IMG/VR virus record: IMGVR_UViG_3300023175_000005
Coordinates: 124,001-188,000 of that record
Length of the DNA: 64,000 nt
Reading direction: 5' to 3' (one strand)
In this document: piece after piece, positions 1-64,000 of the stretch
Layout: each line of letters opens with the position of its first letter
How positions within the stretch are numbered: position 1 is the stretch's first letter
Translations under genes and position numbers: made by a program
Notes under the pieces: model-generated
Told to the model about the DNA's origin: nothing
Seen by the model: only the letters and a program-made list of their open reading frames with translations
Database searches by the model: none

Positions 1-2
1 AG

Positions 3-3000
3 GATTACACAATTAATTACGAAACTATTGGTCGCCAAAACGGCACTATTAAATTAAGTAACAAACTTTATAATTTCTTAGAAGCTGCTGGCGGTTTTGA
101 TACTGAAATATACGATACATCATTCTATGATAGAGAACCTATCCAAGAACTTAGAAATATTTTAAGTGCATTAAAAAATGACATCTATATAAATGATTTA
201 GCAGTAGAGTGGAATAACTTATTCTTTGCAAGTTTAAAATATGCAATGAGCGAACAAACTGACTTAGACTGGGCGTTTAAATCTAGTTTCATTAGAGTAA
301 AACACGTACTTGGCGATTTTGAACAAAAATTGTCTTACCAAAATGACAACTTAGAAAATTATGAAGACTACGTAAAAGAAGTTAAGCCATATCATAGTAA
401 GATAAGAGAGTACATTAGTTCTTATGATCATGTTGAACCTACAAACAGTTTAACAACTGACTTTGATGTACCTCCTAGTTATAGTACTTCAAAAGAAATC
501 GAAACAATTGCTGCAAAATATGATAATGGTAATGTTACAGATATTATTGAAAAGTATCAGCAATATCCTTACAAAAGTTGGGTAGACAATAACGGATATG
601 ACATCATTCAAATAGAAGTTACTAACGGAGGATCAAACTATAAAGAAACTCCTCCTGTGACTATTTTAGGAGATAGCGGAGCAACAGCAAAAGCATATTT
701 GTCTAAAGGTAGTGTTAGCAAAATTGAAATTGTCAATATAGGTAGTAAAGTTTATGAAGCACCATTAGTAGTAATTGACGAACCAAGTCCTGGAGGAATA
801 CAGGCTAAAGCAACTGCTATTATTGGAAACCCATTAGTGCGTTCTACACACATGGTAATGAAGTTTGATAGAACAACAGGCACATACTTGATGACAAATG
901 TAGACGAATCTGAAACGTTTACTGGCACAGGTTCTACTACTAAGTTTTCTTTAAAATGGCCAATTAATAGAAATACAAATACGTATGAAGTAACTGTAGA
1001 TGGATTACCAATTTTAAAAGGTGAATATTCTGTAGACAATGAAAACGACACATCAAAAGGTTATGACAGAGAATTAGGGTATATTACATTTGAAGAAGCA
1101 CCTGCGACAGGAGCAACAATTGTAATTACATATAAGCGTAATCTAAACATGCTTACAGCAGCAGATAGAATTTATCATGCTTATAACCCAACCGCAGGCA
1201 TGCCTGGCAAGGACCTATCACAACTAATGGACGGTGTTGATTATGATGGCGCTGTATATGATGGTATTAGTTTTGGTACTGAACAAGGTTTTGATATCGG
1301 CGGTTTTGCAGAATACAGATTTGATACCATTGCAAATACAACAGATGATGAAATTTTTGTTTTAGATGGTAGCACAACAACATTTACACTAAGCACTCCG
1401 TTAGAAGACGGTGTGCAATACAACGTATATTGGAAGTCGATAAATGCAAAATTAAATGATGATCCAATAAGACTAGATGATCCTGACTATGATGGAATAA
1501 CAGTATTAGATAACAAATATGCACTAATGTTGCCATTATCAGGTGATGGTGTTACTGATACTGTAAATATCGATTGGACAAAATGGAAAACTGTAGAAGA
1601 CAGAGATTTTCTTGTTGCAGGTGACACAGTAATAATTAGAAAATCAACAAGTGACGGAAGTTTTGAACTTGCAGGAAGCACATATGACGTTGATTTATCA
1701 GGTGGTGATATTGACTATGGAGATGCACTGGGCGTAAGTCCTAGCGATATTGTTGTAGATGGTGATGGATTTGTAACTCCAACAACTTCAAAAGGACCTG
1801 AGGAACTTGTACCAGGACAATTATTAGATACACTAGACATTTCAGTATATCATAGAACAACAGACGGTACAGGAATGATTGGTTCAATAAATTATATTAT
1901 TGATGAATCAACTTCAGTTTATGTGTTGCCTAGTGTTCCACATAGCAATGATGCTATTATTGTAAAACTAGATAATGAAACTATTGATAATGATAGATAT
2001 GAAGTTGACTGGGATACACAAACACTTACATTTACTGATAGCACAGTGCCTTACGGAACACATTTAAACATTACAACCATTGGTACAAATGGTGCAGAAA
2101 TGCTTGATACTGATTATGTAAAATTTGATGGCAGTACATATTCATACATTACAGCAGCAAAATGGTCAGATGCATTAACAGCATTTGTAACAATTAATGG
2201 CGTTGTTCAACAGCAAGGCGTAAACTTTACTGTAGAACGTAGCACTTCATCAGATGTATTTGAAAATAGAGTAAAACTTACATTTGAAGATGGAACAATG
2301 CAACCAGATGATTATATTCAATGGAGCATTTATGCAAGTAATCTAAAAACATATAGTCAAGTGTTAATCGATAACACATTTGAACCAGATGGACAAAATG
2401 ATTATTATCAGTTTACAACAACTGAATTTCCTATTCCTTTCAATAGAAAGCCATTAGGACATCAAATATTAGTATTCCAAAACAAAAGATTGTTACAACC
2501 AGGATATAGTATCAAACATACTGCAACAAATTCAGTAACCTATGAAATAGAAAAATGGCAGTTCAATGATCCTACACTAATTGAAAGTGAAAACATTTTA
2601 GTTTTTGTTAATGATAGACAACTTACAAAAAATGAATTTACTTATGATACAGTAAATGCTAGAGTGTTCTTAAGTAGAAGAGATATCTTTGAAGAAGGTG
2701 ATACTATTGGTATCTATGTTATTCAGTATGCAGATTACTATTTTGTTGATACAAAACTTACATGTGTACTAGATGATAGTACTGCACCTGCGTTAGACAC
2801 ATACTTAGAAGTAGGTAATGAACTTGTTATAGAATCAATTGGTGATAGCACAACTTATACAAGTACAATTGTTGCAGTAGAGGAAAACACTGTAACAATT
2901 AGAAGCAAACGTGATGATATATTTGCAAGTTGGGTTGCAGGTAATGATTTTGTAATTAGTGTAAATGATGGCGATAGTACACCATTGCAAATGAGTGATA

Positions 3001-4112
3001 TCGAATACGTTTCAAGCGATTCAATGACATTTGCAACAGCACCTAGCAGCGGTGCTAACATCGAAGTTTACCAATTTAGTAATCATGATATTAATAATTT
3101 TGAAAGACAGCAATACGATGTATTAGCAACAACAACTGTAAGTGCAGGTACAGATGCGTACTTCAAACGCAACCTACTATCACAAGGGTTTGTTAATTTA
3201 AGAAGTAATATTCAAAACGTACAATATGTTTGGGTTGCAAAAAATGGCGAACTACTAAGTCCAAACGCAGATTATACGTTAAATGCAAAATACAATGCAG
3301 TAAGTTTGAATTTGCCTGTTTTAGATGGCGATAGAATTGATGTGTTAGAATTTGGTAATGATCCAGCAACACCTAGATTTGGATATAGAATATTTAGAGA
3401 TATTCTAGGTAGAACACATTACAAACGATTAAATGAAGAAAATGCGTTCTCACTTAAAGATCCTTTGAACTATTACGATACACGTATTGTACTCGAAGGC
3501 GGCGCAGATAATTTATATAGACCATCCAAAGGATCGACACTACCTGGAGTAGTATGGATTGACGGCGAACGTATTGAATATTATGATATTAAGGGAACTA
3601 CATTGTTGCAATTACGTAGAGGTACGTTAGGTACTGGTGTAATTGAGTATTGTGCAGCAGGTACAAGAGTGTTAGGTCAAGGCCCTAATGAAACTATTGA
3701 GTATTCAGATACAACATATGAACAAGAAATTATTGCAGACGGTAGTTCTAGTGCAACTGAATATACACTAAACTTTACACCGTCATCAGTTAATGAAATT
3801 GATGTATTCTTAGGAGGCAAGCGTTTGCGTAAAACAGGTATGCAAATGTTTAATTGGCAAACTAATCAAGACAGCACAGAAGCAGACTATACTCTTGATG
3901 CAGAGTATAGAGTAAGCGGTTCAAATATATACATTGAACCAAGAAATCCTTTAACAAATGACATTATTCCACCGTCGGACTTTGAAGGACAAAAAATTAA
4001 AATCGTTAGAAAAACAGGAAAAGTATGGAATGATACAGGTAAATCGTTGGCAAATAGCGATAATAAAATTGCAAAATTTATTAGAGCAGCCACAATCCGT
4101 TTGCCTAAATAA
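3..4112 (+). CDS. Very large virion structural protein, probably baseplate wedge/tail-associated; 5'-truncated by the window edge
   Basis: The frame is open from nt 3 (DYTINYETIGRQNG...), so the 246 start is internal. Acidic and Thr/Gly-rich, with repeated DG-T-xF-L beta-sandwich motifs and a GGSNY..P.V.I.G..GA.A motif typical of large myophage baseplate proteins. Lies upstream of tail genes. Confidence 0.65.
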   Translation, partial: DYTINYETIGRQNGTIKLSNKLYNFLEAAGGFDTEIYDTSFYDREPIQELRNILSALKNDIYINDLAVEWNNLFFASLKYAMSEQTDLDWAFKSSFIRVKHVLGDFEQKLSYQNDNLENYEDYVKEVKPYHSKIREYISSYDHVEPTNSLTTDFDVPPSYSTSKEIETIAAKYDNGNVTDIIEKYQQYPYKSWVDNNGYDIIQIEVTNGGSNYKETPPVTILGDSGATAKAYLSKGSVSKIEIVNIGSKVYEAPLVVIDEPSPGGIQAKATAIIGNPLVRSTHMVMKFDRTTGTYLMTNVDESETFTGTGSTTKFSLKWPINRNTNTYEVTVDGLPILKGEYSVDNENDTSKGYDRELGYITFEEAPATGATIVITYKRNLNMLTAADRIYHAYNPTAGMPGKDLSQLMDGVDYDGAVYDGISFGTEQGFDIGGFAEYRFDTIANTTDDEIFVLDGSTTTFTLSTPLEDGVQYNVYWKSINAKLNDDPIRLDDPDYDGITVLDNKYALMLPLSGDGVTDTVNIDWTKWKTVEDRDFLVAGDTVIIRKSTSDGSFELAGSTYDVDLSGGDIDYGDALGVSPSDIVVDGDGFVTPTTSKGPEELVPGQLLDTLDISVYHRTTDGTGMIGSINYIIDESTSVYVLPSVPHSNDAIIVKLDNETIDNDRYEVDWDTQTLTFTDSTVPYGTHLNITTIGTNGAEMLDTDYVKFDGSTYSYITAAKWSDALTAFVTINGVVQQQGVNFTVERSTSSDVFENRVKLTFEDGTMQPDDYIQWSIYASNLKTYSQVLIDNTFEPDGQNDYYQFTTTEFPIPFNRKPLGHQILVFQNKRLLQPGYSIKHTATNSVTYEIEKWQFNDPTLIESENILVFVNDRQLTKNEFTYDTVNARVFLSRRDIFEEGDTIGIYVIQYADYYFVDTKLTCVLDDSTAPALDTYLEVGNELVIESIGDSTTYTSTIVAVEENTVTIRSKRDDIFASWVAGNDFVISVNDGDSTPLQMSDIEYVSSDSMTFATAPSSGANIEVYQFSNHDINNFERQQYDVLATTTVSAGTDAYFKRNLLSQGFVNLRSNIQNVQYVWVAKNGELLSPNADYTLNAKYNAVSLNLPVLDGDRIDVLEFGNDPATPRFGYRIFRDILGRTHYKRLNEENAFSLKDPLNYYDTRIVLEGGADNLYRPSKGSTLPGVVWIDGERIEYYDIKGTTLLQLRRGTLGTGVIEYCAAGTRVLGQGPNETIEYSDTTYEQEIIADGSSSATEYTLNFTPSSVNEIDVFLGGKRLRKTGMQMFNWQTNQDSTEADYTLDAEYRVSGSNIYIEPRNPLTNDIIPPSDFEGQKIKIVRKTGKVWNDTGKSLANSDNKIAKFIRAATIRLPK

Positions 4113-4115
4113 ATA
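4110..4115 (+). promoter_or_regulatory. T4-like late promoter motif TAAATA
   Basis: TAAATACAGTA overlaps the stop codon of the first gene, just upstream of the AGGTG RBS. The same extended motif recurs at other structural gene boundaries. Confidence 0.55.
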
Positions 4116-4129
4116 CAGTATAGGTGATT

Positions 4130-4744
4130 ATGATGAATGAAATAAATGAATTAAACGGCATACATGTAGAAGGTCATATTAAGATTTTTGACCCTAAAAC
4201 TGATGAAGTTTTTATAAACCAACGTAATGCTATTCATTACGAAAATATGAGTATTGCATTGGCAGAAAGTTTGTCTAATGCAGGACAAGGGTTCATAAAT
4301 GAAATGGTATTTGGCAATGGCGGAACAAGTGTTGATCCAACAGGGATTATTACATATTTGACTCCTAACACAACAGGAACAAATGCAAGTCTTTACAACC
4401 AAACCTATACTAAAGTTGTAGATGATCAAAATGTAAACAACACAGATGCCAGCAGAAACAAAACAGAAATTAGACATGTAAGTGGAACTAATTATACTGA
4501 TATTTTAGTAAGTTGTTTATTAGATTACGGCGAACCAGAAGGACAAGATGCTTTCGATACTGCTAATGATACAGAACAACTATATGTGTTTGACGAACTA
4601 GGCTTGCGTAGTTATGCAAGTTCTGGCACAGGTCGTTTAATCACACACGTAATTTTCCATCCTGTACAAAAATCTTTGAACAGACTAATTCAAATTGATT
4701 ATACTGTAAGGGTACAAAGTTTAAGCGGATTCAACGAGGTGTAA
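4130..4744 (+). CDS. Putative virion structural protein (baseplate/tail-associated)
   Basis: ~204 aa between baseplate-like and tail-fibre genes. AGGTG RBS favours the ATG at 4130/4133 over GTG 4124. Function inferred from context only. Confidence 0.5.
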   Translation: MMNEINELNGIHVEGHIKIFDPKTDEVFINQRNAIHYENMSIALAESLSNAGQGFINEMVFGNGGTSVDPTGIITYLTPNTTGTNASLYNQTYTKVVDDQNVNNTDASRNKTEIRHVSGTNYTDILVSCLLDYGEPEGQDAFDTANDTEQLYVFDELGLRSYASSGTGRLITHVIFHPVQKSLNRLIQIDYTVRVQSLSGFNEV

Positions 4745-4745
4745 C

Positions 4746-6815
4746 ATGAGTGATCAATATGATGTAAGATTTACAGATTTTAGCAACAAGGGCAGTGTTA
4801 CAGTCGATGCCGATGAAATAAACACAGAAACAAGTGTTAGTTTTATTGGTCGGAACAAATCAGATTATGGTTTGTCCTTAAATGAAAACTTCTTGCATTT
4901 ACTTGAAAACTTTGCAAACAATGATTCTCCATCAAATCCAGTTGAAGGACAACTTTGGTATGACACAACCGCAGGAGTTGATCAATTAAAAATTTATGAT
5001 GGCACTGGTTGGGTCAGTGCAGGCGGCATTAAAAAAGCCAGTTCTGCACCTGACAATAGTGCATCTACTGTAGGAGACCTTTGGGTCGATACTGTTAACC
5101 AACAGTTGTTCATTTATACAGGAAGTAATTATGTTTTAGTAGGACCGACTTACACACAAGGGTCTGCAACAGGACCACAATTTGTAAGTGTTCTGGGAAC
5201 TGATAACATAGAATATCCAGTTGTAATAAATTATGTAAACAGTGTTCCTATTACAATTTATGCTGAAACAGAATTTACACCCAAAGCAACACTAGCAGGT
5301 TTTACCACAATTAAAAAAGGTATGACTGTAACTAGCAACGGCAAGTATTATGGTGTTTCAGAAAAAGCAGAAAATCTTTTAGTAAGCGGGCAAACATATG
5401 CAGGTAGTGAATTTGCAAGATTAAGTGCTGCTAATACATTTACACAGCCTGTTAGAATTTCAAACAGCAATGGATTAGTTGTCGGAGAAACAGAAACACT
5501 TGCTTTTAATATTACAGGTAGTAATTCACAGATTGTTAATAAAGCATCGGATGGTGCGATTGATTTTAGAGTCCAGTCTACTCAAACTGCAATTAGAATA
5601 AAGTCAGATGGCAATGTAGGCATTGGCACACTTGCAGCAGAAGAAAAACTTCAAGTTGAAGGCAATATTAAATCTAGCGGAAAACTATCAATTGGATCTA
5701 CAAATGATAGTTCAAGCATTAGTGATTCAAATGCAAGTTTATATACACCAGGCGGCGTAGCAATTAGTAAGTCGTTGAATGTAGGTGGTAGTGCAAATAT
5801 TGGAGGAAACTTAGAAGTAGGAGATATTACTCCACAGGCGCTTGGAAAAAATCTAGGCACTGCTGCTTTGCCTTACAATAATGTTTATGGTAATACATTT
5901 AGAGGCAACCTAGTAGGTAATGTTACAGGTTCACTCACAGGTAGTGTTAGCGGATCAGCAGCAAAATTAAACAGTGCAACAACGTTTAGTATAAGTGGTG
6001 ATGTTTCTACATTAGCTGACTATAGTTTTGATGGTACACAAGGTGCAATTGAAATGGTAGTAGAAATTGATCCTGACTTAATTGCAGATAAAACAATTTA
6101 CACTGATGATGATAAATTAAATGGCACAGAAACATTATTAATTTACAAAGAACAAAGAAACGCAAGTGATCCTGATAACAATCTTCCGTTAGGATTATAC
6201 AAGACAACAGTTGATAGTGTTCTTGCAACAATACCACAATTTCAACCAGGTATGATTATGCCATATGGTGCAGGAACCGCACCAACCGGTTGGCTATTGT
6301 GTTACGGACAAGAAGTTCTAATAACTGATTATCAAGCATTATACGACATTATAGGAACAACATTTGGTACACCTAGCAGCGCACTAAAATTTAAAGTACC
6401 TGATTTAAGAGGCAGATTTCCATTGGGTTATCTTGCTGGTGAGGGTAGAACACTTTCGACAGATGAAGACAGAGTGTATGACGATGCAGCCGCAGATATT
6501 TTAGGTGCAGATGGTGGTAGCAATAGAGACTGGATTACAAAAGATCAACTTCCAGAACACGAGCATACATTGATGGGAGATGCAGGTAATCAATATTATG
6601 CTGTAAACAATCTACCTAGCGCAGGTGATGGAAATAGTGTTGCTGTTAATACATTAGGGACTAATCCAGGAAGAGGTTTACAAGGAACAGAAGGCGTTGA
6701 TGGTTTAACAACTACAACAGAAACAATAGACGGTACACCACAAGACGTTGGTAACAAGTTTGATACTGTGCCTCCTTTCTTAGCAGTCAATTATATCATT
6801 TACACAGGGGCATAA
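4746..6815 (+). CDS. Tail fibre-like protein with C-terminal phage tail collar domain
   Basis: PGMIMPYGAGTAPTGWLLCYGQ...Y.ALY.IIGTTFG...FKVPDLRGRFPLG and terminal PPFLAVNYII match the tail-collar family. N-terminal NENF..LLENF...GQLWYD domain shared with the next two genes. Confidence 0.8.
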   Translation: MSDQYDVRFTDFSNKGSVTVDADEINTETSVSFIGRNKSDYGLSLNENFLHLLENFANNDSPSNPVEGQLWYDTTAGVDQLKIYDGTGWVSAGGIKKASSAPDNSASTVGDLWVDTVNQQLFIYTGSNYVLVGPTYTQGSATGPQFVSVLGTDNIEYPVVINYVNSVPITIYAETEFTPKATLAGFTTIKKGMTVTSNGKYYGVSEKAENLLVSGQTYAGSEFARLSAANTFTQPVRISNSNGLVVGETETLAFNITGSNSQIVNKASDGAIDFRVQSTQTAIRIKSDGNVGIGTLAAEEKLQVEGNIKSSGKLSIGSTNDSSSISDSNASLYTPGGVAISKSLNVGGSANIGGNLEVGDITPQALGKNLGTAALPYNNVYGNTFRGNLVGNVTGSLTGSVSGSAAKLNSATTFSISGDVSTLADYSFDGTQGAIEMVVEIDPDLIADKTIYTDDDKLNGTETLLIYKEQRNASDPDNNLPLGLYKTTVDSVLATIPQFQPGMIMPYGAGTAPTGWLLCYGQEVLITDYQALYDIIGTTFGTPSSALKFKVPDLRGRFPLGYLAGEGRTLSTDEDRVYDDAAADILGADGGSNRDWITKDQLPEHEHTLMGDAGNQYYAVNNLPSAGDGNSVAVNTLGTNPGRGLQGTEGVDGLTTTTETIDGTPQDVGNKFDTVPPFLAVNYIIYTGA

Positions 6816-6816
6816 C

Positions 6817-8697
6817 ATGAGTTATAAGATTAATAAAACAGATGGTACATTACTAGTAGATTTGATAGATGGGCGTATCGATCAAGATACCACTGACTTA
6901 ACTCTTGTAGGACGTAACTATAAAGGTTACGGAGAAATTTTTAACGAAAATTTTGTGCAAATGTTAGAAAACTTTTCTAATAATGCTCCGCCGAGCAATC
7001 CATTAAGAGGTCAACTTTGGTACGACACAGAAGAAGGCAGATTAAAAGTTTGGACAGGAACAGAATTTAAAGCAACTGATACAACAACAGTTTCAGACAC
7101 ACAGCCTACACTTATTGCAGGCGATGTTTGGATTGACAGCGGACGTAAGCAAATTTATTTTTCAGATGGTACATCAGATCTTATATTAGCAGGCCCTGGG
7201 TATACAGCACAGCAAGGCGAAACAGGCTGGCGTACTGTAACTGTAATTGATAATTTTGGTATTGAAAGAATAGTCGCCTTACTAATGATTTCAGGTTCTC
7301 CTGCTGCACTTGTAAGTAAAGAAGACTTTACAGCAGCAGCAACAGATGCAAATCTAGCACTTATTCCTAATTTTGCAATTACAATCAAAGCAGGTTTTAA
7401 TATTTCAACAGCATTTGCTGATTTTGAGTTTGATGGCAATGCTGCAACTACAAGTGCATTACTTGACTCAACATTACAAAGTTATACACCAGACGATTTC
7501 TTAAAACTAGATCCGCCATTAGATAGTGGCAGCGGTCAGCGTAGAAATACTAGTAATGGTGTTATTTTTGTAAATGATGATAACGGTCTTTATGTAGGAA
7601 CAGATGGTGATTTAAGAACTTTTGTATCAGGAAATGAAGTATACCAAAGATTGCAAAACACTACAACCACTGCATTTAGAATGCAATACAAGTCAAGCGG
7701 TATTGACACTGACTTCTTTACCTTAGATAGATCATCTGGTAGAATTGGTTTATTTACATCATCACCTACATCCACAGTTGACATTACAGGTGATTTAAAA
7801 ATATCAGGAGATTTATTAGTTGAAGGCGATGCAACTTATTTGAATGTTGCGACATTACGTGTTGAAGACAAACAAATAGAATTAGCAACTACAGACGATA
7901 GTAGTACACAAACAGATGCACAAGTTAATGAATCTGGTATTGTTGTTAAGGTAGACGATGGCGATGATAAAGAATGGATTTGGGAACTAGCAAATAATGC
8001 ATGGAACACAAATAAACAAAATATAAATCTAACAAGTGGCTATGCTTATATGATAGGAAACTCAAATGTTTTAACACAAAATGAATTGGGTGCAAGTGTT
8101 GTGAGTGCTCCAGGATTAACAAGCCTTGGTACACTGTCGAGTCTACAAGTAGATTATTTGAATTTGGATAATGCAACTATTACAGCAACTACTTTCCCGC
8201 TTAACATTATAAGTGAAGGCGATATTGTTGTTGCAGGCACAGGCGGTAGTCCAAATGTAAAAATTACAGGTGTAACATCACCTGAAGTTAGTGATCCGCC
8301 AGACTATGTTGCAACCAAGGGTTATGTAGACGAACTATATAAAGATACAGATATTAAATTTTCATTAGATATTACAGGACTTTCTAATATACAAATTGCA
8401 TTAGTTTTAGAAGACTTGTTCCCTGCTGTAGGTTATAACACAGGTGTGTACTGTTTTGTTCACACTGTTGATTATAGTGCAGGCGGTACTACAAGTTTTG
8501 ATGTAGATGATAGTTTAACAAAAAGTTTAGTTGCAGTTGATAGTAATGGTGTTCAAAACCAATCGGTCTTACAGGACATAAGTTTTACTACACAAGTAGC
8601 AACAGTATCATTTTCACCAACAAGAGGACTAAAACGGTTTATTATTGACGGTGCCTATAACTGGATATTTGTTGACGATTTGGTATCTAGTGTGTAA
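6817..8697 (+). CDS. Tail fibre/baseplate-associated structural protein, paralogue of the flanking genes
   Basis: Shared N-terminal GRNY.GYGE..NENF..MLENF...P.NP..GQLWYD domain. Fibre-like G/D/T-rich repeats and an ATKGYVD motif. Confidence 0.7.
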   Translation: MSYKINKTDGTLLVDLIDGRIDQDTTDLTLVGRNYKGYGEIFNENFVQMLENFSNNAPPSNPLRGQLWYDTEEGRLKVWTGTEFKATDTTTVSDTQPTLIAGDVWIDSGRKQIYFSDGTSDLILAGPGYTAQQGETGWRTVTVIDNFGIERIVALLMISGSPAALVSKEDFTAAATDANLALIPNFAITIKAGFNISTAFADFEFDGNAATTSALLDSTLQSYTPDDFLKLDPPLDSGSGQRRNTSNGVIFVNDDNGLYVGTDGDLRTFVSGNEVYQRLQNTTTTAFRMQYKSSGIDTDFFTLDRSSGRIGLFTSSPTSTVDITGDLKISGDLLVEGDATYLNVATLRVEDKQIELATTDDSSTQTDAQVNESGIVVKVDDGDDKEWIWELANNAWNTNKQNINLTSGYAYMIGNSNVLTQNELGASVVSAPGLTSLGTLSSLQVDYLNLDNATITATTFPLNIISEGDIVVAGTGGSPNVKITGVTSPEVSDPPDYVATKGYVDELYKDTDIKFSLDITGLSNIQIALVLEDLFPAVGYNTGVYCFVHTVDYSAGGTTSFDVDDSLTKSLVAVDSNGVQNQSVLQDISFTTQVATVSFSPTRGLKRFIIDGAYNWIFVDDLVSSV

Positions 8698-8702
8698 TTA
8701 GG

Positions 8703-8708
8703 TAAATA
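8703..8708 (+). promoter_or_regulatory. T4-like late promoter motif TAAATA
   Basis: TAAATACAGTG in the short intergenic gap, upstream of the GGGAG RBS of the 8734 gene. Confidence 0.55.
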
Positions 8709-8733
8709 CAGTGCAGAGGGAGTAAGCTCACAA

Positions 8734-10197
8734 ATGGCATATACAATTAATAGATTTAACGGCACAGTCTTAACAAATGTTGAAGACGGCACAATTAACA
8801 CTACTACAGATTTGAAGTTAGTAGGGAAGAATTATAGTGGTTACGGTGAAAGCCAAAACGAAAACTTTTTGTTTTTGTTAGAAAATTTTGCAGGTGTAAA
8901 TGCACCTACAAAACCAATCAGTGGTATGATTTGGTTTGACAGTGGAACTAACAAACTTAAATTTTATAATGGAACATCATGGAAGCCAGCAGGCGGCACT
9001 GAAATAAGCACAACAGCACCAGCAGGATCATCAGAGGGAGACTTTTGGTGGGATAGCAACAACGAGCAGTTTTATGTAAGATCAGCATCTGGCAACTGGG
9101 TGTTAATTGGTCCACAAGGTGTTGGCGCAGGATTTGGTGTAACACAAACTAAAAGTCTTACACTTACAGATACTACAGGTACCATTCATGCCATTTTGGC
9201 TACCTATGTAGAAGACACTGTAATTTCAACTATCAGTCCAGATACATTTACTCCTAACACAGCAAGTGCAATTACAGGTTTCCCAACAATTTATGCAGGT
9301 ATTACACTCCTAAATTCAAATTCAGGAGAAACAACAACTACACATAGATTCTATGGTACTGCAACTAATGCTGACAAACTAGGTGGATTAAGTTCTAGTG
9401 ATTTTGTTAGATCAACAGGTACAACAAACTTTAGTTCTCTAGTTACATTTAGTGATATTGGATTTACATTAGGTACAGGCACAGATTTAACTTTTGAAAT
9501 AGATACAGACGGTATTACACCTGTATTTAAAATGAATCAAGATAAGTTGCGTATTAAAGATAGTTCAGGCAATGTTGTAGTTTATTGGGATGCAACAGGT
9601 ATGCATCCTGGTGCAAATGCAAACGGCACAATTTACAATTTAGGAAAAGGTGCTGAAAAATTTGAAAATGTATATGCAACAACTTTTAATGGTACAGCAA
9701 CACAAGCAGATACTTTAAAAGTTGGAAGTGCATATAGAAGTGCAGCAACTTCTGCAACATTTGATAGTATTGCAGCAAGAGATAGTGCAGGTAACCTAAC
9801 AGCCGTTGTGTTTAGTGGTACAGCAACTAAAGCAAGATATGCCGACTTAGCAGAAAAATATACTACAGGTGATATAGATTTAGAGCCAGGAACAGCAGTA
9901 GCAGTAGGTACAGATGATTGTTGCGAAGTAGTACCAGCAAAGTCAAGCGATATTTGCATTGGAGTTGTATCAACTGATCCTGCAATTATGATGAATAGTG
10001 AAGCAGATGGTCAATACATTGCACTAAAAGGTCGTGTTCCTGTAAAAGTAGAAGGTCCTGTAAAAAAAGGACAAGCAATTTATGCATGGGAAGATGGTAT
10101 TTGTAAAACAGTAGCAACCACTGCACTAATAGGTGTAGCACTTGAAACTAAAGACTCAGATGATGTAGGATTAGTGGAGTGTGTGCTAAAAGTATAA
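8734..10197 (+). CDS. Tail fibre/spike protein with C-terminal intramolecular chaperone (Peptidase G2-like autocleavage domain)
   Basis: Shared N-terminal domain. C-terminal YADLAEKY...GVVSTDPA..MN...IALKGRVPVKV.G.VKKG matches the phi29 gp12-type autoprocessing chaperone pattern. Confidence 0.75.
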   Translation: MAYTINRFNGTVLTNVEDGTINTTTDLKLVGKNYSGYGESQNENFLFLLENFAGVNAPTKPISGMIWFDSGTNKLKFYNGTSWKPAGGTEISTTAPAGSSEGDFWWDSNNEQFYVRSASGNWVLIGPQGVGAGFGVTQTKSLTLTDTTGTIHAILATYVEDTVISTISPDTFTPNTASAITGFPTIYAGITLLNSNSGETTTTHRFYGTATNADKLGGLSSSDFVRSTGTTNFSSLVTFSDIGFTLGTGTDLTFEIDTDGITPVFKMNQDKLRIKDSSGNVVVYWDATGMHPGANANGTIYNLGKGAEKFENVYATTFNGTATQADTLKVGSAYRSAATSATFDSIAARDSAGNLTAVVFSGTATKARYADLAEKYTTGDIDLEPGTAVAVGTDDCCEVVPAKSSDICIGVVSTDPAIMMNSEADGQYIALKGRVPVKVEGPVKKGQAIYAWEDGICKTVATTALIGVALETKDSDDVGLVECVLKV

Positions 10198-10200
10198 ATA
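10193..10200 (+). promoter_or_regulatory. T4 gp55-type late promoter, exact TATAAATA
   Basis: Perfect T4 late consensus overlapping the upstream stop, followed by AGGAG RBS and ATG 10225. Confidence 0.7.
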
Positions 10201-10224
10201 TACTAGTACTTATTAGGAGTTTCG

Positions 10225-11112
10225 ATGGCAGTAGGATCAGTAATATCAGCAGCACGTTACAATGCAATTCAGTCTCAAGTTGAACAAGTTTTAGGTGTTG
10301 GATCCGGCCGATTTGGTTATAACAATACAGTAACTAGTGCTCCGGTTTCAAGCGGATCAGGCACAGTAAACGAAGTGCATATGTCAGCACTAAAAGCAGA
10401 CTTAACAGATGCTTATGTACACCAAACTGGATCATCTCCTACACCTTTAACTAGTGTTGCTGTTGCAGATGATATTACAGATGCTGTATATTTAGAATAC
10501 GAAACAATTGGAAATTACATATATCTAAATAAAGATGATTTGTATGCTTCTACTCAAGCAAGTGTAGAATCTAAAGTTTCATCATCAAGAGGTACTTCTA
10601 GTCCTTGGGGAGATATTTCATCAAGAGAAACAATTACACACGAATTTACAGCGACATTTACTGATGCAAATCATAGACGTGCATTTTTCAATGCAGGAGG
10701 TCAAGTTAGAGTTAGCACAACAGTAACAAATGCATCTGGTGCAAAAGGATCTGACTGGGCATCTATGATGTCAGCAATAGGTACAGTCGCTATGGATAGA
10801 TCACAAACTACTGCATCATCGCCTGGAACATCGATTGGTAATTATGATCTTAACACAACGTATCAAACAATTTTTACTAAATCAGGTTCTGGTGTTTATG
10901 CAAGCAATAGTTATACTATTAAAGCTAAAGCAGACAGTGATACAGTTTTAAGATTTAAAGTTGAATTTTATGACGGTATTCCTGCAATTGGTGCTGGTGG
11001 CACTGATGAAGCAGTTATTGCAGATATTACATCAAGTGTTTCTCAACTAAGGGCAACGGGTTCATATGTGTCAGTACCGACTCCGACATACGCTAACGTT
11101 TCTACCTTATAA
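10225..11112 (+). CDS. Ser/Thr/Ala-rich virion structural protein
   Basis: Late promoter and strong RBS. Paralogous to the next gene (AY.HQTGS; FNAGGQ.R; W..M.SA.GT; YQT..TKSGSG.YA.N.YT). Confidence 0.6.
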   Translation: MAVGSVISAARYNAIQSQVEQVLGVGSGRFGYNNTVTSAPVSSGSGTVNEVHMSALKADLTDAYVHQTGSSPTPLTSVAVADDITDAVYLEYETIGNYIYLNKDDLYASTQASVESKVSSSRGTSSPWGDISSRETITHEFTATFTDANHRRAFFNAGGQVRVSTTVTNASGAKGSDWASMMSAIGTVAMDRSQTTASSPGTSIGNYDLNTTYQTIFTKSGSGVYASNSYTIKAKADSDTVLRFKVEFYDGIPAIGAGGTDEAVIADITSSVSQLRATGSYVSVPTPTYANVSTL

Positions 11113-11115
11113 GTA
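11108..11115 (+). promoter_or_regulatory. Late promoter variant TATAAGTA
   Basis: One mismatch to TATAAATA, followed by CAGTAGGAG (RBS) and ATG 11131. Confidence 0.55.
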
Positions 11116-11130
11116 CAGTAGGAGTTACTA

Positions 11131-12402
11131 ATGCCGTTTACTATTGGCCAAACAATTACTGCATCTAATTATAATACACTTCGTACAAACGTACTAGGTG
11201 TGTATCAAACTCTGTACGGACAATCACCTTATTCTAGCACAGTAACTGGTAATAGCACTCCTAATGCAGGTGATGGTGATCAAATTACAACCACTGAAAT
11301 GTTGAATTTATTTTTAGATGTTCAGGCAGCATACTTGCATCAAACAGGAAGTGTTAACAGTAATATTGCAGTACCAGAAGTTGGTTTAACAGTATCAGCA
11401 GACGAATCTGAAGCAGGCGGCCATAGCGGTATGATACTTGCTGTAGGTTTAACAAATCCTGCAACTATAACAACAGACACAAACCATAATTTAAAAGATG
11501 GAGTGTTAATAACATTTAATGACGTAGAAGGTACTACTGAACTAAACGGATTAAGTTACTATGTCAAAGTTACAGGGTCAGCCGATATAGAATTGTATAC
11601 AAACAGTGCGTTGACAACAGGTCTAAATGCAACAGGCTATACTACATTTAGCGGATACGGGCATTGGAATGCTCAAGCAACAGCAGTAACAGACGGCACA
11701 AAAATGGGTTACAATGATTATGAAACAGCGATTTTAGATGTTGTAAACTTTAATGGAGAAGTATCAGGTTGGCCTTTGCTTACCAACTTTACTTTAGGAA
11801 CACCTACTGCAAGTGCAACAAGAACAGCAAGTTGGGGCGGTACAGGTACAGGCGGCAGCGGTCCGCCTAATAGCATTTATCATGTAGTAACAGTGACATT
11901 TACAAGTGCTGCCGCATTAGGATATTATTTCAACGCTGGCGGCCAAATAAGATTTAATGCTTCTGCGTCAGGCGGCTCTGATCCTAAAGATACAGAATGG
12001 ATCGGTATGCTTAGTGCTATGGGCACAATATCATTTGACAAATATGATACTTCTGCAAGTAGCGGTACAAGTGCAGGCTTAGGCGCAGACGATCTAACAG
12101 CCTCATATCAAACTTTGCTAACTAAATCAGGAAGCGGTGCTTATGCAAATAACGAATATACACTTGAAGGACTTAAATCTGCTGGTAATGTGTTGAGATT
12201 TAGAATCAGCATGAATGACGATTACACCGGTACATTTTTTGATTACGACATAACTGCTGATTTTGATAGTTCTTGCACTTCTTTTAGACCAGACAGTAGT
12301 TTTACATATAATTCTACAACATATACAGCAGTTGATTTACCTCATCCTACAATATCAAACGCTACAGAATTGACTGCCGATTTAGCAAGTCCTCCGTCAT
12401 AA
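11131..12402 (+). CDS. Ser/Thr/Gly-rich virion structural protein with inserted small beta domain (E1 FCCH-like)
   Basis: Paralogue of the 10225 gene plus a ~90 aa insert (TNPATITTDTNHNLKDG..ITF.DV.GTTELNG..YYVKV), a pattern seen in phage structural proteins. Confidence 0.6.
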   Translation: MPFTIGQTITASNYNTLRTNVLGVYQTLYGQSPYSSTVTGNSTPNAGDGDQITTTEMLNLFLDVQAAYLHQTGSVNSNIAVPEVGLTVSADESEAGGHSGMILAVGLTNPATITTDTNHNLKDGVLITFNDVEGTTELNGLSYYVKVTGSADIELYTNSALTTGLNATGYTTFSGYGHWNAQATAVTDGTKMGYNDYETAILDVVNFNGEVSGWPLLTNFTLGTPTASATRTASWGGTGTGGSGPPNSIYHVVTVTFTSAAALGYYFNAGGQIRFNASASGGSDPKDTEWIGMLSAMGTISFDKYDTSASSGTSAGLGADDLTASYQTLLTKSGSGAYANNEYTLEGLKSAGNVLRFRISMNDDYTGTFFDYDITADFDSSCTSFRPDSSFTYNSTTYTAVDLPHPTISNATELTADLASPPS

Positions 12403-12408
12403 TTAAGT

Positions 12409-12414
12409 TAAATA
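12409..12414 (+). promoter_or_regulatory. T4-like late promoter motif TAAATA at the head of the enzyme cluster
   Basis: TAAATACGTAC in the intergenic gap, followed by AGGAG RBS and ATG 12442. Confidence 0.55.
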
Positions 12415-12441
12415 CGTACATTATTATGTAGGAGTATCCGT

Positions 12442-12789
12442 ATGGACGATCGTCTTGAACAAGCAATAGATTCTGCCAATTTTTTAATTACATTAGAAAA
12501 TACAAAACGCATATTGAAAGAGCAATATAAAGAATCTTTGGTTTGCTATCATAACAAAGGACAATTTAGTATTAGCATGGAACTTATAAGTTATTTGCAA
12601 ACACTAATAGGCATGAATCAAACAGAAACTGTTCTAATTGACGATCACGATATTCCTATTCAAATCGAAAATTTAAAACTTTTTGTTTTAGAAGTAATGA
12701 ATCAATTTTATAATGCAAACAACAAATATCTTATAGAGTATAACAAACTTGTTAAAAAGAGGTCAACAAAGGATATTGTAGAAGTATGA
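12442..12789 (+). CDS. Hypothetical protein
   Basis: 115 aa ORF with strong RBS; ATGA overlap with the next gene. Confidence 0.7.
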   Translation: MDDRLEQAIDSANFLITLENTKRILKEQYKESLVCYHNKGQFSISMELISYLQTLIGMNQTETVLIDDHDIPIQIENLKLFVLEVMNQFYNANNKYLIEYNKLVKKRSTKDIVEV

Positions 12790-13637
12790 GCAAAGGTGTC
12801 CTCTTTATTGCAAGAAACAATAAAGAAATTAACTATCTTTACCAAGCAGTGTTCAATGCACACAGAGTACACAAATATTTAGGTGTACCTGTTTCGATAA
12901 TTACAGATAACAAAGAATATTTAGAAACACGATTCGATAGTCATCCTTTTGAACATGTTATAGAAATTCCAAACGATCAAGATTATGGATATAGAAAATA
13001 CAATGACGGAACGTATTCTAAAAGAAATTTAGAATGGAAAAACACTTCACGGGCAAAAGCATACGACCTTTCTCCTTACGAAGAAACACTATTATTAGAT
13101 ACAGATTATATAATTGCAAATAGTTTGTTAAAAGATTGTTTTAACCAATTACATGATTTTTTAATTTATAAGGATAGTGTTGAACTTAGTGGATGGAGAG
13201 ACGTATCAGAATTTGAATTATGTAGTGACAAGACAATAGATTTTTATTGGGCAACTTGTGTATATTTTAGAAAAAGTCCTGACAACAAACGGTTCTTTGA
13301 TCTGCTTCATCATATATCAGAGAATTGGGAACATTATAGAAACTTGTACCAAATTAAAAGTGCAATTTTTCGTAATGATTATGTTTTTAGTGTTGCAATA
13401 CACATAATGAATGGACATTATAAAAACGGGTTTGCAAAAACTTTACCTGGTAAATTGTTTTATACAATTGATAGAGATTTGCTTATTGACATTGATGGCG
13501 ATGATTTTTTATTTTGTTTAGAGAAAAAAGATAGTTTTGGTAATTACATGCCATTGAGAATGAGAGGTTCTAATGTACATGTAATGAATAAATTTAGTTT
13601 AACGAGAGCAATGTATGTCCCAGAATTCAAAGATTAA
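12786..13637 (+). CDS. GT-A fold glycosyltransferase-like protein (GT8-like)
   Basis: SPYEETLLLDTDY DxD motif, A..V....PVSIITD N-terminal strand pattern and RND motif. Confidence 0.65.
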   Translation: MSKGVLFIARNNKEINYLYQAVFNAHRVHKYLGVPVSIITDNKEYLETRFDSHPFEHVIEIPNDQDYGYRKYNDGTYSKRNLEWKNTSRAKAYDLSPYEETLLLDTDYIIANSLLKDCFNQLHDFLIYKDSVELSGWRDVSEFELCSDKTIDFYWATCVYFRKSPDNKRFFDLLHHISENWEHYRNLYQIKSAIFRNDYVFSVAIHIMNGHYKNGFAKTLPGKLFYTIDRDLLIDIDGDDFLFCLEKKDSFGNYMPLRMRGSNVHVMNKFSLTRAMYVPEFKD

Positions 13638-14469
13638 TTTTACATTGTTTGCACAAAATACAGATGTTGATTATGTTCAGCAAGCATGTCTTTGCGCAAT
13701 GAGTATTAAAAATTCAAATCCGAACAGTTCTATTTGTTTGGTAACAAATGATGTTGTGCCTGATAAGTATCAAAATTTATTTGATTATATAAAAGAAATA
13801 CCTTGGGGAGATGCTGCACAAGGACAAGAATGGAAGATTCATAATCGCTGGAAATTATACCATGTTACTCCGTATGATAATACAATTGTATTAGATGTTG
13901 ATATGCTTGTGCTAGACGACATTAGCCGTTGGTGGGAATTTTTACAAACAAAGGAATTATTTTTTACATCAAATGTAAGAACATATAGAAATGATATTGT
14001 CACAAGTAGATTTTATAGGCCAGCATTTGATAAATTTTATTTGCCAGATACTTATGTGGGATTTTATTATTTTAAAAAATCTGATCTAGCACACACTTAT
14101 TTTAAATGGCTCGAACTAGCAGTTAATAATTGGGAAAAGTTTCAAGGAGATTTTGCAGGAGGCAAATACTATCAGCGTGTAGCAAGTATTGACATGCTGA
14201 CTGCAATAATTATAAAAATTCTTGGAATCGAAAACGAAGTCACCTGCAAAGTTAGAGATTATCCCCATTTTACACATATGAAGTTACATTGCCAAAATTG
14301 GACTAATGTTAAAGTAGACAGTTGGCAAAAGTATGTAGGCACATATCTTACAAATGACGGTAAATTAAAAATAGGCAACTATTTCCAACAAGGTGTCTTT
14401 CATTATACAGAAGATGACTTTGTAAACGATAGAATTATAAACATATATGAAAAGCTTGTAGGAGTTTAA
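13615..14469 (+). CDS. GT-A fold glycosyltransferase-like protein (GT8-like), paralogue of the previous gene
   Basis: TPYDNTIVLDVDM DxD motif, AMSIK...ICLVT, FTHMK and C-terminal FHY. Confidence 0.65.
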   Translation: MSQNSKINFTLFAQNTDVDYVQQACLCAMSIKNSNPNSSICLVTNDVVPDKYQNLFDYIKEIPWGDAAQGQEWKIHNRWKLYHVTPYDNTIVLDVDMLVLDDISRWWEFLQTKELFFTSNVRTYRNDIVTSRFYRPAFDKFYLPDTYVGFYYFKKSDLAHTYFKWLELAVNNWEKFQGDFAGGKYYQRVASIDMLTAIIIKILGIENEVTCKVRDYPHFTHMKLHCQNWTNVKVDSWQKYVGTYLTNDGKLKIGNYFQQGVFHYTEDDFVNDRIINIYEKLVGV

Positions 14470-15048
14470 ATGTTACAAATATCTACTAACAAATTTATTT
14501 ACTTTGATGAAAATGGAGAACTTTTATCTGTTAGCAATACTAACGCAGAAGAAGGGAACTGGATTGAAGTAGACATTGATGCAGTTAAAGATATTTTAGA
14601 TGCAAAGGATTCTATGACAAATTATAGTGTTGCATTTGATAGCACTACAAAAAAATATGAACTAAAGCATAAACTTATAGCAGTAGACTTCAATACTGAT
14701 ATATGGTATGACATTTTTGAAATACCAATTACAGAAAAAGCAGATGTAATTGTTACACAAGATTGTAAAAATAAAGAATGGTTATTTGAACTAGATCCTA
14801 TGATAGTAAAAGAAACAAAATCTAAAGACTCTTTTTATAACTTTCCTATGCAATTCTCGATCACAGAGTTTAATGATCCTCATAATTTATTGCAGTTTAT
14901 TAAGTTTGGCTTTAGAGATTTGATAGAAGAAAATGTAGTAAAAGTTGCGTTTGATGATAATTTTAAGGTAGACAAAACTGACATAAGTGTGTATACTATT
15001 AAAAAATTCGATACCTATTGTCGGAGAACGGTGAATGAGCAAATTTAA
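14470..15048 (+). CDS. Hypothetical protein
   Basis: 192 aa acidic ORF abutting both neighbours; no recognised motif. Confidence 0.65.
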   Translation: MLQISTNKFIYFDENGELLSVSNTNAEEGNWIEVDIDAVKDILDAKDSMTNYSVAFDSTTKKYELKHKLIAVDFNTDIWYDIFEIPITEKADVIVTQDCKNKEWLFELDPMIVKETKSKDSFYNFPMQFSITEFNDPHNLLQFIKFGFRDLIEENVVKVAFDDNFKVDKTDISVYTIKKFDTYCRRTVNEQI

Positions 15049-15976
15049 AATACTAGACTATGACATTATCTATCTTAGTTATGACGAACCTAATGCTGAA
15101 AAAAACTATGCAGATTTGTGTAGGAAAATTCCTTGGGCTAAACGTGTACACGGTGTAGACGGAAGTGATGCAGCACACAAGGCATGTGCAGAACTTTCAG
15201 AGACGGATAGATTTATTACTATCGATGGCGATAATATTATTGATTCTGAGTTTCTTACAAAAGAATATGATTTAGAAACACACGAAGACATGCACTGGAA
15301 TCGTGATATAAAGTTTGAAGACTGTGTAGTAAGTTGGAGTGCTAGAAATACAATTAACGGACTAATGTACGGTAACGGCGGTATTAAATGCTGGCCTAAA
15401 GATAAAGTGTTAAACATGCGTACACACGAAAATGCAGATCCTAATAATGCACATGCTCAAGTTGATTTTTGTTGGGACTTAGAATATATTCAAATGAATG
15501 CGTGTTATAGCGAAATTATGAATAATGCTACTCCGCAGCAAGCATGGCGTGCTGGATTTAGAGAAGGTGTCAAAATGGCACTTGACAGAGGTATGAAACC
15601 TACTTTGAATGATTTTAAACGTAATCATTGGAAGAACTTGCATCGTTTGTATATTTGGCTAATGATAGGCGCTGATGTAGAAAATGGTAAATGGGCTATT
15701 TACGGCGCAAGAGAAGGTCTTTATAAAACAATGTGTACGGATTGGGACTTTGTAAATGTTCGTGATTTTAAATGGTTAAATGAATATTGGGCAAATGAAG
15801 TTGAATCTAAAGTATCTTTAGAAGGACTTGAAGATTCAATTGAGGAATATGGTATTAAACTAATTAACGAACTCGATTTACCTATTGCTGAAGAATGCTT
15901 AACTGCACAACAAAGTAATTTTTTCAAAACAGTATATCAAAATCCGGGTAGAACTGCTGGACAACAATTTATATGA
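15035..15976 (+). CDS. GT-A-like glycosyltransferase
   Basis: DIIYLSYDEPNA..N, RVHGV.G...AH..., FITIDGDN (DxD), YG.GG.K and AW.A.FRE..K. Clear paralogue of the C-terminal domain of 31720-34284. Confidence 0.6.
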   Translation: MSKFKILDYDIIYLSYDEPNAEKNYADLCRKIPWAKRVHGVDGSDAAHKACAELSETDRFITIDGDNIIDSEFLTKEYDLETHEDMHWNRDIKFEDCVVSWSARNTINGLMYGNGGIKCWPKDKVLNMRTHENADPNNAHAQVDFCWDLEYIQMNACYSEIMNNATPQQAWRAGFREGVKMALDRGMKPTLNDFKRNHWKNLHRLYIWLMIGADVENGKWAIYGAREGLYKTMCTDWDFVNVRDFKWLNEYWANEVESKVSLEGLEDSIEEYGIKLINELDLPIAEECLTAQQSNFFKTVYQNPGRTAGQQFI

Positions 15977-17355
15977 AATCAGAAACAGATAGAATTAAAG
16001 AAGCCGCTAGTATAATGGAGGATGTAAGTCCGACATTCTGTTTGGCTAAGTGGCATCATACTACAATTTATTTACACACAGGTGATACACACAGTTGCTA
16101 TCATCCGTCGCCGCATAAGATTGATTTAGAAGAAATTAAAAACAATCCTAGTGCATTGCACAATACACTTACAAAGAAAAAAGAACGTGCAAAAATGCTT
16201 GTAGGTGAAAAACCTAAAGGCTGTACCTATTGCTGGAATGTCGAAGCACTAGGAGATGATCATATTTCTGATAGAAACATTCGTAATGAAAGTATTTACA
16301 AGCCTGAGCGATTACAAGAAATTGTAGATTCGCCTTGGGATTTTGACGTAAATCCAGAATATATCGAAATTGCATTTAGTAATGAATGCAATTTTAAATG
16401 TGGATATTGTTCACCTATGGCAAGTAGTAGCTTTTATAACGAAGTCAAAAAACATGGTCCGTATGATATGGTTAAAAATCATCGATGCGATGTTGATTGG
16501 TTTCAGCCTATGGAAGAAGGATCAAATCCTTACGTAGATGCATGGTGGAAATGGTGGCCTGAAGTAAGTAAGACACTAAACATTTTACGCATTACAGGCG
16601 GTGAGCCTCTTATGCATAAAAGCACATGGCGTATATTTGACGAACTTAAAGAAAATCCACGTCCTCATATTGAACTTAACCTCAATAGTAACATGGGTTT
16701 AAGTCCACGCATTGTGTCTAAGTTTGCCGATAATGTAAAAGAACTTTTAGAAGGTAACAAAATTAAAAAGTTTAAAGTATATTCTAGTATAGATACATTT
16801 GATAATCGTGCAGAATATCTTCGCACAGGTTTAGATGTAAATCTTTGGGAAAGTAATATGAAAAACTTTTTAAATATTACTGGCTCCGATTTAACAATCA
16901 TGTGTACGTTTAATATTCTTAGTGTTACAAGTTTTAATTTATTCCTACAAAAAGTTTTAGATTGGCGTAAAGAATTTTATGATCCTAAGCGTAGACGTAT
17001 TAGATTTGATACACCTTATCTAAAAGAACCGTTACAATATGATATGCATATTTTACCTAAGGATGAATTTTTGCCTTACATGGATAAAATTTTACAATTT
17101 ATTAATGACAATAGAGACGACAAAGACACTACGAAATTTAGTGATTTAGAATATGAACGTTTTCGTAGAGTAAGAAATTATTTTGCAAATGTTAACTATG
17201 ACGAACCGAGAGTAAAAGAAGGCAGAGCAGATTTTTACAATTGGTTTAATGAATATGATGTTAGAAGAAACGTTAATTTTTTAGAAACATTTCCTGAGAT
17301 GGAAGGGTTTTATAATTTATGTAAGCAAACTAAGGATGAACTAGAAGTTGTCTAA
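15973..17355 (+). CDS. Radical SAM protein with N-terminal twitch-like Fe-S domain
   Basis: CNFKCGYC and TGGEPL. N-terminal C.AKW...G.THSCYH...C.YCW. Confidence 0.85.
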   Translation: MKSETDRIKEAASIMEDVSPTFCLAKWHHTTIYLHTGDTHSCYHPSPHKIDLEEIKNNPSALHNTLTKKKERAKMLVGEKPKGCTYCWNVEALGDDHISDRNIRNESIYKPERLQEIVDSPWDFDVNPEYIEIAFSNECNFKCGYCSPMASSSFYNEVKKHGPYDMVKNHRCDVDWFQPMEEGSNPYVDAWWKWWPEVSKTLNILRITGGEPLMHKSTWRIFDELKENPRPHIELNLNSNMGLSPRIVSKFADNVKELLEGNKIKKFKVYSSIDTFDNRAEYLRTGLDVNLWESNMKNFLNITGSDLTIMCTFNILSVTSFNLFLQKVLDWRKEFYDPKRRRIRFDTPYLKEPLQYDMHILPKDEFLPYMDKILQFINDNRDDKDTTKFSDLEYERFRRVRNYFANVNYDEPRVKEGRADFYNWFNEYDVRRNVNFLETFPEMEGFYNLCKQTKDELEVV

Positions 17356-18190
17356 TTTGTTTTGTTACGGGTGCAGTTTTACAAATTACAGTTGGCCTAT
17401 GTATCCTGAATACTTGGCACAGGAGTTTGATAAAACATTTAATTGTGGATTATCTGGTTTAGGTAATTTTGCAATATATCATAGATTACTAGGCACTGTT
17501 TTAGAAAACAAAATTAAAGAAAATGATACTGTAATTGTTCAGTGGTCAGAGCCATCAAGGCATGATTACCTTGACAAAGAAGAAGAATGGTCTAATATTG
17601 GCGGCGGCTTAGCCTTAGAACTAACTGCAAAAAGATTAGATCATATTATATCTCATAGTTCGTCTTACGTTAAAACTTTGACATATATGTTTCATACAGT
17701 TAACTTACTTGAATCTTTAAAAGTTAACTGGACTTTTCTTTTTCTTACACCAGATGCAATGGCACACCTAAGTATTCAAAGAGGTAAACATATAGATTTA
17801 GCAGGACATCAAAAACGCATAGCACAAAATATGACGAACAAAGTTAACAAGTATCGTCATAAGTTTATCGAGTTACCATTAATGCATCACTTTAATCATA
17901 AAGATCCTGTGTTTATGACAAATCATGGTGGCAATTGGTGGGATGACCATCCTAGACCTAAATCAACATATAAATTTGTAAAGGAAGTTTTAGCACCAAA
18001 ATTACAAATTAATACTAATAATATAACTAGTTACAACAAATATGTTTGTAACAGAATATTTGTACCTGTAAAAGAAAGAACATACAATCAAGAATTTATG
18101 ATTGAAGCAATGCGTGAGTTACCTGACAATCTCAAGTATAGTTATGATATAAGTGAATTAATAAATGAAACAATTGATATGGGCATATAA
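17348..18190 (+). CDS. SGNH/GDSL-like hydrolase or acyltransferase
   Basis: GCSFT (block I), G.GN (block II), QWS..R.D and DDHP (block V). TTG start. Confidence 0.55.
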   Translation: MSNLFCYGCSFTNYSWPMYPEYLAQEFDKTFNCGLSGLGNFAIYHRLLGTVLENKIKENDTVIVQWSEPSRHDYLDKEEEWSNIGGGLALELTAKRLDHIISHSSSYVKTLTYMFHTVNLLESLKVNWTFLFLTPDAMAHLSIQRGKHIDLAGHQKRIAQNMTNKVNKYRHKFIELPLMHHFNHKDPVFMTNHGGNWWDDHPRPKSTYKFVKEVLAPKLQINTNNITSYNKYVCNRIFVPVKERTYNQEFMIEAMRELPDNLKYSYDISELINETIDMGI

Positions 18191-19472
18191 TTGGATTGGG
18201 CCACTAGGTCCTTTAAATAACCATAAGATACCAGATGTATATGATCTGGCTAAGCGCATTGACGACATTGATGTTAAGTTTAGCGATGCAACAATGGAGC
18301 ATGATCCTGCTGTTATGGAGATAGGAAATTTTGTACCTTGCAAAATTATTCCATCTTCCGAGATAAAAGATATAGGGGATAGCAAATTTTTCTATGAAGT
18401 TATTTTAAGTCCTAACTTAAATTACATGTCTATCACAATGGATATGTTTTGCGGATTTTTACAAAGAACGCCTATTCCTGGCGAGGTTTGGGATAAAATT
18501 TACAATGGTAACGGATATCTATTTGTAAACTGTAGATATGAAAGTTTTGTTACGCATAGAGATTTTCAAACATTACATGATTATTTTAATAGTCAAGGTG
18601 TGCCCTTGAACAAAGTTATCTATGCAACAAACTGTGCAAATATACAAACTATTTACGACAAGTACTGTTTACAAGCAGGTGTAGGCGAAGATAAATTAAA
18701 TGTCGAATATATGGGTTTGTATATACAAATTACAAAAGACATTTTACGTGATGAAGTTTATGAAAGTCGTGTTGACTTGGGCAAACAAGATAGATTGTTT
18801 TTAAATTTTAACAGACGTAGTCATGAACATCGTATGTTGCTGTTATTGCAAATGATTAAAAATGATATGCTAGATGACTGTCATATGAGTTTTGACAGAC
18901 ATGGAGGTGTTAATAGACCATTTGAACATTTTATATACGATTTTGAGAGAACTTCTTCAAAATATAATTTAGAATTTGAAAGAGAAGATTTTGAAAATTT
19001 ATGGGACGATTTGCCTTTTGTGCTAGACAGTAAACATTTTGACAGATTTCCTGTAGAAGAACACTTAATGGATACTGCTGAATGGTATGATCGAACATAT
19101 ATTCATCTTGCAAGCGAAACAAATTTTGAAAATAATGTAATTCATTTGACAGAAAAAACAATGAAGCCAATTATATTCAAACAACCATTTATTATTGTTG
19201 GCCCTGCGTTTACACTTCAGTATCTTAAAAAATTAGGATTTAAAACTTTTGATGCTTGGTGGGACGAAAGTTATGATGAAACACTAAATGGGAAAGATAG
19301 AATGCAAGCAATTATAAAAGTATGTAAAGATATCAAGTCTTGGCCTAAACAAAAATTAAAACAGTTATATACACAAACACATGAGATACGAGAATACAAT
19401 ATTCAACATTTTAAAAATTTAAAACCTGTAGAACTATTAGATCTTGTTGAAAAATATGGAGCAGACATATGA
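18165..19472 (+). CDS. Putative glycosyltransferase, GT10 (fucosyltransferase)-like C-terminal motif
   Basis: FL.FNRR..HR...Y......ET......LTEKT.KP....PF...G......LK.LGF.TF....DESYD resembles GT10 motif II (Y.F....EN.....Y.TEK). Confidence 0.5.
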   Translation: MKQLIWAYNWIGPLGPLNNHKIPDVYDLAKRIDDIDVKFSDATMEHDPAVMEIGNFVPCKIIPSSEIKDIGDSKFFYEVILSPNLNYMSITMDMFCGFLQRTPIPGEVWDKIYNGNGYLFVNCRYESFVTHRDFQTLHDYFNSQGVPLNKVIYATNCANIQTIYDKYCLQAGVGEDKLNVEYMGLYIQITKDILRDEVYESRVDLGKQDRLFLNFNRRSHEHRMLLLLQMIKNDMLDDCHMSFDRHGGVNRPFEHFIYDFERTSSKYNLEFEREDFENLWDDLPFVLDSKHFDRFPVEEHLMDTAEWYDRTYIHLASETNFENNVIHLTEKTMKPIIFKQPFIIVGPAFTLQYLKKLGFKTFDAWWDESYDETLNGKDRMQAIIKVCKDIKSWPKQKLKQLYTQTHEIREYNIQHFKNLKPVELLDLVEKYGADI

Positions 19473-20437
19473 GTAAGGTATTAGTATGCGGAGCCGGAGG
19501 ATTCATTGGAGTTCATTTGGTAAGAAGTTTAAAAGCACAAGGACATTATGTAATTGGTGCAGATTTAGAGTATCCTGAATTTAGCGAAACCGAATGTGAT
19601 GAATTTCATATTGTAGATTTGCGAGAACAAGCAGATGTACGTAAATTAATTACAGAAGACATTTATGAAATATATCAACTTGCTGCGGATATGGGAGGAG
19701 CAGGATATATTTTTACAGGCGATAATGATGCTGATATTATGCACAACTCTGCTATGATTAATCTTAACATTTTGAAAGAAATGGTTGTTAAAGGTGTAAA
19801 ACGTATTTTTTATAGTTCAAGTGCTTGCATGTATCCTGAACACAATCAGATGGATCCTGATAATCCTTTGTGTAGCGAAGAAAGTGCGTATCCAGCAAAT
19901 CCTGATTCTGAATATGGTTGGGAAAAATTATTCAGCGAACGCTTGTGTATGTCTTTTGAAAAGAATTATGGTATACGTGCAAGAATGTGTCGTTTTCATA
20001 ATGTGTTTGGACCAGAAAGCACATGGACTGGAGGTAAAGAAAAATCTCCCGCAGCCTTATGTAGAAAAGTTGCAATGAGCGAAGACGAAACTGTAGAAAT
20101 TTGGGGACCTGGCACACAAACAAGAAGTTTTCTTTATATCGATGAAGCTATTGAAGGCATTCATAGGATTATGGAAAGCGATTATAATCAGCCGTTAAAT
20201 CTTGGCAGTGAACGTATGATTGCTATAAATGATTTAGCACACCTAATTGCGAGTGTTAACACTAACAAAAAACTGAGAATTAATAATGTGCCAGGACCTG
20301 TTGGTGTTAATGGCAGAAACAGTCATAATAAACTTATTAAGGAAACCATTGGTTGGGCACCGCAAGACAATTTAGAATATGGCTTGCAACAAACTTATCA
20401 ATGGATACTACAACAAATTGAGAAACAAGAAAATTGA
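19469..20437 (+). CDS. gme: GDP-mannose 3,5-epimerase-like NAD-dependent epimerase
   Basis: GAGGFIG, AADMGGAGYI, YSSSACMYP, YGWEK, RFHN.FGP..TW.GGKEK.PAALCRK and QTRSF.YID are the diagnostic GME motifs, including the catalytic Cys and Lys. Confidence 0.85.
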   Translation: MSKVLVCGAGGFIGVHLVRSLKAQGHYVIGADLEYPEFSETECDEFHIVDLREQADVRKLITEDIYEIYQLAADMGGAGYIFTGDNDADIMHNSAMINLNILKEMVVKGVKRIFYSSSACMYPEHNQMDPDNPLCSEESAYPANPDSEYGWEKLFSERLCMSFEKNYGIRARMCRFHNVFGPESTWTGGKEKSPAALCRKVAMSEDETVEIWGPGTQTRSFLYIDEAIEGIHRIMESDYNQPLNLGSERMIAINDLAHLIASVNTNKKLRINNVPGPVGVNGRNSHNKLIKETIGWAPQDNLEYGLQQTYQWILQQIEKQEN

Positions 20438-21663
20438 AACTTGCTGCATACTATCATGATAAAATAGGAAATATGCACGGTGTACAGCCGTACATTTTTG
20501 ATACGTGGTTATATTCTCGAACACTGAAAAAAGCAGGTTTTGGTATAAAACAAATTAAAGATGGGTGGAACTGGCCTGGAATATATTTTGTAAGTGTTGC
20601 AGGTCATTCTAATGATTGGGGAACACATGACAATCATGTGTTAAACAATTTGCCCAGCGAAGTTGCTAATGCAGTTCGTAGAGGAAAAATTAAAATTGTA
20701 ATTGATAATTCGTCTGAAGGTATGAATATGATATTTCCTGGATGTGATGGGTTTTATAATATGCACGAAATAATGGAAGAAAATGATTTTCATAAAAATA
20801 GTGTTATACTTATGGACGGCAATGCAGATTTCTCTACAAATTATTTAACATGGTGTAACAGAAATTGGGATATACCGTTGTTTGCACATGTTCATAGTTT
20901 TACGCATACCTTTTATTTCGATAATAGAATACCACAAAGCGCACTAGTTATAAATGCTATTAAAAATAAAGATTCCAAAGATTTCCTTAGCATGAATAGA
21001 AATACAAGACCATCAAGGCTGGAGCATTTATTTTGGTTGTTAGATACAGGTTATGTAAGCAAGGGACTTGTAAGTGGAAGTTTACCGCAAAAAGAACAAG
21101 TAGGTGCGCCTAGTAGAATTACACTACAGGATGACAATTTATGGAATAAAACCTTGCTCAAAGGTTTGCCTTTAGACATAGATGGCGTAGATTGTAAAAG
21201 TGACCCTGACAAAGATGCCACTATTTTTAATCATGCCCTTTATGAAAATAGTTTGCTCAGTGTGGTTACAGAAACTGCATTTGCAGAAGAAGGGATGTTT
21301 ATTACAGAAAAAGTAATGAAACCCATTGCAGCAGGACATCCTTTTATGATATTAGGACAATTTAGAGTCTTAAAATATCTAAGAAGTTTAGGTTATAAAA
21401 CTGACTTTGAAGGCATAGATCAAAGTTACGATGAGATTTTAAATCCTAACGAAAGATTCCAAGCATTTCATAAAAGTTTAGAAAATTGGATTAAATTGAC
21501 AAGAGCACAAAAAGAAGATATAATTATGGAAAATCTAAATAAGATTACATATAATCAAAATTTATTTAGATCTACAAATTATAATAGAGATACTGGATTG
21601 CGACTCATGACAACTGTTCAAAATCTTTTTAACAATAAATATACTATCAATGAAAAAAATTAG
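20434..21663 (+). CDS. Putative glycosyltransferase, GT10-like TEK family
   Basis: FLSMNR..R..R, Y..S..SVVTET......FITEK..KPI..GHPF...G and DQSYD. Paralogue of 18165. Confidence 0.5.
   Translation: MKLAAYYHDKIGNMHGVQPYIFDTWLYSRTLKKAGFGIKQIKDGWNWPGIYFVSVAGHSNDWGTHDNHVLNNLPSEVANAVRRGKIKIVIDNSSEGMNMIFPGCDGFYNMHEIMEENDFHKNSVILMDGNADFSTNYLTWCNRNWDIPLFAHVHSFTHTFYFDNRIPQSALVINAIKNKDSKDFLSMNRNTRPSRLEHLFWLLDTGYVSKGLVSGSLPQKEQVGAPSRITLQDDNLWNKTLLKGLPLDIDGVDCKSDPDKDATIFNHALYENSLLSVVTETAFAEEGMFITEKVMKPIAAGHPFMILGQFRVLKYLRSLGYKTDFEGIDQSYDEILNPNERFQAFHKSLENWIKLTRAQKEDIIMENLNKITYNQNLFRSTNYNRDTGLRLMTTVQNLFNNKYTINEKN
21636..21641 (+). promoter_or_regulatory. Possible late promoter TAAATA close to the start of the B12-radical SAM gene
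   Basis: TAAATATACTA (identical to 10195-10205) ends just before ATG 21650, with no obvious SD sequence. Confidence 0.35.
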
Positions 21664-23614
21664 TTTTGTAAATCCGAATTTCCAGCAAGGACCTAAAGAG
21701 TTTAACGCTTATTACTTACCGTATAGTGTTGGCATACTTTGGTCTTATGTAAACCAGTTTGAATCTATTAATACCCAATATGAACTTGATGAGTTTGTAT
21801 GGCGAAGAGATCCTATTGCTGAAACAGTTGAACTTTTAAAAGATAACACAGTAGTAGGCTTTTCTACATACATATGGAACAAGCAATACAATAATGTTTT
21901 AGCCAGAGAATTAAAAAAAGCAAATCCAAATATTGTAATTTTATTTGGCGGACCTGAGCCGCCTATCGAAGACCCAAACTTTTTTGAACGTTTTCCTTAT
22001 ATTGATGTTTGTGTAAAACAGGAAGGAGAAAGAAGTTTTAGAAAAATTCTTGAAGCATTAGACGATAGAGATTCTTGGTTAGATGTAAAAGGTTTAATTG
22101 TAAATGTAGATGGTGAAACTGTAGACACAGGTGCTCAACCAAGAATTAACGAATTAGATGAGATACCTAGTCCTTATCTAACTGGTGTGTTTGATAAACT
22201 TATGGTAAAGCATCCTGAAGTGACATGGAATGCTACACTGGAAACAAATCGAGGTTGTCCGTATGCTTGTACTTTTTGTGACTGGGGCAGTTTAACATAT
22301 AATAAAGTTAAAAAGTTTAATTTAGAACGTGTGTTTGATGAATTAGAATGGATCGGTAAAACAGGTTGCGACTTTGTAAGTTTAACGGATGCAAACTTTG
22401 GTATTTTTGCAGAACGTGATAGTATGATTGCAGATAAACTTATTCAAGTGCAAAAAACATACGATAACCCAAAAGCATATACTATTGCTTGGGCTAAAAA
22501 TCAAAAGAAAGAAGTTGTAGATATTGTTAGAAAACTTATCTATGATGGCGGTGCAAAAATTGGATTGAATTTATCTGTACAGTCAATGGATGAAAATGTT
22601 TTAGAAATTATCAAACGTAAAAATCTTGAAATGAATAAAATTGAACAAGTGTTTGATATGTGCGAAGAAAATAATATTCCGTTATATACAGAGTTAATTT
22701 TAGGGTTACCCGGAGAAACATTAGAAACATGGAAAGATAATTTTTATAGTCTATACAAAGCTGGTAACCATACAGGCGTTACAGTATATCAAGCACAGTT
22801 GCTTGAAAATGCAGAAATGAATCTTGTGCAAAAACAAGAATTCAAAATTGAAGGTAGAAAAGTTACTGACTATCTTGTTGGCGCTTATAACGAAGATGAA
22901 CTTAAAGAAGGTATAGATATTGTTGTATCTACAAAAGACTTATCTTATGAAAAGATGCTAGATGCACAAGTGTTTAGTTGGTTTCAAAATACTTTCCATA
23001 TCAACGGTATCACAAATTATATCAGTCGATTTTTATACAACTTTAGCAACATAGAATATAGTGAATTTTACGAAAAATTATTTGACCATATAAGCCGAGA
23101 TCCTTGGTTAAAAAGCGAAATTGATCGCATAAGAAAATACTATATTAACTGGGGTACTAACGGTAGAATTGATCACCCTAAAATTCAAGGTATTGAAATA
23201 CACGGATGGAATCTTATCCACAGCACTATTATTAATTTACACAGTGAAGATAAAGCATCACATGTGTTTAGTGTTGTAAAAGATTTTATGCAAAAAGAAT
23301 ACGCACATTTTCCACAAGATGTAATGGACCAACTTATGGACTTCCAATCTAGTTACCTTATCGATTACAACAAAATTAAATCTTACCCGCTCACAAAAGA
23401 TTACGATTACGATTTTCTCGGATACATACATAGTGGGGAAGAATTGAATAATAAGAGTACTTTATTTTTTGATTTTCCTGAAAACCAAGATATGAGTTTA
23501 CAACAATTTTGTGAACAGATATTTTTTGCAAGAAGAAGGAATTTTGGTAAAGCATGGGTGACCAAGAAAAAGTTGCACACATTTACGCATGGCAATATGG
23601 AAATGCAGAACTAG
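21650..23614 (+). CDS. Cobalamin-dependent radical SAM protein (class B methyltransferase-like)
   Basis: N-terminal B12-binding pattern (PYSVG.L..Y, GFSTYIWN, GGP, EGE), ETNRGCPYACTFC, DANFG and ILGLPGET. Confidence 0.85.
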   Translation: MKKISFVNPNFQQGPKEFNAYYLPYSVGILWSYVNQFESINTQYELDEFVWRRDPIAETVELLKDNTVVGFSTYIWNKQYNNVLARELKKANPNIVILFGGPEPPIEDPNFFERFPYIDVCVKQEGERSFRKILEALDDRDSWLDVKGLIVNVDGETVDTGAQPRINELDEIPSPYLTGVFDKLMVKHPEVTWNATLETNRGCPYACTFCDWGSLTYNKVKKFNLERVFDELEWIGKTGCDFVSLTDANFGIFAERDSMIADKLIQVQKTYDNPKAYTIAWAKNQKKEVVDIVRKLIYDGGAKIGLNLSVQSMDENVLEIIKRKNLEMNKIEQVFDMCEENNIPLYTELILGLPGETLETWKDNFYSLYKAGNHTGVTVYQAQLLENAEMNLVQKQEFKIEGRKVTDYLVGAYNEDELKEGIDIVVSTKDLSYEKMLDAQVFSWFQNTFHINGITNYISRFLYNFSNIEYSEFYEKLFDHISRDPWLKSEIDRIRKYYINWGTNGRIDHPKIQGIEIHGWNLIHSTIINLHSEDKASHVFSVVKDFMQKEYAHFPQDVMDQLMDFQSSYLIDYNKIKSYPLTKDYDYDFLGYIHSGEELNNKSTLFFDFPENQDMSLQQFCEQIFFARRRNFGKAWVTKKKLHTFTHGNMEMQN

Positions 23615-25719
23615 AAAATAAAATCTGTTCACGTGTATGGGATCATATTTATTTTTGGTGGTATCATGAATTTGAAATTGATCTTTCCCAAAAATCTGTA
23701 AAACACATAAACAAAAACAATATAAAATATACTGTTGTAACTTGCATTAACGATTTACCTTTACTTCAAAAAAGACTACGAGTAATAGGCTTACGGCCAC
23801 ATGGCAGAGCAGATATTTGGCCTGAGTTCTTCATTGTAAGAGCACATCAAGAACTGTTGAATAACAACTTCTTGTATGATGATTTAATATTACAAGACAA
23901 ACATACTTGGGATATATGGAAGCATCCTTTCTTATCGATGAATGGTAGAGAGCGTCATCATAGAGATGTTTTCATTGATGTTCTTGCTAGAGAAAATTTA
24001 ATAGATAAAGGATTAATAACATACCATCAGACTCATCGGAATGATGATCCTACTCAGTATTTTAAGTATCATGATGGTAGTAGATTGACTACAAATGATA
24101 GGTTTACTGAAAAATTATGTAGTTTTGATTTTAATGATGACTTTATCTATAGTTTCCTACATATTCCTACCGAAAGTTATACAGAAGGTATGACAATAAC
24201 AGAAAAGACAGCCACACCTATGTTATGTAAACTTCCGTTCTTAACTGTCGGTAGTAGATATTTCCATTCTAAATTAATGGAAATGGGTTTCGAAATATAT
24301 GATGAAGTTTTTGACTATAGTTTTGACAATTTAAAAACTGACGAAGAACGTATCGAAGGTATAGTTAAAAATATAAAATATGTTGTAGATAACAAACATA
24401 ATTTGCAAGGTATGTATGACACACTAAAGCCTAAATTACAAAAAAATGTAGAACACATATTTGACAAATACATATCAAAGTTTGAACACGTGCCTTCCAC
24501 TGTGCAAAATAGGATTTTGGAAATTACTGCACCAGGAGGTGTAATGGAAGGCGATGAAGGAGAACTTTTAACTTTAGCAAAAAGGTTTACTGATAGAAAA
24601 ATCAAAGCCAAAGGTCTAAAAGAAAGAAGAGATTATCTTTGGTATAATTATTGGTGTTCACATGAAAATGGAGATGGTTTTAATTTTAGACAAATTTTAA
24701 AAGATCTTAAAACTGTAAAAACTGATAAAGTTGTAATAGATGGTAGCGCAGAATGGGAACCATGGTTTGATCCAGAATATGTAGAATATGTGAATGCTAA
24801 TCCTAATATAGAAACTATTGTGATTAGTGGTTGTGCAAAAAATTCTTATTATGAAAATAAATTAAAAACAAGCGGCATAAACAGAATTAGAAGTTTACAC
24901 TGGTCGACTTTCTTTTTCCATTATTCTACAAAAACAATTCTTGATGCATACGAGGATTATAACACACCAAAAGATGTTAGAGAATATTGGAATATAGATG
25001 ACACAACAACAAAATGGCCTTGGATTTGTTTGCAAAACAGAGCACATTTACATCGTTGTCATTTAATTGATAATATTAAAAAATATAATTTACAAGATGC
25101 AGGTTATGTAACATGGATCGATGGCGGCAAAGAAAGACCAGACTTTCCATACAAATACCATGATGGTAAACAAATGACGCTAGAAAATGATACTTTTAGT
25201 CTTGATATGGATTCATACAAATTACCTGAAGAATATTGGCATACACTATGTGATTTTGTATCTGAAGCATGTTGGGAAACTATATTTGTTACTGAAAAAA
25301 CAATATATCCTTTGTTAAGTAAAAAATTATTTTTGGTATGCGGAGCACAAGGATTTCACGAACATTTAGATAAACTTGGGTTTGTTAGATATGATGAAAT
25401 ATTCGACTACAGTTTTGATAAAGAAACAGACTTAGCAAAACGTGTAGCAATGTATACTGAAGAAATGAGAAAGTACAGTGAAAATACTTTTTCTACTATT
25501 AAGACACACATACAAGAATACAATGAGTTGTATCATAAAATTGAATATAACCACAAGCGTGTGTTTGAAATCTTAAAAAGAGATCCTTACATGCCTAAAG
25601 CAGTAAAATATCAATGGTCAAGAATTGATACTGAAATACAAGATCAAGCATTGCCGCCGTGGCAAAAGTTATATTTAGAACTTAAAAAACAAGTGATACG
25701 TGCGAGAAAAGAATTATGA
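23554..25719 (+). CDS. Two-domain putative glycosyltransferase (tandem GT10-like TEK domains)
   Basis: Two copies of N.R...HR...TEKT..P.L....F...G....H..L...GF..YDE.FDYSFD. Confidence 0.5.
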   Translation: MGDQEKVAHIYAWQYGNAELENKICSRVWDHIYFWWYHEFEIDLSQKSVKHINKNNIKYTVVTCINDLPLLQKRLRVIGLRPHGRADIWPEFFIVRAHQELLNNNFLYDDLILQDKHTWDIWKHPFLSMNGRERHHRDVFIDVLARENLIDKGLITYHQTHRNDDPTQYFKYHDGSRLTTNDRFTEKLCSFDFNDDFIYSFLHIPTESYTEGMTITEKTATPMLCKLPFLTVGSRYFHSKLMEMGFEIYDEVFDYSFDNLKTDEERIEGIVKNIKYVVDNKHNLQGMYDTLKPKLQKNVEHIFDKYISKFEHVPSTVQNRILEITAPGGVMEGDEGELLTLAKRFTDRKIKAKGLKERRDYLWYNYWCSHENGDGFNFRQILKDLKTVKTDKVVIDGSAEWEPWFDPEYVEYVNANPNIETIVISGCAKNSYYENKLKTSGINRIRSLHWSTFFFHYSTKTILDAYEDYNTPKDVREYWNIDDTTTKWPWICLQNRAHLHRCHLIDNIKKYNLQDAGYVTWIDGGKERPDFPYKYHDGKQMTLENDTFSLDMDSYKLPEEYWHTLCDFVSEACWETIFVTEKTIYPLLSKKLFLVCGAQGFHEHLDKLGFVRYDEIFDYSFDKETDLAKRVAMYTEEMRKYSENTFSTIKTHIQEYNELYHKIEYNHKRVFEILKRDPYMPKAVKYQWSRIDTEIQDQALPPWQKLYLELKKQVIRARKEL

Positions 25720-26891
25720 AAAAAGTAGCAATGATAGGATGCGGCAAATTAGGACAAGATTGTGCCGAAGTAATGGCAACACATTATGATGTTGTAGGTT
25801 ATGATGTTGCAAAGCGGACACCGCGAAACTTTTCTATGTGTCAAACTATAAAAGACGCAGTTACAGATACAAATATAATTTTTGTTGCAGTGCCCACACC
25901 ACACGAAGCACAATATGGAGGCGAGACTCCTACTAGTCATTTGCCTAATAAAGATTTTGACTATAGTATTGTTGAATCTGTGTTACGTAAAATTAACAAG
26001 CATGTAAACAAATCACAGTTAGTTGTGCTTATTAGTACAGTTCTTCCTGGTACAACTAGAAATAGATTTATCAAACTAATAAAAAATGCACGTTTTGTTT
26101 ACAATCCTTACTTAATAGCAATGGGTACAATTAAATGGGACATGGTAAATCCTGAAATGGTTATTATTGGCACTGAAGACGGTAGCACTACAGATGATGC
26201 AAAAGAGTTGATCGACTTTTATAAGCCTATAATGCAAAACAATCCTAGATATGAAATAGGCACATGGGATGAAGCAGAAGCTATAAAAATATTTTACAAT
26301 ACGTTTATCAGTACTAAACTAAGTTTAGTTAATATGATACAAGATGTTGCTGAAACAAGTGGTAATATTAATGTTGATGTTGTTACAGAAGCCCTTGCAA
26401 AAAGCACATACCGAATTATGGGGCCAGGCTATATGCAAGCAGGTATGGGAGACGGAGGCGCATGTCATCCTAGAGATAATATTGCTTTACGATATCTAGC
26501 ACAACGGTTAGACTTAGGTTATGATTTGTTTGATAGTATTATGACTGCAAGAGAAGTACAAGCCAAAAGAATGGCACAGAGATTGATTAGAGAAGGTAAT
26601 GATATTTGTATTGTAGGAAAAGCCTATAAGCCAGGAGTTTATTACACTATAGGCAGTAGTAGTATGCTAGTAGGACATTATGTAGAAGAATTAGGAGGGT
26701 CTCTAACTTATTATGACATCAACACAGGAGATACGGTATTTCCTAAAGCAGATGTATATCTAATAGGTTATTGGGAACAGTATGTAGAAGAAATTGAATG
26801 GCCGCTTGGGTCTACAGTAGTAGATCCTTGGAGGAAACTTAGAGATTCAAACGAATTCAAAGTTGTACATTACGGTAACACACGGAGTTAA
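25716..26891 (+). CDS. UDP-glucose/GDP-mannose 6-dehydrogenase family protein
   Basis: GCGKLG, FVAVPTP, STVLPGT, YNP, EAEAIK..YN and catalytic GGACHPRD; G.AYKP. Confidence 0.85.
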   Translation: MKKVAMIGCGKLGQDCAEVMATHYDVVGYDVAKRTPRNFSMCQTIKDAVTDTNIIFVAVPTPHEAQYGGETPTSHLPNKDFDYSIVESVLRKINKHVNKSQLVVLISTVLPGTTRNRFIKLIKNARFVYNPYLIAMGTIKWDMVNPEMVIIGTEDGSTTDDAKELIDFYKPIMQNNPRYEIGTWDEAEAIKIFYNTFISTKLSLVNMIQDVAETSGNINVDVVTEALAKSTYRIMGPGYMQAGMGDGGACHPRDNIALRYLAQRLDLGYDLFDSIMTAREVQAKRMAQRLIREGNDICIVGKAYKPGVYYTIGSSSMLVGHYVEELGGSLTYYDINTGDTVFPKADVYLIGYWEQYVEEIEWPLGSTVVDPWRKLRDSNEFKVVHYGNTRS

Positions 26892-26898
26892 ATATTGC

Positions 26899-27639
26899 AT
26901 GGAACTAGTAACACATCTTAAAACAACATATCCAAACATTAAAAAATTAAATTATGAATTTGTAGGAACACCGCCATATCCTATGATTACATTAGACAAT
27001 TTTTTGCCAGAATCAATGGCAAAAGCAATGGAACTTGAGTGCGAAAGCATACCAGAATTCCATTGGAAAGAATTTACCCGTCGCGATAGTTATATGCGTG
27101 AACTTACAAATTTAGAGGTAGCACCTGTAGCACAAAATTTTACAAATCAAATGCACAGTCAAGCAGGTATGCAATGGTTGATTAAACTTACTGGTATTAA
27201 GGATCTTATTCCTGATCCTTATATTGTAGGTGCAGGTTATAGTAGAAGTTATCCAGGATGTAAATTATCAATCCATACAGATTTTAACTGGAATGATACA
27301 ATTAAAGTACATCGTATGCTGAGTATGATAATTTATCTAGGATCGGATTGGGAAGAAGAATGGGGCGGCCATTTACATTTCAATGACTTCAACAATAAAG
27401 GTCCTGTACAAAAAGTTGCACCAATGTTTAATAGAGCAATTATTTGGAGACACCATGAAAGAGGGTTCCATGGGTTTCCTGATGCACTAGCATGTCCTGA
27501 AGGGCGTACAAGAAATGCATTTAGATTGTTCTTTTACGTAAGCAATGCAAAACACGATGATGAGAATTTACCTCATCGTAGTTTGTATTGGTTTGATGAA
27601 GAAACAGGCGAACCCTATGATATTACAACTGAAAGATAG
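26899..27639 (+). CDS. Fe(II)/2-oxoglutarate oxygenase (prolyl-hydroxylase-like)
   Basis: HTD...IIYL..DW.EEWGG.L...P.FNR......HG......R. ATG 26899 preferred over the upstream alternative start. Confidence 0.8.
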   Translation: MELVTHLKTTYPNIKKLNYEFVGTPPYPMITLDNFLPESMAKAMELECESIPEFHWKEFTRRDSYMRELTNLEVAPVAQNFTNQMHSQAGMQWLIKLTGIKDLIPDPYIVGAGYSRSYPGCKLSIHTDFNWNDTIKVHRMLSMIIYLGSDWEEEWGGHLHFNDFNNKGPVQKVAPMFNRAIIWRHHERGFHGFPDALACPEGRTRNAFRLFFYVSNAKHDDENLPHRSLYWFDEETGEPYDITTER

Positions 27640-28267
27640 AACTGTAGAGTTAAACGATCCTTGGGATGCAGTCACAGTATTTGAAGATAGACTAGCAGAA
27701 TATGCTGGATCTAAATATGCAGTATGTGTTGATAGTTGTAGTAATTCAATGTTTCTTTGTATGAAATACTTAGGCGTAACAGGTCAAACAATTACATTGC
27801 CTGCACATACATATTCAAGCACACCAATGCAGTGTATTCACGCAGGTAATAAAATTAAATTTATTGATAAAGAATGGAGTGGTGATTATTTTTTAGATCC
27901 TACTCCTATTGTTGACGGAGCAACTAGATTCCGTAAAGGAATGTATATACCTGAGTCATATTATTGTGTAAGTTTTCATCATAGAAAAACACTTAAATTA
28001 GGTAAAGGTGGAGTAATACTAACAGATGACATAGACTTTGTAGAATGGTGCCGTCCTATGATTTATGATGGGCGCCACAAATATGTTAGACATGAAGATG
28101 ACGATTATAGTTGTATAGGCTATCATATGTATATGACTCCAGAAGAAGCCATAAGAGGTATTACACTCTTTGAAGAATTAGGACCAGATAATCCTGATAC
28201 AGGTTCTAGTACAACATACAAAGATTTACGAAAACAGAAAGTATTTGACGAGTATAGAGATGAGTAA
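27617..28267 (+). CDS. Short DegT/DnrJ/EryC1/StrS-family PLP aminotransferase
   Basis: FE..LAEY.GSKYAV.V.SC, P..TY, VDGA and SFHHRKTLKLGKGG.I.TDD with the PLP Lys. Only ~216 aa. Confidence 0.75.
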   Translation: MILQLKDRTVELNDPWDAVTVFEDRLAEYAGSKYAVCVDSCSNSMFLCMKYLGVTGQTITLPAHTYSSTPMQCIHAGNKIKFIDKEWSGDYFLDPTPIVDGATRFRKGMYIPESYYCVSFHHRKTLKLGKGGVILTDDIDFVEWCRPMIYDGRHKYVRHEDDDYSCIGYHMYMTPEEAIRGITLFEELGPDNPDTGSSTTYKDLRKQKVFDEYRDE

Positions 28268-29303
28268 AATAAACGCAAACACAGAATGGGGCACACTTAA
28301 AGAAGTAATTTTAGGTAATGCAGAGTGGGCTCAAGTTCCTAGGATCAAAAACAAAGATATACATTGTGTTGACTATGCTAACATAGATGATTTATCCGAC
28401 ATGCCGGGCGGGCAATATCCAGAAGATGTTATTAACGAAACTATAGAAGACTTAAACGTGTTTCAAAAACAACTTGAAGACATTGGTGTAAAAGTCATGC
28501 GTCCTACAAAGTTTAATCATGGAGTTACACACATGTCTCCTGATTGGTCTACTGATGCATACTATAGTTATTGTCCACGTGATAGTGTGCTTACTATTGG
28601 TGATATGCTTATCGAAACTCCTATGCCTCTTAGAAGTAGATATTTTGAAACATTTGGTATGAGAAGTATTTTCAAAGAGTATTTTGTAAACGGCAGTAGA
28701 TGGATTGCAGCACCTAAGCCTAGATTACCAGATAAACTTTATGATAGATCAGATCTAAATGCTCCTACACTTACTGAATATGAACCAGCATTTGATGCTG
28801 CTAACTGTGTAAAGATAGGTAAAGATATATTATATCTTGTTTCAAACAGCGGAAACAAAATGGGCGCACGGTGGCTACAAAGTACACTTGGTGAAAAGTA
28901 TACAGTGCATATGTTAGAAAACGTGTATGCATATGTACATTTAGATACTAGTATTATGCCATTGGCACCTGGTAAAGTATTATTAAATTCTGAAAGAGTA
29001 AAAGAAGAACAACTACCTGACATATTCAACAAGTGGGAAAAAATATGGGCACCTGAACCACATGAAACACAGGTTATGCATGATTGGGCACCTGCAAGTC
29101 CTTGGCTAGGAATGAATATTTTAAGTTTAAGTGAATCTTTAGTTGCCGTTGAAGAAAATCAACATAGTTTAACAAAAACTTTAGAAAATTCAGGCTTTGA
29201 TGTTATGCACGTAAAGATGAGACATTGTCGAACACTAAGCGGCGGCCCCCATTGTGTTACACTTGATACAGTTAGAGAGGATGAATATGCAGACTATCGA
29301 TAA
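28260..29303 (+). CDS. Amidinotransferase (glycine/inosamine-phosphate amidinotransferase family)
   Basis: EWG.LKEVI.G, CPRD, R.FE, FDAAN (Asp), HLDT (His) and GGPHCVTLD (Cys): full catalytic triad. Confidence 0.9.
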   Translation: MSKINANTEWGTLKEVILGNAEWAQVPRIKNKDIHCVDYANIDDLSDMPGGQYPEDVINETIEDLNVFQKQLEDIGVKVMRPTKFNHGVTHMSPDWSTDAYYSYCPRDSVLTIGDMLIETPMPLRSRYFETFGMRSIFKEYFVNGSRWIAAPKPRLPDKLYDRSDLNAPTLTEYEPAFDAANCVKIGKDILYLVSNSGNKMGARWLQSTLGEKYTVHMLENVYAYVHLDTSIMPLAPGKVLLNSERVKEEQLPDIFNKWEKIWAPEPHETQVMHDWAPASPWLGMNILSLSESLVAVEENQHSLTKTLENSGFDVMHVKMRHCRTLSGGPHCVTLDTVREDEYADYR

Positions 29304-30177
29304 AGCAATTATTGGCTTAGGTTGTAGTTGGACACAGGGCGAAGGCGGCTATACAGAAGAAACATGGAAGAAACACAACGGAAAGATGAATTTTCCTATG
29401 GATCAAAGCACAGACCTTATTCCTATGGAATGGGAAAACAGTTGGGTTAATGTATTAGCAAGGGATCATTTTACGGATTATACAGCAGTTAATTTAGGTC
29501 AGCGAGGTATAGGTAACAGAGCAGCAGCAAGGTGTTTGTACTTGACAGATATAGATTGGGATGCAATGGAAGATTGCATTATTGTGTTTATGCTAAGTGG
29601 ATACGAACGTTTTGATTTTTTTAGACAAGACATGCATTTTGACGAAGAGCCGCATTTTACAAGACACAGAGAACACCCTTATAAACGTGCTCATCATTAT
29701 AACTTTAATACTGTATGGCCTAATGATAGTGACAAGTTTTGGAAAGCATATACAAGAACTTGTTGGAGCGAAACATGTGCAAGTATGGAAACTCTATGTA
29801 GTATTTTAGAAGTGCAAAATTTTTGTAAGGCCTATGGATTTAAATTTGTTCTTGCAAATGCATTTGATTATAGAGGAAAACATGATTTAGAAACAAGAAC
29901 AGGCGGTTTGCACGATCAAATAGATTGGACAAAGTATATACACGATTATAGACATTATGATCAATTTGTAGATTTGCTAGTAGAAGCAGATGATTGGTTA
30001 CAAGGTGAACATGAAAGATCACAATGGTGGGATAGATATCATAATTTAGATTATCCTAAACAGTTTCTAACAAATGATATTCATCCAAATATCAATGGCT
30101 ACAAGTTAATGGCAAAAGAACTTGCAGAATTTATTACAGAAACATATGGCTTGACAACTGCAAAAAATCCTGTATAA
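29287..30177 (+). CDS. SGNH/GDSL-like hydrolase or acyltransferase
   Basis: GCSWTQG, NLG.RG.GN and DIHPN..GY..MA. Start chosen from the GAGAGG RBS. Confidence 0.6.
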   Translation: MQTIDKAIIGLGCSWTQGEGGYTEETWKKHNGKMNFPMDQSTDLIPMEWENSWVNVLARDHFTDYTAVNLGQRGIGNRAAARCLYLTDIDWDAMEDCIIVFMLSGYERFDFFRQDMHFDEEPHFTRHREHPYKRAHHYNFNTVWPNDSDKFWKAYTRTCWSETCASMETLCSILEVQNFCKAYGFKFVLANAFDYRGKHDLETRTGGLHDQIDWTKYIHDYRHYDQFVDLLVEADDWLQGEHERSQWWDRYHNLDYPKQFLTNDIHPNINGYKLMAKELAEFITETYGLTTAKNPV

Positions 30178-30178
30178 T
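30151..30178 (+). promoter_or_regulatory. Sigma70-type promoter TTGACA-16 bp-TATAAT
   Basis: Perfect -35 (30151-30156) and -10 (30173-30178) upstream of the AAGGA RBS and ATG 30197. Confidence 0.7.
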
Positions 30179-30196
30179 TTATAAAAAGGATTTCGT

Positions 30197-31720
30197 ATGA
30201 GCGATTATAATCAGTCTGCAGATATTGCAGAAAAGCAGTTAAAGAATATCAGCAAGACAATGTGTTATGCAAAATGGACACAGGTTTCTATGCATCTTAC
30301 AAATGGTAAAACGCATAGTTGCTATCATCCGCCATTGCATGATATGGATGTTGATGCTGTAAAAGCAAATCCTAAAGCCTTACATAATACTGCACAAAAG
30401 AAAGAAGAACGTGCAATGATGCTCAAAGGCGAGCGTCCTGCAGGTTGTGCATATTGCTGGAAGATTGAAGACGTAGGAGGTCGCAGTGATAGAATATACC
30501 GTTCCGGAGAGTATTGGGCACAGAATAGTAGAAGTGATATTATTGATGCACTAGATACAGGTGACGTAGATCCACGTTATATGGAAGTTAATTTTAACCA
30601 AGCATGTAATTTTTCTTGTATGTATTGTTCTCCACATTTAAGCACAACATGGGAAGAAAAAATCAAAGAACATGGCGAATTTAAAATACTAGATGCAGAG
30701 GGCAAGGAAACAGGACATAACAATCTAGAGTATTTGCAAGAAAAAGGACTTATGCCTTTGAAAGTACGGCAAAGCGAAAATCCTTATCTTGAAGCTTTTT
30801 GGAAATGGTGGCCTAGTTTATATAACAAACTAGAAGTATTTCGTATTACAGGCGGCGAGCCGTTAATGGACATCAACACATTTCGTGTACTTGAATATAT
30901 CTATGAAAATCCAAACACATGGCTTGAATTAAGTATTACAACAAACATGTGTCCTCCTAAAGAAGAACTTATGGATAGATTCTTATCTAAAGTAAAAAAA
31001 CTTGAAGAGATACAAATTTGGGAAGATAAAAATCGTTGGAATCCAGGTAGCGGAAACAACTGGTATGTTAACATGGCATTGAAAAACTTTGCGTTGTTTA
31101 TTTCAGTTGACAGCGTAGGCTCACAAGCAGAATACATACGTGGCGGATTAAAGTGGGATACAATGACACGTAATACTATGCGTTTTCTAACAGAAACAAA
31201 AAATACAACTGTTACATTTATTAATACTTTTAATGCTTTGTCTGTGCCAAAAGTAAAAGACTATTTAGAATACGTGTTAAAATTAAGACAGCGTTTTAGT
31301 GCAAGTAATCAAGGTGTGCAATATATTCCTATACACGACCCTTACACTAAACACGATGATTATGAAATACATCCTCGTCAGCGTATTTGGTTTGATATAC
31401 CTCTAATTAGATATCCTGACTGGCAAACTATTCAAATTTTAACACCAGACTTTGACAAGTATCTTGAAGAAGCAATTGACTTTATGAAACAAAATAGCAA
31501 TGTAAGCGATTTTGCAGGATTCTATGATTTTGAAATTGCAAAACTAGAACGCAATCTTGCTATAATGCGTGAACGTGTTGACATTAATCAAAACAAAATA
31601 GAATTAGATAGAAAAAACTTTGCAAGGTTTTTTGATCAGTATGACGAAAGGAACTTCTTAAAATTTGTAGAAGTGTTTCCTGAAATGGAAGATTTCTACA
31701 AGTTATGTAAAACTCTATAA
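30197..31720 (+). CDS. Radical SAM protein with N-terminal twitch-like domain; close paralogue of 15973
   Basis: CNFSCMYC and TGGEPLM. Shares C.AKW, THSCYHP, ALHNT..KK.ERA.ML.GE.P.GC.YCW and NPY..A.WKWWP. Confidence 0.85.
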   Translation: MSDYNQSADIAEKQLKNISKTMCYAKWTQVSMHLTNGKTHSCYHPPLHDMDVDAVKANPKALHNTAQKKEERAMMLKGERPAGCAYCWKIEDVGGRSDRIYRSGEYWAQNSRSDIIDALDTGDVDPRYMEVNFNQACNFSCMYCSPHLSTTWEEKIKEHGEFKILDAEGKETGHNNLEYLQEKGLMPLKVRQSENPYLEAFWKWWPSLYNKLEVFRITGGEPLMDINTFRVLEYIYENPNTWLELSITTNMCPPKEELMDRFLSKVKKLEEIQIWEDKNRWNPGSGNNWYVNMALKNFALFISVDSVGSQAEYIRGGLKWDTMTRNTMRFLTETKNTTVTFINTFNALSVPKVKDYLEYVLKLRQRFSASNQGVQYIPIHDPYTKHDDYEIHPRQRIWFDIPLIRYPDWQTIQILTPDFDKYLEEAIDFMKQNSNVSDFAGFYDFEIAKLERNLAIMRERVDINQNKIELDRKNFARFFDQYDERNFLKFVEVFPEMEDFYKLCKTL

Positions 31721-34284
31721 TGTATGACATCTTTTTTATTGGTGTAAAAAATGACACTTATGAATATCTAAAAGCAAATTTTGTTACAGCAAAATATGCA
31801 CCTAATTTTTTAACTGCCCAAAGTCAATCCTTAACAGACTTTTTTTGGGTAGTTCCTGATGATGTAAGTATAGTAGAAAATTTTACATTTGACTATGAGC
31901 CTGATGATTGGAGCAAGAATTACAACCATGTGTTTCTTAATGACACCAAATATGACGGTGTGTGTTTGATTCCTAAAGATAATGAAATTACTCTAGACGA
32001 AATTGAAAAAAGATGTTATAATAAACAAAAACAAGTAGAATTACAAGTTAGCGTACCAAAACCGTATGATAAGTTTTATATTGAAACATACGATGATTAT
32101 AAAGACGCACTGGAGTCGTCAAACACTGCAATGTTTTGGGCATTGTCATACAACTTAGAATTAAAGGAAGACTTTGACTTTGATTTACATTTTGCACATG
32201 ATAACATATATGACAAAGAAACAAATCATGTGTTCGTTCACGAAGTAAATGGACAAAAGTTATACAATGGAGTAGCACTGTTGACAAAAGCAAGAATTTT
32301 AACAAAAAAAGAAATTGAACATCGTTTTATTGTAAACAGAAAAGAATGGAACATTGTAGCAAGTGGACCTGTAAAATATAATAAATTTGTAATTGATAGT
32401 TGGGAAGACTATCAATATGCACTTGAAAATTCAAATACAGAAATGTTTTGGGGAACAAGTGTTAATATCGATACAAGCGGGTTTGCATTTGATACTTATT
32501 TTACACATGACAATGAATATGATAGAAAAACAAATCATGCATTTATACATCGTGTAGATGATAATGATTTATACAATGGTGTATTTTTATTTTCAAAACA
32601 TGCACCAGTATCGCAAAGAGAAATTGAGCATAGATTTATTGTAAATCACAAACCATGGGATGTAGTGGCAAGTAAACCTATACAATATGATAAGTTTCCT
32701 ATAGACAGTTATCAAGACTATGTAACAGCATTAAATTCAAGCACAACAGAAATGTTTTGGGGTATTCCTAAAGATGTAGACGTTGCTGATGATTTTAAAT
32801 TTGATCTATACTTTGAACATTCTAATACATATGACCGCAGTGTTAATCATGCATTTTTAAATAATGATACATATGACGGCATTATGCTTTTTAGTAAGCA
32901 GTCGCCGGTATCACAACGTGAAGTTGATTATAGATTCTATGCAAACAAAAAAGAATGGGACATTGTAGCAAGTACACCTAAACCGTTTGATGTGTTTAAT
33001 ATTGATACGTATGAACAATATCTACAAGCCTTAGACAATACAACAACAGAATTATTCTGGTTTAGTACAAATAATATTGCACTTGATGAAAAGTTTGTTA
33101 ATAGTTTTTATATCAGTCATCATGAGCAAATTGATAGAAAACAAAATCATAGTTTTGTACATAAAGTAGAAGATAAAGACTTGCGTACTGGTGCATATCT
33201 ATGTAGTATCCATAAACCTGTAAGTAAAAAAGAAATAGAACACAGGCATCTAGTAGAGCGTAAAGAATGGAATAATGTTGCTAGTGGACCTGCACAATAC
33301 GATAGATTTAATGTTGAGTCTTGGGAAGATTATTTACGTGCAGTTAAGATGAGTAAAACTGAATTATTTTATGCAGATGATCCTAATATTGATACAAGCA
33401 AGTTTAGATTTAATATGTATTTTGATCATGCAAACACATATGACAGAAAACAAAACCATGCATTTGTACACAAAGATGGCTCTGAAACAGGTTACAATGG
33501 ATTGTTTTTGTTGTCTAAACAATCTCCTATTACCAAAAAAGAAATTGAACACAGATTTGTTGTTAATCACAAGCCTTGGAATATTATGGCAAGTGAATAC
33601 AAAATTTATGATGTTGTGTTTATTTCATATCAAGAACCTAATGCAGACGAAAATTATGAACTACTGCTAGAACGTGTACCAAATGCAAAACGTGTACATG
33701 GAGTAAAAGGTATTCACCAAGCACATATCGAAGCAGCAAAACTTTGCGAAACTGAAATGTTTTGGATTGTTGACGGTGACGCACAAATTGTAGATGATTT
33801 TAGTTTTGAATATCGTGTTCCACGTTGGGACAGAGACATGGTGCATGTATGGCGTACACAAAACCCAATTAATGATCTAGTATATGGTTATGGCGGACTA
33901 AAACTGTTTCCAAGAATGTTAACTATTAATATGGATACAAGTAAGCCTGACATGACAACAAGTATTACAAACAAATTCAAGGCTGTCCAACAAATATCAA
34001 ACTTAACTTGTTTTAATACAGGACCTTTTGAAACATGGAAGTCAGCATTTAGAGAATGCTGTAAACTTTCATCAGGTGTTATTGACAGACAAAAAGACTT
34101 AGAAACACAAGAGCGTTTGGATATTTGGTGTACAAAAGGTGTAGATAAACCATATGGTGAATATGCTATAGCAGGTGCAAAAGCAGGCGCAGCATATGGT
34201 AAAGAAAATGCAACTAATATTGCTGCACTAAAACTTATTAATGACTTTGATTGGCTAAAGGATAAGTTCAATGCAGACACATGA
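31720..34284 (+). CDS. Repeat-containing glycosyltransferase-like protein: degenerate GT-A repeats plus C-terminal GT-A domain
   Basis: C-terminal DVVFISYQEPNA..N...RVHGVKG...FWIVDGD...YGYGGLK...W.SAFREC.K is homologous to 15035, preceded by five ~100-104 aa repeats. Confidence 0.65.
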   Translation: MYDIFFIGVKNDTYEYLKANFVTAKYAPNFLTAQSQSLTDFFWVVPDDVSIVENFTFDYEPDDWSKNYNHVFLNDTKYDGVCLIPKDNEITLDEIEKRCYNKQKQVELQVSVPKPYDKFYIETYDDYKDALESSNTAMFWALSYNLELKEDFDFDLHFAHDNIYDKETNHVFVHEVNGQKLYNGVALLTKARILTKKEIEHRFIVNRKEWNIVASGPVKYNKFVIDSWEDYQYALENSNTEMFWGTSVNIDTSGFAFDTYFTHDNEYDRKTNHAFIHRVDDNDLYNGVFLFSKHAPVSQREIEHRFIVNHKPWDVVASKPIQYDKFPIDSYQDYVTALNSSTTEMFWGIPKDVDVADDFKFDLYFEHSNTYDRSVNHAFLNNDTYDGIMLFSKQSPVSQREVDYRFYANKKEWDIVASTPKPFDVFNIDTYEQYLQALDNTTTELFWFSTNNIALDEKFVNSFYISHHEQIDRKQNHSFVHKVEDKDLRTGAYLCSIHKPVSKKEIEHRHLVERKEWNNVASGPAQYDRFNVESWEDYLRAVKMSKTELFYADDPNIDTSKFRFNMYFDHANTYDRKQNHAFVHKDGSETGYNGLFLLSKQSPITKKEIEHRFVVNHKPWNIMASEYKIYDVVFISYQEPNADENYELLLERVPNAKRVHGVKGIHQAHIEAAKLCETEMFWIVDGDAQIVDDFSFEYRVPRWDRDMVHVWRTQNPINDLVYGYGGLKLFPRMLTINMDTSKPDMTTSITNKFKAVQQISNLTCFNTGPFETWKSAFRECCKLSSGVIDRQKDLETQERLDIWCTKGVDKPYGEYAIAGAKAGAAYGKENATNIAALKLINDFDWLKDKFNADT
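32065..33606 (+). repeat. Five tandem intragenic repeats of 300-312 bp
   Basis: Units start at about 32065, 32377, 32686, 32986 and 33298. Consensus YD.F.I.(S/T)(Y/W).DY..AL..S.TEMFW......F.FD.YF.H.N.YDR..NH.F.....YNG..L.SK..P....EIEHRF..N.K.W...AS.P. Confidence 0.9.
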
Positions 34285-35179
34285 GTTACTTGATAGATTT
34301 GAATTGATGTATCCTAGAGATACTAGATTAAGTGATTTACGTAGAGCATATATTGACAAAGATATGAGTAGTATCTTTAGACTACTTCCTACTGTTATAC
34401 GTGGAAGTACAGATGATTTGCGTAAAGTAATGATGGAAAATAATTTACACAGTTTGTTTAGACTTGCAGAAGATGAAGAATTGCGTAAGTTATTATTAGA
34501 AAACAATACATATAAACTTTGGCCAGTATTGAAAAGATTTAAAGATACAAGATTTATTGATGCGTTTAAAAATCTACAAATAAACAATATTGAATACGAT
34601 ACAGATTGTTTTAGTAGAGGACAACTTGAAAGTAAACTTTGGTTAGTACAAGAATTACAAAGACAAAAAATTGATTTAGGCACAGTATTTCTTTGTGCAG
34701 GATGGTACGCTACACTTGCTACAATGTTATTTGAAAGTAACATTAAGTTGGATAAAGTTAGATCTTTTGACGTTGATCCTACTTGCGCAAACATTGCTGA
34801 AGTTTTCAATAAGCCTTGGGTAAAAGAAGAATGGCAGTTTAAAGCCTGTACACAAGATATTATGGAAATACAATGGGATGGGCATAGTTATCCTGTAAAT
34901 AGAAGTGATGGTAGTGTTTGTATGCTTTATGATACACCAGATACAATTATTAATACTAGTTGCGAACATATAGAAAACTTTGCAAAATGGTATGATTCAA
35001 TACCAGAAGGTAAATTAGTTGTACTACAAAGCAACAACTATTATGAAATTGAAGAACATGTAAATTGTGTAGGAAGTATTGAAGAGTTTGCAGTAAAGGC
35101 ATCTATGAATAATATTTTATATGCAGGTGAATTTGATTTGCCCAAGTATACGAGGTTTATGTTAATTGGATTTAAGTAA
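34271..35179 (+). CDS. Putative class I SAM-dependent methyltransferase
   Basis: GQLESKLWL, VFLCAGWY (degenerate motif I), SFDVD, DTIINTSCEH and RFMLIG. Confidence 0.5.
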   Translation: MQTHELLDRFELMYPRDTRLSDLRRAYIDKDMSSIFRLLPTVIRGSTDDLRKVMMENNLHSLFRLAEDEELRKLLLENNTYKLWPVLKRFKDTRFIDAFKNLQINNIEYDTDCFSRGQLESKLWLVQELQRQKIDLGTVFLCAGWYATLATMLFESNIKLDKVRSFDVDPTCANIAEVFNKPWVKEEWQFKACTQDIMEIQWDGHSYPVNRSDGSVCMLYDTPDTIINTSCEHIENFAKWYDSIPEGKLVVLQSNNYYEIEEHVNCVGSIEEFAVKASMNNILYAGEFDLPKYTRFMLIGFK

Positions 35180-35393
35180 GTTTACAACTAGACAGTTGCA
35201 ATTAGAATGTGCAAGAGCACTGAGCACAATGCAAGCAACTAATAACAACATATGGCAGTTTAACAAAGAAGCACACCATAACAGTTGGAATTGGTATTGT
35301 GCTGTCATACACTGGTATATTGAACAGTATGGTGATTTACCTAGTAAAGTCGGCCCTGGCAAGGATGTGGAGTTAGTTTACGATAATGTATAA
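35166..35393 (+). CDS. Small hypothetical protein (75 aa, Trp/Tyr/His-rich)
   Basis: Exactly fills the gap between two genes, overlapping both; TTG start. Confidence 0.55.
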   Translation: MDLSKFTTRQLQLECARALSTMQATNNNIWQFNKEAHHNSWNWYCAVIHWYIEQYGDLPSKVGPGKDVELVYDNV

Positions 35394-36453
35394 TTATGAA
35401 GATATTAAAACTATTCATTTAGAAGTTACACAAAACTGTCAAGCCAGTTGTCCAATGTGTGATCGAAACATGAATGGTGAAGGAATAAATCCTCATATTA
35501 ACCTTGATGAATTGTACTATGAAGATTGCGTAAAGATATTTGATGCTTCCTTTATAAAACAATTGGATACTATGTACATGTGTGGTAATTTGGGCGATCC
35601 TATTGTTGCACAAGATACACTTGAAATATTCAAATATTTTAGAAAGCATAACCCTAATATGTGGTTAAGCATGAATACAAACGGAGGAGCAAAAAATGAA
35701 GAATGGTGGAGACAACTGGCTGAAGTTTTTGGAAGGATGGGTGCCGTTATATTTAGTGTTGACGGTTTGCGTGACACTAATCATCTATATCGCCAAGGTG
35801 TTGTATGGGATAATGTAGAACGCAATATGAGAGCCTTTATAGACGCAGGTGGCAGGGCACGTTGGGACTATTTGATATTTGAACATAACCAGCATCAAGT
35901 AGAAGAAGCAGAAGCACTTGCTAATGAATGGGGTTGCGAAAAGTTTATGAAGAAAAAGACTGGACGCTTTATTACACAAGATTCAAAAAAGAAAGAATCG
36001 CATCAAGCAGTTGATCGTAAAGGTAAAGAAACTACTGAACTAAAAAAACCTGATGAAAAGTACCAAAACAAAGCTTTAACTAAACAAGATAAAATTATAG
36101 AAAAATACGGAAGTATGGATGCATATTACAATGCTGTTCCTGTAATATGTAAAGTAAAAAAAGAAAACAGTCTGTTTATAACAGCAGAAGGACTTGCGTT
36201 GCCCTGCTGCTGGACTGCTGGACGTATGTACAAATGGTGGCATAAAGATCCTAAAATAGAACAAATATGGGATTTCATTGAAGATAAAACAAAATTAGAT
36301 GCACGTAATGGATTAGAAAAAGTTTTTAAAACAGGTATTTTTGATGCTATACAAAACAGTTGGAATAAGCCGAGTTGTTTTGCAGGTAAATTAAAAGTTT
36401 GTGCTATGAAGTGCGGTGCGGAGTTTGATCCATTTGCGGAGCAATTTAAATGA
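35386..36453 (+). CDS. Radical SAM protein with C-terminal SPASM/twitch domain
   Basis: CQASCPMC, CGNLGDP, NTNG and FSVDG. C-terminal C...G..LPCCW...C...C. Confidence 0.85.
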   Translation: MYNYEDIKTIHLEVTQNCQASCPMCDRNMNGEGINPHINLDELYYEDCVKIFDASFIKQLDTMYMCGNLGDPIVAQDTLEIFKYFRKHNPNMWLSMNTNGGAKNEEWWRQLAEVFGRMGAVIFSVDGLRDTNHLYRQGVVWDNVERNMRAFIDAGGRARWDYLIFEHNQHQVEEAEALANEWGCEKFMKKKTGRFITQDSKKKESHQAVDRKGKETTELKKPDEKYQNKALTKQDKIIEKYGSMDAYYNAVPVICKVKKENSLFITAEGLALPCCWTAGRMYKWWHKDPKIEQIWDFIEDKTKLDARNGLEKVFKTGIFDAIQNSWNKPSCFAGKLKVCAMKCGAEFDPFAEQFK

Positions 36454-37175
36454 TATTATTTAATGGATGCAGTTTTACATACGGCGATGAATTAATAGAT
36501 GCTGAAAATACATGTTTTGCTGCACTTGCAGGAAAAAAATTAAATCAAGATTTTAAAAATTTAGGAACACTCGGCGGCAGTAATCATAGGATTGTTAGAA
36601 CTACATTTGCAAATTTAGATGAAAATATTAAAGCAGCAGTTATACAATGGACATCTCCTACAAGATTTGAACATTTTGTACAAGATAGTTTAGAGACAAA
36701 CGATGGATATAGAAAAGTTACTTTACAAAAATTAGGACCTATAGGTCACCATCATGATAGGACTATATGGAGAATGTTTAATGCAAACCAGTATAGTAAA
36801 ACAAATCTTGCACTTAAAAAATATGCAGTGCAAGTTAGAACTTATAGAGCAAACTGTATAGAATTTTTATATCAAGTACATCAAATTCAAACAGCCTTAA
36901 GATTAGCAGATATACCTTATTTTATGGTAAACGGAATAAAAGAAATACATCAAGATATATTTCCAGATAATTTATCTCATTTAAGAAATAGTTGTCCTGT
37001 ATATAATAAAATTGACTGGAGTGACAAAGTTTGGTTGTTAGATCCAAAAACTGATAGTATAGAAGACTGGACTAAACGTAATAACTATGCTATAGGTAGC
37101 GGCGAGCATCCACTTGAGGAAGCACATGATGCTTTTTCTGATATAATACTACATAGATTGAAAGATAAAATATGA
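36450..37175 (+). CDS. SGNH/GDSL-like protein
   Basis: NGCSFTYG, NLG..GGSN..I.RTT, IQWT...R.E and EHP.E.AH. Confidence 0.6.
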   Translation: MILFNGCSFTYGDELIDAENTCFAALAGKKLNQDFKNLGTLGGSNHRIVRTTFANLDENIKAAVIQWTSPTRFEHFVQDSLETNDGYRKVTLQKLGPIGHHHDRTIWRMFNANQYSKTNLALKKYAVQVRTYRANCIEFLYQVHQIQTALRLADIPYFMVNGIKEIHQDIFPDNLSHLRNSCPVYNKIDWSDKVWLLDPKTDSIEDWTKRNNYAIGSGEHPLEEAHDAFSDIILHRLKDKI

Positions 37176-38170
37176 TAGAGGTACATTCAGAACCGTTTAC
37201 ATACTATACTAAAGAAGAGTTTTTTAATGCTGCGGTATTTTCTTACTTAGATAAAACTTATCCCTACGATAAAATTTATCAATATGCAAAACTCGAAGGT
37301 ACCCATGAAGCAAAAGGTATTGCTGAAAATAATTATGTTTTACCATTAGAAATTGCAGATTATGAAGACGGCATTGATGAAGGAAAACAAAAACAGTTTT
37401 ATCCTGCATTTGACACTATACTTAATGAATTGCCTAAACTAAAAAAAGTAATTTTTGGTAAAGATTTTAATCATGATAGTTTTTATGTAAATTATCATCA
37501 CGACCTTGACGGTAGTTTTATAGAAACGCACAATGATTTAAAAGACTTTAGGTGGTTGGTAACTTGTCAAATTTATTTCGATTACGGTAATCAAGGTGCT
37601 TGGACAGTAGACAAACGCGGAGAAATGCACAGTCAAGTACCTCAAAAACCTAACTTCTTTTATGCTATACCTGCTACTAATTACAGTTGGCATTGTGTAG
37701 ATGACATTGTTGATACCAAAAGATCTATATTATTTAGATTTGCTAAACGCAGACACAGAAGTGTGTTACGACCAAGTAAAAGTAAATTAGCATTTGTTAT
37801 CGATAATACAATTAAACATAGTGATAAGACTTATATTAAAATGAGTATGCGAATGGGCAATCTTACAGAAGCATGGCTTGCCTCAAAAGACTGTGAAAAT
37901 ATTTTCCATACAAAATGGAAAGATGAAGATCAAAAAGAACGATTATTATACCATCTTATAGAAAAAGGTTATGATCCGATTGTTATTCCGTCAGGTTGTT
38001 TTCCTAACAATCCGTTAAGTCCTGAACACGATGAATATAGAGTAATTCAAGAATCAGATGCTCAACAATATGATGATATGGTTTTTAGAAAAGATGATTC
38101 TGATCCTCTGTTTTGTAAAGCAGAAGAAATATTAGAAAAACATAATCCTATGGAATACGAAGACGTATGA
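37172..38170 (+). CDS. Fe(II)/2OG oxygenase-like protein with extra C-terminal domain
   Basis: HND...QIYF...PN......SWH.V......R.S triad pattern. Confidence 0.55.
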   Translation: MIEVHSEPFTYYTKEEFFNAAVFSYLDKTYPYDKIYQYAKLEGTHEAKGIAENNYVLPLEIADYEDGIDEGKQKQFYPAFDTILNELPKLKKVIFGKDFNHDSFYVNYHHDLDGSFIETHNDLKDFRWLVTCQIYFDYGNQGAWTVDKRGEMHSQVPQKPNFFYAIPATNYSWHCVDDIVDTKRSILFRFAKRRHRSVLRPSKSKLAFVIDNTIKHSDKTYIKMSMRMGNLTEAWLASKDCENIFHTKWKDEDQKERLLYHLIEKGYDPIVIPSGCFPNNPLSPEHDEYRVIQESDAQQYDDMVFRKDDSDPLFCKAEEILEKHNPMEYEDV

Positions 38171-39492
38171 TTAAAACACTTGAAGATATGCGAAACGAAT
38201 TAGAAAAGTTAGGATTAAATCCCGATACATTCTGTTTTGCACCTTACATTAACGCTGACTTGGATCAATCCGGTTCTGTATATACATGCTACAGGGGTAG
38301 AGAACGTGTAGGCAATTGGAAGAAACAACCATTTACAAAACTGTTTAACAATGATTATTATAAAAATATTAGGAATGACCTGTATTGCGGACAAAGAAAT
38401 AAAAATTGCGTAAGTTGTTGGAATGCAGAAGATTCTAATAGTAAGTCGCCTAGAATGGATTTTTTTGGAGATTTTGAAAGACAAGTTGAAGATAAAGATG
38501 CACTTATAGATTTTATAAAAAATAATCCAGACGAATCTAGACTTACTGATCTTGAAAGGATAGAAATACGTCCTAGTAATTTATGTAATTTGCAATGTAT
38601 GCACTGCGGCCCAGGCAGTAGTACACTTTGGGTAACAAGTTTAACTGACAAAGAAACTTTTGAAATATATGAAGAAACATCTTACGATGTTGGTAAAGAA
38701 GTTGATGATTTAGATGAATCTGTTACACATAATAATATATCTAAATTATTCAAAGTTGCTCTCAATAGCGAAAGCAGATATAAAGAAGACATAAAAGAAT
38801 TACTCGCATCTGCTTCTATGATTCATTTTACAGGCGGTGAACCGTTACTTACTCCAGAACATATAGACTGGTTAGAATATATGACAAGTAAAAATCCGCA
38901 AGATCAAAAATTAGTCTATAATACAAATCTTAATGTCAAAGACATATCAAAGTATTTAAAGTATTGGATGAAGTTTAAACAAGTAGAAATTGTTTGTAGT
39001 ATAGATGCATCGTTTGACACATATGATTTTTTTAGAATGCGTGGAGATATTGAACTTGTTAAAAGCAATTTACGCAGAATTAAAGATTTCAATTTAAGTA
39101 ACATAATTCTAAAAGGCACTGTAACATTTAACATGTTTAGTGCTTTGCGTTGGACTGATATTTTAAACAATTGGTTAGAGTATGATTTATTATTTCATAC
39201 TAGTCTAGTACTAGATAATCCTGTATCTAGTTTAGAATTACCAGATTCTATTAGACAAAGATGTATAAACGAAATGCAAGACAGTATAGAAAAAGCAAAA
39301 CTGTCGACAAATAATAAAGATTTTATTGATAGGTGGGAATACTTTACAAATGATTGTTTGAATTATATGAAAAATAATTTTAACGGCCAAGAAAAATTAT
39401 CTGAAAGATCTACAAAATATATTAAACTGTGTGAACGTATTAACAATAAAAAAATGTTAGATTATTTTCCTGAACTAGAGGAATATGTTTAG
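38167..39492 (+). CDS. Radical SAM protein with N-terminal twitch domain
   Basis: CNLQCMHC and TGGEPLL. N-terminal CFAP...G.VYTC...C.SCW..E. Confidence 0.85.
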   Translation: MIKTLEDMRNELEKLGLNPDTFCFAPYINADLDQSGSVYTCYRGRERVGNWKKQPFTKLFNNDYYKNIRNDLYCGQRNKNCVSCWNAEDSNSKSPRMDFFGDFERQVEDKDALIDFIKNNPDESRLTDLERIEIRPSNLCNLQCMHCGPGSSTLWVTSLTDKETFEIYEETSYDVGKEVDDLDESVTHNNISKLFKVALNSESRYKEDIKELLASASMIHFTGGEPLLTPEHIDWLEYMTSKNPQDQKLVYNTNLNVKDISKYLKYWMKFKQVEIVCSIDASFDTYDFFRMRGDIELVKSNLRRIKDFNLSNIILKGTVTFNMFSALRWTDILNNWLEYDLLFHTSLVLDNPVSSLELPDSIRQRCINEMQDSIEKAKLSTNNKDFIDRWEYFTNDCLNYMKNNFNGQEKLSERSTKYIKLCERINNKKMLDYFPELEEYV

Positions 39493-40157
39493 TGGATTAC
39501 AGAAAGTTTGAAACATTAGAATTTAGTCCTACAACTTATTGCCAAGCAAAATGTCCTTTATGTCCAAGAACAGAGTTAGATGCAAAGGACAAATTAGTAT
39601 ATAGACATTTTTCCTTAGAAACTTATAAGAAGATGGTAGACACTGCTCCGAGTGCAGTCGAAGTAATTTATTTTTGCGGAGATTATGGAGATCCATTAAT
39701 GCATCCTGATATAGAAGAAATGATAGATTATGGATGTGCTTCAGGTAAAGAAGTTCAAGTAGCAACAAACGGTGGCCTAAGACAGAAAGATTGGTATGTA
39801 AGTATTGCAAAACGTTGGAAAGATCAACTACGTTTGAATTTTGGTATAGATGGTATAACAGCAGAACAGAGTAGTAAATATAGAATTGAGGTAGATTTTA
39901 ACAGAGCGTGGGAACATATGATTGCTGCAAATGAATCAGGTGCTGTAGTATGTTGGGATTTTTTAGTGTTTACATTTAATTATAGAAGTGTACCCGAAGC
40001 TATTGAATTAGCAAGGAAAAATAAATTAGAAATGGATATAAAATTAAATACTAGAGATTGGAAGTATAAAATTGTAGACAAAGAAATGAAAGAACAAGTT
40101 TTTGCTTGGGCAAATAAAGTCAGCGAATGGAAATGGTATGACAAAGATAAAGTGTAG
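39492..40157 (+). CDS. Radical SAM core domain lacking its SPASM/twitch domain
   Basis: CQAKCPLC, CGDYGDP.MHP, TNGG, GIDG and YR. Paralogue of 35386, 41793 and 62685 but ends early; GTG start. Confidence 0.8.
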   Translation: MDYRKFETLEFSPTTYCQAKCPLCPRTELDAKDKLVYRHFSLETYKKMVDTAPSAVEVIYFCGDYGDPLMHPDIEEMIDYGCASGKEVQVATNGGLRQKDWYVSIAKRWKDQLRLNFGIDGITAEQSSKYRIEVDFNRAWEHMIAANESGAVVCWDFLVFTFNYRSVPEAIELARKNKLEMDIKLNTRDWKYKIVDKEMKEQVFAWANKVSEWKWYDKDKV

Positions 40158-40416
40158 GACAAAAGGTATTGTTATAGACACTGACGGACATGCATGGCCC
40201 TGTTGCTGGACACTTACTGAGCCAAGCATGTCTCCTTATCTAAAAAGTTTAGATAAAGACTGGAATTCTATTGCAAAAAATGGATTAGATGCTATAATAG
40301 ATAGTGAAGCATTCAGTAAACATTTTAACACTGAAGGTTGGGAAACAGATCCTGATCCTATATGCAAAAAATTTTGTAAAGCGATAAACAATGAATACAA
40401 AACACACAAAGATTAG
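40138..40416 (+). CDS. Stand-alone SPASM/twitch Fe-S domain protein
   Basis: MTKIKC...IDTDGHAWPCCW...NSI...L..I....F......C.KFC. ATG at 40138 overlaps the upstream gene end. Confidence 0.75.
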   Translation: MTKIKCRTKGIVIDTDGHAWPCCWTLTEPSMSPYLKSLDKDWNSIAKNGLDAIIDSEAFSKHFNTEGWETDPDPICKKFCKAINNEYKTHKD

Positions 40417-41815
40417 CGACACATTTTGTTTATTACCTTGGGTGCATCTAAGCACAAGACCAGACGGTAGTATGAGAGTATGCTGCACAGCAAATGCAAG
40501 TTCAGTTGGTGCAACAAATGATAAAGAACACGGGGGCCAAGTAGGCATTCTTAAGGATGATGAAGGACGTCCTAACAATTTAAATGTAAGTGATTTTCAA
40601 AGTGCTTGGAACAGCACATACATGAAGAATGTACGTAAGCAAATGCTTGCTGGTGAAAAGCCACCTAGTTGTTTAAAATGTTTTAAAGAAGAAGCAGCAG
40701 GTCATCGTAGTAAACGTATGTGGGAAACAGACTACTGGAGTCAGCGTGTTGATGTAGATAAGATACTACAAGAAACAAATGAAGACGGCAGTGTGCCACC
40801 TAATCTAGCGTATATTGATTTACGTTTCGGAACAAAATGTCAACTTGCATGTGTAATGTGTTCACCGCATGATAGTTCAGGTTGGATTAAAGATTGGAAG
40901 GCAATTTTTCCTGCTGTTAAAAATGAGTCTCTCAAAGAAATTATGCAATGGGAAAACAAAGGCAGTACAAACGGAAGTAGTTACAACTGGCACAAACAAA
41001 ATCCTGTGTTTTGGGAGCAATTCTATGAACAAATGCCGAGTATGCAGCAGATTTATTTTGCCGGTGGCGAGAGTCTTATTATCGAGGAACACTATGAAAT
41101 ACTTGAACATGCAATTAAAATGGGTTATGCAAAAGATCTTGAACTACGTTATAACTCAAATGGAGTTGAATGGAGAGAAGATTTATTTGATTTATGGCGA
41201 GAATTCAAACTTGTGCGTTTTCACTATTCGATAGATAGTATTAAAGAAATGAATAGTTATATTCGTTATCCAAGCGAATGGAAACGTCAAGAAGAAGTGT
41301 TTCGTATTTTAGATACACAAACTAGTAATAATGTAGAAGTTACTATTGCATGTGCAGTTCAAGCACTTAATGTATATTATCTTCCTGACTTTATTCAATG
41401 GAAACTAGAACAAGGTTTTAAGAAAATAAACATGTGGCCATTTGGCGCAGGTGGCATTAGTCAGCATTTTGTATATTGGCCTGCCCATTTAAATGTAAAA
41501 GTTTTGCCTAAATGGTTTAAAGAAGAATGTAGACGCAAGTACGAATCATGGTATCCTTGGTGGGAAGAAAACTGGGAACTTGGTATTCCTAGATGGCACA
41601 AAGGTAAAGTTACGTATGAACAATTCCGTAGTGCAGAATACGGAATTAAACGTCTTAATGGTATTTTAAGTTTTATGGAAAGTGAAGACTGGAGTAGACG
41701 CTTACCAGAAATGAAAGAATTTTTAGATTTGTGCGATCGCCAACGTGGCATAACATTTGCAGAAACTTTTCCTGAAATGAAAGATATATTCGATGTTTCA
41801 TTTGAAACACAGTGA
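40391..41815 (+). CDS. Radical SAM protein with N-terminal twitch domain
   Basis: FCLLPWVH.....DG..RVCC...WNS......R.QML.GE.P..C.KCF.EE; CQLACVMC; AGGE. Confidence 0.88.
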   Translation: MNTKHTKISDTFCLLPWVHLSTRPDGSMRVCCTANASSVGATNDKEHGGQVGILKDDEGRPNNLNVSDFQSAWNSTYMKNVRKQMLAGEKPPSCLKCFKEEAAGHRSKRMWETDYWSQRVDVDKILQETNEDGSVPPNLAYIDLRFGTKCQLACVMCSPHDSSGWIKDWKAIFPAVKNESLKEIMQWENKGSTNGSSYNWHKQNPVFWEQFYEQMPSMQQIYFAGGESLIIEEHYEILEHAIKMGYAKDLELRYNSNGVEWREDLFDLWREFKLVRFHYSIDSIKEMNSYIRYPSEWKRQEEVFRILDTQTSNNVEVTIACAVQALNVYYLPDFIQWKLEQGFKKINMWPFGAGGISQHFVYWPAHLNVKVLPKWFKEECRRKYESWYPWWEENWELGIPRWHKGKVTYEQFRSAEYGIKRLNGILSFMESEDWSRRLPEMKEFLDLCDRQRGITFAETFPEMKDIFDVSFETQ

Positions 41816-42809
41816 TATATTCACGTTACAAATAGAATTTACATCTTATTGTAATGCTAGTTGTGGTAGTTGTGATCGCAACATCGATGGCGGCAAAATA
41901 AATCCTAGACTTAAACTAAAACACTTTCCGGTAAGAGCTTGGCACAGTTTATGTAAGTCTAATTTGTCAACTGTTAAAGAAATAGTGTTTAATGGATCAG
42001 TAGGTGATTTTCAAATGCATCCTAGTGCATTAGAAATGATTAATTATCTTGCCGAAACTAATCCACACTTATATGTTGTTATTCATACAAACGGTAGTGC
42101 AAGAAATAAAGAATGGTGGTATTCTTTAGGTAAAACATTACAAAAGTTTAAAGCACATGACTTAATTTTCAGTATTGATGGATTGGAAGATACTAATCAT
42201 ATTTACAGACGAGGAGTAAACTGGCACAAAGTTATAGAAAACGCTACTTCTTTTATCGAGTCTGGTGCTAATGCTGTATGGAGAACGATTGTTTTTGATT
42301 ACAATTTGCATCAAATAGAAGAAATAAGTAATACAGCAAAAAAACTTGGTTTTGTAGGCTTTCAAGTTAACAGATCTTGTGTAAAAGAAATTGATATGGT
42401 TGAATATAAGAGTTATACTGCAACTAAAATCAAAGGTATCGATTTTCAAACTGTAAAAGAATTACAAAAATTCAACTACAAAACTGTGTCAGTAGATATA
42501 GGAGATCAACCTACTTTTAAAACTGTATGTCCTTGGATGAAAAGAGGTGAAATACAAATAAGCGAAACTGGTCATGTATGGCCGTGTTGTTATAGTTTAA
42601 AATCTATGACATACGAAAATGAACAATACAATGATTTAAAAGAATTTATACATGCACCAGATTTATACGGACAAAATTTTAATAGTTTAAATAGTTTTAC
42701 ATTACAAGAAATATTAGAGCATACTTTTTTCAAAGACACTTTGCCAAAAAAAATTACTAATAACGAAATAGGCGAATGTAATAAATGTTCAGAAAGGGAA
42801 TTTTTTTGA
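41793..42809 (+). CDS. Radical SAM protein with C-terminal SPASM/twitch domain
   Basis: CNASCGSC, HTNG and FSIDG. C-terminal C......I...GHVWPCC...C.KC. Confidence 0.85.
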   Translation: MFHLKHSDIFTLQIEFTSYCNASCGSCDRNIDGGKINPRLKLKHFPVRAWHSLCKSNLSTVKEIVFNGSVGDFQMHPSALEMINYLAETNPHLYVVIHTNGSARNKEWWYSLGKTLQKFKAHDLIFSIDGLEDTNHIYRRGVNWHKVIENATSFIESGANAVWRTIVFDYNLHQIEEISNTAKKLGFVGFQVNRSCVKEIDMVEYKSYTATKIKGIDFQTVKELQKFNYKTVSVDIGDQPTFKTVCPWMKRGEIQISETGHVWPCCYSLKSMTYENEQYNDLKEFIHAPDLYGQNFNSLNSFTLQEILEHTFFKDTLPKKITNNEIGECNKCSEREFF

Positions 42810-43993
42810 GTAAGAACAGTTGTGTATTACCATGGAAGCATATGGCATTAGGTGCTGAGAACGGGAAGCCTACTGTTTTGCCGTGTTGCAGATTTAAGGC
42901 ATTTGGAGAAAGTGAATTTAAAGAATATAAGTTTTTACCACCAGAGGAAGCAGTTAATCACCCAGAATACTTTCAAAAAATTAGAGATAAAATGAAAGCA
43001 GGTGAAAAATTGCCTGAATGTGTTAAATGTTGGGAAGAAGAAAAACTTGGCGGTCGCAATATGCGTATGCACTTTAACCAACTTTACGGCTATATAGAAG
43101 ATAAATTTGAACTAGATTACTTAGAAGTGTTTTTAAGTAATCATTGTAATCTTGCATGTAGAATGTGTAATGTAGATGAAAGCACAACGTGGGCAAGATT
43201 ATATAATGCTGCATGGAAAGATGCTCCTAGAACAGACAGCATGATGCATCATGTACCAGATCATTATTATAATCAAGGTGCCAAGGTTAAACCAGAAGTA
43301 AACACAGTACGTGACTTTGATTTAACAAAATTTAACAAACCAACAATGATTAAAATACTCGGAGGCGAACCCTTTATGTCTCCTGAACATTCGCCTTTTT
43401 TACAAGACCTAGCAAAATACGATGATTTATCCGATGTATCTATAGTCTATCATACAAATGCAACTAAATTTCCTACAAAGGAAGATATTGAAGTTTGGAA
43501 AAAATGTAAAAGTGTTGAATTATGCTTTTCGATTGATGGCTATGGTTATGGTAATGATTACAATCGTACACTAAGCAATTGGAATGAAATTGAAGAAAAT
43601 GTAAAAAAGTATTTAGATTTAGATGCTAATTTAATTTTTAGTGTTCATAGTTGTTTAAGTGTATTTTCTATTTGGAGTTTTAACGAATTATCTAAATGGG
43701 TACAAAGTATTATACACAAAGACAAGCATTCTATAGATTGTATAAGATGGCCGGAATATACTTCTATTGGTACAATGCCAGAAGAGTATAAGCAACACCT
43801 AATAGATAAAATGGAAACTTGGGATAACGTCCAGCCCTTTCATAAACGTGCAATAATGCAAGGACTTAAAGGTGGCGAGACAGATTTAGAGTTATGGAAC
43901 GAACTTCTAGAACGGTCAGCGGAAATGGATGCCGTAACAGGATTAGACTATAAGAAGGTTTTACCTATTGACAATAAAGGAAATTTATGTTAG
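42806..43993 (+). CDS. Radical SAM protein with N-terminal twitch domain
   Basis: CVLPW.H...PCC...C.KCW.EE; CNLACRMC; GGEPF. TTG 42806 follows AAGGGA. Confidence 0.85.
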   Translation: MSKNSCVLPWKHMALGAENGKPTVLPCCRFKAFGESEFKEYKFLPPEEAVNHPEYFQKIRDKMKAGEKLPECVKCWEEEKLGGRNMRMHFNQLYGYIEDKFELDYLEVFLSNHCNLACRMCNVDESTTWARLYNAAWKDAPRTDSMMHHVPDHYYNQGAKVKPEVNTVRDFDLTKFNKPTMIKILGGEPFMSPEHSPFLQDLAKYDDLSDVSIVYHTNATKFPTKEDIEVWKKCKSVELCFSIDGYGYGNDYNRTLSNWNEIEENVKKYLDLDANLIFSVHSCLSVFSIWSFNELSKWVQSIIHKDKHSIDCIRWPEYTSIGTMPEEYKQHLIDKMETWDNVQPFHKRAIMQGLKGGETDLELWNELLERSAEMDAVTGLDYKKVLPIDNKGNLC

Positions 43994-43996
43994 TAT
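43968..43996 (+). promoter_or_regulatory. Sigma70-type promoter TTGACA-17 bp-TAGTAT with extended -10 TG
   Basis: -35 at 43968-43973, TGn at 43988-43990 and -10 at 43991-43996. Followed by GGAG RBS and TTG 44020. Confidence 0.6.
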
Positions 43997-44019
43997 AGTA
44001 CTAATAATGGAGAACTATA

Positions 44020-45066
44020 TTGGCAACTTTTACCGAATTTCAAAAACTTACTGATATCATTGTAGGCGGCACTTATAACGCTGAAGATTTTAATGATGTT
44101 CCTGACTCAAATGCAAGAGATTTACTAAAACGTGTAAATGAAGAAACTGCTGAAGACTTAGAATCTTTAGTAAAAATACTTGAAGATTTAGATGTTACAG
44201 TACACCGTCCTAATAATCTAATGCAATATAGTTGGGATAAAGCAACTGTACAAACGCCATGGTTTGGTAGTCATTTTCCTAACCATCCACTTATGCCAAG
44301 AGATGTGTTAGGTGTGTTTGGCAACACTATTGTAGAGCACTATACAGCAAGCGGTGGTAGATTTTTTGAGAATCTTGCATATACTGACATTAGTAGACAA
44401 TTCTATAATAATGGTTATAGATGGTTAAGTATGCCTATGGCAAAACTTACAAGCAAAGCACCTCCATATAATGAAAACGATCAAATTATGTTTCATGCTG
44501 CAAACATTATTAAGTGTGGTAAAGATTTGTTTCATTCTCAAAGTGGTAATAAAGATCTTAAAAAAGGCAAAGGTACCGATGTTGGATTAGACTGGCTGAA
44601 AAAAGAACTAGGCGATGAGTTTAGATGGAACGAAGTTGCTGTCGGCGGACACTGTGACGGCAAGATTGCACTATTAAAGCCGGGTGTACTAATGACATGG
44701 AATAAAAAATGGATACCAGAAAAATTACAAAACTGGGATATTATTGAAGTGTCTAGCGAAACAGAACTTCCAGACGAATTTGATAAAATGCGTAAGCAAC
44801 GTTTTTACAAAGACTTTATTGATGAATATTTTAGTCATTGGACAGGTTACGTAGATGAAACAGTTTTTGATGTAAATGTGTTAAGTGTGTCTGAAGATTA
44901 TGTTATTTGCACTGGCACAAACAAAGAAGCATTTGCAAGAATGGAAAAACAAGGTATTACACCTATCTACTGGAACTTTAGACACCAGTATTTTTGGGAT
45001 GGCGGTGTGCATTGTGTAACACAAGACTTAGCAAGACAAGGTTCTCAGGAGGACTACTTTGCTTAG
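44020..45066 (+). CDS. Second amidinotransferase-family (pentein fold) protein
   Basis: TEF..L..IIVG, V.VHRP, MPRD, R.FE, FHAAN, GHCDG, FDVN.L and GGVHCVTQDL.R. Confidence 0.85.
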   Translation: MATFTEFQKLTDIIVGGTYNAEDFNDVPDSNARDLLKRVNEETAEDLESLVKILEDLDVTVHRPNNLMQYSWDKATVQTPWFGSHFPNHPLMPRDVLGVFGNTIVEHYTASGGRFFENLAYTDISRQFYNNGYRWLSMPMAKLTSKAPPYNENDQIMFHAANIIKCGKDLFHSQSGNKDLKKGKGTDVGLDWLKKELGDEFRWNEVAVGGHCDGKIALLKPGVLMTWNKKWIPEKLQNWDIIEVSSETELPDEFDKMRKQRFYKDFIDEYFSHWTGYVDETVFDVNVLSVSEDYVICTGTNKEAFARMEKQGITPIYWNFRHQYFWDGGVHCVTQDLARQGSQEDYFA

Positions 45067-46279
45067 TAACTATAACTGCATTGCGCCGTTTAAATGCGTT
45101 GCTATTGATTATGATGGCAATGTAAAGCCTGATGCAATTTATAAAGTTCCACTAGGTAATTTGAACAATAATTCTTTAGTGGAAATATGGAATGACAATC
45201 CTTGGACACAACTAAGGAAAGATCATTCACAGTTTCAACAAAACAAAGGCTGTGAAAAGTGTTATAAAAAAGAAGAACTAAGTGGACACAGTCGTAGATT
45301 GTTTTTTGAAACACTATTTGTTGACCGAGCAACTTGTTACAATAATAAACCTATAGTAACAGATATTAACACACCTAGTTTTTTAATGCTTGATGTTATT
45401 CCTAGTAACAAGTGCAATTTAAAATGTATACATTGTAGCGGTGCAGTTAGTACAGCATGGGTTGCAGATGAAAAAAAATTATTAAAAAACAAAACAGGTT
45501 ATTGGAGAAACAGCGATTACGGACATTTTGTATTAGATGATTCTGTTATAGACAACGTTTTTGCTGATACTAGTGTATTTGAAGATTTGTGTTATGTTGC
45601 TATACGTGGCGGTGAACCAATGTATGAGCCTAAAAATAGAGCAATTTTACAAAAGTTAATTGACTTGGGACTTAACAAACAAGTTACTATTGATATAAGC
45701 ACAAATGCTACAGTAGATGATGAGCAATTGTTTGATCATTTACGACAGTTTAAAAGTCTTATATTTTATATTAGTATAGAAGGTACAGGAGAACTGTATA
45801 ATTATACAAGAGGCGGCAATAATTATGATATATCTGTTGTTGAGAACATGATCGAAAAACTAAAAACATTTGATAACCTTGAAGAAGTGTGTATAACATT
45901 TACAACAATGGCTGCAAATGTATTTGCAATTAGAGATGCATGGAATTTTGTTCAAAAGTATAAAGATTTTTGTAGTTTTAGTTTTTCAAATACAGTTGTT
46001 AATCCTGCTTATCTTAGTTTAGATGTGTTAAGTGCAGAAATGAAAGAACAAGCAGCATCTATGATTGAAGACATAGACGATAAAATAAAATGGCCAGGCC
46101 AAGATAATTATTATTCTGTAGGTATAAGCAAATTGGCACAACAACTTAAAAAACCAGAACATGCAGAACAACAAAAATTGTGGAAATATTTCAAAGAATA
46201 CATTGTTGATTTAGATAAAATAAGAAATACAGACTTTATTAGTGCTGCTCCGCAATTTAAGGAGTATTGGAATGAGTAA
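45059..46279 (+). CDS. Radical SAM protein with divergent N-terminal twitch domain
   Basis: CNLKCIHC and GGEP. N-terminal CIAPF...DG.VKPD...GNL....L.EIWN...CEKC. Confidence 0.85.
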   Translation: MLSNYNCIAPFKCVAIDYDGNVKPDAIYKVPLGNLNNNSLVEIWNDNPWTQLRKDHSQFQQNKGCEKCYKKEELSGHSRRLFFETLFVDRATCYNNKPIVTDINTPSFLMLDVIPSNKCNLKCIHCSGAVSTAWVADEKKLLKNKTGYWRNSDYGHFVLDDSVIDNVFADTSVFEDLCYVAIRGGEPMYEPKNRAILQKLIDLGLNKQVTIDISTNATVDDEQLFDHLRQFKSLIFYISIEGTGELYNYTRGGNNYDISVVENMIEKLKTFDNLEEVCITFTTMAANVFAIRDAWNFVQKYKDFCSFSFSNTVVNPAYLSLDVLSAEMKEQAASMIEDIDDKIKWPGQDNYYSVGISKLAQQLKKPEHAEQQKLWKYFKEYIVDLDKIRNTDFISAAPQFKEYWNE

Positions 46280-47198
46280 ACAATGGGAATCACTATATAA
46301 AAAGTATTTAGGCACAACAGGAAATAGTGCTAAGATACATGAGTGTCCTAAATTCTTATCACGACATGTGAAAGAGCATGGCTGGTTTAATAGAGATTTT
46401 AATGTTCAAGACGAATATTTAGATTTTTATCCTAAATGGATTGAATCATCTGTAAGTACAAAGGTCAAAGGATTAGAAACTTTACCTAATCGTTATGTAA
46501 GTCTTGGTGTAACACAAACACTAGATTGGTTTCATTTAGAATGTGCAAGAAATGGTTGGCGTATGCGCTTGCTTCGTGGCGAATATCCTTATAACAGAGA
46601 TGTGTTCGACTTTGATTGGGATACTTATATTGATGATGCACCATTAGAGCGTGGAGATGCTGTAATTATTAGTGTGCCATTTAGTGGATCTGGCAGTGTG
46701 CATCCAATGTACGAAGAGATTATGGAAACTTGTACAAAACTTGATATTCCTGTAATGGTTGATTGTGCTTGGTTTGGTACATGTTACGATTTAGAATGGA
46801 GTGTAGACTATGATTGTGTTAAGGTAGTTGCATTTAGTACAACAAAAGGTTTGCAAACAGGTAATTTCCGTAGCGGTATATGTTTTAGTAAATGGACACA
46901 TGGCTCTCTTGCTGTACAAACTGAATGGCATCACGGAATACATGCAAATACATATGCAGGACTAATGCTAATGAAGGAATTTTCACCAGATTTGGCTGCA
47001 AATATATACAAAGAACACCAAAAACAAGTTTGCGAAAAATTTGGACTTATAGCTACTAATACAGTGCATGTTGCATTAGGAAATGAAGAATGGAATTACT
47101 TTCATAGAGATAAAGCATATAACAGAATTAACATTAGATTGCCTTTATTAGATGCAAGACAAGGAAAATTAGAAGATGAAATACATAGAATGCTGTGA
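46272..47198 (+). CDS. PLP-dependent enzyme, fold type I (aminotransferase-like)
   Basis: G.TQ..D, GEY.Y, S.PFS..G, VDCAWF (PLP Asp) and FSTTK (PLP Lys)...R.G. Confidence 0.7.
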   Translation: MSKQWESLYKKYLGTTGNSAKIHECPKFLSRHVKEHGWFNRDFNVQDEYLDFYPKWIESSVSTKVKGLETLPNRYVSLGVTQTLDWFHLECARNGWRMRLLRGEYPYNRDVFDFDWDTYIDDAPLERGDAVIISVPFSGSGSVHPMYEEIMETCTKLDIPVMVDCAWFGTCYDLEWSVDYDCVKVVAFSTTKGLQTGNFRSGICFSKWTHGSLAVQTEWHHGIHANTYAGLMLMKEFSPDLAANIYKEHQKQVCEKFGLIATNTVHVALGNEEWNYFHRDKAYNRINIRLPLLDARQGKLEDEIHRML

Positions 47199-47949
47199 AT
47201 ATTATAAAAATAATATAATACACAATTTTAGTCCTGCAAAAAAGATTGATAATTTTTTTACAGCAGAAGAAATAGAAATTCTGAGACTTTATCAATTTCA
47301 AAATGCAAGAACAGTAAAGTTTCAAGCATCTAGTAGTAATATTCAGCCATTAGCAAGTATTCCTATGCTATTTAGAAATGAAAAATGGTTAAGACACAAG
47401 TTTTTAGATATTTTTGGAGACTTTAGTGGTAATCATTCAGGTAACTATTTTATTTCTAATCAGCCGCACGATGCACACCTTGATTTGATTACTGAGGAAG
47501 AAGGCGCCCCTGAAGATCCATATTTTGATAATGTTATACCTTTTAAGAGTGTAATTATTCCTTTGTTTTTGACAAAAGGAGCACGAGCACATACTGCTTT
47601 TATGAATCAACGCAGAATCGGTTATAGTGTTATTTTAGACAGAGACGCAGAAAAAAGCCAAGATACAGCAATGTATGAAATATCAAGAAATTATAATAAT
47701 TTTATTGATATAAATGGCGAGTCTATGAACCCGGAAAAAGATTATGGTGAATGGGATCCAAATAAATATCCACATATAAGTGAAAATAGTTTTCGTGGAT
47801 TAAGTCATGAAACTATATTAGAACAGGATGTAGGCAGTATTTTAGTTTTTGATGCATGTCAAGTACATGCAAGTATTGTAATAGATAAAGAGCCTTGGTT
47901 AAAAAATGCAATTAACGTACAATTTTACAAAAGTTATAACGAAGACTGA
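47176..47949 (+). CDS. Fe(II)/2OG dioxygenase-like (cupin fold) protein
   Basis: PH.AH.D...KSVIIPL...G...VFD....H.S pattern. Confidence 0.5.
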   Translation: MKYIECCEYYKNNIIHNFSPAKKIDNFFTAEEIEILRLYQFQNARTVKFQASSSNIQPLASIPMLFRNEKWLRHKFLDIFGDFSGNHSGNYFISNQPHDAHLDLITEEEGAPEDPYFDNVIPFKSVIIPLFLTKGARAHTAFMNQRRIGYSVILDRDAEKSQDTAMYEISRNYNNFIDINGESMNPEKDYGEWDPNKYPHISENSFRGLSHETILEQDVGSILVFDACQVHASIVIDKEPWLKNAINVQFYKSYNED

Positions 47950-48388
47950 TTTTGACAGTTTTCAAAAAGAGTTTTTAGATTGGGTAGAAGAAAAAATAGA
48001 AAAGATTCGACCTGAAAATGGTTTTCCTATTTGTCCTTTTGCACGACGGGCTCGATTAGACAACAAAATACAATTAATAGACGGTAGAGAAAACTACCAA
48101 CATGACATATACCAATTTGACAGACGCAACTATGATATAGGTGTTGTTTGGCTAGGACCTAATGCAAATCTTTTAGAAGCAGAAAAATTTGTAAACAGAT
48201 TAAAGGGTAGAGAATTACTTTATTTTTTAAGTACACCTACTTCTGGGTATTTTGCTAAAAATCCATGTAATTGTATTTTTATACAAGACAAAGGAGATAT
48301 TCAAGTTAAGCGTAAATATCTTGCGTCAACAGAATATTACAGAGATTGGCCAGAACAATACTTCTTTGAGATAATGAATAATGTCTGA
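47906..48388 (+). CDS. Hypothetical protein with CPFA motif (DUF1415-like)
   Basis: W......P......ICPFA..AR and C-terminal Q......R..L....YY..W. Start uncertain. Confidence 0.45.
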   Translation: MQLTYNFTKVITKTDFDSFQKEFLDWVEEKIEKIRPENGFPICPFARRARLDNKIQLIDGRENYQHDIYQFDRRNYDIGVVWLGPNANLLEAEKFVNRLKGRELLYFLSTPTSGYFAKNPCNCIFIQDKGDIQVKRKYLASTEYYRDWPEQYFFEIMNNV

Positions 48389-49454
48389 TACTTATTGCCC
48401 GTTGCCGTGGACTATGTTAACAAGCACTACCAATGGGTCTTATAGACCTTGTTGTGAATTTGTTTCTCAAGGTAACAAAAAACAAGTCTTGTGGAATCAA
48501 GATATTGAATTATACGAAGAATATATTGAACCTATAAAACAACAACTGTTAAATAACCAAAAACCTTTAGAATGTAAACGTTGTTGGGATAGAGAAGAGC
48601 GTGGATTAGAAAGCCAACGAACACGGCACTTGCATGAAAAAGGTCAAACGTACAATTCAATTGATTTAAAATTAGGTAATAAATGTAATTTAGGATGTAG
48701 ACATTGCGAAGCAAATAGTAGTAGTGTACTACAATCAGAAATAAACAGAAATCCTAACGAAGATTGGACAGAAACACAAGTGTCTGATGCACGTATTAAC
48801 TTTAGTGGAGACAATTGGGTAGATGCTGCACTAGATAAAATTACAAAAATGGAAGGAATAAAACAACTAAAGTTTACAGGCGGTGAACCTTTATATATTC
48901 CTAAAGTAAAAGATTTAATAAAAAATCATCCTAATAAAAAAGACATTAGTATTGATATTGTAACAAATGGTTTACTTTTTACTGAAGAAATGGCCAACGA
49001 TTTAGATGCCTGGAAAAGTGTGTTAGTTAATGTAAGTGTGGATGCAATTAAAGATCATTACAGTTATGTTCGTTGGCCTGGTAAATGGGAAGATTTGGAA
49101 CCTAAATTAGATTTACTTGCAACAAAAAAACATTGGAGAATTAATATTTGCATATCGGTTAGTGCATGGAATATTTGGCACTTACCTGAGACAATATTAT
49201 ATTTTAAAAAGAAAGGGTTTACCTATGATTTAAATTTTGTTGATGACCCTATTTGGCAGCATCCTTGGATATATCCTGAAAATTTAAGGAATCACATTAT
49301 AAACAAATTTGAGAATTATAATAATCGATTATTAGACGATTTAGCATCAGTTGTAAGTTTTATAAAACCATATGATGAAAAGTTATACAAAGAATTTTTA
49401 AAACAAAAAGAAATAAAAGACAGATTAAGGAAACAAACTTTTGAATTTGGATAG
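48381..49454 (+). CDS. Radical SAM protein with N-terminal twitch domain
   Basis: YCPLPW......G.YRPCC...C.RCW..E..G..S.R; CNLGCRHC; TGGEP. Confidence 0.87.
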   Translation: MSDTYCPLPWTMLTSTTNGSYRPCCEFVSQGNKKQVLWNQDIELYEEYIEPIKQQLLNNQKPLECKRCWDREERGLESQRTRHLHEKGQTYNSIDLKLGNKCNLGCRHCEANSSSVLQSEINRNPNEDWTETQVSDARINFSGDNWVDAALDKITKMEGIKQLKFTGGEPLYIPKVKDLIKNHPNKKDISIDIVTNGLLFTEEMANDLDAWKSVLVNVSVDAIKDHYSYVRWPGKWEDLEPKLDLLATKKHWRINICISVSAWNIWHLPETILYFKKKGFTYDLNFVDDPIWQHPWIYPENLRNHIINKFENYNNRLLDDLASVVSFIKPYDEKLYKEFLKQKEIKDRLRKQTFEFG

Positions 49455-50604
49455 TACATTTTGTATTTTACCGTGGATGCATCTTGCTACAAACGCAAGT
49501 GGTAATCTTCGTGTATGCTGTAACTCAACTCCTGGTAAGAATTTTGTAACGAAATCAGACGGCAAGCCTTACAAAGTTTATAAAGACGATTTACAAGAAG
49601 CATGGAATAGCGAAGTTTATACAAATATTAGAAAACAAATGCTAAACGGTGAACGACCTGATATGTGTCAGCGTTGTTTTAGAGAAGAAGATGCAGGTGT
49701 TAGAAGTGCAAGACAAGCATGGAATGATAAATGGCAGCAAGACAAAGAATATGAAGAATATGCACCTTTTGATATACAGTATGTAGATATACGATTAGGT
49801 AATTTATGTAACCTAAAGTGCCGTATGTGCAATCCTTATGCAAGTAATCAATGGGTAAAAGAATGGGCGTTGGTTGAGGATGCGTTAGAACCTAGTGAAT
49901 ATGAACGGTTAAGCAAAATGGACTGGCCTGAGAATGAAAAGACATGGGAAAATCTTTTTAGTATTGCAAACACTGTAGAAGAAATATATCTAACAGGTGG
50001 CGAGCCTACAATTATCAAAGAACAGCATAAGCTTTTAGATTATTATATTGATAATAGTACTGCACATAAAATTAAATTAAAATATAACACAAACTTAACA
50101 AATGTTCCGCAGCATTTAATAGACAAATGGAGTGAGTTTAAACAGATACAATTAAACTGTTCTATTGATGCAACAGACAATTTAGATAGATATATCAGAT
50201 ATCCAAGTAATTGGAAAAAAATTGTCGAAAACTTTGAAACAATACGACAATTGCCTAATGCAAATATAGAAATACATTGCACAGTACAAATGTATAATAT
50301 TTTAAGATTAGATAAACTTATAGATTGGGCAGAACCTTACGGACATAAAATTTATTTTAACATTTTAAATCATCCTGAATATTTAAACATAAGATGTTTA
50401 CCTAAAGAACTTAAAACACAAGCAAACATAATGCTTTGTAGATATAAACATTTAGAAAAGGTACAAGGTATAATTGATTACATGTATGCAGAAGACTGGA
50501 GCGATAAGTTGCCGCAGTTTTATGAATACACAGCACAGTTAGATAAAAGTAGAAATGAAAATTTGTTTGACATTATCCCTGAATTGCGTTATAATAAACC
50601 ATGA
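49441..50604 (+). CDS. Radical SAM protein with N-terminal twitch domain
   Basis: FCILPWMH.....G..RVCC...C.RCF.EE; CNLKCRMC; TGGEP. Closest in-window relative is 40391. Confidence 0.88.
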   Translation: MNLDSTFCILPWMHLATNASGNLRVCCNSTPGKNFVTKSDGKPYKVYKDDLQEAWNSEVYTNIRKQMLNGERPDMCQRCFREEDAGVRSARQAWNDKWQQDKEYEEYAPFDIQYVDIRLGNLCNLKCRMCNPYASNQWVKEWALVEDALEPSEYERLSKMDWPENEKTWENLFSIANTVEEIYLTGGEPTIIKEQHKLLDYYIDNSTAHKIKLKYNTNLTNVPQHLIDKWSEFKQIQLNCSIDATDNLDRYIRYPSNWKKIVENFETIRQLPNANIEIHCTVQMYNILRLDKLIDWAEPYGHKIYFNILNHPEYLNIRCLPKELKTQANIMLCRYKHLEKVQGIIDYMYAEDWSDKLPQFYEYTAQLDKSRNENLFDIIPELRYNKP

Positions 50605-51779
50605 CTGAAGATTTAAAGTGGAGCGAATACGATTTTACGAAAATTCCGTTCGATGATATCGTTAGCGTCGGCCAACGCACTATGCTATATAGAGATTTGT
50701 TTACTGTCTCTTGGCTTCTTGGTAGATTTTGTAATTATCGTTGCAGTTATTGTTGGCCATACGCTCGTAGCGACAAAAAAGATCATAGACCTACAGAACT
50801 ATGTTTAAAAACAATTGATGAAATAAAGAGGCAAGCCCGTGAGAATGGATTTAATTCTTATCATTTTAGTCTTAGTGGTGGGGAGCCTACTTTCCATCCT
50901 GGCTACTTGGACATTTTACAGCATTTGGCAGATGATGTAGATAATACAAATTATACAAGTGTACACATGACGTCAAACTGTTCACGTCCTATGCGTTGGT
51001 TTGAACAGTATGTAGAATGTGTAAAGCCATTTCATAGAGCAAGTATTACAGCAAGTTTACACACAGAACATTTAAATTCTACTGAAAAGTTACAAGACTT
51101 TGCAGACAAACTTATACTGTGTCAAGAGCATGATGTACAAGTTACAATTAATATGGTTATGGTGCCAGACTGGTTTGAAAGAGATTGGGAAAACGCTTTG
51201 TTCTTTCATGAGCAAGGTATCAACGTCACCCTTAAACCGCAGTCCGACCCTACGGCGTCGAGAGTTGTTGAAGGCTACACAGACGAAATGCTCAAGCGAT
51301 TATGGAACGGAATGCCACAAAGAGCATATACAGAAGAAAAGCGTAAATGGGCAGAACGTCCAAAGCCAAATTTTAGAGTAGATAAAGACGATAAATATTT
51401 ACATCAGCAAAAGAGTGTTCCTTGGCACATGCAAGTAGAGTTTAAAGACTCTAAAGGAAAAACTTGGTATATGGATCAAGCAGAACGCTTTAATGCTTTT
51501 AACTTTAATAAATTCTGCGGATGGGAATGTAGTTCAGGTTTTAGAAGCATTATTATCCGCGAACCAGACGGTTCTATAAAACGATCATATTCTTGTCATG
51601 ATGCTCCGCTTGGCAATATCGAAACAGGGTTTAAACTGTTTGATAAGCCAATGCCTTGTACAACACAAAGTTGTGTAAGTTCAGCAGATAGTAAAATACC
51701 AAAGCGTAGAGCAGGAGAAAAAATCCCGTTATATCCGGGAGACAAGACATATGAAGAAAGTTTATTTCACTCAAATTAA
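50601..51779 (+). CDS. Radical SAM protein with C-terminal twitch domain
   Basis: CNYRCSYC, SGGEPT and ASLH.E. C-terminal W.C.SG...I.....G...R..C....LGNI......C....C. Confidence 0.85.
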   Translation: MTEDLKWSEYDFTKIPFDDIVSVGQRTMLYRDLFTVSWLLGRFCNYRCSYCWPYARSDKKDHRPTELCLKTIDEIKRQARENGFNSYHFSLSGGEPTFHPGYLDILQHLADDVDNTNYTSVHMTSNCSRPMRWFEQYVECVKPFHRASITASLHTEHLNSTEKLQDFADKLILCQEHDVQVTINMVMVPDWFERDWENALFFHEQGINVTLKPQSDPTASRVVEGYTDEMLKRLWNGMPQRAYTEEKRKWAERPKPNFRVDKDDKYLHQQKSVPWHMQVEFKDSKGKTWYMDQAERFNAFNFNKFCGWECSSGFRSIIIREPDGSIKRSYSCHDAPLGNIETGFKLFDKPMPCTTQSCVSSADSKIPKRRAGEKIPLYPGDKTYEESLFHSN

Positions 51780-53604
51780 CAATGTTATTGCTGAAGCAAC
51801 TTTTCTGCCTCTCAGTGTTGCCTATGTTTGGGAATACTGTAGAGCCAATGTTGAAGGTTGGGAATTAGGCGACATTATATTTGAACGTGATACTGTAGAA
51901 AATTATATGGAGAATATAAAAGATCCTGATGTATTTGCAATAAGCACATATGTTTGGAATTGGAATATTAGCCAAGAACTTGCACGAGCAGTAAAAAGCA
52001 AATATCCTAATTGTTTGGTTGTAATGGGAGGTCCACAAGTACCATACGATCAAACTTGGCTTTCAAAAAACAAAGATATCTGTGATGTTATTGTTACTTA
52101 TGCAGGAGAAAGAACTTTTGCAGAAATATTAAATGGTAACTTAGATGCACCTGGTGTTATGACCGTAGAAAGTTATACACCTCCTAAGCCAGATAAAGAT
52201 GTTACTGATATTCCTAGTCCTTATCTAAGCGGGCTAATGGACAGCCTTATGAAGCCTGACAGACAATATAGTGCAATTATTGAAACCAACAGAGGTTGTC
52301 CATATGCTTGTACATTTTGTGATCAAGAAGCATTATATTATAATAAGATTGCAAAATTTGAATACGCTAGAGTTATAAGAGAAATAGATTGGGTGGTTGA
52401 TCATAACATTGACTTTTTGTATTTTGCAGATAGTAATGTAGGCATATTTGACAGAGATGTTGATTTTATAAAATACATTGCACATTGTCGAAAAGCGACA
52501 GGATTTCCTAGACAGATAGATTACAGCACTGCAAAACAACAACCTAAACGCATTGTAGAATTAGGACGTATATTAAATCAAGAAGCAAATATAAAACGTG
52601 GTGTAACAATTGCATTACAAAGTATGAATCCTGATACTCTCAAAGCTATTAAGCGTATCAACATTGCTAATACTAAATTAGAGGAAATGGTAGGAGAATA
52701 CAATGCAGCAGGTGTTGATAATTATTGCGAACTCATAGTTGGCTTGCCAGAAGAAACACTAGACAGTTGGATACAAGGTATAGGAAAAATACTCGAACTA
52801 GGTAGTGATCATGCTTTAACTGTACACCCCCTAAGTATTGTTCCTAACACACCTTTTGCAAAAGAGGAGTATAAAGAAAAATACGGGTTAAAATATGTGC
52901 CAACACCTGCACCTGCAGGTGGCAATACATATCCCGACGCAAGTGAAGGAGAAATTGATTTTGTTTGCCACCAAAGCAATAGTTTTACAACACAAGATTA
53001 TATAGATATGTATTTCTTTGCAAAAGGCATTGTTATTCCGCATCATTATCACGGAGTATCACAAGTAGTTGCAACATATTTGCAAAGAGAACATGACATA
53101 CCATTAATTGAATTTTACAAATTATTATTTGATTGGAGTAAAAATAGTGGTACTGTGTTTAATAAAGAATATGAAAATCATACAAATAGTTTAAAGGATA
53201 GTTTGTTTAATATGAAAACATGGGGCAGACCTATTGAGGGAGGTGACAATTTCCACTTCCAAGATAATGGTGCTACTGCTGCAACATTATATAAAAATAT
53301 AGATGATTTTTATAAACAAATTAAAATGCTTTGTTTAGCAAAATACAATGTTGATGTTGAAGAAGCACTAAAATTTAACAAACACATTTTAGATTTATAT
53401 GGTAAAAAAAGGAATGTAGAAACATTTACAAAAAATTGGCACAGTTGGTTTTTTGATGGCGAGCCATTAAAAGATGTAAACACAAGTGTTTCGGTTAAGC
53501 CAAATGTATATCATAGTATAACTGATCATGCAAGACATTTATTTTGGTATGGACGTAAAAGTAAAAGATGTTTTTTAAAATCTACGGAGGAAATTAATGA
53601 TTAG
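51751..53604 (+). CDS. Cobalamin-dependent radical SAM protein
   Basis: LPLSVA..W.Y, STYVWN, GGPQ, ETNRGCPYACTFC, DSN.G and LIVGLP.ET. Paralogue of 21650. Confidence 0.85.
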   Translation: MKKVYFTQINNVIAEATFLPLSVAYVWEYCRANVEGWELGDIIFERDTVENYMENIKDPDVFAISTYVWNWNISQELARAVKSKYPNCLVVMGGPQVPYDQTWLSKNKDICDVIVTYAGERTFAEILNGNLDAPGVMTVESYTPPKPDKDVTDIPSPYLSGLMDSLMKPDRQYSAIIETNRGCPYACTFCDQEALYYNKIAKFEYARVIREIDWVVDHNIDFLYFADSNVGIFDRDVDFIKYIAHCRKATGFPRQIDYSTAKQQPKRIVELGRILNQEANIKRGVTIALQSMNPDTLKAIKRINIANTKLEEMVGEYNAAGVDNYCELIVGLPEETLDSWIQGIGKILELGSDHALTVHPLSIVPNTPFAKEEYKEKYGLKYVPTPAPAGGNTYPDASEGEIDFVCHQSNSFTTQDYIDMYFFAKGIVIPHHYHGVSQVVATYLQREHDIPLIEFYKLLFDWSKNSGTVFNKEYENHTNSLKDSLFNMKTWGRPIEGGDNFHFQDNGATAATLYKNIDDFYKQIKMLCLAKYNVDVEEALKFNKHILDLYGKKRNVETFTKNWHSWFFDGEPLKDVNTSVSVKPNVYHSITDHARHLFWYGRKSKRCFLKSTEEIND

Positions 53605-54184
53605 AGTAGGAGATAAAATACCTAACATAAAGACTATGCACAAAGTTGGTACAACAACACGGTGGATTGATACTTATGAATTATTTGAAAACAAGAAAAT
53701 ATTGCTGTTAGGTTTACCTGGATTGTTTTTAGTCGAATACGCTGCAAGTCAAGCAAGAACTTATGATTTTTATTATGATAGATTTAAAGAACTAGGTTTA
53801 GACGAAATTTGGTTTACAAGTATAGATGACACATATGTACAACGTGCATGGATTAAAAACGATGGTTTGCAAAATATACAAGCGTTGCCAGATCCTACAG
53901 GCAAATGGGCAGAAACCATAGGAATGGCAGAAGATATGAGCAGAGAAGGTTTAGGAGAAAAGCGTAGTCATAGATATGCGATGGTAATAGATAATTTGAT
54001 TATGAAACATATGAAGTACGAAGATTTTACACACAACCCTATGACCTGTTTTCAAGTAACAGATGCAGATACAATGATAAAGTATTTTGAAATTATACAA
54101 ACAAATTATGAAAGGTGGAACGATGACGCAAGAGACAAAGTCGATGTTCTCGGAAGAGACAAAGTCAACACCGTACTGTCGTGA
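53597..54184 (+). CDS. Peroxiredoxin-5/redoxin-like protein lacking the peroxidatic Cys
   Basis: I.VGDKIP, ELF..KK.LL.GLPG.F, G.DEI...S.DD.YV..AW, LPD..G and G.RS.RYAMVID are Prx5 motifs, but PGAFTPTC reads PGLFLVEY. Confidence 0.75.
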   Translation: MIRVGDKIPNIKTMHKVGTTTRWIDTYELFENKKILLLGLPGLFLVEYAASQARTYDFYYDRFKELGLDEIWFTSIDDTYVQRAWIKNDGLQNIQALPDPTGKWAETIGMAEDMSREGLGEKRSHRYAMVIDNLIMKHMKYEDFTHNPMTCFQVTDADTMIKYFEIIQTNYERWNDDARDKVDVLGRDKVNTVLS

Positions 54185-54764
54185 ACTTCCGACACTTTGG
54201 TACGATAGGGAATATTTGCTAGATCATTTAGAAAATATTGATAATGAAGATTGGTATCAATTTGATTGCGGCCATATTAGATGGACAGTGCATGAAGCGT
54301 TTAATCCAAGATTAGAATGTAAAAACTATAAATGGAGCGAGTTTCATTATGAACTTGCAATGTTGTTTAAGCCTGCTATTACACCTGACACAATGTTATA
54401 CACAAGCACACCTATAGGAGGCACACCACCGCATCAAGACAGAAACAGACCTGCTGTGCTTAACTTTGCTGTGCGTGGAAAGTTTGAAGATGTAAGTCCG
54501 CAAACATTTTATGAAGATTTTGATAGAAGTACTAAAAAATATGTAATGCCTTATAGTGTTAGCGAAAAAACTAATGAATTTGCTCCATGGATGTTCAAAG
54601 GTCCAGAAATACACGGAGTAGATAATGATGCTGATGAAGATAGAGTGATTATTACAAGTTGCTGGCGTCATAATAGTTATGCCGAAATAGAACAAGGAAT
54701 ATTAGACGGTAGCATCATTGACTGGGATCAAAATGAAAAGAATAAAAGGATAAAATTTTTATGA
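54123..54764 (+). CDS. Fe(II)-dependent oxygenase-like cupin protein
   Basis: PPHQD..R...LNF...IHGV.N.....R pattern. Confidence 0.55.
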   Translation: MTQETKSMFSEETKSTPYCRELPTLWYDREYLLDHLENIDNEDWYQFDCGHIRWTVHEAFNPRLECKNYKWSEFHYELAMLFKPAITPDTMLYTSTPIGGTPPHQDRNRPAVLNFAVRGKFEDVSPQTFYEDFDRSTKKYVMPYSVSEKTNEFAPWMFKGPEIHGVDNDADEDRVIITSCWRHNSYAEIEQGILDGSIIDWDQNEKNKRIKFL

Positions 54765-55300
54765 ATTGGTATCACAGAAAACTTAAATTACAATACGATC
54801 CTAAGATTTTTAATGATATAGTAGAGTATGCTAAATCAAAAGATTGGAAACAAGGCTATGATCAAAACGGACTACAGTGGAACGTAGAAGAACTTCCGCT
54901 TGACGTTAAAGACTTTCCTATACTTGAAGAAATTTACGAAGGGTTTAACGCAGAATTTAAACGTCCGAGTTTCTTCCTAAGCAGTGTAAAGCCAGGCGGC
55001 CTAGTAAATCATATAGATCATCGCAAGTGGGGAAATTTTGGCATACCTCTTGTAGGAGACTTTAGCAAGACTCCTCAGTATTACTATGATCAATTTAATC
55101 ATCCTGTAGAAAAATTTGTAATGGATGCACCTACAATATTTTATACAAGGATGTTACATGCAGTGCCACGCAAACTTGATGATACGGAACCACGTTGGAT
55201 TCTAATGATGGATTTGTTTGATTGGATTGATAATTTGTTTAACAAAATAGATGACAACACAATATGGAAAAATACAGAACATTTTAAATATAATGGATAA
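54761..55300 (+). CDS. Fe(II)-dependent oxygenase-like cupin protein (Asp/Asn beta-hydroxylase-like)
   Basis: PGG...HID......IPL...T...HAV......R pattern. Confidence 0.55.
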   Translation: MNWYHRKLKLQYDPKIFNDIVEYAKSKDWKQGYDQNGLQWNVEELPLDVKDFPILEEIYEGFNAEFKRPSFFLSSVKPGGLVNHIDHRKWGNFGIPLVGDFSKTPQYYYDQFNHPVEKFVMDAPTIFYTRMLHAVPRKLDDTEPRWILMMDLFDWIDNLFNKIDDNTIWKNTEHFKYNG

Positions 55301-56957
55301 TCTATATTTTATACAAATCCCACTAACAAGAAGTATGGCGTGTTTACCTCAAGCAGTAGGCACTATCTGGGGATATTGTGAACAGTTTAAAGAAGTTACT
55401 GATAGATATCAATTAGCAGGTGTTTTGTGGAAAGATAATATCGATATACAAAATCCTAAAGTTGTTGCTGCAAGTTGTTATATGTGGAATTGGAAGGAAA
55501 CATATGATATTATAAAAAAAATTAAAAAAGAATATCCTGATTGTATAATAGTAGTGGGCGGCCCAGATCCAAAATACACAAGTGAATGGTGTAAAGATCA
55601 TCCAGAAATAGATGCAGTAATTGCGTACTATGGCGAAGAAACAATGCGTAAAATTCTTGTTAGTGATACTTTAGACTTGCCTGGTGTAGTAACAAAAGAG
55701 TTTAACAATGCATTAGAAGCAGAATATGCTGATCCAAAAGATATACCAAGTCCTTATCTTAACGGGTTTTTTGATACATTGTTAAAAGGAAATAAACAAA
55801 AAATAAGAGTAGTTTTTGAAGGAAATCGAGGTTGTCCATATAGTTGTAGTTTTTGCGACATAGGGCATAAAAAGTACCAAAAAATACAAATGTTCGATAC
55901 TGAAAGATGCTTGGCAGAATTAGAATGGATATGTAATAATAATGTTAGAGTAATTGATGTAGCAGATAGTAATTTTGGTATATTTCCAAGAGATGAACAA
56001 TTAGTAGATTATATTGTAGAGCAAAAAGAGAAAGGTAATTTTGACGGTACTTTTATGCCTACGTGGGCGAAAACACATGGAGAAAAAATTATTAAACTTG
56101 CTAAAAAATTACAACAAAGTGGTGTTGACGAGGTATTTGGATTTAGTTTACAAAGCACAAATCCAAAAACACTAAAAAATGTTAAAAGAAAAAATACATA
56201 CGATATAAAGGGCTTTGCTCCAATTATTAAAGATTTGTCTGATGCAAACTTAAGCTCTTATACAGAACTAATTTTTCCTATGCCAGGAGATACTATAGAT
56301 AATTTTAAAAGCGGGCTACACGAGATATTAGATATGCCTGCCCCTTTTCAGATGCTACAAGTGAATAGTTTAAGTAGGTTAAGTAATACAGAGTTCAATA
56401 CAGGATTTAAAAAACTTACCTGGGCAAACATAAAAGGCACAGCAAAACCATATGATAATGATGTTGTAGATGAAATATGCGTAGCAACAGATACACTTAC
56501 AAAAGGAGAGGTGTTTGAAGGACTGTTTTACAGTAGGTCTTTTGTAATTCCTATGTATTGGTATGGACTAGCAACATACATGCTTGATGAGAATTATAAA
56601 ATGCATAGCACTAGGAGTAAACTTATTAAAAACATTTATACTAAACTTTTTGAGATAAGTAAATTTCAAAAACTTAAACAAGAAATGAAAGATCATTATT
56701 TTAAAAGTATTGAAAAATACGATCATATAGGCTACCGTATTATTAATAGAGAACTATCAGACTATTATACTGATACAGCTTATAGCCATTTGTATTACAT
56801 TAAAAATAATATATTTGATGTGTTAGTAGATATATATCCTCAATATAGTGATATTATCAATAAAAATAAAAAAGATATGAAAAGCATAGATAATTTAGAA
56901 GATTGGCTACAAGACATACATGTTAGAAGGAGATTTACAACAGCATGGAAAAGTTGA
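55293..56957 (+). CDS. Cobalamin-dependent radical SAM protein
   Basis: LP.AVG..W.Y, SCYMWN, GGP, GE, EGNRGCPYSCSFC, DSNFG and ELI.PMPGDT. Third paralogue. Confidence 0.85.
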   Translation: MDNLYFIQIPLTRSMACLPQAVGTIWGYCEQFKEVTDRYQLAGVLWKDNIDIQNPKVVAASCYMWNWKETYDIIKKIKKEYPDCIIVVGGPDPKYTSEWCKDHPEIDAVIAYYGEETMRKILVSDTLDLPGVVTKEFNNALEAEYADPKDIPSPYLNGFFDTLLKGNKQKIRVVFEGNRGCPYSCSFCDIGHKKYQKIQMFDTERCLAELEWICNNNVRVIDVADSNFGIFPRDEQLVDYIVEQKEKGNFDGTFMPTWAKTHGEKIIKLAKKLQQSGVDEVFGFSLQSTNPKTLKNVKRKNTYDIKGFAPIIKDLSDANLSSYTELIFPMPGDTIDNFKSGLHEILDMPAPFQMLQVNSLSRLSNTEFNTGFKKLTWANIKGTAKPYDNDVVDEICVATDTLTKGEVFEGLFYSRSFVIPMYWYGLATYMLDENYKMHSTRSKLIKNIYTKLFEISKFQKLKQEMKDHYFKSIEKYDHIGYRIINRELSDYYTDTAYSHLYYIKNNIFDVLVDIYPQYSDIINKNKKDMKSIDNLEDWLQDIHVRRRFTTAWKS

Positions 56958-57703
56958 CCCTTAACAAAAAAATGTTTATTGATTTAGACGAAATTATACA
57001 AGTTGAAAAGTGTCCAGATATAACAGATATGATTGTGGATAGTGTGAATCATATCAGACACAACTGTAATATTAGAACTTTTGATCTCAAAGGAAATCAA
57101 ATTAAAGATGCTTGGTATGCAAAACAGATATTAGACTGTGACCTTAAAGATAATAAAAAAATATTACAAGCAGAACTAAAACATGGTGTTAGAAGTCCTT
57201 ACTATGTATTAGCATTAAGAGAAGGTGGTCATGATAGTTATGTCTACGATTCGATAAACACAGATGATAATGTGTGGAAGAAGATAAAGTGGAAAGAAGA
57301 TTTAAAAGACACTTTTGCCCCTCTAATAGAATATATAGAATCTTTACCTTTAGATAGAATAGGTCATTGTAGTTTTTTTATAAACAGACCAGACATTATT
57401 CCTTGGTATCATGTCGATAGTGGCACAGACGACGAACTAGAAACGTGGAAACCGAAACCACACAGAGAAGAGTTTATATGGATAAACTTTAGCTCGGACA
57501 AAACATTTTACGTCTTAGACGAAAAGGTACCTGTTCCAATAACATCTAGAAGTGCTTTTTTTAACACAAACAACTATCATGGATCGCACGAAAGCACACC
57601 GAGGTATTCTTTCAGTTTACGTATTGAATGCGTTTTTTCGGAAAAATTAAGACAACAAATGGGAATTGCTCATTTAGAAAGGTACTATTACGAAAATGTA
57701 TAA
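56945..57703 (+). CDS. Fe(II)-dependent oxygenase-like cupin protein
   Basis: YHVD...EFIW...FN...YHG.......S.R pattern. Confidence 0.5.
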   Translation: MEKLTLNKKMFIDLDEIIQVEKCPDITDMIVDSVNHIRHNCNIRTFDLKGNQIKDAWYAKQILDCDLKDNKKILQAELKHGVRSPYYVLALREGGHDSYVYDSINTDDNVWKKIKWKEDLKDTFAPLIEYIESLPLDRIGHCSFFINRPDIIPWYHVDSGTDDELETWKPKPHREEFIWINFSSDKTFYVLDEKVPVPITSRSAFFNTNNYHGSHESTPRYSFSLRIECVFSEKLRQQMGIAHLERYYYENV

Positions 57704-57720
57704 CAATAACGAGATATTTT

Positions 57721-58719
57721 ATGTCGACTAAATTATTTGATTCTTTTGTGCATGATTTTTTAGAATGGAGCAAAACAAGTGTTGAACCAAAAAATGCTTG
57801 TCCATTTGCAAAAACTTCACGTGTCAAAAATCAAATACAATTTTTAGATGGCAGTTCTAATTTTGATGTTATTAAAGATTGGGATTCTTCTAAAGAAATG
57901 GGTGTGGTGTATCTTGGACAAGATGTAGACAAAGAAATAATAATGGAAAAAATATATAAAGCAAGGGCTAACGATCCTAGTAAAGTTTTTTTCTACACTG
58001 CACCTATTAAAGGAGTAAAAGATAATAATCCCTTTCAGTGTATAATAATTCATAATAAAAAAGAATTTATGTTGAAACAGCGTATTTTATACGAAAAAGG
58101 AGACTATTATAAAAATTATCCAGGAGAAAAATTAGACAAATTTATAAGTGTCTATCCAATAACAAAAACAACAAAGCAAAAAATTGGAACTGCAAAGCAA
58201 GGTAAAGTATTCCAACATTATTTTAAAGGACAAGGTAGTGTTTTAGATATTGGAGGCGCAGCAGGTAATTTATTATACTATGTACCTATAGCACAATACA
58301 CATGTATAGATGTAAATGAAAAAGCAATCAAGTTAGGTAAAGAAATTTATCCTGAGCATAATTTTATACATTGGAATAGGTACAACAGATACTATAATAA
58401 AACAGGATATGCTCTTTTGGAGTTTCCAAAAGTCAGTCCACATGATTTTACATTTGTTAACAGTGTTTTTACCAGTTGTGATCACGACACTATAATGCAC
58501 ATAATGTCAAATATTCTTAAAATAACAAATAAAAAAGTTGTTTTTAGTGTATTTGATTATAACAACAAAGAATTAAAAAACAAGTTAGGAAATGCTGTAA
58601 ATTATCATGACGTATTTAAATTAAAAAATGTTTTAGAATTTGAATTTAAAATAGATTGTAAAGTTTATAATCCTTGTAGTATAGATAATAATTTTGCAGT
58701 GTTTAGTATAGAAAGGTAA
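57721..58719 (+). CDS. Fusion of a CPFA-motif domain and a class I SAM methyltransferase
   Basis: N-terminal ACPFAK..R...I homologous to 47906. C-terminal SVLDIGGAAGN, Y..IDV and SVFT. Confidence 0.65.
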   Translation: MSTKLFDSFVHDFLEWSKTSVEPKNACPFAKTSRVKNQIQFLDGSSNFDVIKDWDSSKEMGVVYLGQDVDKEIIMEKIYKARANDPSKVFFYTAPIKGVKDNNPFQCIIIHNKKEFMLKQRILYEKGDYYKNYPGEKLDKFISVYPITKTTKQKIGTAKQGKVFQHYFKGQGSVLDIGGAAGNLLYYVPIAQYTCIDVNEKAIKLGKEIYPEHNFIHWNRYNRYYNKTGYALLEFPKVSPHDFTFVNSVFTSCDHDTIMHIMSNILKITNKKVVFSVFDYNNKELKNKLGNAVNYHDVFKLKNVLEFEFKIDCKVYNPCSIDNNFAVFSIER

Positions 58720-58721
58720 AC

Positions 58722-59639
58722 ATGTATAACAATCCTCTTAATAAATTAATTTGGGATAAAGTGCAAGAAATGTTTTATTGGAACATTGCACCAGAATCTC
58801 CAATATGCCAATTGCCGTTTACACAAGAATTTATTGACGCATGTGAACAAGAATTTTCAATGACTGTTCGTGATATGCATTATCCTATTTCCTTAGGAAA
58901 AGTTGATCAATGGTTTGGTAAACGTATGCAAGATTTTGTAAAAGAAATTGACGCACAATATCAGCACAATTATTTTGTCGGAGAAAATGGAACTAGCACA
59001 ACTGGTGTAGTAGGAACTATATATGATGTTGACGAAAAACCTATTACAAACAAATGGAATATTAGAGGACAAGCACTTGTAGACAGATTACAGGCTATGC
59101 AAAAAGAAAATCCTAATTTAACAATTTTAGATATGGGTTGCGGAGTTAACGAATACAAAAAACATTTGAATAATGTTACTGGAGTTGATCCGTATAGAGA
59201 AGAAGCAGATATTTTGTCCAAGCAAAGTGATTTTATTACGCAAGGTAAAACTTGGGATATAATCATTTGCTTTGGCCCACAGAATTGGTATACTTACGAT
59301 GAACAATTTAGAAACTTCAAAAAACTCAAAGAATGTTTGGCACCGGGCGGGTTACTTTTGTGGTCGCACGTACATCACTATTATAAAGTATTTCAGCCCG
59401 ATCATCTTTATGCGCACACTTGGATACACGGAGACATGGATCATGCTCAACGTAATAGTGCTTTTTATTTTTATGATCGCGATTGGAAATATACTTGGTA
59501 TTTCAATTGGACCGAACATGCCGTAGAAACACTTGCTAAACATGTAGGACTGTCTATTGATAAAGTAGATTATGATCATTGTAATTTATATAGACCGCCT
59601 ATGTATAGAATATTTGTGGAGATGACACATGAAAAATAG
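58722..59639 (+). CDS. Class I SAM-dependent methyltransferase with small N-terminal helical domain
   Basis: ILDMGCG.N, GVDP, D.IIC.G and L.PGG. Confidence 0.7.
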   Translation: MYNNPLNKLIWDKVQEMFYWNIAPESPICQLPFTQEFIDACEQEFSMTVRDMHYPISLGKVDQWFGKRMQDFVKEIDAQYQHNYFVGENGTSTTGVVGTIYDVDEKPITNKWNIRGQALVDRLQAMQKENPNLTILDMGCGVNEYKKHLNNVTGVDPYREEADILSKQSDFITQGKTWDIIICFGPQNWYTYDEQFRNFKKLKECLAPGGLLLWSHVHHYYKVFQPDHLYAHTWIHGDMDHAQRNSAFYFYDRDWKYTWYFNWTEHAVETLAKHVGLSIDKVDYDHCNLYRPPMYRIFVEMTHEK

Positions 59640-60198
59640 ATGGGACGTAACAGTAGCAGCGTCTAATTATCATTGGGATCCTAACGCAAACGATAGCAAT
59701 ACTATTAGAATAATAAGTAATGTGTTTGATGAATGGAATGATGAAATCGAACGTGCTATAGAATTACAAAAACCTGTTATTAGTGACGGAACAATCGAAA
59801 AGCACATATCTGCCGGAACGCACATGTATAACGGAGTTATAGTTGATACTACAGAATTTCCAATACTCGGTAGTATCGGTAAAAAACTAGGATTTGAAGA
59901 ATATAATACAAGTATTCAAACACAAACTACTGGAATGACAACTCCATTGCATATAGATTCATCTTCTGGAGATAAAGAAAGAGTTATTGTTATGCTTCAA
60001 GACTGGTACTGGGGACAAATACTTCAATTTGGTAATATAGTATTACATAATTGGAAAGCAGGGGATGTATTATATTTTAGTATCAATGGTACACCGCATA
60101 GTACAGCAAATTTAAGTCCACATAGTAGAACTATAGCAAAAATTACAGGACGCACAACAGATGCATTTGAAAAATTATTAAAGGGAGAGTCTCAGTGA
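59629..60198 (+). CDS. Fe(II)/2OG oxygenase-like cupin protein
   Basis: Q..G....LHID...V.L.DW..G...QFG......W.AGD.......PHSTAN.....R...ITG. Confidence 0.6.
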   Translation: MKNRWDVTVAASNYHWDPNANDSNTIRIISNVFDEWNDEIERAIELQKPVISDGTIEKHISAGTHMYNGVIVDTTEFPILGSIGKKLGFEEYNTSIQTQTTGMTTPLHIDSSSGDKERVIVMLQDWYWGQILQFGNIVLHNWKAGDVLYFSINGTPHSTANLSPHSRTIAKITGRTTDAFEKLLKGESQ

Positions 60199-60222
60199 AA
60201 AATAGATGGGACGTAACAGTAG
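59630..60222 (+). repeat. 27-bp exact direct repeat at the starts of the two tandem paralogues
   Basis: TGAAAAATAGATGGGACGTAACAGTAG at 59630-59656 and 60196-60222. Confidence 0.9.
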
Positions 60223-60857
60223 AACAAAGTAATTATGATTTTAATCCGTTTAGAGAAAGTGATCATGGCAAAAGCTTTAGAACAGTAGGAAATATAGAAC
60301 CTACATGGAAAGATGAAATACCTATTGCAAATGCTAATCAATACGACTTTTATTGGCCTTCGCCTGTGTCTCCAGAAGGCGACAGTTTTAATTATGACTA
60401 TGAAGAATTGCTTTGCAAGGATTGGGGTATACCTTTAGACTTTGTTGTATACAGACAGTGGACAACAACGGATGAAACACCAATACTAAACAGTCTAGCC
60501 GAACAAATCGGTTTAGAAAATGCACAAACAAATATTCAAACTCAACATACAGGAATGATGCTACATTTACATATAGATAGTTTAACTGGTTTACGAAAAG
60601 AACGTACAGATCAAACAAGTAGTAGAGCAACAGACGATGAATGGGGTAGATGCTTTGTAATGCTTGATGATTGGGCACCTGGACATATTATTCAATTTGG
60701 TAATACCTACGTACCACCTTGGCATGCAGGAGATGTAATTTGGTTTGATTGGGCAAACATACCACATAGCACTGCTAACACTGGACCATGGCCTAGAAAC
60801 ATTGCAAAAATTACAGGTAAAGTTACGCAAAGGTATAAAGAGTTTGTTGGAATCTAA
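60195..60857 (+). CDS. Fe(II)/2OG oxygenase-like cupin protein; tandem paralogue of the previous gene
   Basis: Same motifs (LHID, DW..G...QFGN, W.AGDV, PHSTAN, AKITG) and the same N-terminus KNRWDVTV; GTG start. Confidence 0.6.
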   Translation: MKNRWDVTVEQSNYDFNPFRESDHGKSFRTVGNIEPTWKDEIPIANANQYDFYWPSPVSPEGDSFNYDYEELLCKDWGIPLDFVVYRQWTTTDETPILNSLAEQIGLENAQTNIQTQHTGMMLHLHIDSLTGLRKERTDQTSSRATDDEWGRCFVMLDDWAPGHIIQFGNTYVPPWHAGDVIWFDWANIPHSTANTGPWPRNIAKITGKVTQRYKEFVGI

Positions 60858-61953
60858 ACCTAGTTGTTGGTTTGCTTATAAAGGTTTATCTGTAGATTCT
60901 ACAGGCAATCTAAATCCTTGCGGCCATAGCACTTATAAGTTTGGAAAATTTACTGACTACAACTCTTTGAATGTTGACAGAACAAATGCTATAAAAGATT
61001 TTGATCAACATGTTCCGAAAGGGTGCATTTCTTGTACAAATAGAGAAGTGAGAAACGAACAAAGTAGACGTTTATATCATTACGATTGGTTCAGTCAACA
61101 GGTAAATTTTGATATAGAATTTTTAGATATTGATATAGGTAATCTATGCAATCTCAAATGTAGAATGTGTAATCCTGGACAGTCGTCTAGTTGGATAAAA
61201 GATGGACACCTTAAAGATAAAGTTGATTTTACGTTAGACGATTTTGATAATAATAAGATTCTTGATAATATAAATGGCGATATGATAAAATTTTTATCTA
61301 GTTTAGATTCTTTAAGGTATATTATTATAAAAGGTGGAGAACCTTTTATGCATCCAAGATTCTTTGAGTTTATAGAATGTATTCCAAACAAGCATAACGT
61401 AAAATTACAGATTATTACCAATGGCACACATAAATTGACTAAAGATGAAAAGAGATTGTTTGCTAAATTTGATAAACTGAATATTTTCTTTTCAGTAGAA
61501 TCTGATGGAGAGATGTATCAATACATTAGAGGCGGAAAATTTACATTTGAAGAATCATTAGATAATTGGAAATCTTACAAAACGTTTCCTAATGCAAATG
61601 AAATTGGATGGATTTATACTGCAAACATTTATGGTATCTATAATTTTGATAGTTTACAGAGTAAAATAGAAAACTCTATTGATTTTGGACATCAAGTTCT
61701 TGATCCTATGTATTTGAATCCGTTGATTACACCTTTACATATAAAACAAAAAATATTAGAAACTACAAACTATTCTCATTGGAAAAAATATTTTGCAACT
61801 AGTGCAACAGATTTGTTTGGTATAAGCATAGACAAACAATACAAACTTTTATGCAATTTGTATTCTTACACAACAACATTAGATAATATTAGAAGACAAC
61901 ACCTTTTAGATGTAGAGCCCAGGTTTGAGTGGATTTATGAATACAACAAATAA
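60844..61953 (+). CDS. Radical SAM protein with N-terminal twitch domain
   Basis: C...Y......G...PC...C.SC...E.....S.R; CNLKCRMC; GGEPF. Start uncertain (TTG 60844/60847). Confidence 0.83.
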   Translation: MLESKPSCWFAYKGLSVDSTGNLNPCGHSTYKFGKFTDYNSLNVDRTNAIKDFDQHVPKGCISCTNREVRNEQSRRLYHYDWFSQQVNFDIEFLDIDIGNLCNLKCRMCNPGQSSSWIKDGHLKDKVDFTLDDFDNNKILDNINGDMIKFLSSLDSLRYIIIKGGEPFMHPRFFEFIECIPNKHNVKLQIITNGTHKLTKDEKRLFAKFDKLNIFFSVESDGEMYQYIRGGKFTFEESLDNWKSYKTFPNANEIGWIYTANIYGIYNFDSLQSKIENSIDFGHQVLDPMYLNPLITPLHIKQKILETTNYSHWKKYFATSATDLFGISIDKQYKLLCNLYSYTTTLDNIRRQHLLDVEPRFEWIYEYNK

Positions 61954-61972
61954 TTAGTGTATAGGAGAAGGT

Positions 61973-62716
61973 ATGATTGAAAAAGGCGTTACAATAGATT
62001 TACACGGAACCAAAAGAATTGGTATGAAATTGTCAGGTGGACCTGACAGTGCAATGATTCTTTATATGATTTGTAAAAAAATAACTGATGAGAATATAGA
62101 TATTGAATATATTCAACCAATTACTGCTACAGCAGATGTTAAACCATACAATATAAAATTTGCCAGAAGAGTAATTGAATGGATGCGAAATAGATATCCT
62201 AATATTGAAATCAAAGATACACATTGTGCTGTATGCAGATATGAAGAATATAATTCTCGACAAGAAGAATTAGTAAGGGATTTAATTTTAAACAGAGATA
62301 TTGATATTACATTTGCAGGAATTACAGCAAATCCTCCCGATGAAAAAGGCAGGAATTTTTGGCCTTGCAATCCTAAATACACTAGAGCAATTGAATTAGA
62401 CTTTGACGAGCATCCTGAAGACATTTCAAATGCAGATTGGAATACAAGAGCAGTTGAAAGAGACGAACCTGATGTCGAAGTTTATTGGTCTACTTGGAGA
62501 GGCAAGGACGAAAAAGTTCCAATGGTAAGACCTTTTATTAATCATGATAAAAGGAAAGTAGCAGAATTATATCATCACTACGATATTATGGAATTGTTTG
62601 ATATAACAAGATCTTGTGAAAACAGAGATGGTCCTGCGCTAAACGATTTCGAAGATCATTGCGAAACAGAATGTTGGTGGTGCTATGAACGTAGATGGGC
62701 CTTTGGGCGAGTTTAA
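61973..62716 (+). CDS. QueC-like PP-loop ATP pyrophosphatase
   Basis: LSGGPDSA PP-loop, PF...DK and TRSC...HC...CWWC.ER.WAF Zn-binding motif. Strong AGGAG RBS. Confidence 0.7.
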   Translation: MIEKGVTIDLHGTKRIGMKLSGGPDSAMILYMICKKITDENIDIEYIQPITATADVKPYNIKFARRVIEWMRNRYPNIEIKDTHCAVCRYEEYNSRQEELVRDLILNRDIDITFAGITANPPDEKGRNFWPCNPKYTRAIELDFDEHPEDISNADWNTRAVERDEPDVEVYWSTWRGKDEKVPMVRPFINHDKRKVAELYHHYDIMELFDITRSCENRDGPALNDFEDHCETECWWCYERRWAFGRV

Positions 62717-63620
62717 GTATACAGGCTGGCACATTGAACTAACAAACAGATGTCCACTAGCATGTCCTGCATGTATTAGAACTATGCACGGGCCTGGTTC
62801 TAAGTCAGACATTGATACTAAATTACTTCTCAACTTTTTGCCTAATCCTGAAAAATATGATTACATATTTTTTCAAGGTAATTTGGGAGATCCTATATAT
62901 CATCCTGATTTCCACAAAATTTCAGAACATTTTTTCCCAGCAAATGAATTACAAGTTACAACAAATGGAATGCAAACAAAAGAGTTTTGGCAAAGAGTGC
63001 TAGAAACATGGCCCGAGTCTAGTATTGTTGAACTTAGTATAGACGGCCTACAAGACACTAATAGCATATACAGAGTTAACAGTAATTGGAACAAAATACA
63101 AGAACTTTTTGAACTTATAGCAACTACTAAACGCAAATGTCAGATTATATGGAAGTATATTGTTTTTGAACACAATCATCATCAAGTTGAAGAAGCAATA
63201 GCCTTAAGTAAAAAAATAGGCATGAATGAATTTAAAATTAAAAAAAGTTGGACTATACATGATGACATGTCCAATAATGGCCAAGTTAAAGACTATTATA
63301 ATCCAGAATGGTTTGATTATGTAAAAAGAGAAACACTTGACGAATTAGCACCTTTCTGTTATACTGGAGACATGCATTATATAAATTCGCAAGGTAACTA
63401 TTATCCTTGTTGTTGGATAGATAACGACATAAGTTCTGTAGGACACATATCAGAAGGTTTAGATAGTATTAAAGATAAATTTTTAAACTTTAGTAACTTA
63501 TTAATTTGGAGTAAATGTCCTAAAGTATGCAGAAAAATGTGTTGTAAAATTAGTGATAACGATAAAGAAATGATTACACCTAACAACGTTGTTGATAGAA
63601 AAATAATAGTAAATGATTGA
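62685..63620 (+). CDS. Radical SAM protein with C-terminal SPASM/twitch domain
   Basis: CPLACPAC, GNLGDP..HP, TTNG and SIDG. C-terminal C......I...G..YPCCW...C...C...C. Confidence 0.85.
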   Translation: MNVDGPLGEFKYTGWHIELTNRCPLACPACIRTMHGPGSKSDIDTKLLLNFLPNPEKYDYIFFQGNLGDPIYHPDFHKISEHFFPANELQVTTNGMQTKEFWQRVLETWPESSIVELSIDGLQDTNSIYRVNSNWNKIQELFELIATTKRKCQIIWKYIVFEHNHHQVEEAIALSKKIGMNEFKIKKSWTIHDDMSNNGQVKDYYNPEWFDYVKRETLDELAPFCYTGDMHYINSQGNYYPCCWIDNDISSVGHISEGLDSIKDKFLNFSNLLIWSKCPKVCRKMCCKISDNDKEMITPNNVVDRKIIVND

Positions 63621-64000
63621 ATTAGGAATTTGGAGTGGTATCGGTTTACTAACTGGTCTTTTAGCCGGGTTAGTGCCAGGTGCTGGTCCATTTGTTGCTA
63701 TTGGTGTCTTATACCCGTTTTTAGCGTCAACTAGTGCGGTTAATATTATGGCGTGTTATGTTGCTATACTCATTACCACTAACTATACTAATAGTGTTAC
63801 AGCAATCTTATACGGTATACCCGGAGATGCTACTGCAATTAGCACAGCAAGATACGGACATAAAATGTTTCAAAAAGGCGCAGGCGGCCTTGCTGTAACA
63901 AGTAACGCAATTAGTAGCACCGTTGGTGTAGCATTTGCAATGTGTTTGTTTTTAGTTGCCTTGCCTAGTATTATGCATGTATTCAAATTTTATAACAGTA
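63613..64000 (+). CDS. tctA: Tripartite tricarboxylate transporter permease TctA family; 3'-truncated by the window edge
   Basis: Not in the ORF track. My translation is MIELGIWSGIGLLTGLLAGLVPGAGP...Y.NSVTAILYGIPGD.....T...GH.M...G....A....A.SS..G, matching the TctA N-terminal signature. Confidence 0.75.
   Translation, partial: MIELGIWSGIGLLTGLLAGLVPGAGPFVAIGVLYPFLASTSAVNIMACYVAILITTNYTNSVTAILYGIPGDATAISTARYGHKMFQKGAGGLAVTSNAISSTVGVAFAMCLFLVALPSIMHVFKFYNS

Follow-up and report, generated by a model that had tools for sequence, protein, structure and literature searches.

An island of radical-SAM and predicted sugar-tailoring genes in the tail-fibre module of an uncultured marine jumbo phage

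An operon-like run of about 54 kb, with about 55 enzyme genes including 17 radical-SAM enzymes, 7 glycosyltransferases and many tailoring enzymes, lies inside the tail-fibre module of an uncultured ~250-kb marine jumbo phage, and is the largest example so far of a hypervariable island already noticed in other large phages. Its product, as inferred from sequence alone, is most likely a heavily edited sugar chain put on a target inside the infected cell. The virion or fibre proteins are the most plausible target, although this assignment is tentative. The window analysed was a stretch of 64,000 nucleotides (IMG/VR record IMGVR_UViG_3300023175_000005, positions 124,001 to 188,000). The observation made in the initial annotation, a co-directional block of more than 51 kb composed almost entirely of enzyme genes downstream of tail and baseplate genes, was confirmed. 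From 12442 to 63620 there are 50 plus-strand ORFs of at least 100 aa, followed by a partial ORF, and 43 of the 49 junctions overlap, with only one gap exceeding 30 nt (35180-35385). The initial annotation missed a conserved 75-aa ORF and the continuation of the block for about 2.8 kb past the window, to about 66.8 kb in window-equivalent coordinates. The features of the region, all on the plus strand, are as follows.

1..4112 (+): g01, C-terminal part of a giant (~4,800-aa) virion structural protein, the 'VrlC-like' left border of the island; in the sequence L005 the ORF continues unbroken for more than 4,608 aa, it matches phrog_10938 (virion structural protein) at E 4e-268, and it starts after position 9407 of the sequence L292, downstream of a baseplate wedge gene.
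4124..12402 (+): six fibre-module genes, g02-g07, with three tail-fibre paralogues sharing N-termini, one carrying a Collar domain (Pfam; PHROG tail fibre/collar families), and the g06/g07 pair; gene order conserved in about 80 relatives.
12409..12415 (+): TAAATAC promoter-like motif, 27 nt upstream of the g08 start codon.
12442..15976 (+): conserved head module g08-g12, with a small 115-aa protein, two GT8-like GT-A enzymes (g09, g10), g11 without an assigned function, and g12, a SunS/ThuS-like GT-A with a helical C-domain; syntenic in all relatives and in genes 354-350 of Ralstonia phage RsoM2USA.
15973..17355 (+): g13, an N-terminal-twitch radical SAM (NF033640 score 316 bits) that almost always follows g12, as in most of the ~80 relatives and in RsoM2USA gene 349.
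17348..25719 (+): g14 (SGNH-like, motif only), g15, g17 and g19 (GT-B glycosyltransferases, g19 being double), g16 (NAD epimerase/dehydratase) and g18 (B12-radical SAM, KedN5-like but below the cut-off).
25716..30177 (+): putative amino-/guanidino-sugar cassette, with g20 (UDP-Glc/GDP-Man dehydrogenase), g21 (2OG oxygenase), g22 (DegT-type aminotransferase), g23 (amidinotransferase) and g24 (SGNH-like, motif only).
30197..31720 (+): g25, an N-terminal-twitch radical SAM (NF033640 score 302 bits) and close paralogue of g13 (34% identical).
31720..34284 (+): g26 (core), five to six ~110-aa degenerate pseudo-GT repeats, visible in the sequence, followed by a g12-like GT-A domain; its C-terminal 220 aa are 34% identical to g12, and the GT domain is conserved in phages (43-75%) and in Bdellovibrionota (40-49%).
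34271..35179 (+): g27, a conserved core protein present in relatives, RsoM2USA and Bdellovibrionota, with no Pfam or PDB hit.
35166..35393 (+): the conserved 75-aa ORF, overlapping the end of g27 and the start of g28; 67-82% identical in 25 or more phage-type loci, always between the g27 and g28 homologues, and absent from the Bdellovibrionota loci.
35386..36453 (+): g28 (core), a radical SAM with a C-terminal SPASM-like domain (Pfam, NCBIfam), the most conserved enzyme of the island.
36450..38170 (+): g29 (DUF6071, SGNH-like) and g30 (2OG-like by motif only).
38167..43993 (+): radical-SAM array g31-g36, with N-twitch g31, g34 (core) and g36, C-SPASM type g32 plus the separate SPASM ORF g33, and g35; the g32/g33 split is kept in a 96% strain, which lacks g35.
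44020..47949 (+): cassette of g37 (amidinotransferase), g38 (N-twitch radical SAM), g39 (PLP-aminotransferase-like) and g40 (2OG-like motif).
47906..51779 (+): g41 (no assigned function; shares a domain with the g51 N-terminus), g42 and g43 (N-twitch radical SAMs) and g44 (stand-alone radical SAM; core).
51751..57703 (+): g45 and g49 (B12-radical SAMs, KedN5-like below the cut-off), g46 (peroxiredoxin/redoxin), the paralogues g47/g48 (2OG-like motif) and g50 (2OG-like motif); g49-g50 are absent and g48 is replaced in the 96% strain.
57628..59639 (+): g51 and g52, class-I methyltransferase-like.
59629..60857 (+): g53/g54, paralogous Fe(II)/2OG-type oxygenases, 36% identical to each other.
60745..63620 (+): g55 (N-twitch radical SAM), g56 (PP-loop ATPase-like, weak QueC/NAD-synthase hits) and g57 (radical SAM, C-SPASM type).
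63613..64000 (+): start of a TctA-family membrane transporter gene, followed outside the window (sequence L115, 10929-14150) by a signal-peptide binding protein, a 173-aa protein and a 213-aa 2OG-like protein, after which the strand switches.

That the contig might be chimeric or cellular at ~12.4 kb had been named beforehand as a way in which the observation could fail, but the block is phage DNA. GC content is 0.31-0.39 and GC skew is positive throughout, with no compositional break at 12.4 kb. A baseplate wedge, a baseplate hub and the ~4,800-aa virion protein lie just upstream on the same contig, and the junction recurs in many independent assemblies and in the cultured phage RsoM2USA, which has g08-g13, g26 and g27.

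The enzyme content claimed in the initial annotation was largely, but not entirely, recovered. Pfam finds Radical_SAM in exactly 17 ORFs, and although four of them (g25, g35, g36 and g57) score below the Pfam cut-off, these are secured by NF033640 scores or by paralogy; each of the 17 has a single intact CX3CX2C motif. Nine belong to the N-terminal-twitch family NF033640, passing its cut-off of 170 bits. The roughly seven GT-like genes became seven glycosyltransferase genes of three kinds. The family profile of g09 and g10 hits glycogenin (GT8) at E 2.6e-5. The AF2 model of g12 (pLDDT 86.5) has a predicted GT-A fold whose top PDB matches are ThuS/SunS, the g26 C-terminal domain is its paralogue, and the g12 family has at least 8,000 90%-identity clusters. 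The AF2 model of g15, searched with Foldseek, has a predicted GT-B fold, and g17 and g19 are its paralogues. Both NDP-sugar enzymes, g16 and g20, were found by Pfam. Of the two PLP enzymes, g22 is DegT-like by Pfam, whereas g39 is only weakly supported, its profile hitting fold-type-I aminotransferases at E 0.01. Of the two amidinotransferases, g23 has a weak ADI Pfam hit but is 41% identical to the annotated amidinotransferase of cyanophage S-SCSM2R and 34% identical to that of Campylobacter phage CP220 (gp086), and g37 is its paralogue.

For other claims the support is thinner. Among the three SGNH-like proteins, only g29 has a Pfam match, to DUF6071, while g14 and g24 rest on a motif. Of the three methyltransferase-like proteins, g52 passes the Pfam cut-off (Methyltransf_23), g51 gives a weak hit (Methyltransf_31), and g27, methyltransferase-like by eye only, has no support. 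Only 3 of the ~8 claimed 2OG oxygenases have more than motif support. Pfam supports g21; g53 and g54 give weak profile matches, but only to 2OG dioxygenases, the best being AtsK at E 0.002, and have an invariant HxD...H, and g53 is 34% identical to a 2OG protein of S-SCSM2R. In contrast, g30, g40, g47, g48 and g50 show an HxD...H motif only, with no Pfam hit even at E<=10, and hhalign shows no link to g21 for any of these five or for g53/g54.

The promoter-like motif at the start of the block is real. TAAATAC also precedes the fibre genes g02 (4110) and g05 (8703), and three of its five plus-strand copies lie in short intergenic spacers; it occurs 11 times in the window against 25 expected. 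TATAAATA occurs once against 13.6 expected, upstream of g06. However, this is a sequence observation only, and that the motif is a late promoter is an assumption.

Comparison with relatives indicates a conserved part and a variable part. g12 is 66-81% and g28 up to 89% identical in relatives whose fibres are about 35-50% identical, while the downstream content differs from contig to contig and the 96% strain differs by whole cassettes. The order of the g37-g40 cassette is found in 5 of 5 more distant contigs (L272-L276), and radical-SAM/aminotransferase/amidinotransferase cassettes recur. Part of the core (GT-A, g27 and three radical SAMs) is shared with Bdellovibrionota chromosomes. There, homologues of g28 (33 of 38 loci), g34 and g44 (32 of 38 loci, 57-68% identical), with g12/g26 and g27 in a minority of loci, are embedded among GT2s, a carbamoyltransferase and an acetyltransferase (GNAT). 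Moreover, one Bdellovibrionota protein (L153) is a natural fusion of a g12/g26-type GT-A domain to a g34-type radical SAM.

The interpretation offered in the initial annotation, a dedicated phage pathway that builds and heavily tailors a glycan, most plausibly on the virion, is supported in part. The glycan pathway is supported by the glycosyltransferases, the NDP-sugar enzymes and the Bdellovibrionota loci. The phage origin and the position directly downstream of tail/baseplate genes are also supported, whereas the virion as target is favoured but not shown. In our tentative view the block is an entirely cytoplasmic glycosylation-and-editing pathway, probably starting at the promoter-like motif and probably read as one long operon. 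The conserved core (g09/g10, g12, g26, g27, the 75-aa ORF and the radical SAMs g13, g28, g34 and g44) would put a sugar or short glycan on a conserved acceptor, and a strain-variable set of cassettes would then extend and edit it. GT-B enzymes would add sugars, with building blocks supplied by the NDP-sugar dehydrogenase and the epimerase/dehydratase. The N-terminal-twitch radical SAMs would abstract hydrogen from unactivated sugar carbons, giving BtrN-like oxidation or epimerisation, a chemistry assigned only by analogy with BtrN and NeoN; the resulting keto groups would be aminated by the DegT/PLP enzymes and the amines converted to guanidines by the amidinotransferases. B12-radical SAMs and class-I methyltransferases would methylate, 2OG oxygenases would hydroxylate, SGNH-type enzymes would add or remove acyl groups, and the peroxiredoxin and the TctA/binding-protein pair would support the chemistry. 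The most likely acceptor would be a phage protein made at the same time and encoded around the island, that is, the tail fibres or another virion surface protein, so that progeny would carry a strain-specific, probably cationic glycan coat. The gene content, enzyme families, conservation pattern, phage origin and absence of membrane glycan-assembly genes are established by the analysis, but the order of reactions, the chemistry of the N-twitch enzymes, late expression and, above all, the acceptor are inferred.

Modification of DNA or of the host envelope had been named as alternatives to the virion. A cytoplasmic acceptor is favoured because every enzyme is soluble and no Wzx/Wzy/Gtr-type membrane protein is present, TctA being the only predicted membrane protein and the binding protein carrying the only signal peptide. 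A link to the virion is suggested by the position of the island between the baseplate, giant protein and fibre genes on one side and an Mtd_N fibre-like gene on the other, and by the motif shared with fibre genes and depleted elsewhere. Moreover, the best fold matches of g12 are the peptide S-glycosyltransferases ThuS/SunS, followed by protein O-GTs, and glycogenin is a protein-priming GT8. However, GT-A, GT8 and GT-B folds do not determine the acceptor class, and TM-scores to SunS/ThuS are low (0.35). It must also be taken into account that the homologous Bdellovibrionota cluster works without any virion; its occasional adjacency to a Peptidase_S74 fibre gene (3 of ~45 loci) seems, on a rough estimate of how many fibre genes these genomes carry, no more than chance would give. 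In S-SCSM2R the related cassette lies among auxiliary metabolic genes, not fibres, and the transporter and periplasmic binding protein in the operon point to some interplay with the envelope. Finally, cultured relatives with the same baseplate (Atu_ph07, SCTP-2 and PA5oct) gave no tblastn hit for g09, g12, g23 or g34, and the island is therefore not needed for this virion architecture.

The uniqueness implied in the initial annotation, which contrasted the block with characterised systems using a handful of enzymes, was too strong, since smaller versions are already in the literature. What is new here is the assignment of nine enzymes to NF033640, the core shared with Bdellovibrionota, the recurrence of the cassettes and the absence of membrane glycan-assembly genes. 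Pelagimyophage "host recognition clusters" contain GT8s, UDP-Glc dehydrogenase and radical-SAM cassettes (PMC7029224), and a T4-like marine genome has 12 radical SAMs (PMC5332604). Campylobacter phages CP220/CPt10 have 11-12 radical SAMs and an interchangeable radical-SAM/amidinotransferase module (PMC2853527), and cyanophage S-SCSM2R carries a smaller version in ORF301-310 (PMC12801897). The g21-g24 segment parallels CP220 gp080-089 and S-SCSM2R ORF305-309, and g22 and g23 are 37% and 41% identical, respectively, to the adjacent S-SCSM2R ORF305/309.

All sizeable ORFs of the window lie on the + strand and were numbered g01-g57. GC content is 0.31-0.39 and GC skew is positive throughout, with no compositional break near 12.4 kb. 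Neither a tRNA gene nor an Rfam family match was found in the window. The features referred to below are:
1-4112 (+): g01, the C-terminal quarter of a single ORF of roughly 4,800 codons
246-12402 (+): g01-g07, structural genes
12442-63620 (+): g08-g57, the enzyme cluster proper
31720-33600 (+): N-terminal two thirds of g26, with tandem repeats
35166-35393 (+): conserved 75-aa ORF
39492-40416 (+): g32/g33, a radical SAM of the C-SPASM type split into two ORFs
47906-48388 (+): g41, a stand-alone domain shared with g51
53597-54184 (+): g46, peroxiredoxin/redoxin
57628-58200 (+): N-terminus of g51
63613-64000 (+): start of a TctA-family transporter gene

Genes g03-g05 share N-termini and hit tail-fibre and collar PHROGs, and g03 has a Pfam Collar domain. 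On the IMG/VR copy of the same phage (L005, 41-13867) the reading frame of g01 stays open for more than 4,608 codons; it matches phrog_10938, "virion structural protein", at E 4e-268, and it lies between a baseplate wedge gene and the fibres (on contig L292, from ~9,420). The cluster proper has 50 ORFs, and 43 of its 49 junctions overlap. The only real gap (35180-35385) in fact holds the 75-aa ORF, which was missing from the initial annotation. This ORF overlaps the end of g27 and the start of g28, is 67-82% identical in 25 or more related phage loci, and may encode a small partner subunit of the radical SAM g28.

The observation made in the initial annotation, a long co-directional run of mostly overlapping genes dominated by enzymes, is confirmed. 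The Pfam Radical_SAM domain (PF04055) is found in 17 ORFs, as had been claimed, and each of them has exactly one CX3CX2C motif for the SAM-binding [4Fe-4S] cluster. Thirteen of the 17 score above the gathering cut-off of 29.5 bits, whereas g25 (24.7 bits), g35 (24.4), g36 (29.0) and g57 (25.8) are below it; of these, g25 and g36 pass NF033640, and g35 and g57 are clear paralogues of g28. All-against-all BLAST and NCBIfam sort the 17 into four groups. Nine belong to the N-terminal-twitch family NF033640 (N_Twi_rSAM), with whole-protein scores above the curated cut-off of 170 bits: g13 316, g25 302, g31 234, g34 416, g36 253, g38 227, g42 229, g43 404 and g55 176 bits. In g31, g34, g38, g43 and g55 the Pfam SPASM hits fall at residues ~7-97, ahead of the Radical_SAM domain, and three N-terminal Cys residues are invariant in all nine (C13, C94 and C97 of g34). 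No characterised member of this family was found in the literature searched. A second group (g28, g32 with its SPASM piece g33 as a separate ORF, g35 and g57) has a C-terminal SPASM-like domain, on the basis of paralogy and Pfam. The third (g18, g45, g49) combines a B12-binding domain (PF02310) with PF04055, both above their cut-offs, but reaches only 255, 192 and 177 bits against the 700 required by the KedN5 family NF033712, so that these are relatives and not members. The singleton g44, like g28, g35 and g57, matches NF033640 only partially (35-67 bits) and is not a member. In g32/g33 the core ORF and the overlapping +1-frame SPASM ORF lack about 50 linker residues; the split is kept in a ~96% strain, so it is not an assembly error, and a TAAATAC copy lies at 40045, 57 nt upstream of g33.

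Seven glycosyltransferase (GT) genes are supported. The profile of the g09/g10 family hits glycogenin-1 and -2 only (19 sequences, best E 2.6e-5), which are GT8 enzymes, and D105 and D107 are invariant, although Pfam Glyco_transf_8 itself was not hit at E<=0.01. An AlphaFold model of g12 (pLDDT 86.5) is a predicted GT-A domain followed by a helical domain. Its best PDB matches by Foldseek are the glycocin S-glycosyltransferases ThuS and SunS (E 7e-5, probability 1.0, but with a TM-score of about 0.35 and 10-12% identity), and then cellulose synthase BcsA, followed by wall-teichoic-acid (RmlT) and protein O-GTs. The C-terminus of g26 is a g12 paralogue; the rest of this protein holds five to six tandem repeats of ~110 aa that look like shortened copies of the g12-type GT-A domain with the DxD motif lost, while RsoM2USA and Bdellovibrionota homologues have only the catalytic domain. 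The g15 family has no sequence-level PDB match, but a model of g15 is a GT-B fold, and g17 and the double-module g19 are its paralogues. No sequence-level PDB match was found for g27 either.

Among the other classes, g16 and g20 are NDP-sugar enzymes, g22 is DegT-like, g23 and g37 are amidinotransferase-fold proteins, g29 matches DUF6071, g52 passes the Pfam cut-off as a methyltransferase and g51 is weak. The N-terminus of g51 shares with g41 a domain of ~135 aa (30% identity) with a conserved Cys-Pro-Phe-Ala motif, which stands alone in g41 and is fused to a methyltransferase domain in g51. The peroxiredoxin/redoxin g46 sits in the middle of an operon that mixes 17 oxygen-sensitive Fe-S enzymes with oxygen-dependent 2OG oxygenases, in a presumably aerobic and marine host. 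Other assignments are weaker. Of the eight 2OG oxygenases claimed in the initial annotation, only g21 is certified by Pfam, g53/g54 have weak but consistent profile hits to 2OG dioxygenases, and the remaining five (g30, g40, g47, g48 and g50) rest on an HxD...H pattern only: hhalign between shallow family alignments linked neither these nor g53/g54 to g21, and Pfam at E<=10 gave nothing for them. Similarly, g14 and g24 are SGNH-like only by an N-terminal motif, and g39 is only weakly PLP-like.

The DNA is of phage origin and the junction at about 12.4 kb is real. The window matches several IMG/VR contigs of 126-257 kb at 100% identity and a ~96% strain of 236 kb, and the same proteins occur in JGI and ENA assemblies. 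Upstream of the giant ORF the same contig encodes a 1,157-aa baseplate wedge, 32-36% identical over 95% of its length (E down to 4e-144) to the wedge proteins of Salicola phage SCTP-2, Agrobacterium phage Atu_ph07, Pseudomonas phage PA5oct and relatives, and an 830-aa baseplate hub/lysozyme. A search for the major capsid protein, which had been set as a check, was made by scanning viral contigs with the RsoM2USA capsid protein; it returned only RsoM2USA-like soil contigs, and thus it is the wedge and hub, rather than capsid or terminase, that were verified on the window's own contig. Past the window (contig L115, 10929-14150) the operon ends with the TctA membrane transporter, a 255-aa protein with a signal peptide (a TctC-like binding protein by eye), a 173-aa protein and a 213-aa protein with an HxD motif; import of a carboxylate such as 2-oxoglutarate for the oxygenases would be a guess. 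The strand then switches to a 658-aa Mtd_N protein (major tropism determinant type; L115 16078-18054, - strand, about 3.5 kb beyond the end of the block), DUF2201 with AAA_5, a 5'-3' exonuclease, a DNA methyltransferase and one more radical SAM/SPASM gene in the DNA-metabolism region, about 18 kb beyond the island (contig L184, 1369-2604). Fibre-type genes therefore flank the island on both sides, and the genome holds at least 18 radical SAMs. The order of fibres followed by g08-g12 is kept in about 80 divergent viral contigs and in the complete genome of the cultured Ralstonia jumbo phage RsoM2USA, whose genes 354-347 correspond to g08-g10, an ORF without tblastn hit in the place of g11, g12, g13, g26 and g27. 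No close relative was found among GenBank phages by megablast of the fibre region and of 22 kb of the cluster, and tblastn of g01 found nothing.

The island combines a conserved core with variable cassettes. In relatives whose fibres are only 35-50% identical, g12 is 66-81% identical and g28 up to 89%. The g12 family has at least 8,000 90%-identity clusters in metagenomes, all unannotated and none on a contig longer than about 190 kb. Downstream of g12 the content differs from contig to contig, and relatives carry different numbers of N-twitch radical SAMs and different mixes of g14, g15, g20, g22, g23, g26-g28, g34 and g44 homologues. The ~96% strain has the same order but lacks g35 and g49-g50, has another gene in place of g48 and a 54% identical g53. 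Moreover, sub-cassettes recur: g37 (amidinotransferase), g38 (N-twitch radical SAM), g39 (PLP-like) and, in two of them, g40 occur in this order in five of five more distant contigs, and the trio g21-g23 is paralleled in cyanophage S-SCSM2R ORF305-309 and in Campylobacter phage CP220 gp080-089. With regard to promoter-like motifs, TAAATAC sits about 27 nt upstream of g08, the same heptamer precedes g02 and g05, and it is depleted in the window (11 copies against 25 expected). TATAAATA occurs once against 13.6 expected, upstream of g06. Most + strand copies lie in the few intergenic spacers, which is the avoidance pattern expected of a real promoter element.

A cellular counterpart was also found. 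As an alignment of nine paralogues was too divergent to seed a genome scan, one genome per prokaryotic species was scanned with a narrower g34 alignment, which returned 63 loci, most of them from Bdellovibrionota at 55-62% identity, including megabase chromosomes and the isolate Bdellovibrio sp. HCB2-146. These loci also carry homologues of g28 (33 of 38), g44 (32 of 38), the g12/g26-type GT-A and g27 in a minority of loci, further N-twitch paralogues, and g39-, g56- and g45-like genes, with about 5 radical SAMs per 20 kb. They lie among GT2s, a carbamoyltransferase, an acetyltransferase and housekeeping genes (DnaG, AcrB). In one Pseudobdellovibrionaceae genome (locus L153, 3208-5373) a g12/g26-type GT-A domain (residues 1-221) is fused to a g34-type N-twitch radical SAM (residues 235-687), which is strong evidence that they act in one pathway. 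One locus (L183) has a Peptidase_S74 protein 6 kb away, but such adjacency to fibre genes occurs in only 3 of ~45 loci, which on a rough estimate seems no more than chance would give, and we do not count it as evidence. The 75-aa ORF and g08-g11 are absent from these clusters. Hits in MAGs of other phyla are on short contigs: contigs assigned to Crocinitomicaceae, Arcticimaribacter, Neisseriaceae, Gammaproteobacteria, Chloroflexota and Acidimicrobiaceae (L120, L121, L122, L155, L159, L161) carry the phage gene order, and L120, L122 and L155 also carry the phage-only 75-aa ORF. They look like phage contigs binned into bacterial MAGs, and the two Flavobacteriales bins at 88-89% identity may hint at the host. 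A literature search on Bdellovibrio and radical SAM found nothing relevant, and the same was true of jumbo phages with radical SAM and glycosyltransferases.

The reading in the initial annotation, a dedicated pathway that builds and tailors a glycan, most plausibly on the virion, is partly supported. The gene content and the Bdellovibrionota context support a glycan-building and glycan-editing pathway. The recurrent trio of twitch radical SAM, aminotransferase and amidinotransferase suggests conversion of sugar hydroxyls to ketones, then amines, then guanidines, which is the logic of aminocyclitol pathways, although this rests only on analogy with BtrN, BtrS and StrB1. Apart from TctA, no protein has membrane segments in a hydropathy scan, and no Wzx, Wzy, Gtr or initiating transferase is present, which argues against classical O-antigen conversion and points instead to a cytoplasmic acceptor. 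The position inside the fibre module, the promoter-like motif shared with fibre genes, the contrast between conserved priming enzymes and variable tailoring enzymes, and the protein- and peptide-GT neighbours of g12 and g09/g10 make a virion protein the most likely acceptor, but we hold this view only tentatively. Gene content, enzyme families, the pattern of conservation, phage origin and the lack of membrane glycan-assembly genes come directly from the data, whereas the acceptor (including a peptide or protein acceptor for g12), the order of the reactions, late expression, and the substrates, chemistry and auxiliary Fe-S cluster of the N-twitch enzymes are inferred.

The main alternative, which we consider possible but less likely, is that the enzymes make or alter the O-antigen or capsule of the infected cell, blocking superinfection or preventing progeny from sticking to debris, as proposed for the homologous islands of pelagimyophages (PMC7029224). 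GT8 enzymes, UDP-Glc dehydrogenase and DegT are typical of O-antigen loci, as is hypervariable content; a TctA transporter and a secreted binding protein sit in the operon; and the Bdellovibrionota homologues lie among GT2s and a carbamoyltransferase, as in surface-polysaccharide loci. However, Pfam and the hydropathy scan found among about 55 genes no Wzx, Wzy, ABC exporter, initiating polyprenyl-phosphate transferase, polyprenyl-phosphate GT, GtrA/GtrB, Gtr-specific GT or membrane O-acetyltransferase, and the high conservation of g12 and g28 implies a conserved acceptor although the fibres, and presumably the hosts, differ. In addition, if the motif shared with fibre genes marks late genes, as is assumed but not shown, remodelling would come too late to block superinfection. 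A free aminoglycoside-like or other pseudo-oligosaccharide metabolite acting on the host or on competitors seems more doubtful. Every enzyme class has a counterpart in aminoglycoside pathways (twitch radical-SAM dehydrogenase or epimerase, DegT-type aminotransferases, amidinotransferases, B12-radical-SAM C-methyltransferases, 2OG oxygenases and GTs), and the sets g21-g23 and g37-g39 for oxidation, transamination and amidino transfer, with g18, g45 and g49 as B12-radical SAMs, fit this pattern; the authors of S-SCSM2R annotated their cassette as antibiotic synthesis genes (PMC12801897); the size and gene number resemble a large biosynthetic gene cluster; and predatory Bdellovibrionota share the core. 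Nevertheless, Pfam detected no sugar-phosphate cyclase (no DHQ-synthase-like hit, as for 2-deoxy-scyllo-inosose synthase) or inositol-phosphate synthase, no kinase or phosphatase pair, no exporter and no self-resistance gene, with the caveat that about 20 ORFs have no Pfam hit, so that absence of a cyclitol-forming enzyme is not proven. TctA belongs to an importer family, a translation inhibitor would harm the phage's own protein synthesis, and the position is tied tightly and conservatively to the fibre module.

Hypermodification of phage DNA, to evade restriction and CRISPR or to help pack a 250-kb genome, is also unlikely. Phage GTs classically modify DNA, radical-SAM, PLP and amidino chemistry occur in thymidine and 7-deazaguanine hypermodification, g56 is a PP-loop ATPase with a weak QueC hit, and a conserved acceptor would fit DNA; moreover, Campylobacter phages that carry related cassettes have modified guanines, and a QueD-like gene lies 11 kb from the CP220 cassette. 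Yet within the block neither Pfam nor NCBIfam revealed a base-exchange enzyme (TGT/DpdA), dNMP hydroxymethylase, nucleotide kinase, aGPT-Pplase or TET/JBP domain; seven GTs of three kinds exceed any known DNA glycosylation, which reaches mono- to trisaccharide; the Bdellovibrionota homologues lie among polysaccharide-type genes; and the fold neighbours of g12 are peptide and protein GTs. Still less likely is a RiPP-like system in which the SPASM/twitch enzymes cross-link, epimerise or methylate a peptide or a virion protein, with glycosylation secondary. Such enzymes are typical peptide maturases, weak NCBIfam hits go to PapB, SkfB, CcpM and similar enzymes and, for the B12-radical SAMs, to RiPP C-methyltransferases, g12 resembles SunS and ThuS, and the 75-aa ORF directly precedes and overlaps the most conserved radical SAM. 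All matches to peptide maturases are, however, far below the family cut-offs, no protease, leader-peptide recognition domain or exporter was detected, and the abundance of sugar enzymes is unexplained by this reading. The 75-aa ORF, the one precursor candidate examined, is uniformly conserved along its whole length without a Cys-rich or hypervariable core and is missing from the Bdellovibrionota clusters that keep g28, g34 and g44, and we judge it an unlikely precursor. Finally, a chimeric or cellular contig from about 12.4 kb onward might be suspected from the cellular look of the enzymes and from relatives of g34 in MAGs of several phyla, but this is very improbable: the g07-g08 junction is present in at least eight IMG/VR contigs from different samples besides the JGI and ENA assemblies, the divergent relatives and RsoM2USA, composition is uniform across it, and phage genes flank the block on both sides.

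Radical-SAM-rich modules in large phages have been recorded since 2010 without any function being assigned, and given the abundance of the g12 family in ocean metagenomes, whatever this pathway makes is produced on a very large scale in the sea. If the product is a virion glycan, it would be the first phage glycosylation system that uses radical chemistry, it would add a new layer to host-range and phage-defence biology, and it would be a source of new sugar-editing enzymes, with nine paralogues of an uncharacterised family in one operon. A bolder possibility, which the data do not rule out but which we regard as unlikely, is that the N-twitch enzymes edit sugars at unactivated carbons after or during glycan assembly, oxidising or epimerising these positions and opening them to amination, guanidinylation and methylation. 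The phage and Bdellovibrionota clusters would then represent one shared system, not described before, in which two kinds of predators of Gram-negative cells build a strain-specific, radical-edited, probably cationic glycan on their attack apparatus (fibres or surface proteins) to control adsorption or evade recognition.

Among known systems, the host recognition clusters of pelagimyophages and cyanomyophages (PMC7029224) are likewise large hypervariable islands (mean 44.6 kb) inside the structural region, next to a giant VrlC-type gene, with tail fibres, GT8 glycosyltransferases, UDP-glucose dehydrogenase, radical-SAM cassettes and transport genes, and close genomes differ by radical-SAM cassettes. 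The present phage is larger (~250 kb) and its baseplate wedge groups with Atu_ph07, SCTP-2 and PA5oct; g01, g09, g12 and g34 have no tblastn hit in any GenBank pelagiphage or cyanophage; the enzymatic part alone is ~54 kb with 17 radical SAMs; and no gp14-type neck gene, the other boundary of those clusters, was recognised within 20 kb downstream by precomputed Pfam for all genes and by PHROGs for six. The published reading of host O-chain modification is not supported here, because membrane assembly genes are absent. The Campylobacter phages CP220/CPt10 (PMC2853527) are large myoviruses with 11-12 radical SAMs, in which a 10-12-gene module with five radical SAMs and an amidinotransferase differs completely in sequence between the sister phages while keeping its functions. 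The CP220 module also has two GT-A genes and lies next to the gp5/PAAR baseplate genes; g23 is 34% identical to gp086, and g32/g57-type radical SAMs are present. It is five times smaller, has no N-terminal-twitch members at detectable similarity and no g12, g26, g27 or g28 core, and its host is microaerophilic. In the cultured cyanophage S-SCSM2R (PMC12801897), ORF301-310 form a contiguous run of 2OG oxygenase, GTs, DegT-type enzyme, radical SAM, GT, 2OG oxygenase, amidinotransferase and GT2, with homologues of g22, g53 and g23 at 37%, 34% and 41% identity, but with ten genes, one radical SAM and a location among auxiliary metabolic genes rather than fibres; as a cultured phage it is a usable test system. 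The cultured 255-kb Vibrio phage K566 (OZ196521.1, 161548-165950) has three adjacent radical-SAM genes, one of them distantly related to g34 (21% identity), and is another possible laboratory handle. The Bdellovibrionota clusters share the g34, g28 and g44 types but are cellular, and their GTs are mostly GT2.

In virus-encoded virion glycosylation, as for chlorovirus PBCV-1 capsid glycans, Mimivirus/Megavirinae fibril glycosylation clusters and mycobacteriophage capsid/tail glycosylation, soluble GTs, NDP-sugar-modifying enzymes, aminotransferases and methyltransferases act in the cytoplasm on virion proteins, and the clusters are clade-specific and variable; none is known to use radical-SAM enzymes, amidinotransferases or B12 methylases, and they have a handful to about a dozen genes (more in some giant viruses). 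Aminoglycoside/aminocyclitol pathways (BtrN, BtrS, StrB1, GenK/GenD1, NeoN, AprD4) use the same chemical toolbox, and the order of twitch radical-SAM oxidation, PLP transamination and amidino transfer would explain the recurrent trio cassettes; the B12 enzymes score best against KedN5, a sugar C-methyltransferase family, albeit below its cut-off. However, no cyclitol-forming enzyme, resistance gene or exporter was detected here, and the twitch domain is N-terminal rather than C-terminal. SunS and ThuS, which have a GT-A domain followed by a helical domain, are the best structural matches of the g12 model, in which the same architecture is predicted, but only at a TM-score of about 0.35 and 10-12% identity, and no glycocin-like precursor or exporter is present.

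The phenomenon has thus been seen before, in the host recognition clusters, in CP220/CPt10, in the S-SCSM2R cassette and in a T4-like marine genome with 12 radical SAMs (PMC5332604), none of which has a demonstrated function. This window is the largest and most elaborate example that we could find, and it lies in a different jumbo-phage lineage. To these systems our analysis adds the family identity of the enzymes, a small conserved core, the link to Bdellovibrionota and the argument against membrane-based glycan assembly, by which classical O-antigen conversion, the most cited explanation, is removed as the default, and it names RsoM2USA, CP220, S-SCSM2R and Bdellovibrio sp. HCB2-146 as cultured carriers.

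What the first reader, a model, noticed from the sequence alone, without database searches (positions are those of the whole stretch)
15973..63620. Extreme paralogous expansion: 17 radical SAM genes in several architectures
Seen: every copy keeps CxxxCxxC. Nine have an N-terminal twitch (15973, 30197, 38167, 40391, 42806, 45059, 48381, 49441, 60844). Four have a fused C-terminal twitch/SPASM (35386, 41793, 50601, 62685), one is split (39492) and three are B12-dependent. Known: twitch/SPASM is normally C-terminal; an N-terminal-twitch family exists, is functionally uncharacterised and comes largely from uncultured marine or aquifer sequences. Inference: many such 'uncultured bacterial' members may be phage genes, with each paralogue acting on a different substrate position.
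Basis: partly seen in the sequence, partly recalled or inferred. Interest (0 to 1): 0.8.

Follow-up and report, generated by a model that had tools for sequence, protein, structure and literature searches.

The report
Radical SAM tailoring island in jumbo phage
A large marine or salt-marsh phage carries, right behind its tail-fibre genes, a 50-kb block of soluble tailoring enzymes (17 radical SAM enzymes plus sugar-building, amine-adding and oxygenase enzymes) that most likely builds an elaborate sugar decoration; such blocks have been seen in phages since 2010 but their function has never been explained.

Summary
Seventeen intact ORFs between 15973 and 63620 carry CX3CX2C and match Radical_SAM. 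Nine pass the NCBIfam cutoff for the N-terminal-twitch family (NF033640). Three have B12-binding domains. One is split from a stand-alone SPASM ORF. Of the four claimed C-terminal twitch/SPASM fusions, three have a twitch-like Cys pattern and 50601 has a different one.

This is not a recent expansion. The copies share 21-35% identity, scatter across the family tree, and have their own orthologues under purifying selection (omega 0.03-0.15 for 14 of 17).

The window lies in the tail module of a jumbo myovirus of at least 256 kb, in the order baseplate hub, wedge, giant protein of about 4,800 aa, fibres, island. The island also holds about 7 glycosyltransferase-like genes, UDP-glucose dehydrogenase, an SDR epimerase, PLP aminotransferases, two StrB1-like amidinotransferases, cupin/2OG oxygenases and methyltransferases. 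No protein has a predicted membrane segment.

A core (fibre, GTs, N-twitch rSAM, GT) is syntenic in the cultured Ralstonia phage RsoM2USA. Campylobacter phage CP220 has an analogous module of rSAMs, an amidinotransferase and GTs, described in 2010.

Best reading: glycan or sugar tailoring, probably of virion fibres. The substrate is unproven. The family also has genuine cellular members.

The parts
246..4112 (+). C-terminal 1288 aa of a giant virion-type ORF (at least 4608 aa, about 4.8k aa in the source contig)
   Evidence: L182:41-13867 is one ORF. It has CBM_5_12 and FG-GAP hits. A baseplate wedge and hub lie upstream.
4746..10197 (+). Three paralogous tail-fibre genes (4746-6815, 6817-8697, 8734-10197)
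   Evidence: Phage tail Collar PF07484 and tail-fibre PHROGs. Paralogy shown.
10193..10200 (+). T4-type late-promoter motif TATAAATA, the only copy in the window
   Evidence: 1 found against 13.6 +/- 3.8 expected. It lies 25 nt upstream of the start of 10225.
10225..12402 (+). Two S/T/G-rich fibre-like paralogues (10225-11112, 11131-12402); candidate acceptor proteins
   Evidence: Paralogy. Homologous to RsoM2USA ORF355, which sits just before the conserved core.
12442..15048 (+). Conserved core: small protein 12442, two GT-A-like DxD proteins (12786, 13615), unknown 14470
   Evidence: Invariant D105/D107 in A4. Syntenic with RsoM2USA ORF354-351. CP220 has two nucleotide-diphospho-sugar transferases in the same kind of module. 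No PDB sequence hit.
15035..15976 (+). GT2-like protein paired with an N-twitch rSAM
   Evidence: Atlas clusters named 'Glycosyltransferase 2-like', score 0.98. 47% identical to RsoM2USA ORF350. Paralogue of the C-terminus of 31720.
15973..17355 (+). N-terminal-twitch radical SAM
   Evidence: NF033640 316 bits. omega 0.046. Same clade as 30197 and 35% identical to RsoM2USA ORF349.
17348..18190 (+). SGNH/GDSL-like protein (weak)
   Evidence: Aligned with the 29254 family; invariant G-x-S. PDB GDSL hits at E 0.002-0.05.
18165..19472 (+). GT-B-fold glycosyltransferase-like protein
   Evidence: AF2 model with pLDDT 76. All top Foldseek PDB hits are GT-B enzymes, at low TM of 0.3-0.38. Nearest Pfam-named atlas cluster is Glyco_transf_10.
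19469..20437 (+). NAD-dependent NDP-sugar epimerase/dehydratase (SDR)
   Evidence: PF01370 at 1.4e-42.
20434..21663 (+). GT-B-like paralogue of 18165
   Evidence: blastp 4e-15 to 18165. Shared invariant E-K...P...G C-terminal motif in A3.
21650..23614 (+). B12-binding radical SAM (class B, methyltransferase-like)
   Evidence: PF02310 and PF04055 above cutoffs. Best NCBIfam match is the KedN5 family, below cutoff. omega 0.08.
23554..25719 (+). 721-aa protein with GT-B-like regions
   Evidence: blastp to 18165 and 20434.
25716..26891 (+). UDP-glucose/GDP-mannose 6-dehydrogenase
   Evidence: PF03721 and PF00984.
26863..27639 (+). 2OG-Fe(II) oxygenase
   Evidence: PF13640 at 8.7e-13.
27545..28267 (+). 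Short DegT/DnrJ/EryC1-type PLP aminotransferase
   Evidence: PF01041 at 2.4e-18. Length is conserved in orthologues; omega 0.1.
28245..29303 (+). Amidinotransferase (StrB1-like)
   Evidence: Family profile A11 against PDB: inosamine-phosphate amidinotransferase 1bwd at E 8e-115 over the full length. Invariant His-Cys.
29254..30177 (+). SGNH/GDSL-like protein (weak)
30197..31720 (+). N-terminal-twitch radical SAM
   Evidence: NF033640 302 bits. omega 0.034.
31720..35179 (+). 854-aa protein with a GT2-like C-terminus (31720-34284), and conserved unknown 34271-35179
   Evidence: Homologous to RsoM2USA ORF348 and ORF347. No PDB hit for 34271.
35386..36453 (+). Radical SAM with a C-terminal Cys-rich (twitch/SPASM-like) domain
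   Evidence: PF04055. Cys pattern C255-x18-CC-x55-Cx7Cx3C. omega 0.086.
36450..37175 (+). DUF6071 protein (N-terminus resembles GDSL, by eye)
   Evidence: PF19547. Sequence.
38167..39492 (+). N-terminal-twitch radical SAM
   Evidence: NF033640 234 bits. omega 0.042.
39492..40416 (+). Split enzyme: rSAM core (39492-40157) plus an overlapping stand-alone SPASM ORF (40102-40416)
   Evidence: Both are conserved in L004.
40391..41815 (+). N-terminal-twitch radical SAM
   Evidence: NF033640 416 bits. omega 0.065 from 25 orthologues.
41793..42809 (+). Radical SAM with a C-terminal twitch
   Evidence: SPASM 20.9 bits. C246-x18-CC-x62-CxxC. No orthologue at 60-99.7% identity was available.
42785..43993 (+). 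N-terminal-twitch radical SAM
   Evidence: NF033640 253 bits. omega 0.043.
44020..45066 (+). Second amidinotransferase
   Evidence: Paralogue of 28245 at 7e-28. Member of A11.
45059..46279 (+). N-terminal-twitch radical SAM (lacks the second twitch Cys)
   Evidence: NF033640 227 bits. Alignment A7. omega 0.033.
46242..47198 (+). PLP-dependent aminotransferase-like protein
   Evidence: Profile A12 against PDB: aminotransferases at E 2.4e-4 and 8.4e-4. Invariant D174, S199, K202.
48381..50604 (+). Two N-terminal-twitch radical SAMs (48381-49454, 49441-50604)
   Evidence: NF033640 229 and 404 bits. AF2 model of 49441 has pLDDT 96.
50601..51779 (+). Radical SAM with a different C-terminal 5-Cys region
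   Evidence: PF04055 59 bits. Cys pattern. omega 0.087.
51751..53604 (+). B12-binding radical SAM
53597..54184 (+). Redoxin/peroxiredoxin
   Evidence: PF08534.
54087..55300 (+). Two cupin-like paralogues with an invariant GG..HxD...H triad
   Evidence: Alignment A9. Paralogy.
55251..56957 (+). B12-binding radical SAM
57628..59639 (+). Two SAM-dependent methyltransferase-like genes
   Evidence: PF13847 (weak) and PF13489.
59629..60857 (+). Two Asp/Asn-beta-hydroxylase-like cupin paralogues
   Evidence: Atlas PF05118 clusters at 0.94-0.96. Paralogy at 1.5e-38.
60745..61953 (+). N-terminal-twitch radical SAM (the true start is probably 60844)
   Evidence: NF033640 176 bits, with the match starting at residue 38.
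61973..62716 (+). PP-loop ATPase-like protein (weak QueC/NAD-synthase similarity)
   Evidence: Homologues accompany rSAM arrays in many loci.
62685..63620 (+). Radical SAM with a C-terminal Cys-rich twitch-like domain
   Evidence: PF04055 25.8 bits. C225-x16-CC-x34-Cx3Cx3CC.

Best explanation
The 17 radical SAM genes belong to a roughly 50-kb island of soluble tailoring enzymes. The island is inserted in the tail-fibre module of a marine or salt-marsh jumbo myovirus and is probably expressed late with the fibres. I read it as a virus-encoded glycan assembly and tailoring line.

Proposed mechanism (inferred):
1. Host UDP-sugars are oxidised, epimerised or dehydrated by the UDP-glucose dehydrogenase and the SDR enzyme.
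2. About seven GT-A-like and GT-B-like transferases assemble the sugars on a soluble acceptor, most plausibly the phage's own fibre proteins.
3. The product is then heavily edited. Twitch-type rSAMs would act as BtrN-, BlsE- or NeoN-like radical dehydrogenases, epimerases or decarboxylases on sugar C-H bonds.
4. PLP aminotransferases and StrB1-like amidinotransferases would convert the resulting keto groups to amino and then guanidino groups.
5. B12-rSAMs would add C-methyl groups. Cupin/2OG oxygenases, SGNH enzymes and methyltransferases would add hydroxyl, acyl and methyl groups.

Shown: the gene content, the genomic position, conservation, purifying selection and cassette shuffling.
Inferred: the substrate class, the acceptor and every individual reaction.
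For: Enzyme identities: UGDH, SDR, DegT and 2OG oxygenase. Amidinotransferases match StrB1 at E 8e-115. A PLP enzyme is present. One transferase has a GT-B fold. GT2-like and GT-A-like proteins carry invariant DxD motifs. Cupins are supported.

No predicted membrane segment occurs in any of the 57 window proteins, so the acceptor is soluble.

Position: hub, wedge, giant protein, fibres, island. The single TATAAATA sits just before fibre gene 10225, against 13.6 expected.

The core (fibre, GT-A x2, GT2, N-twitch rSAM, GT2) is syntenic in cultured phage RsoM2USA, next to virion proteins confirmed by mass spectrometry. CP220 has 5 rSAMs, an amidinotransferase and 2 nucleotide-sugar transferases between baseplate and tail-fibre genes. 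The DegT, rSAM and amidinotransferase trio recurs in cyanophage S-SCSM2R.

Purifying selection acts on 14 of 17 rSAMs. The best structural match of the 49441 core is the sugar-acting BlsE, at Z 13.7, though this is nearly tied with others. No precursor-peptide, RRE, protease or exporter family appeared among the Pfam hits.
Against: No substrate has been observed. The structural ranking does not discriminate: anSME 13.6, viperin 13.4 and SkfB 13.2 are all near the BlsE score.

SPASM/twitch rSAMs are most often peptide maturases. Cellular family members are fused to TPR, Sel1 or a subtilase, which hints at protein partners. PF13640 and PF05118 oxygenases often hydroxylate proteins.

Most GT assignments rest on motifs, a low-TM fold match and language-model neighbours; profile searches against PDB sequences found nothing. 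Late expression rests on one motif. The RNA evidence could be DNA carry-over.
Confidence: 0.42

Rival explanations
1. Direct post-translational modification of virion fibre proteins, in the manner of RiPPs or proteusins. The rSAMs would epimerise, C-methylate or cross-link residues of the adjacent fibre or giant proteins. The oxygenases would hydroxylate residues, and the GTs would then glycosylate those residues.
For: SPASM/twitch rSAMs are typically peptide maturases; secondary NCBIfam hits include PapB, SkfB, AlbA and CteB-like families. The combination of B12-rSAM, 2OG oxygenase and methyltransferase recalls polytheonamide tailoring (my own knowledge). Relatives are fused to TPR, Sel1 or Peptidase_S8. 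Asp/Asn-hydroxylase-like and prolyl-hydroxylase-like cupins are present. The island is adjacent to fibre genes.
Against: The nucleotide-sugar enzymes and the StrB1-like amidinotransferases point to small polyol or sugar substrates. No RRE or leader-peptide-like ORF was seen. The N-terminal position that maturases usually use for an RRE is occupied here by the twitch domain.
Confidence: 0.25
2. Remodelling of the host cell surface. The island would make unusual NDP-sugars that the host's own machinery incorporates into LPS or capsule, blocking superinfection. This was proposed for the pelagimyophage host-recognition clusters.
For: Zaragoza-Solas et al. 2020 describe fibre-linked hypervariable islands with GTs, UDP-glucose dehydrogenase and rSAM cassettes, and favour O-chain modification. 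The cassette content is hypervariable between related phages.
Against: There is no membrane protein, flippase, polymerase or lipid-carrier transferase among the 57 proteins. The island is placed behind a T4-type late-promoter motif in the virion module, whereas exclusion functions are usually expressed early (my own knowledge).
Confidence: 0.15
3. Biosynthesis of a free guanidino-aminoglycoside-like small molecule during infection, for example to act on competitors or on host translation.
For: The best structural homologue of the amidinotransferases is StrB1 of streptomycin biosynthesis. DegT-type aminotransferases, twitch rSAMs (BtrN precedent) and B12-rSAMs (GenK precedent) are all aminoglycoside-pathway enzyme types (my own knowledge). 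The S-SCSM2R authors called the same trio 'antibiotic synthesis genes'.
Against: No cyclitol synthase, exporter or self-resistance gene was detected. There are seven GT-like genes. The core is conserved next to a fibre gene.
Confidence: 0.1
4. DNA hypermodification, such as 7-deazaguanine chemistry or glycosylated bases.
For: A PP-loop protein shows weak QueC similarity. CP220, which has a similar rSAM module, has fully 7-deazaguanine-modified DNA. GT-B enzymes glucosylate T4 DNA (my own knowledge).
Against: No DpdA, QueD, FolE or QueE-type hits occur in the window. In CP220 the deazaguanine genes are separate from the rSAM/amidinotransferase module. The island sits in the late structural module.
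Confidence: 0.04
5. Neutral accumulation of decaying duplicates.
For: None found. Three copies could not be tested for selection.
Against: All 17 ORFs are intact with their cluster-binding Cys. omega is 0.03-0.15 for 14 of them. GGE and other core residues are invariant across 112 family members.
Confidence: 0.01

Closest known systems
Campylobacter phages CP220/CPt10 radical-SAM module (Timms et al. 2010, PMC2853527)
   Same: These are T4-related myoviruses with 11-12 rSAM genes. They carry an interchangeable cluster of five rSAMs plus an amidinotransferase, followed by two nucleotide-diphospho-sugar transferases, between baseplate and tail-fibre genes. The amidinotransferase is 34% identical to 28245. 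The rSAMs resemble the window's C-terminal-twitch group. The function is unknown there too.
   Different: CP220 has no N-terminal-twitch copies among the detectable matches and fewer rSAMs. No B12-rSAM, UGDH or SDR enzyme was seen in that stretch. A PAP2 membrane protein is present there.
Ralstonia jumbo phage RsoM2USA ORF355-347 (MG752970; PMC8504454)
   Same: The gene order matches: fibre-like, small protein, GT-A-like x2, unknown, GT2-like, N-twitch rSAM, GT2-like, homologue of 34271. Identity is 28-47%. The block lies downstream of the baseplate wedge and a giant virion protein.
   Different: There is only one rSAM in this block, and all genes are annotated as hypothetical. It is a soil phage of a plant pathogen. 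It lacks the roughly 13-kb sugar-enzyme insert and the roughly 28-kb rSAM mosaic of the window.
NCBIfam NF033640 N_Twi_rSAM (twitch domain-containing radical SAM protein)
   Same: Nine window proteins pass its cutoff over the full length.
   Different: The family is uncharacterised. The window shows it in arrays in a phage tail module, whereas other members sit on cellular chromosomes.
BtrN / BlsE / NeoN-type twitch rSAMs acting on sugars and aminocyclitols
   Same: Both have a radical SAM core plus one auxiliary-cluster (twitch) domain. BlsE is the top structural match of the 49441 core, at Z 13.7. The genomic partners (DegT aminotransferase, amidinotransferase) mirror aminoglycoside pathway logic.
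   Different: In the window the twitch domain is N-terminal, not C-terminal. Sequence similarity is limited to the rSAM core. The structural score is essentially tied with peptide- and nucleotide-acting enzymes. No activity has been tested.
Host recognition cluster of pelagimyophages and cyanomyophages (Zaragoza-Solas 2020), and the T4-like marine genome with 12 rSAMs (Nishimura 2017)
   Same: Both describe a hypervariable island next to tail fibres and after a giant structural gene. It contains GTs, UDP-glucose dehydrogenase and 'radical SAM cassettes'.
   Different: The window's phage groups by its baseplate proteins with the Atu_ph07, PA5oct and SCTP-2-like jumbo phages, not with HTVC008M-like phages. 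It has more rSAMs. Its B12-dependent copies imply a host that supplies cobalamin.

Membership tests
Radical SAM superfamily (PF04055) | CX3CX2C motif binding the SAM-cleaving [4Fe-4S] cluster | tested here: met
   Present in all 17 ORFs.
Radical SAM superfamily (PF04055) | Pfam score at or above the gathering score (29.5 bits) | tested here: inconclusive
   13 of 17 are above it. 30197 (24.7), 41793 (24.4), 42785 (29.0) and 62685 (25.8) fall just below, but with E <= 3.7e-5. Two of these four pass NF033640.
Radical SAM superfamily (PF04055) | Reductive SAM cleavage activity | not testable with these tools
   Needs anaerobic biochemistry.
NF033640 N_Twi_rSAM | Full-length HMM score at or above the curated cutoff (170 bits) | tested here: met
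   Nine proteins score 176-416 bits, covering model positions about 1-398.
NF033640 N_Twi_rSAM | N-terminal four-Cys twitch domain preceding the rSAM core | tested here: met
   C8, C76 and C79 are invariant and C26 is kept in at least 90% of 112 sequences. Pfam SPASM hits the N-terminus in 6 of the 9 copies. 45059 lacks the C26 equivalent.
Class B (cobalamin-dependent) radical SAM methyltransferases | N-terminal B12-binding domain plus rSAM core | tested here: met
   PF02310 scores 34.6-46.9 bits against a cutoff of 32.1, and PF04055 is present, in 21650, 51751 and 55251.
KedN5-family C-methyltransferase (NF033712) | Score at or above 700 bits | tested here: not met
   177-256 bits, matching the N-terminal two-thirds only.
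C-terminal SPASM/twitch rSAMs | PF13186 at or above 21.5 bits, C-terminal to the core | tested here: inconclusive
   40102 (the split piece) scores 22.1 and is met. 41793 scores 20.9. 35386, 50601 and 62685 have no hit. The Cys patterns are twitch-like in 35386, 41793 and 62685 but not in 50601. hhalign of the N-terminal against the C-terminal domains aligns only 15 columns, at probability 10%.
RiPP maturase system | Precursor peptide, RRE domain, leader protease or exporter in the cluster | tested here: not met
   None appears among the Pfam, NCBIfam or PHROG hits for the window ORFs. Small ORFs were not searched exhaustively.
Amidinotransferase (AGAT/StrB1 family) | Full-length homology and the catalytic His-Cys | tested here: met
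   A11 against 1bwd gives E 8e-115 over residues 3-343. H336 and C337 are invariant.
Glycosyltransferases (GT-A / GT-B) | Recognised GT fold or family model | tested here: inconclusive
   The model of 18165 hits only GT-B enzymes, but at TM 0.3-0.38. 15035 has 'GT2-like' atlas neighbours. DxD is invariant in A4 and A2. There are no Pfam or PDB-sequence hits.
Tail-fibre-linked hypervariable island of T4-related myoviruses | Location after the giant structural gene and the fibres; content varies between relatives | tested here: met
   The downstream boundary (neck gene) was not seen.

The most novel reading that the evidence does not exclude
Phages use arrays of N-terminal-twitch, C-terminal-twitch and B12 radical SAM enzymes, together with aminotransferase and amidinotransferase pairs, to build a hyper-edited glycan on their own tail fibres. 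The glycan would be guanidinylated, C-methylated and epimerised. The editing code would be reshuffled between phages as cassettes to retune adsorption or evade recognition. This would be a new class of virion decoration and would give the uncharacterised N_Twi_rSAM family its first function, as circularly permuted BtrN-like sugar radical enzymes.
Probability: 0.22. Interest if true: 0.85.

Novelty: new variant of a known kind. Interest (0 to 1): 0.62.

Why it matters
Radical SAM arrays in large phages were reported in 2010 (CP220/CPt10), 2017 and 2020, but no function has been assigned. The N-terminal-twitch family, with about 7,600 50%-identity clusters at E <= 1e-30, has no characterised member.

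This window links both to a concrete and testable context: a fibre-adjacent module of soluble glycosyltransferases, nucleotide-sugar enzymes and amidinotransferases. The core of that module is present in cultured phages (RsoM2USA, CP220, S-SCSM2R).

If the product is a virion glycan, it would reveal radical chemistry in phage surface decoration and a new source of sugar-editing enzymes. If it is a peptide or a small molecule, that would be equally new for phages.

The result also warns that MAG bins from marine samples carry phage contigs that inflate the apparent 'bacterial' membership of this family.

Tried and rejected
- Megablast of window 1-20000 against cultured phages found no match.
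- tblastn of 40391 against cultured phages gave only weak hits, to Vibrio K566/K567 and RsoM2USA.
- The search for related loci with the nine-paralogue alignment failed because the alignment is too divergent.
- Profile searches against PDB sequences for the putative GT families (A2, A3, A4), for 34271 (A10) and for the cupins (A9) gave nothing significant.
- Foldseek and VIA on the high-confidence 49441 model aligned only the rSAM core. They could not separate sugar-, peptide- and nucleotide-acting relatives.
- hhalign between the N-terminal and C-terminal twitch domains was not significant.
- The sigma-70 and terminator scan was uninformative apart from one perfect consensus. No tRNAs were found.
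- A recent in-situ duplication was rejected. Decay was rejected. An exclusively viral family was rejected.
- One Pfam call failed on wrong coordinates.

Full report
**Observation**

All ORFs of real size lie on the + strand. GC content is about 33%.

A CX3CX2C motif occurs in 17 enzyme-sized ORFs between 15973 and 63620, and once at the C-terminus of a PP-loop-like protein. All 17 match Pfam Radical_SAM. Thirteen score above the gathering score and four fall just under it.

- **B12-dependent.** Three copies carry a B12-binding domain. Their best NCBIfam match is the KedN5 family of cobalamin-dependent C-methyltransferases, far below its cutoff.
- **Split copy.** ORF 39492 is an rSAM core. It is followed by an overlapping stand-alone SPASM ORF at 40102-40416. 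Both pieces are conserved in a related contig.
- **C-terminal twitch/SPASM.** Of the four copies said to have a fused C-terminal domain, 41793 is just under the Pfam cutoff. 35386 and 62685 show the same C-x16-18-CC...C pattern as the N-terminal domains. 50601 has a different five-Cys tail.

**Not a recent expansion, not decay**

The nine N-twitch copies share only 21-35% identity. I built a tree with 103 representatives of 50%-identity clusters. The window copies are scattered across it. Only 15973 with 30197, and 45059 with 60745, share well-supported clades.

Each copy has its own orthologues in other viral contigs. For 14 of the 17 rSAM genes, pairwise Nei-Gojobori omega is 0.03-0.15. Two copies (41793, 60745) had no suitable orthologue. 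One (62685) had no synonymous differences to work with.

The catalytic Cys residues, the GGE motif and further core residues are invariant across 112 family members.

Fragments of the array at 99% identity or more occur in four salt-marsh metatranscriptome assemblies. DNA carry-over cannot be excluded.

**Where it sits**

The window is identical to an IMG/VR contig of 256.5 kb.

- The first window gene is the tail end of a giant ORF of at least 4,608 aa.
- Upstream of that ORF lie baseplate wedge and hub/lysozyme genes. Their closest cultured relatives are jumbo myoviruses such as Salicola SCTP-2, Agrobacterium Atu_ph07 and Pseudomonas PA5oct.
- After the giant gene come three tail-fibre paralogues, with Collar-domain and tail-fibre PHROG hits, and then two S/T/G-rich fibre-like paralogues.
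- The T4 late-promoter octamer TATAAATA occurs once in 64 kb, against 13.6 +/- 3.8 expected. That single copy lies 25 nt upstream of the first fibre-like gene, at 10225. The heptamer ATAAATA is similarly depleted, 6 found against 46 expected.

This pattern is what one expects if the motif is a functional late promoter that is avoided elsewhere. That reading is an inference.

**What else is in the island**

Firm assignments:
- an SDR NDP-sugar epimerase/dehydratase, a UDP-glucose/GDP-mannose dehydrogenase, a 2OG oxygenase and a short DegT aminotransferase;
- a redoxin;
- one clear and one weak methyltransferase hit;
- two paralogous amidinotransferases. Their family profile matches StrB1, the inosamine-phosphate amidinotransferase of streptomycin biosynthesis, at E 8e-115 over its full length, with the catalytic His-Cys invariant.

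Weaker assignments:
- a PLP aminotransferase-like family, 46242;
- a family with a GT-B fold (18165, 20434, 23554). All of the model's top PDB matches are GT-B enzymes, at low TM, and the nearest atlas cluster with a Pfam name is GT10;
- GT2-like proteins, 15035 and the C-terminus of 31720;
- two GT-A-like proteins with an invariant DxD;
- SGNH-like proteins;
- two cupin families with invariant HxD...H, or with Asp/Asn-hydroxylase-like neighbours.

None of the 57 window proteins has a predicted transmembrane segment.

A trio recurs twice in the window: a twitch rSAM, a PLP aminotransferase and an amidinotransferase (27545-28245-30197, and 42785-44020-45059-46242). The same trio is present in cyanophage S-SCSM2R.

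**Relatives**

- **Conserved module.** An 18-gene module (12442-31720) is fully syntenic in other viral contigs at 35-76% identity.
- **Mosaic region.** The 35-63 kb part is a mosaic whose rSAM cassettes differ between otherwise related phages. Up to 13 rSAM-like ORFs occur in a single 21-kb locus.
- **RsoM2USA.** A smaller core is syntenic in the cultured Ralstonia jumbo phage RsoM2USA (ORF355-347). The core comprises a fibre-like protein, a small protein, two GT-A-like proteins, an unknown, a GT2-like protein, an N-twitch rSAM, a second GT2-like protein and a homologue of 34271. It lies downstream of the baseplate wedge and a giant virion protein confirmed by mass spectrometry.
- **CP220.** Campylobacter phage CP220 has four rSAMs, an amidinotransferase, a fifth rSAM and two nucleotide-diphospho-sugar transferases between baseplate and tail-fibre genes. 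Timms et al. described this in 2010 as an interchangeable module of unknown function, and counted 11-12 rSAMs per genome.
- **Marine genomes.** Nishimura et al. 2017 noted a T4-like marine genome with 12 rSAMs. Zaragoza-Solas et al. 2020 noted rSAM cassettes in the fibre-linked hypervariable island of pelagimyophages.

**Viral or cellular**

The family is large. A profile built from the nine copies finds 7,594 clusters at E <= 1e-30 among 1.84 billion representatives. Many of these are two- or three-unit tandem fusions.

Evidence for a viral marine branch:
- The nearest 120 relatives of 49441 are all metagenomic.
- A scan of one genome per GTDB species found ten loci, all in MAGs. The three closest are syntenic with the phage island, so they are phage contigs placed in bacterial bins.

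Evidence for genuine cellular members:
- a 909-kb contig with ParAB, SecG, a PBP and UvrA;
- a contig with trigger factor;
- MAG contigs with an outer-membrane barrel, a sulfatase and a sulfotransferase, or with TPR, Sel1 and GDSL genes.

The scans were pattern-limited and capped, so I cannot give the ratio.

**Mechanism**

The best-supported reading is a glycan or sugar tailoring line that acts on a soluble acceptor, most plausibly the adjacent fibre proteins. The chemistry I propose is inferred:

1. Twitch rSAMs abstract sugar C-H bonds. BtrN-like dehydrogenation would give a ketone. Epimerisation or decarboxylation of uronic acids are alternatives.
2. PLP aminotransferases install amines.
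3. Amidinotransferases convert the amines to guanidines.
4. B12-rSAMs C-methylate.
5. Cupins, SGNH enzymes and methyltransferases finish the product.

The structure of 49441 was modelled with high confidence (pLDDT 96). Its core aligns best with the sugar-acting enzyme BlsE, at Z 13.7. That score is nearly tied with anSME, viperin and SkfB, so it does not decide the substrate class.

The main rival is direct radical modification of the fibre proteins. It is kept alive by the general habits of SPASM/twitch enzymes, by TPR, Sel1 and subtilase fusions in relatives, and by the protein-hydroxylase-like cupins. Host-surface remodelling, a free aminoglycoside-like product and DNA modification are less likely, for the reasons given under the rival explanations.

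**Verdict**

This is a real and well-conserved feature of a kind already noticed in phages but never explained. The new elements here are:
- the dominance of the uncharacterised N-terminal-twitch family;
- the scale, 17 rSAM genes in 48 kb;
- the link to a glycosyltransferase, nucleotide-sugar and amidinotransferase context that is entirely soluble;
- a core shared with cultured phages, which makes the question experimentally tractable.

Noticed in passing
window 10193-10200; whole window: TATAAATA occurs once against 13.6 expected. ATAAATA occurs 6 times against 46 expected. This is strong avoidance of the T4 late-promoter motif, apart from one copy just upstream of fibre-like gene 10225.
   Followed up: partly
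window 42801-42807: A T7 run sits at the junction of rSAM 41793 (stop at 42807-42809) and N-twitch rSAM 42785. One metatranscriptome contig has T8. By frame arithmetic this would fuse the two ORFs into one rSAM-twitch-rSAM protein. Tandem fusions of this kind are common in the database. It could be a strain variant, polymerase slippage or an error.
   Followed up: partly
L182:41-13867 (window 1-4112 is its end): A giant ORF of at least 4,608 aa with a CBM_5_12 carbohydrate-binding hit and an FG-GAP repeat hit. It lies between the baseplate wedge gene and the tail fibres.
   Followed up: partly
L172:18363-19652 (just past the window end, about window 63613-64902): A TctA-family tripartite tricarboxylate transporter membrane subunit (Pfam E 2e-57) is encoded immediately after the last rSAM. 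This is unusual cargo for a phage, and it is the only membrane protein seen near the island.
   Followed up: no
window 21496-21524: A perfect sigma-70 consensus (TTGACA, 17 nt, TATAAT; 12 of 12) lies inside gene 20434, 126 nt upstream of B12-rSAM 21650.
   Followed up: no
window 35166-35393: The only sizeable intergenic gap (35179-35386) holds a 75-aa ORF, which the JGI gene caller annotates. It has no family hit and lies just before rSAM 35386.
   Followed up: no
window 45059-46279: This N-twitch copy lacks the second of the four twitch Cys residues (position C26 in 49441 numbering), yet it is under strong purifying selection (omega 0.033).
   Followed up: partly
L081, L082, L086 (GTDB MAG contigs): Contigs binned as Crocinitomicaceae and as a Gammaproteobacteria MAG (MED685, 108 kb) are syntenic with this phage island and its fibre-linked genes. 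They are probably phage contigs inside bacterial bins.
   Followed up: partly
window 21650, 51751, 55251: Three cobalamin-dependent enzymes in a phage imply a host that makes or imports B12. This argues against a SAR11-type host (inference from general knowledge).
   Followed up: no
L209 (Vibrio phage K566, 161.5-166 kb): A cultured 255-kb Vibrio phage carries a small cluster of three rSAM genes that are distantly related to the N-twitch copies.
   Followed up: no

What the first reader, a model, noticed from the sequence alone, without database searches (positions are those of the whole stretch)
18165..26891. GDP-mannose 3,5-epimerase flanked by GT10-like genes: a candidate L-galactose/L-uronate transfer module
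Seen: GME sits between two TEK-motif proteins, followed by a B12 radical SAM, a double TEK-domain protein and an NDP-sugar 6-dehydrogenase. Known: GME makes GDP-L-galactose and GDP-L-gulose; GT10 enzymes use GDP-L-fucose (6-deoxy-L-galactose) and carry an E..TEK donor-binding motif. Inference: the four TEK domains are an unassigned GT family transferring rare L-hexoses, or their uronates after the dehydrogenase acts.
Basis: partly seen in the sequence, partly recalled or inferred. Interest (0 to 1): 0.7.

Follow-up and report, generated by a model that had tools for sequence, protein, structure and literature searches.

The report
New phage glycosyltransferase family beside GME
An uncultured salt-marsh jumbo phage carries an operon in which a GDP-mannose 3,5-epimerase is flanked by, and in related phages fused to, members of a very large, unannotated, virus-only family of glycosyltransferase-fold proteins whose active-site motifs resemble fucosyltransferases, so they probably attach rare L-sugars to an acceptor that is still unknown.

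Summary
Window 18165-26891 is one overlapping + strand operon: TEK1, GME, TEK2, a B12 radical-SAM enzyme, a double TEK3, and an NDP-sugar dehydrogenase.

- **GME:** it matches Arabidopsis GME at 2e-102, and all five catalytic residues are kept.
- **No annotation:** the four TEK domains match no Pfam, PHROG or NCBIfam model.
- **Fold:** AlphaFold models show a GT-B fold (TEK1 pLDDT 93). The best solved matches are T4 beta-glucosyltransferase and GT10 fucosyltransferases.
- **Relation to GT10:** PF00852 does not match. Deep profile-profile alignment is weak (P=0.02) but in register. It pairs E126, R223, E318 and T-E-K with GT10's tGE, R, EN and TEK positions. The distance equals that between GT10 and GT4, so this is a separate GT-B family with GT10 nearest.
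- **Size and range:** 13,815 clusters at 50% identity and at least 597 IMG/VR loci. None was found in 50,697 GenBank phage records.
- **Link to GME:** GME sits next to the TEK1 subtype in 28 of 43 loci, against 1 of 36 for other subtypes. Three diverged lineages fuse the two genes.

TEK1 as an L-galactosyl or L-gulosyl transferase is therefore well motivated. Donors for TEK2 and TEK3, the uronate idea and the acceptor remain untested. The module lies in an island with at least 16 radical-SAM genes, just after tail-fibre genes.

The parts
15973..17355 (+). N-terminal-twitch radical SAM enzyme. It is the most constant upstream partner of TEK1-type genes.
   Evidence: It matches NF033640 N_Twi_rSAM at 2.9e-94, above the cut-off, and carries CxxxCxxC at aa 139-146. 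An orthologue of 55-62% identity lies directly upstream of TEK1 in 31 of 43 IMG/VR loci.
17348..18190 (+). 280-aa protein of unknown function between the radical SAM gene and TEK1.
   Evidence: It has no Pfam, PHROG or NCBIfam match. A 285-aa gene occupies the same position in L009, and there are partial matches in other loci.
18165..19472 (+). TEK1, a GT-B-fold putative inverting glycosyltransferase of a new family. Candidate active-site residues are E126, R223, E318 and T329-E330-K331 (TEK codons at 19149-19157). It is the proposed user of the GME product.
   Evidence: The AF2 model has pLDDT 93 and a GT-B fold. R223, E318, E330 and K331 are invariant, and E126 is kept in at least 90% of sequences. 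These residues align in register with the GT10 invariant positions. The gene is fused to GME in P0015, P0127 and P0137. GME is adjacent in 28 of 43 loci.
19469..20437 (+). GDP-mannose 3,5-epimerase homologue, with S118, C120, Y149, K153 and K192 matching At S143, C145, Y174, K178 and K217.
   Evidence: It matches 2c59 at 2e-102, with the alignment shown. It is 50-56% identical to cyanophage genes, one of them annotated as GME (PMC9602691).
20434..21663 (+). TEK2, a full-length paralogue of the TEK1 type with a divergent N-domain. The TEK codons are at 21304-21312.
   Evidence: BLASTP against TEK1 gives 8e-17 over the C-domain. It aligns over about 350 aa with other family members. Its nearest named language-model clusters are PF00852.
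21650..23614 (+). Cobalamin-dependent radical SAM enzyme of the TokK/CysS/KedN5 type, probably an iterative C-methyltransferase.
   Evidence: It carries PF02310 and PF04055. It scores 8.7e-76 against NF033712 but below that model's cut-off. It matches TokK at 4.5e-81 and CysS at 4.3e-49. CxxxCxxC lies at aa 203-210. Orthologues of 63-71% identity occur in 11 TEK1 loci.
23554..25719 (+). TEK3, two tandem compact GT-B-like units (about aa 1-345 and 361-700). The TEK codons are at 24199-24207 and 25291-25299. In some relatives the two units are separate genes.
   Evidence: The AF2 model has pLDDT 76 and shows two Rossmann-pair units. VIA gives T4 BGT Z 12.7 and HpFucT Z 10.4 over 298-646. L032 and L040 carry the units as two genes, while L041, L053 and L080 carry them fused.
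25716..26891 (+). Divergent NDP-sugar 6-dehydrogenase with a GGAC catalytic-Cys motif at aa 247-250. Its substrate is unknown.
   Evidence: It carries PF03721 and PF00984 only. It scores 157.9 bits against TIGR03026, below the 189.8 cut-off. It matches UDP-Glc DH at 5e-22 and GDP-Man DH at 3e-16, and phrog_9148 at 4.7e-98.
26863..27639 (+). 2OG-Fe(II) oxygenase of the prolyl-4-hydroxylase type. It recurs in one branch of TEK1-GME loci.
   Evidence: It matches PF13640 at 8.7e-13. Homologues of 29-39% identity lie downstream of GME in L014-L028.

Best explanation
The stretch is the core of a phage-encoded cytoplasmic glycan-building operon. The phage is an uncultured T4-like jumbo phage of the Rak2/PA5oct/CBB relationship from a salt marsh.

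**Proposed steps**
1. GME converts host GDP-D-mannose into GDP-beta-L-galactose and/or GDP-L-gulose. This is inferred from 55% identity to the plant enzyme and five conserved catalytic residues.
2. TEK1 is a soluble two-domain GT-B enzyme of a new, virus-restricted family. It binds that GDP-L-sugar in its C-domain through R223, E318 and E330-K331. These sit at the positions of the GT10 donor-site Arg, the E of 'EN', and Glu249-Lys250.
3. With E126 of the N-domain as general base, TEK1 transfers the sugar with inversion to give an alpha-L-glycoside, as GT10 enzymes do with GDP-L-fucose.
4. TEK2 and the two units of TEK3 share the donor-site scaffold but have unrelated N-domains. They would add further sugars from other donors to other positions of the growing glycan. 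One donor may be the product of the adjacent 6-dehydrogenase.
5. The B12 radical-SAM (TokK/CysS type), the N-twitch radical-SAM and the 2OG oxygenase tailor the sugars or the acceptor.

**Acceptor**
The most likely acceptor is the phage's own virion proteins or a glycan on them. Fibre genes lie directly upstream, and there is no lipid-carrier machinery.

**Shown here**
- Gene order.
- GT-B fold.
- Conserved residues.
- Family size and viral restriction.
- Adjacency and fusion with GME.

**Inferred**
- Donor identity: about 0.6 for TEK1.
- Inverting mechanism.
- Roles of the other enzymes.
- Acceptor: about 0.35-0.4 for virion proteins.
For: **Fold**
- The TEK1 model has pLDDT 93 and pTM 0.90.
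- Foldseek gives 31 PDB hits at E<=1e-3. The ones listed are GT-B glycosyltransferases or GT-B-fold partners of them.
- VIA gives T4 BGT Z 11.8, and GT10 entries AtFUT11 10.1, FUT9 9.9, HpFucT 9.9 and mango FUT13 9.3.
- TEK3 is two GT-B-like units.

**Active-site register**
- In the 113-sequence GT10 alignment, tGE, EN and TEK are invariant.
- They align with TEK1 E126, E318 and T329-E330-K331. Posterior confidence is 7, 3 and 9.
- HpFucT Glu95 is the proposed base and Glu249 and Lys250 contact GDP-fucose (PMC4202792, PMC11468063).

**Profile distances**
- TEK to GT10: score 24.5, P=0.021.
- TEK to GT4: 13.6, P=0.61.
- GT10 to GT4: 23.8, P=0.037.
- Reversed controls: 12-16.

**Language-model neighbours**
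- PF00852 clusters are the nearest named neighbours of TEK1, TEK2 and TEK3b.

**Link to GME**
- GME lies within 10 kb in 28 of 43 TEK1-type loci.
- In 26 of those 28 it lies downstream on the same strand, with gaps of 5-95 nt in 24.
- The figure is 1 of 36 for other TEK subtypes.
- TEK1::GME fusions are P0015, P0127 and P0137, with the GME part 72, 59 and 55% identical to the window's GME.

**Glycan context**
- Other TEK proteins are fused to other SDR epimerases and to FkbM or class I methyltransferases.
- A related locus carries a mannose-phosphate isomerase/nucleotidyltransferase-like gene.

**GME**
- Match to 2c59 at 2e-102 with the catalytic residues kept.

**Presence in RNA libraries**
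- Contigs from four salt-marsh metatranscriptome libraries tile 17300-23200 at 99% identity or more. DNA carry-over is not excluded.
Against: - No biochemical data exist for any family member.
- No HMM-level match to any GT family was found.
- The TEK-GT10 profile signal is marginal (P=0.02, HHalign probability 2%).
- The top structural hit for both models is T4 DNA beta-glucosyltransferase, not GT10.
- GT10's donor Tyr246 position is His, Phe or Thr here.
- The R223 pairing in the extended alignment has low confidence (1 of 9).
- About a third of TEK1-type loci show no GME within 10 kb, so the donor may not be fixed across the subtype.
- The loci are not phylogenetically independent.
- No GDP-mannose synthesis gene was found in the 256-kb record.
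- Nothing identifies the acceptor.
Confidence: 0.55

Rival explanations
1. The TEK proteins are DNA glycosyltransferases that hypermodify the phage genome, like T4 alpha- and beta-glucosyltransferases or the arabinosyl transferases of RB69. GME and the dehydrogenase would supply unusual donor sugars.
For: T4 beta-glucosyltransferase is the top VIA match for both models (Z 11.8, Z 12.7 at rmsd 4.3). T4 alpha-glucosyltransferase also appears (Z 9.8 and 9.2). Phages are known to glycosylate DNA with diverse glycans (PMC13326640 and references in PMC12619734).
Against: All known routes start from a thymidylate-synthase homologue that makes 5hmC, 5hmU or 5hoC (PMC13326640). PF00303 finds none in the 256-kb record, although about 28% of the genome is missing. 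The match to BGT may only reflect that both are minimal GT-B proteins. Sequence, motif and language-model evidence point to GT10 instead. Six TEK genes plus at least 16 radical-SAM genes is far more than any known DNA-glycosylation cluster.
Confidence: 0.1
2. The module remodels the host's surface polysaccharide (LPS or capsule) during infection, for example to block superinfection. This is what has been proposed for the sugar genes of cyanophages.
For: GME homologues in cyanomyoviruses sit among GDP-fucose synthesis genes and fucosyltransferases that are interpreted as cell-wall modification genes (PMC9602691).
Against: The scanned ORFs of the 64-kb window showed no priming phosphoglycosyl transferase, flippase, polymerase or ligase. 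The TEK proteins have no evident signal peptide or membrane segment (my reading of the sequences). None of the GME-bearing cyanophages tested has a TEK gene, so the two contexts are not the same system.
Confidence: 0.13
3. The island makes or modifies a peptide or small-molecule product. The many SPASM/twitch and B12 radical-SAM enzymes would act on peptides, as in RiPP pathways, and the TEK proteins would glycosylate that product rather than virion proteins.
For: The window holds at least 16 radical-SAM ORFs, many with an N-terminal SPASM/twitch domain, and three with B12 domains. TokK and CysS homologues act in secondary metabolism.
Against: No precursor-peptide gene, protease or exporter was recognised. 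The constant partners of TEK1 are nucleotide-sugar enzymes. The island follows the fibre genes directly.
Confidence: 0.12
4. The TEK proteins are not glycosyltransferases. They would be another kind of GT-B-fold group transferase (pyruvyl, glycerophosphate or similar) or non-catalytic sugar-nucleotide binders.
For: No HMM links them to any GT family. The pyruvyltransferase Pvg1p appears at Z 8.3. GT-B-like folds occur in non-GT enzymes (general knowledge).
Against: The top structural matches in both searches are nearly all nucleotide-sugar glycosyltransferases. The invariant Glu, Arg, Glu and Glu-Lys set coincides with the GT10 catalytic and donor residues. The fusions are to NDP-sugar epimerases.
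Confidence: 0.07

Closest known systems
CAZy family GT10 / Pfam PF00852 (alpha-1,3/4-fucosyltransferases such as H. pylori FucT 2NZW/5ZOI, human FUT9, plant FUT11/13)
   Same: Both have a GT-B fold. They share the same order of conserved elements: an N-domain Glu after a beta-strand, a strand followed by Arg at a helix start, E(N), x-T-E-K, then a hydrophobic strand and Gly. These are aligned in register by hhalign. GT10 entries score Z 9.3-10.4. PF00852 clusters are the nearest named neighbours in language-model space. GT10 uses a GDP-L-sugar donor, which fits the link with GME.
   Different: PF00852 and the TEK profile do not detect each other. The profile-profile P is only 0.02, the same as GT10 against GT4. 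GT10 Tyr246 is H, F or T here. TEK1 has an insertion of about 55 residues between the Arg and the E..TEK, plus a family-specific W-D-E-S-Y-D motif. The N-domains are unrelated. The family is viral, often tandemly duplicated, and often fused to SDRs or methyltransferases.
T4 beta-glucosyltransferase (GT63, 1C3J/1QKJ)
   Same: It is the best structural match to both models (Z 11.8 and 12.7). It is a phage-encoded, compact, soluble, metal-independent inverting GT-B enzyme.
   Different: There is 8% identity and no shared motif. BGT uses UDP-glucose on 5hmC DNA, and no hydroxymethylase homologue was found here.
GDP-mannose 3,5-epimerase of plants (2C59) and cyanomyovirus homologues (S-SCSM1 ORF123, P-TIM68)
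   Same: The window protein matches plant GME at 2e-102 with the catalytic Ser, Cys, Tyr, Lys and Lys conserved. It is 50-56% identical to genes in 37 cyanophage records.
   Different: In the cyanophages GME sits with GDP-fucose synthesis genes and GT11 or NodZ-type transferases and has no TEK neighbour. Here it is flanked by, and elsewhere fused to, TEK proteins.
Virus-encoded protein glycosylation systems of chloroviruses and mimiviruses, and virion glycosylation in mycobacteriophages
   Same: In these systems a virus carries its own nucleotide-sugar enzymes, multi-domain GTs and GT-methyltransferase fusions, and decorates its own capsid or fibres in the cytoplasm (PMC9614988; Freeman et al. 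2023 as cited in PMC12619734).
   Different: The GT family, the sugars and the host domain differ. Nothing comparable to the radical-SAM expansion is described there. Whether this phage's virion is glycosylated is unknown.

Membership tests
GT10 (Pfam PF00852 Glyco_transf_10) | Significant match to the family HMM | tested here: not met
   PF00852 finds no match in the whole 256-kb genome at E<=10. None of 45 family members matches any Pfam model. Five bona fide GT10 proteins score -1 to -3 bits against the TEK C-domain profile.
GT10 (Pfam PF00852 Glyco_transf_10) | Donor-site motif: E-N ... Y-x-T-E-K (HpFucT Tyr246, Glu249, Lys250) plus the N-domain catalytic Glu (Glu95) | tested here: inconclusive
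   T-E-K, the upstream Glu and an N-domain Glu are conserved and align in register with the GT10 invariant columns. The Asn of 'EN' is Thr, Ser or Ala, and Tyr246 is His, Phe or Thr. Residue roles are taken from PMC4202792 and PMC11468063.
GT10 (Pfam PF00852 Glyco_transf_10) | Profile-profile homology clearly above that to other GT-B families | tested here: inconclusive
   hhalign gives TEK against GT10 a score of 24.5 (P 0.021, probability 2%). TEK against GT4 scores 13.6 (P 0.61), GT10 against GT4 scores 23.8 (P 0.037), and reversed controls score 12-16. GT10 is nearest, but at inter-family distance.
GT10 (Pfam PF00852 Glyco_transf_10) | Inverting transfer of L-fucose from GDP-beta-L-fucose | not testable with these tools
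   This needs an enzyme assay.
GT-B glycosyltransferase superfamily | Two Rossmann-like beta/alpha/beta domains with an inter-domain cleft, and structural matches to solved GT-B enzymes | tested here: met
   TEK1 has pLDDT 93. Foldseek gives 31 PDB hits at E<=1e-3; those listed are GT-B glycosyltransferases or GT-B-fold partners of them. VIA gives 40 chains at Z>=8; almost all the listed ones are GT-B enzymes, the exceptions being GT-domain fusion constructs of membrane receptors. TEK3 forms two such units.
GDP-mannose 3,5-epimerase (EC 5.1.3.18) | Extended SDR closest to characterised GME, with the catalytic Cys145/Lys217 acid-base pair and the Ser143/Tyr174/Lys178 triad | tested here: met
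   It matches 2c59 at 2e-102, against 3e-22 for the next family. S118, C120, Y149, K153 and K192 align with the A. thaliana residues. The residue roles rest on my knowledge of the A. thaliana GME structure work.
GDP-mannose 3,5-epimerase (EC 5.1.3.18) | Conversion of GDP-D-mannose to GDP-L-galactose or GDP-L-gulose | not testable with these tools
   This needs an enzyme assay.
Cobalamin-dependent radical SAM methyltransferases (TokK/CysS/KedN5 type) | N-terminal B12-binding domain, a radical-SAM core with CxxxCxxC, and family-level similarity | tested here: met
   It carries PF02310 and PF04055, with C203-x3-C207-x2-C210. It matches TokK at 4.5e-81 and CysS at 4.3e-49. The NF033712 score of 255 is below that model's 700-bit cut-off, so it is a relative and not an equivalog.
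UDP-glucose/GDP-mannose 6-dehydrogenase family | NAD-binding N-domain, central domain with the catalytic Cys, and C-terminal nucleotide-sugar domain | tested here: inconclusive
   PF03721 and PF00984 are found and a GGAC Cys motif is present. PF03720 is not detected, and the TIGR03026 score of 157.9 is below the 189.8 cut-off. Substrate class cannot be assigned (UDP-Glc DH 5e-22 against GDP-Man DH 3e-16).

The most novel reading that the evidence does not exclude
The TEK proteins found a new CAZy-level glycosyltransferase family that is essentially confined to uncultured aquatic jumbo phages. Its TEK1 branch would be the first dedicated L-galactosyl or L-gulosyl transferases known outside eukaryotes. 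Together with the surrounding radical-SAM, 2OG-oxygenase and methyltransferase genes, they would form a host-independent phage system that builds an exotic, C- or O-alkylated, L-sugar-containing glycan on the virion. This would be a bacterial-virus counterpart of the chlorovirus and mimivirus glycosylation machineries.
Probability: 0.25. Interest if true: 0.8.

Novelty: new variant of a known kind. Interest (0 to 1): 0.62.

Why it matters
Glycosyltransferases that use GDP-L-galactose or GDP-L-gulose are almost unknown. I know of no dedicated family in bacteria or phages, and a literature search found none.

This is a concrete, testable candidate, backed by gene fusion. The family has about 14,000 clusters at 50% identity, is invisible to Pfam, PHROGs and NCBIfam, and is absent from cultured phages.

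If the family is active, several things follow:
- It adds a new GT-B family.
- It gives enzymes for making alpha-L-galactosides.
- It assigns a function to thousands of hypothetical viral genes.
- It points to elaborate virus-encoded glycan synthesis in environmental jumbo phages.

The TEK genes diverge much faster than their partner enzymes (median 30% against 59-70% identity). That is the pattern expected for surface-glycan diversification. The radical-SAM-rich island around them is itself unexplained.

Tried and rejected
**Searches that found nothing**
- Megablast of the region, and tblastn of TEK1, TEK2 and TEK3, against 50,697 GenBank phage records found no match.
- The A1 profile found nothing in Sinorhizobium phage Phosso, Vibrio phage 2.275.O, PA5oct, S-SCSM1 or P-TIM68. 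The same profile did match in G000 and G001.
- A search of the A1 profile against PDB sequences gave only a repeated short 'Y.W.GPNG..SN' match to the Aureispira grappling-hook protein GhpA. I judge this a chance motif.

**Profile comparisons**
- hhalign of A1 against a 5-sequence GT10 alignment gave no signal. It was repeated with 113 GT10 and 194 TEK sequences, with GT4 and reversed controls.

**Cellular genomes**
- The genome-contig scan with A1 failed for lack of a conserved stretch.
- With A2 it found only one MAG, 'Haliscomenobacter' EUL_031. Contigs C1 and C3, which carry most of the TEK matches, also encode gp23 capsid proteins, so they are mis-binned phage contigs. The other TEK-bearing contigs (C31, C58, C110) were not checked.
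- The patterns used were narrow, so absence from cellular genomes is not proven.

**Complex prediction**
- Complex prediction of GME with TEK1 returned 'no answer'. It is neither evidence for nor against binding.

**Neighbouring and unknown ORFs**
- The ORFs beside GME in S-SCSM1 and P-TIM68 carry no TEK motif.
- PHROG and Pfam scans of the unknown ORFs at 12442-15976, 17348-18190 and 29254-30177 gave nothing useful.

**Idea rejected**
- I first took the phage for a cyanophage because of its low GC and the cyanophage GME hits. The capsid protein instead places it with Rak2/PA5oct/CBB-like jumbo phages.

Full report
**What is there**

The window is part (124001-188000) of a 256,558-bp IMG/VR virus record that CheckV rates about 72% complete. 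It has 33% GC, and nearly all long ORFs lie on the + strand. The phage encodes a T4-type gp23 capsid protein (PF07068, 8e-103). The closest cultured relatives of that protein are jumbo myoviruses: Sinorhizobium phage Phosso (75%), Vibrio phage 2.275.O (72%), PA5oct (70%) and CBB (68.5%). The same DNA is held by 14 salt-marsh metagenome runs and, in part, by six metatranscriptome runs. Contigs from four RNA libraries tile 17300-23200 at 99% identity or more. DNA carry-over is not excluded.

Six ORFs with overlapping stops and starts occupy 18165-26891.
- **GME (322 aa):** it matches A. thaliana GME at 2e-102 over its full length. The next-best family scores 3e-22. S118, C120, Y149, K153 and K192 correspond to the plant S143, C145, Y174, K178 and K217.
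- **B12 radical SAM (654 aa):** it has a B12-binding domain and a CxxxCxxC radical-SAM core. It matches the iterative C-methyltransferases TokK (4.5e-81) and CysS (4e-49).
- **Dehydrogenase (391 aa):** it has the N-terminal and central domains of the UDP-glucose/GDP-mannose dehydrogenase family and a GGAC cysteine motif. It falls below the TIGR03026 cut-off, and no C-terminal nucleotide-sugar domain is recognised. Its substrate is open.
- **TEK motif:** the extended motif occurs four times, in TEK1, TEK2 and twice in TEK3. The domains are homologous (E 7e-16 to 3e-7 against TEK1). Two more TEK genes lie elsewhere in the genome.

**What the TEK proteins are**

No Pfam, PHROG or NCBIfam model matches them or any of 44 homologues.

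An AlphaFold2 model of TEK1, built on a 45-sequence alignment, is confident (pLDDT 93, pTM 0.90).
- **Foldseek:** 31 PDB chains at E<=1e-3. Those listed are GT-B glycosyltransferases or GT-B-fold partners of them, among them GT20, GT4, SenB and T4 BGT.
- **VIA-align (exhaustive):** T4 beta-glucosyltransferase ranks first (Z 11.8). A GT4 enzyme follows at Z 10.5. The GT10 fucosyltransferases AtFUT11, FUT9, HpFucT and FUT13 score Z 9.3-10.1 with the lowest rmsd values.

TEK3 folds less confidently (pLDDT 76) into two compact GT-B-like units. The same two families head its list, with T4 BGT at 12.7 and HpFucT at 10.4 on the second unit. The GT-B fold is therefore established as far as prediction can establish it.

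**Is it GT10?**

By the family's own HMM, no. PF00852 finds nothing in the genome even at E<=10. Genuine GT10 proteins score as noise against the TEK profile.

I then collected 113 PF00852 proteins and 26 GT4 proteins and ran profile-profile comparisons:

| Comparison | Score | P |
|---|---|---|
| TEK vs GT10 | 24.5 | 0.021 |
| TEK vs GT4 | 13.6 | 0.61 |
| GT10 vs GT4 | 23.8 | 0.037 |
| Reversed controls | 12-16 | 0.36-0.75 |

The TEK-GT10 alignment is in register over the TEK motif and the following strand. In the extended alignment, TEK1 residues pair with GT10 columns as follows:
- E126 with the invariant Glu of the GT10 N-domain 'tGE' (113 of 113 sequences).
- R223 with the conserved Arg, at low confidence.
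- E318 with the invariant Glu of 'EN'.
- T329-E330-K331 with the invariant T-E-K.

In HpFucT, Glu95 is the proposed base and Glu249 and Lys250 contact GDP-fucose (PMC4202792, PMC11468063).

Language-model feature searches independently return PF00852 clusters as the nearest named neighbours of TEK1, TEK2 and TEK3b, at scores around 0.80. These are leads only.

My reading is that this is a separate GT-B family. Its nearest known relative is GT10, at about the distance that separates recognised GT-B families, and it appears to keep the GT10 catalytic constellation. Differences are the missing Tyr246 equivalent, a helical insertion of about 55 residues, a family-specific WDESYD motif, and unrelated N-domains.

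**Size and range of the family**

A profile search of 1.84 billion representatives found 13,815 clusters at E<=1e-3 and 4,954 at E<=1e-30. Many are tandem doubles or fusions. IMG/VR holds at least 597 loci. ESM-Atlas structural neighbours are all viral clusters.

No member was found in cultured or annotated sources:
- None in 50,697 GenBank phage records.
- None in the nearest cultured jumbo phages, nor in GME-bearing cyanophages.
- In 185,579 species genomes, with narrow patterns, only one MAG matched. Its contigs C1 and C3, which carry most of the TEK matches, also carry gp23, so they are phage contigs. The other TEK-bearing contigs were not checked.

**Link to GME**

Among 43 IMG/VR loci with a full-length TEK1-type gene, 28 have a GME orthologue of 63-77% identity within 10 kb. 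The figure is 24 of 31 when at least 3 kb of flank is present. In 26 of the 28 it lies downstream on the same strand, and in 24 of those the gap is only 5-95 nt. Among 36 loci that hold only other TEK subtypes, one has GME.

Three diverged representatives (P0015, P0127, P0137) are single polypeptides with TEK1 at the N-terminus and GME at the C-terminus. The GME parts are 72, 59 and 55% identical to the window's GME.

The wider conserved order is: N-twitch radical SAM (one to four copies), TEK1, GME, TEK, a 307-aa unknown, the B12 radical SAM, one or more TEK genes, then the dehydrogenase.

The partner enzymes are far more conserved than TEK1. Median identities are GME 66%, N-twitch radical SAM 59%, B12 radical SAM 68% and dehydrogenase 70%, against 30% for TEK1.

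Other TEK proteins are fused to different SDR epimerases and to FkbM or class I methyltransferases. Such fusions are common in glycan-building enzymes (general knowledge).

**Mechanism proposed**

GME makes GDP-L-Gal or GDP-L-Gul from host GDP-mannose. No nucleotidyltransferase was found in the record. TEK1 transfers that sugar with inversion. The other TEK units extend the glycan from other donors. The radical-SAM, 2OG-oxygenase and methyltransferase genes tailor it.

The acceptor is not identified. I favour virion proteins for three reasons:
- The island begins right after tail-fibre-like genes.
- The scanned ORFs showed no lipid-carrier or export machinery.
- The TEK proteins look soluble, with no evident signal peptide or membrane segment (my reading of the sequences).

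DNA glycosylation is the main structural rival because of the BGT match. However, no thymidylate-synthase homologue is present, and all known pathways need one (PMC13326640). Host-envelope remodelling and a peptide or small-molecule product remain possible.

**Novelty**

GME in phages is already annotated, for example in S-SCSM1 (PMC9602691). The B12 radical SAM and the dehydrogenase are members of known families. What is new is the TEK family itself and its specific coupling to GME. I rate this a new variant of a known kind: a new GT-B family.

Noticed in passing
window 15973-61953 (ORFs starting at 15973, 21650, 30197, 35386, 38167, 39492, 40391, 41793, 42785, 45059, 48381, 49441, 50601, 51751, 55251, 60745): At least 16 radical-SAM ORFs lie in about 46 kb, all on the + strand. 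Three have B12-binding domains (21650, 51751, 55251). Many have a SPASM/twitch domain at the N-terminus, before the radical-SAM core. Related phages carry one to four tandem N-twitch paralogues upstream of TEK1. I know of no described phage island like this, and its chemistry is unexplained.
   Followed up: partly
window 246-12402: There is a run of large fibre-like structural genes directly upstream of the sugar and radical-SAM island. Three consecutive ORFs (4746, 6817, 8734) share an N-terminal module (phrog_14394/15511). One has a tail Collar domain and one a cement/fibre-like C-terminus. An E1_FCCH-like domain occurs in 11131-12402.
   Followed up: partly
window 26863-29303: Three genes lie downstream of the dehydrogenase: a prolyl-hydroxylase-type 2OG-Fe(II) oxygenase, a short (240 aa) DegT-like aminotransferase fragment, and an amidinotransferase/ADI-like protein. 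The short DegT-like gene and the ADI-like gene recur together in L029 and L033, so the short form may be genuine rather than a pseudogene.
   Followed up: partly
window 29254-30177: This is a 307-aa protein with no family match. In at least nine related loci its orthologue (41-45% identity) sits immediately upstream of the TokK-like B12 radical SAM. Here it is displaced by about 6 kb.
   Followed up: no
G001 (MAG 'Haliscomenobacter sp.' EUL_031), contigs C1 and C3; loci L093, L094: Two contigs of 148-183 kb in a bacterial MAG each carry a gp23 capsid gene and many TEK genes; the MAG as a whole has 19 TEK matches. They are jumbo-phage contigs binned into the MAG. This may hint at a Saprospiraceae host, or may be mere mis-binning.
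   Followed up: partly
window 18165-18260 (TEK1 N-terminus, 'Y.W.GP.GP..N'): The conserved N-terminal motif of TEK1-type proteins matches the repeated 'Y.W.GPNG..SN' motif of the Aureispira grappling-hook protein GhpA (9flp). The summed E is 3e-8, but each individual repeat is insignificant. It is probably chance.
   Followed up: no
L011 (IMGVR_UViG_3300022934_002389, 135 kb): A second IMG/VR record carries the whole 15973-30177 region at 100% protein identity. The same phage was therefore assembled independently from another sample.
   Followed up: no
window 53597-54184 and 61973-62716: A redoxin/AhpC-like thiol peroxidase gene and a weak QueC-like match sit among the radical-SAM genes.
   Followed up: no
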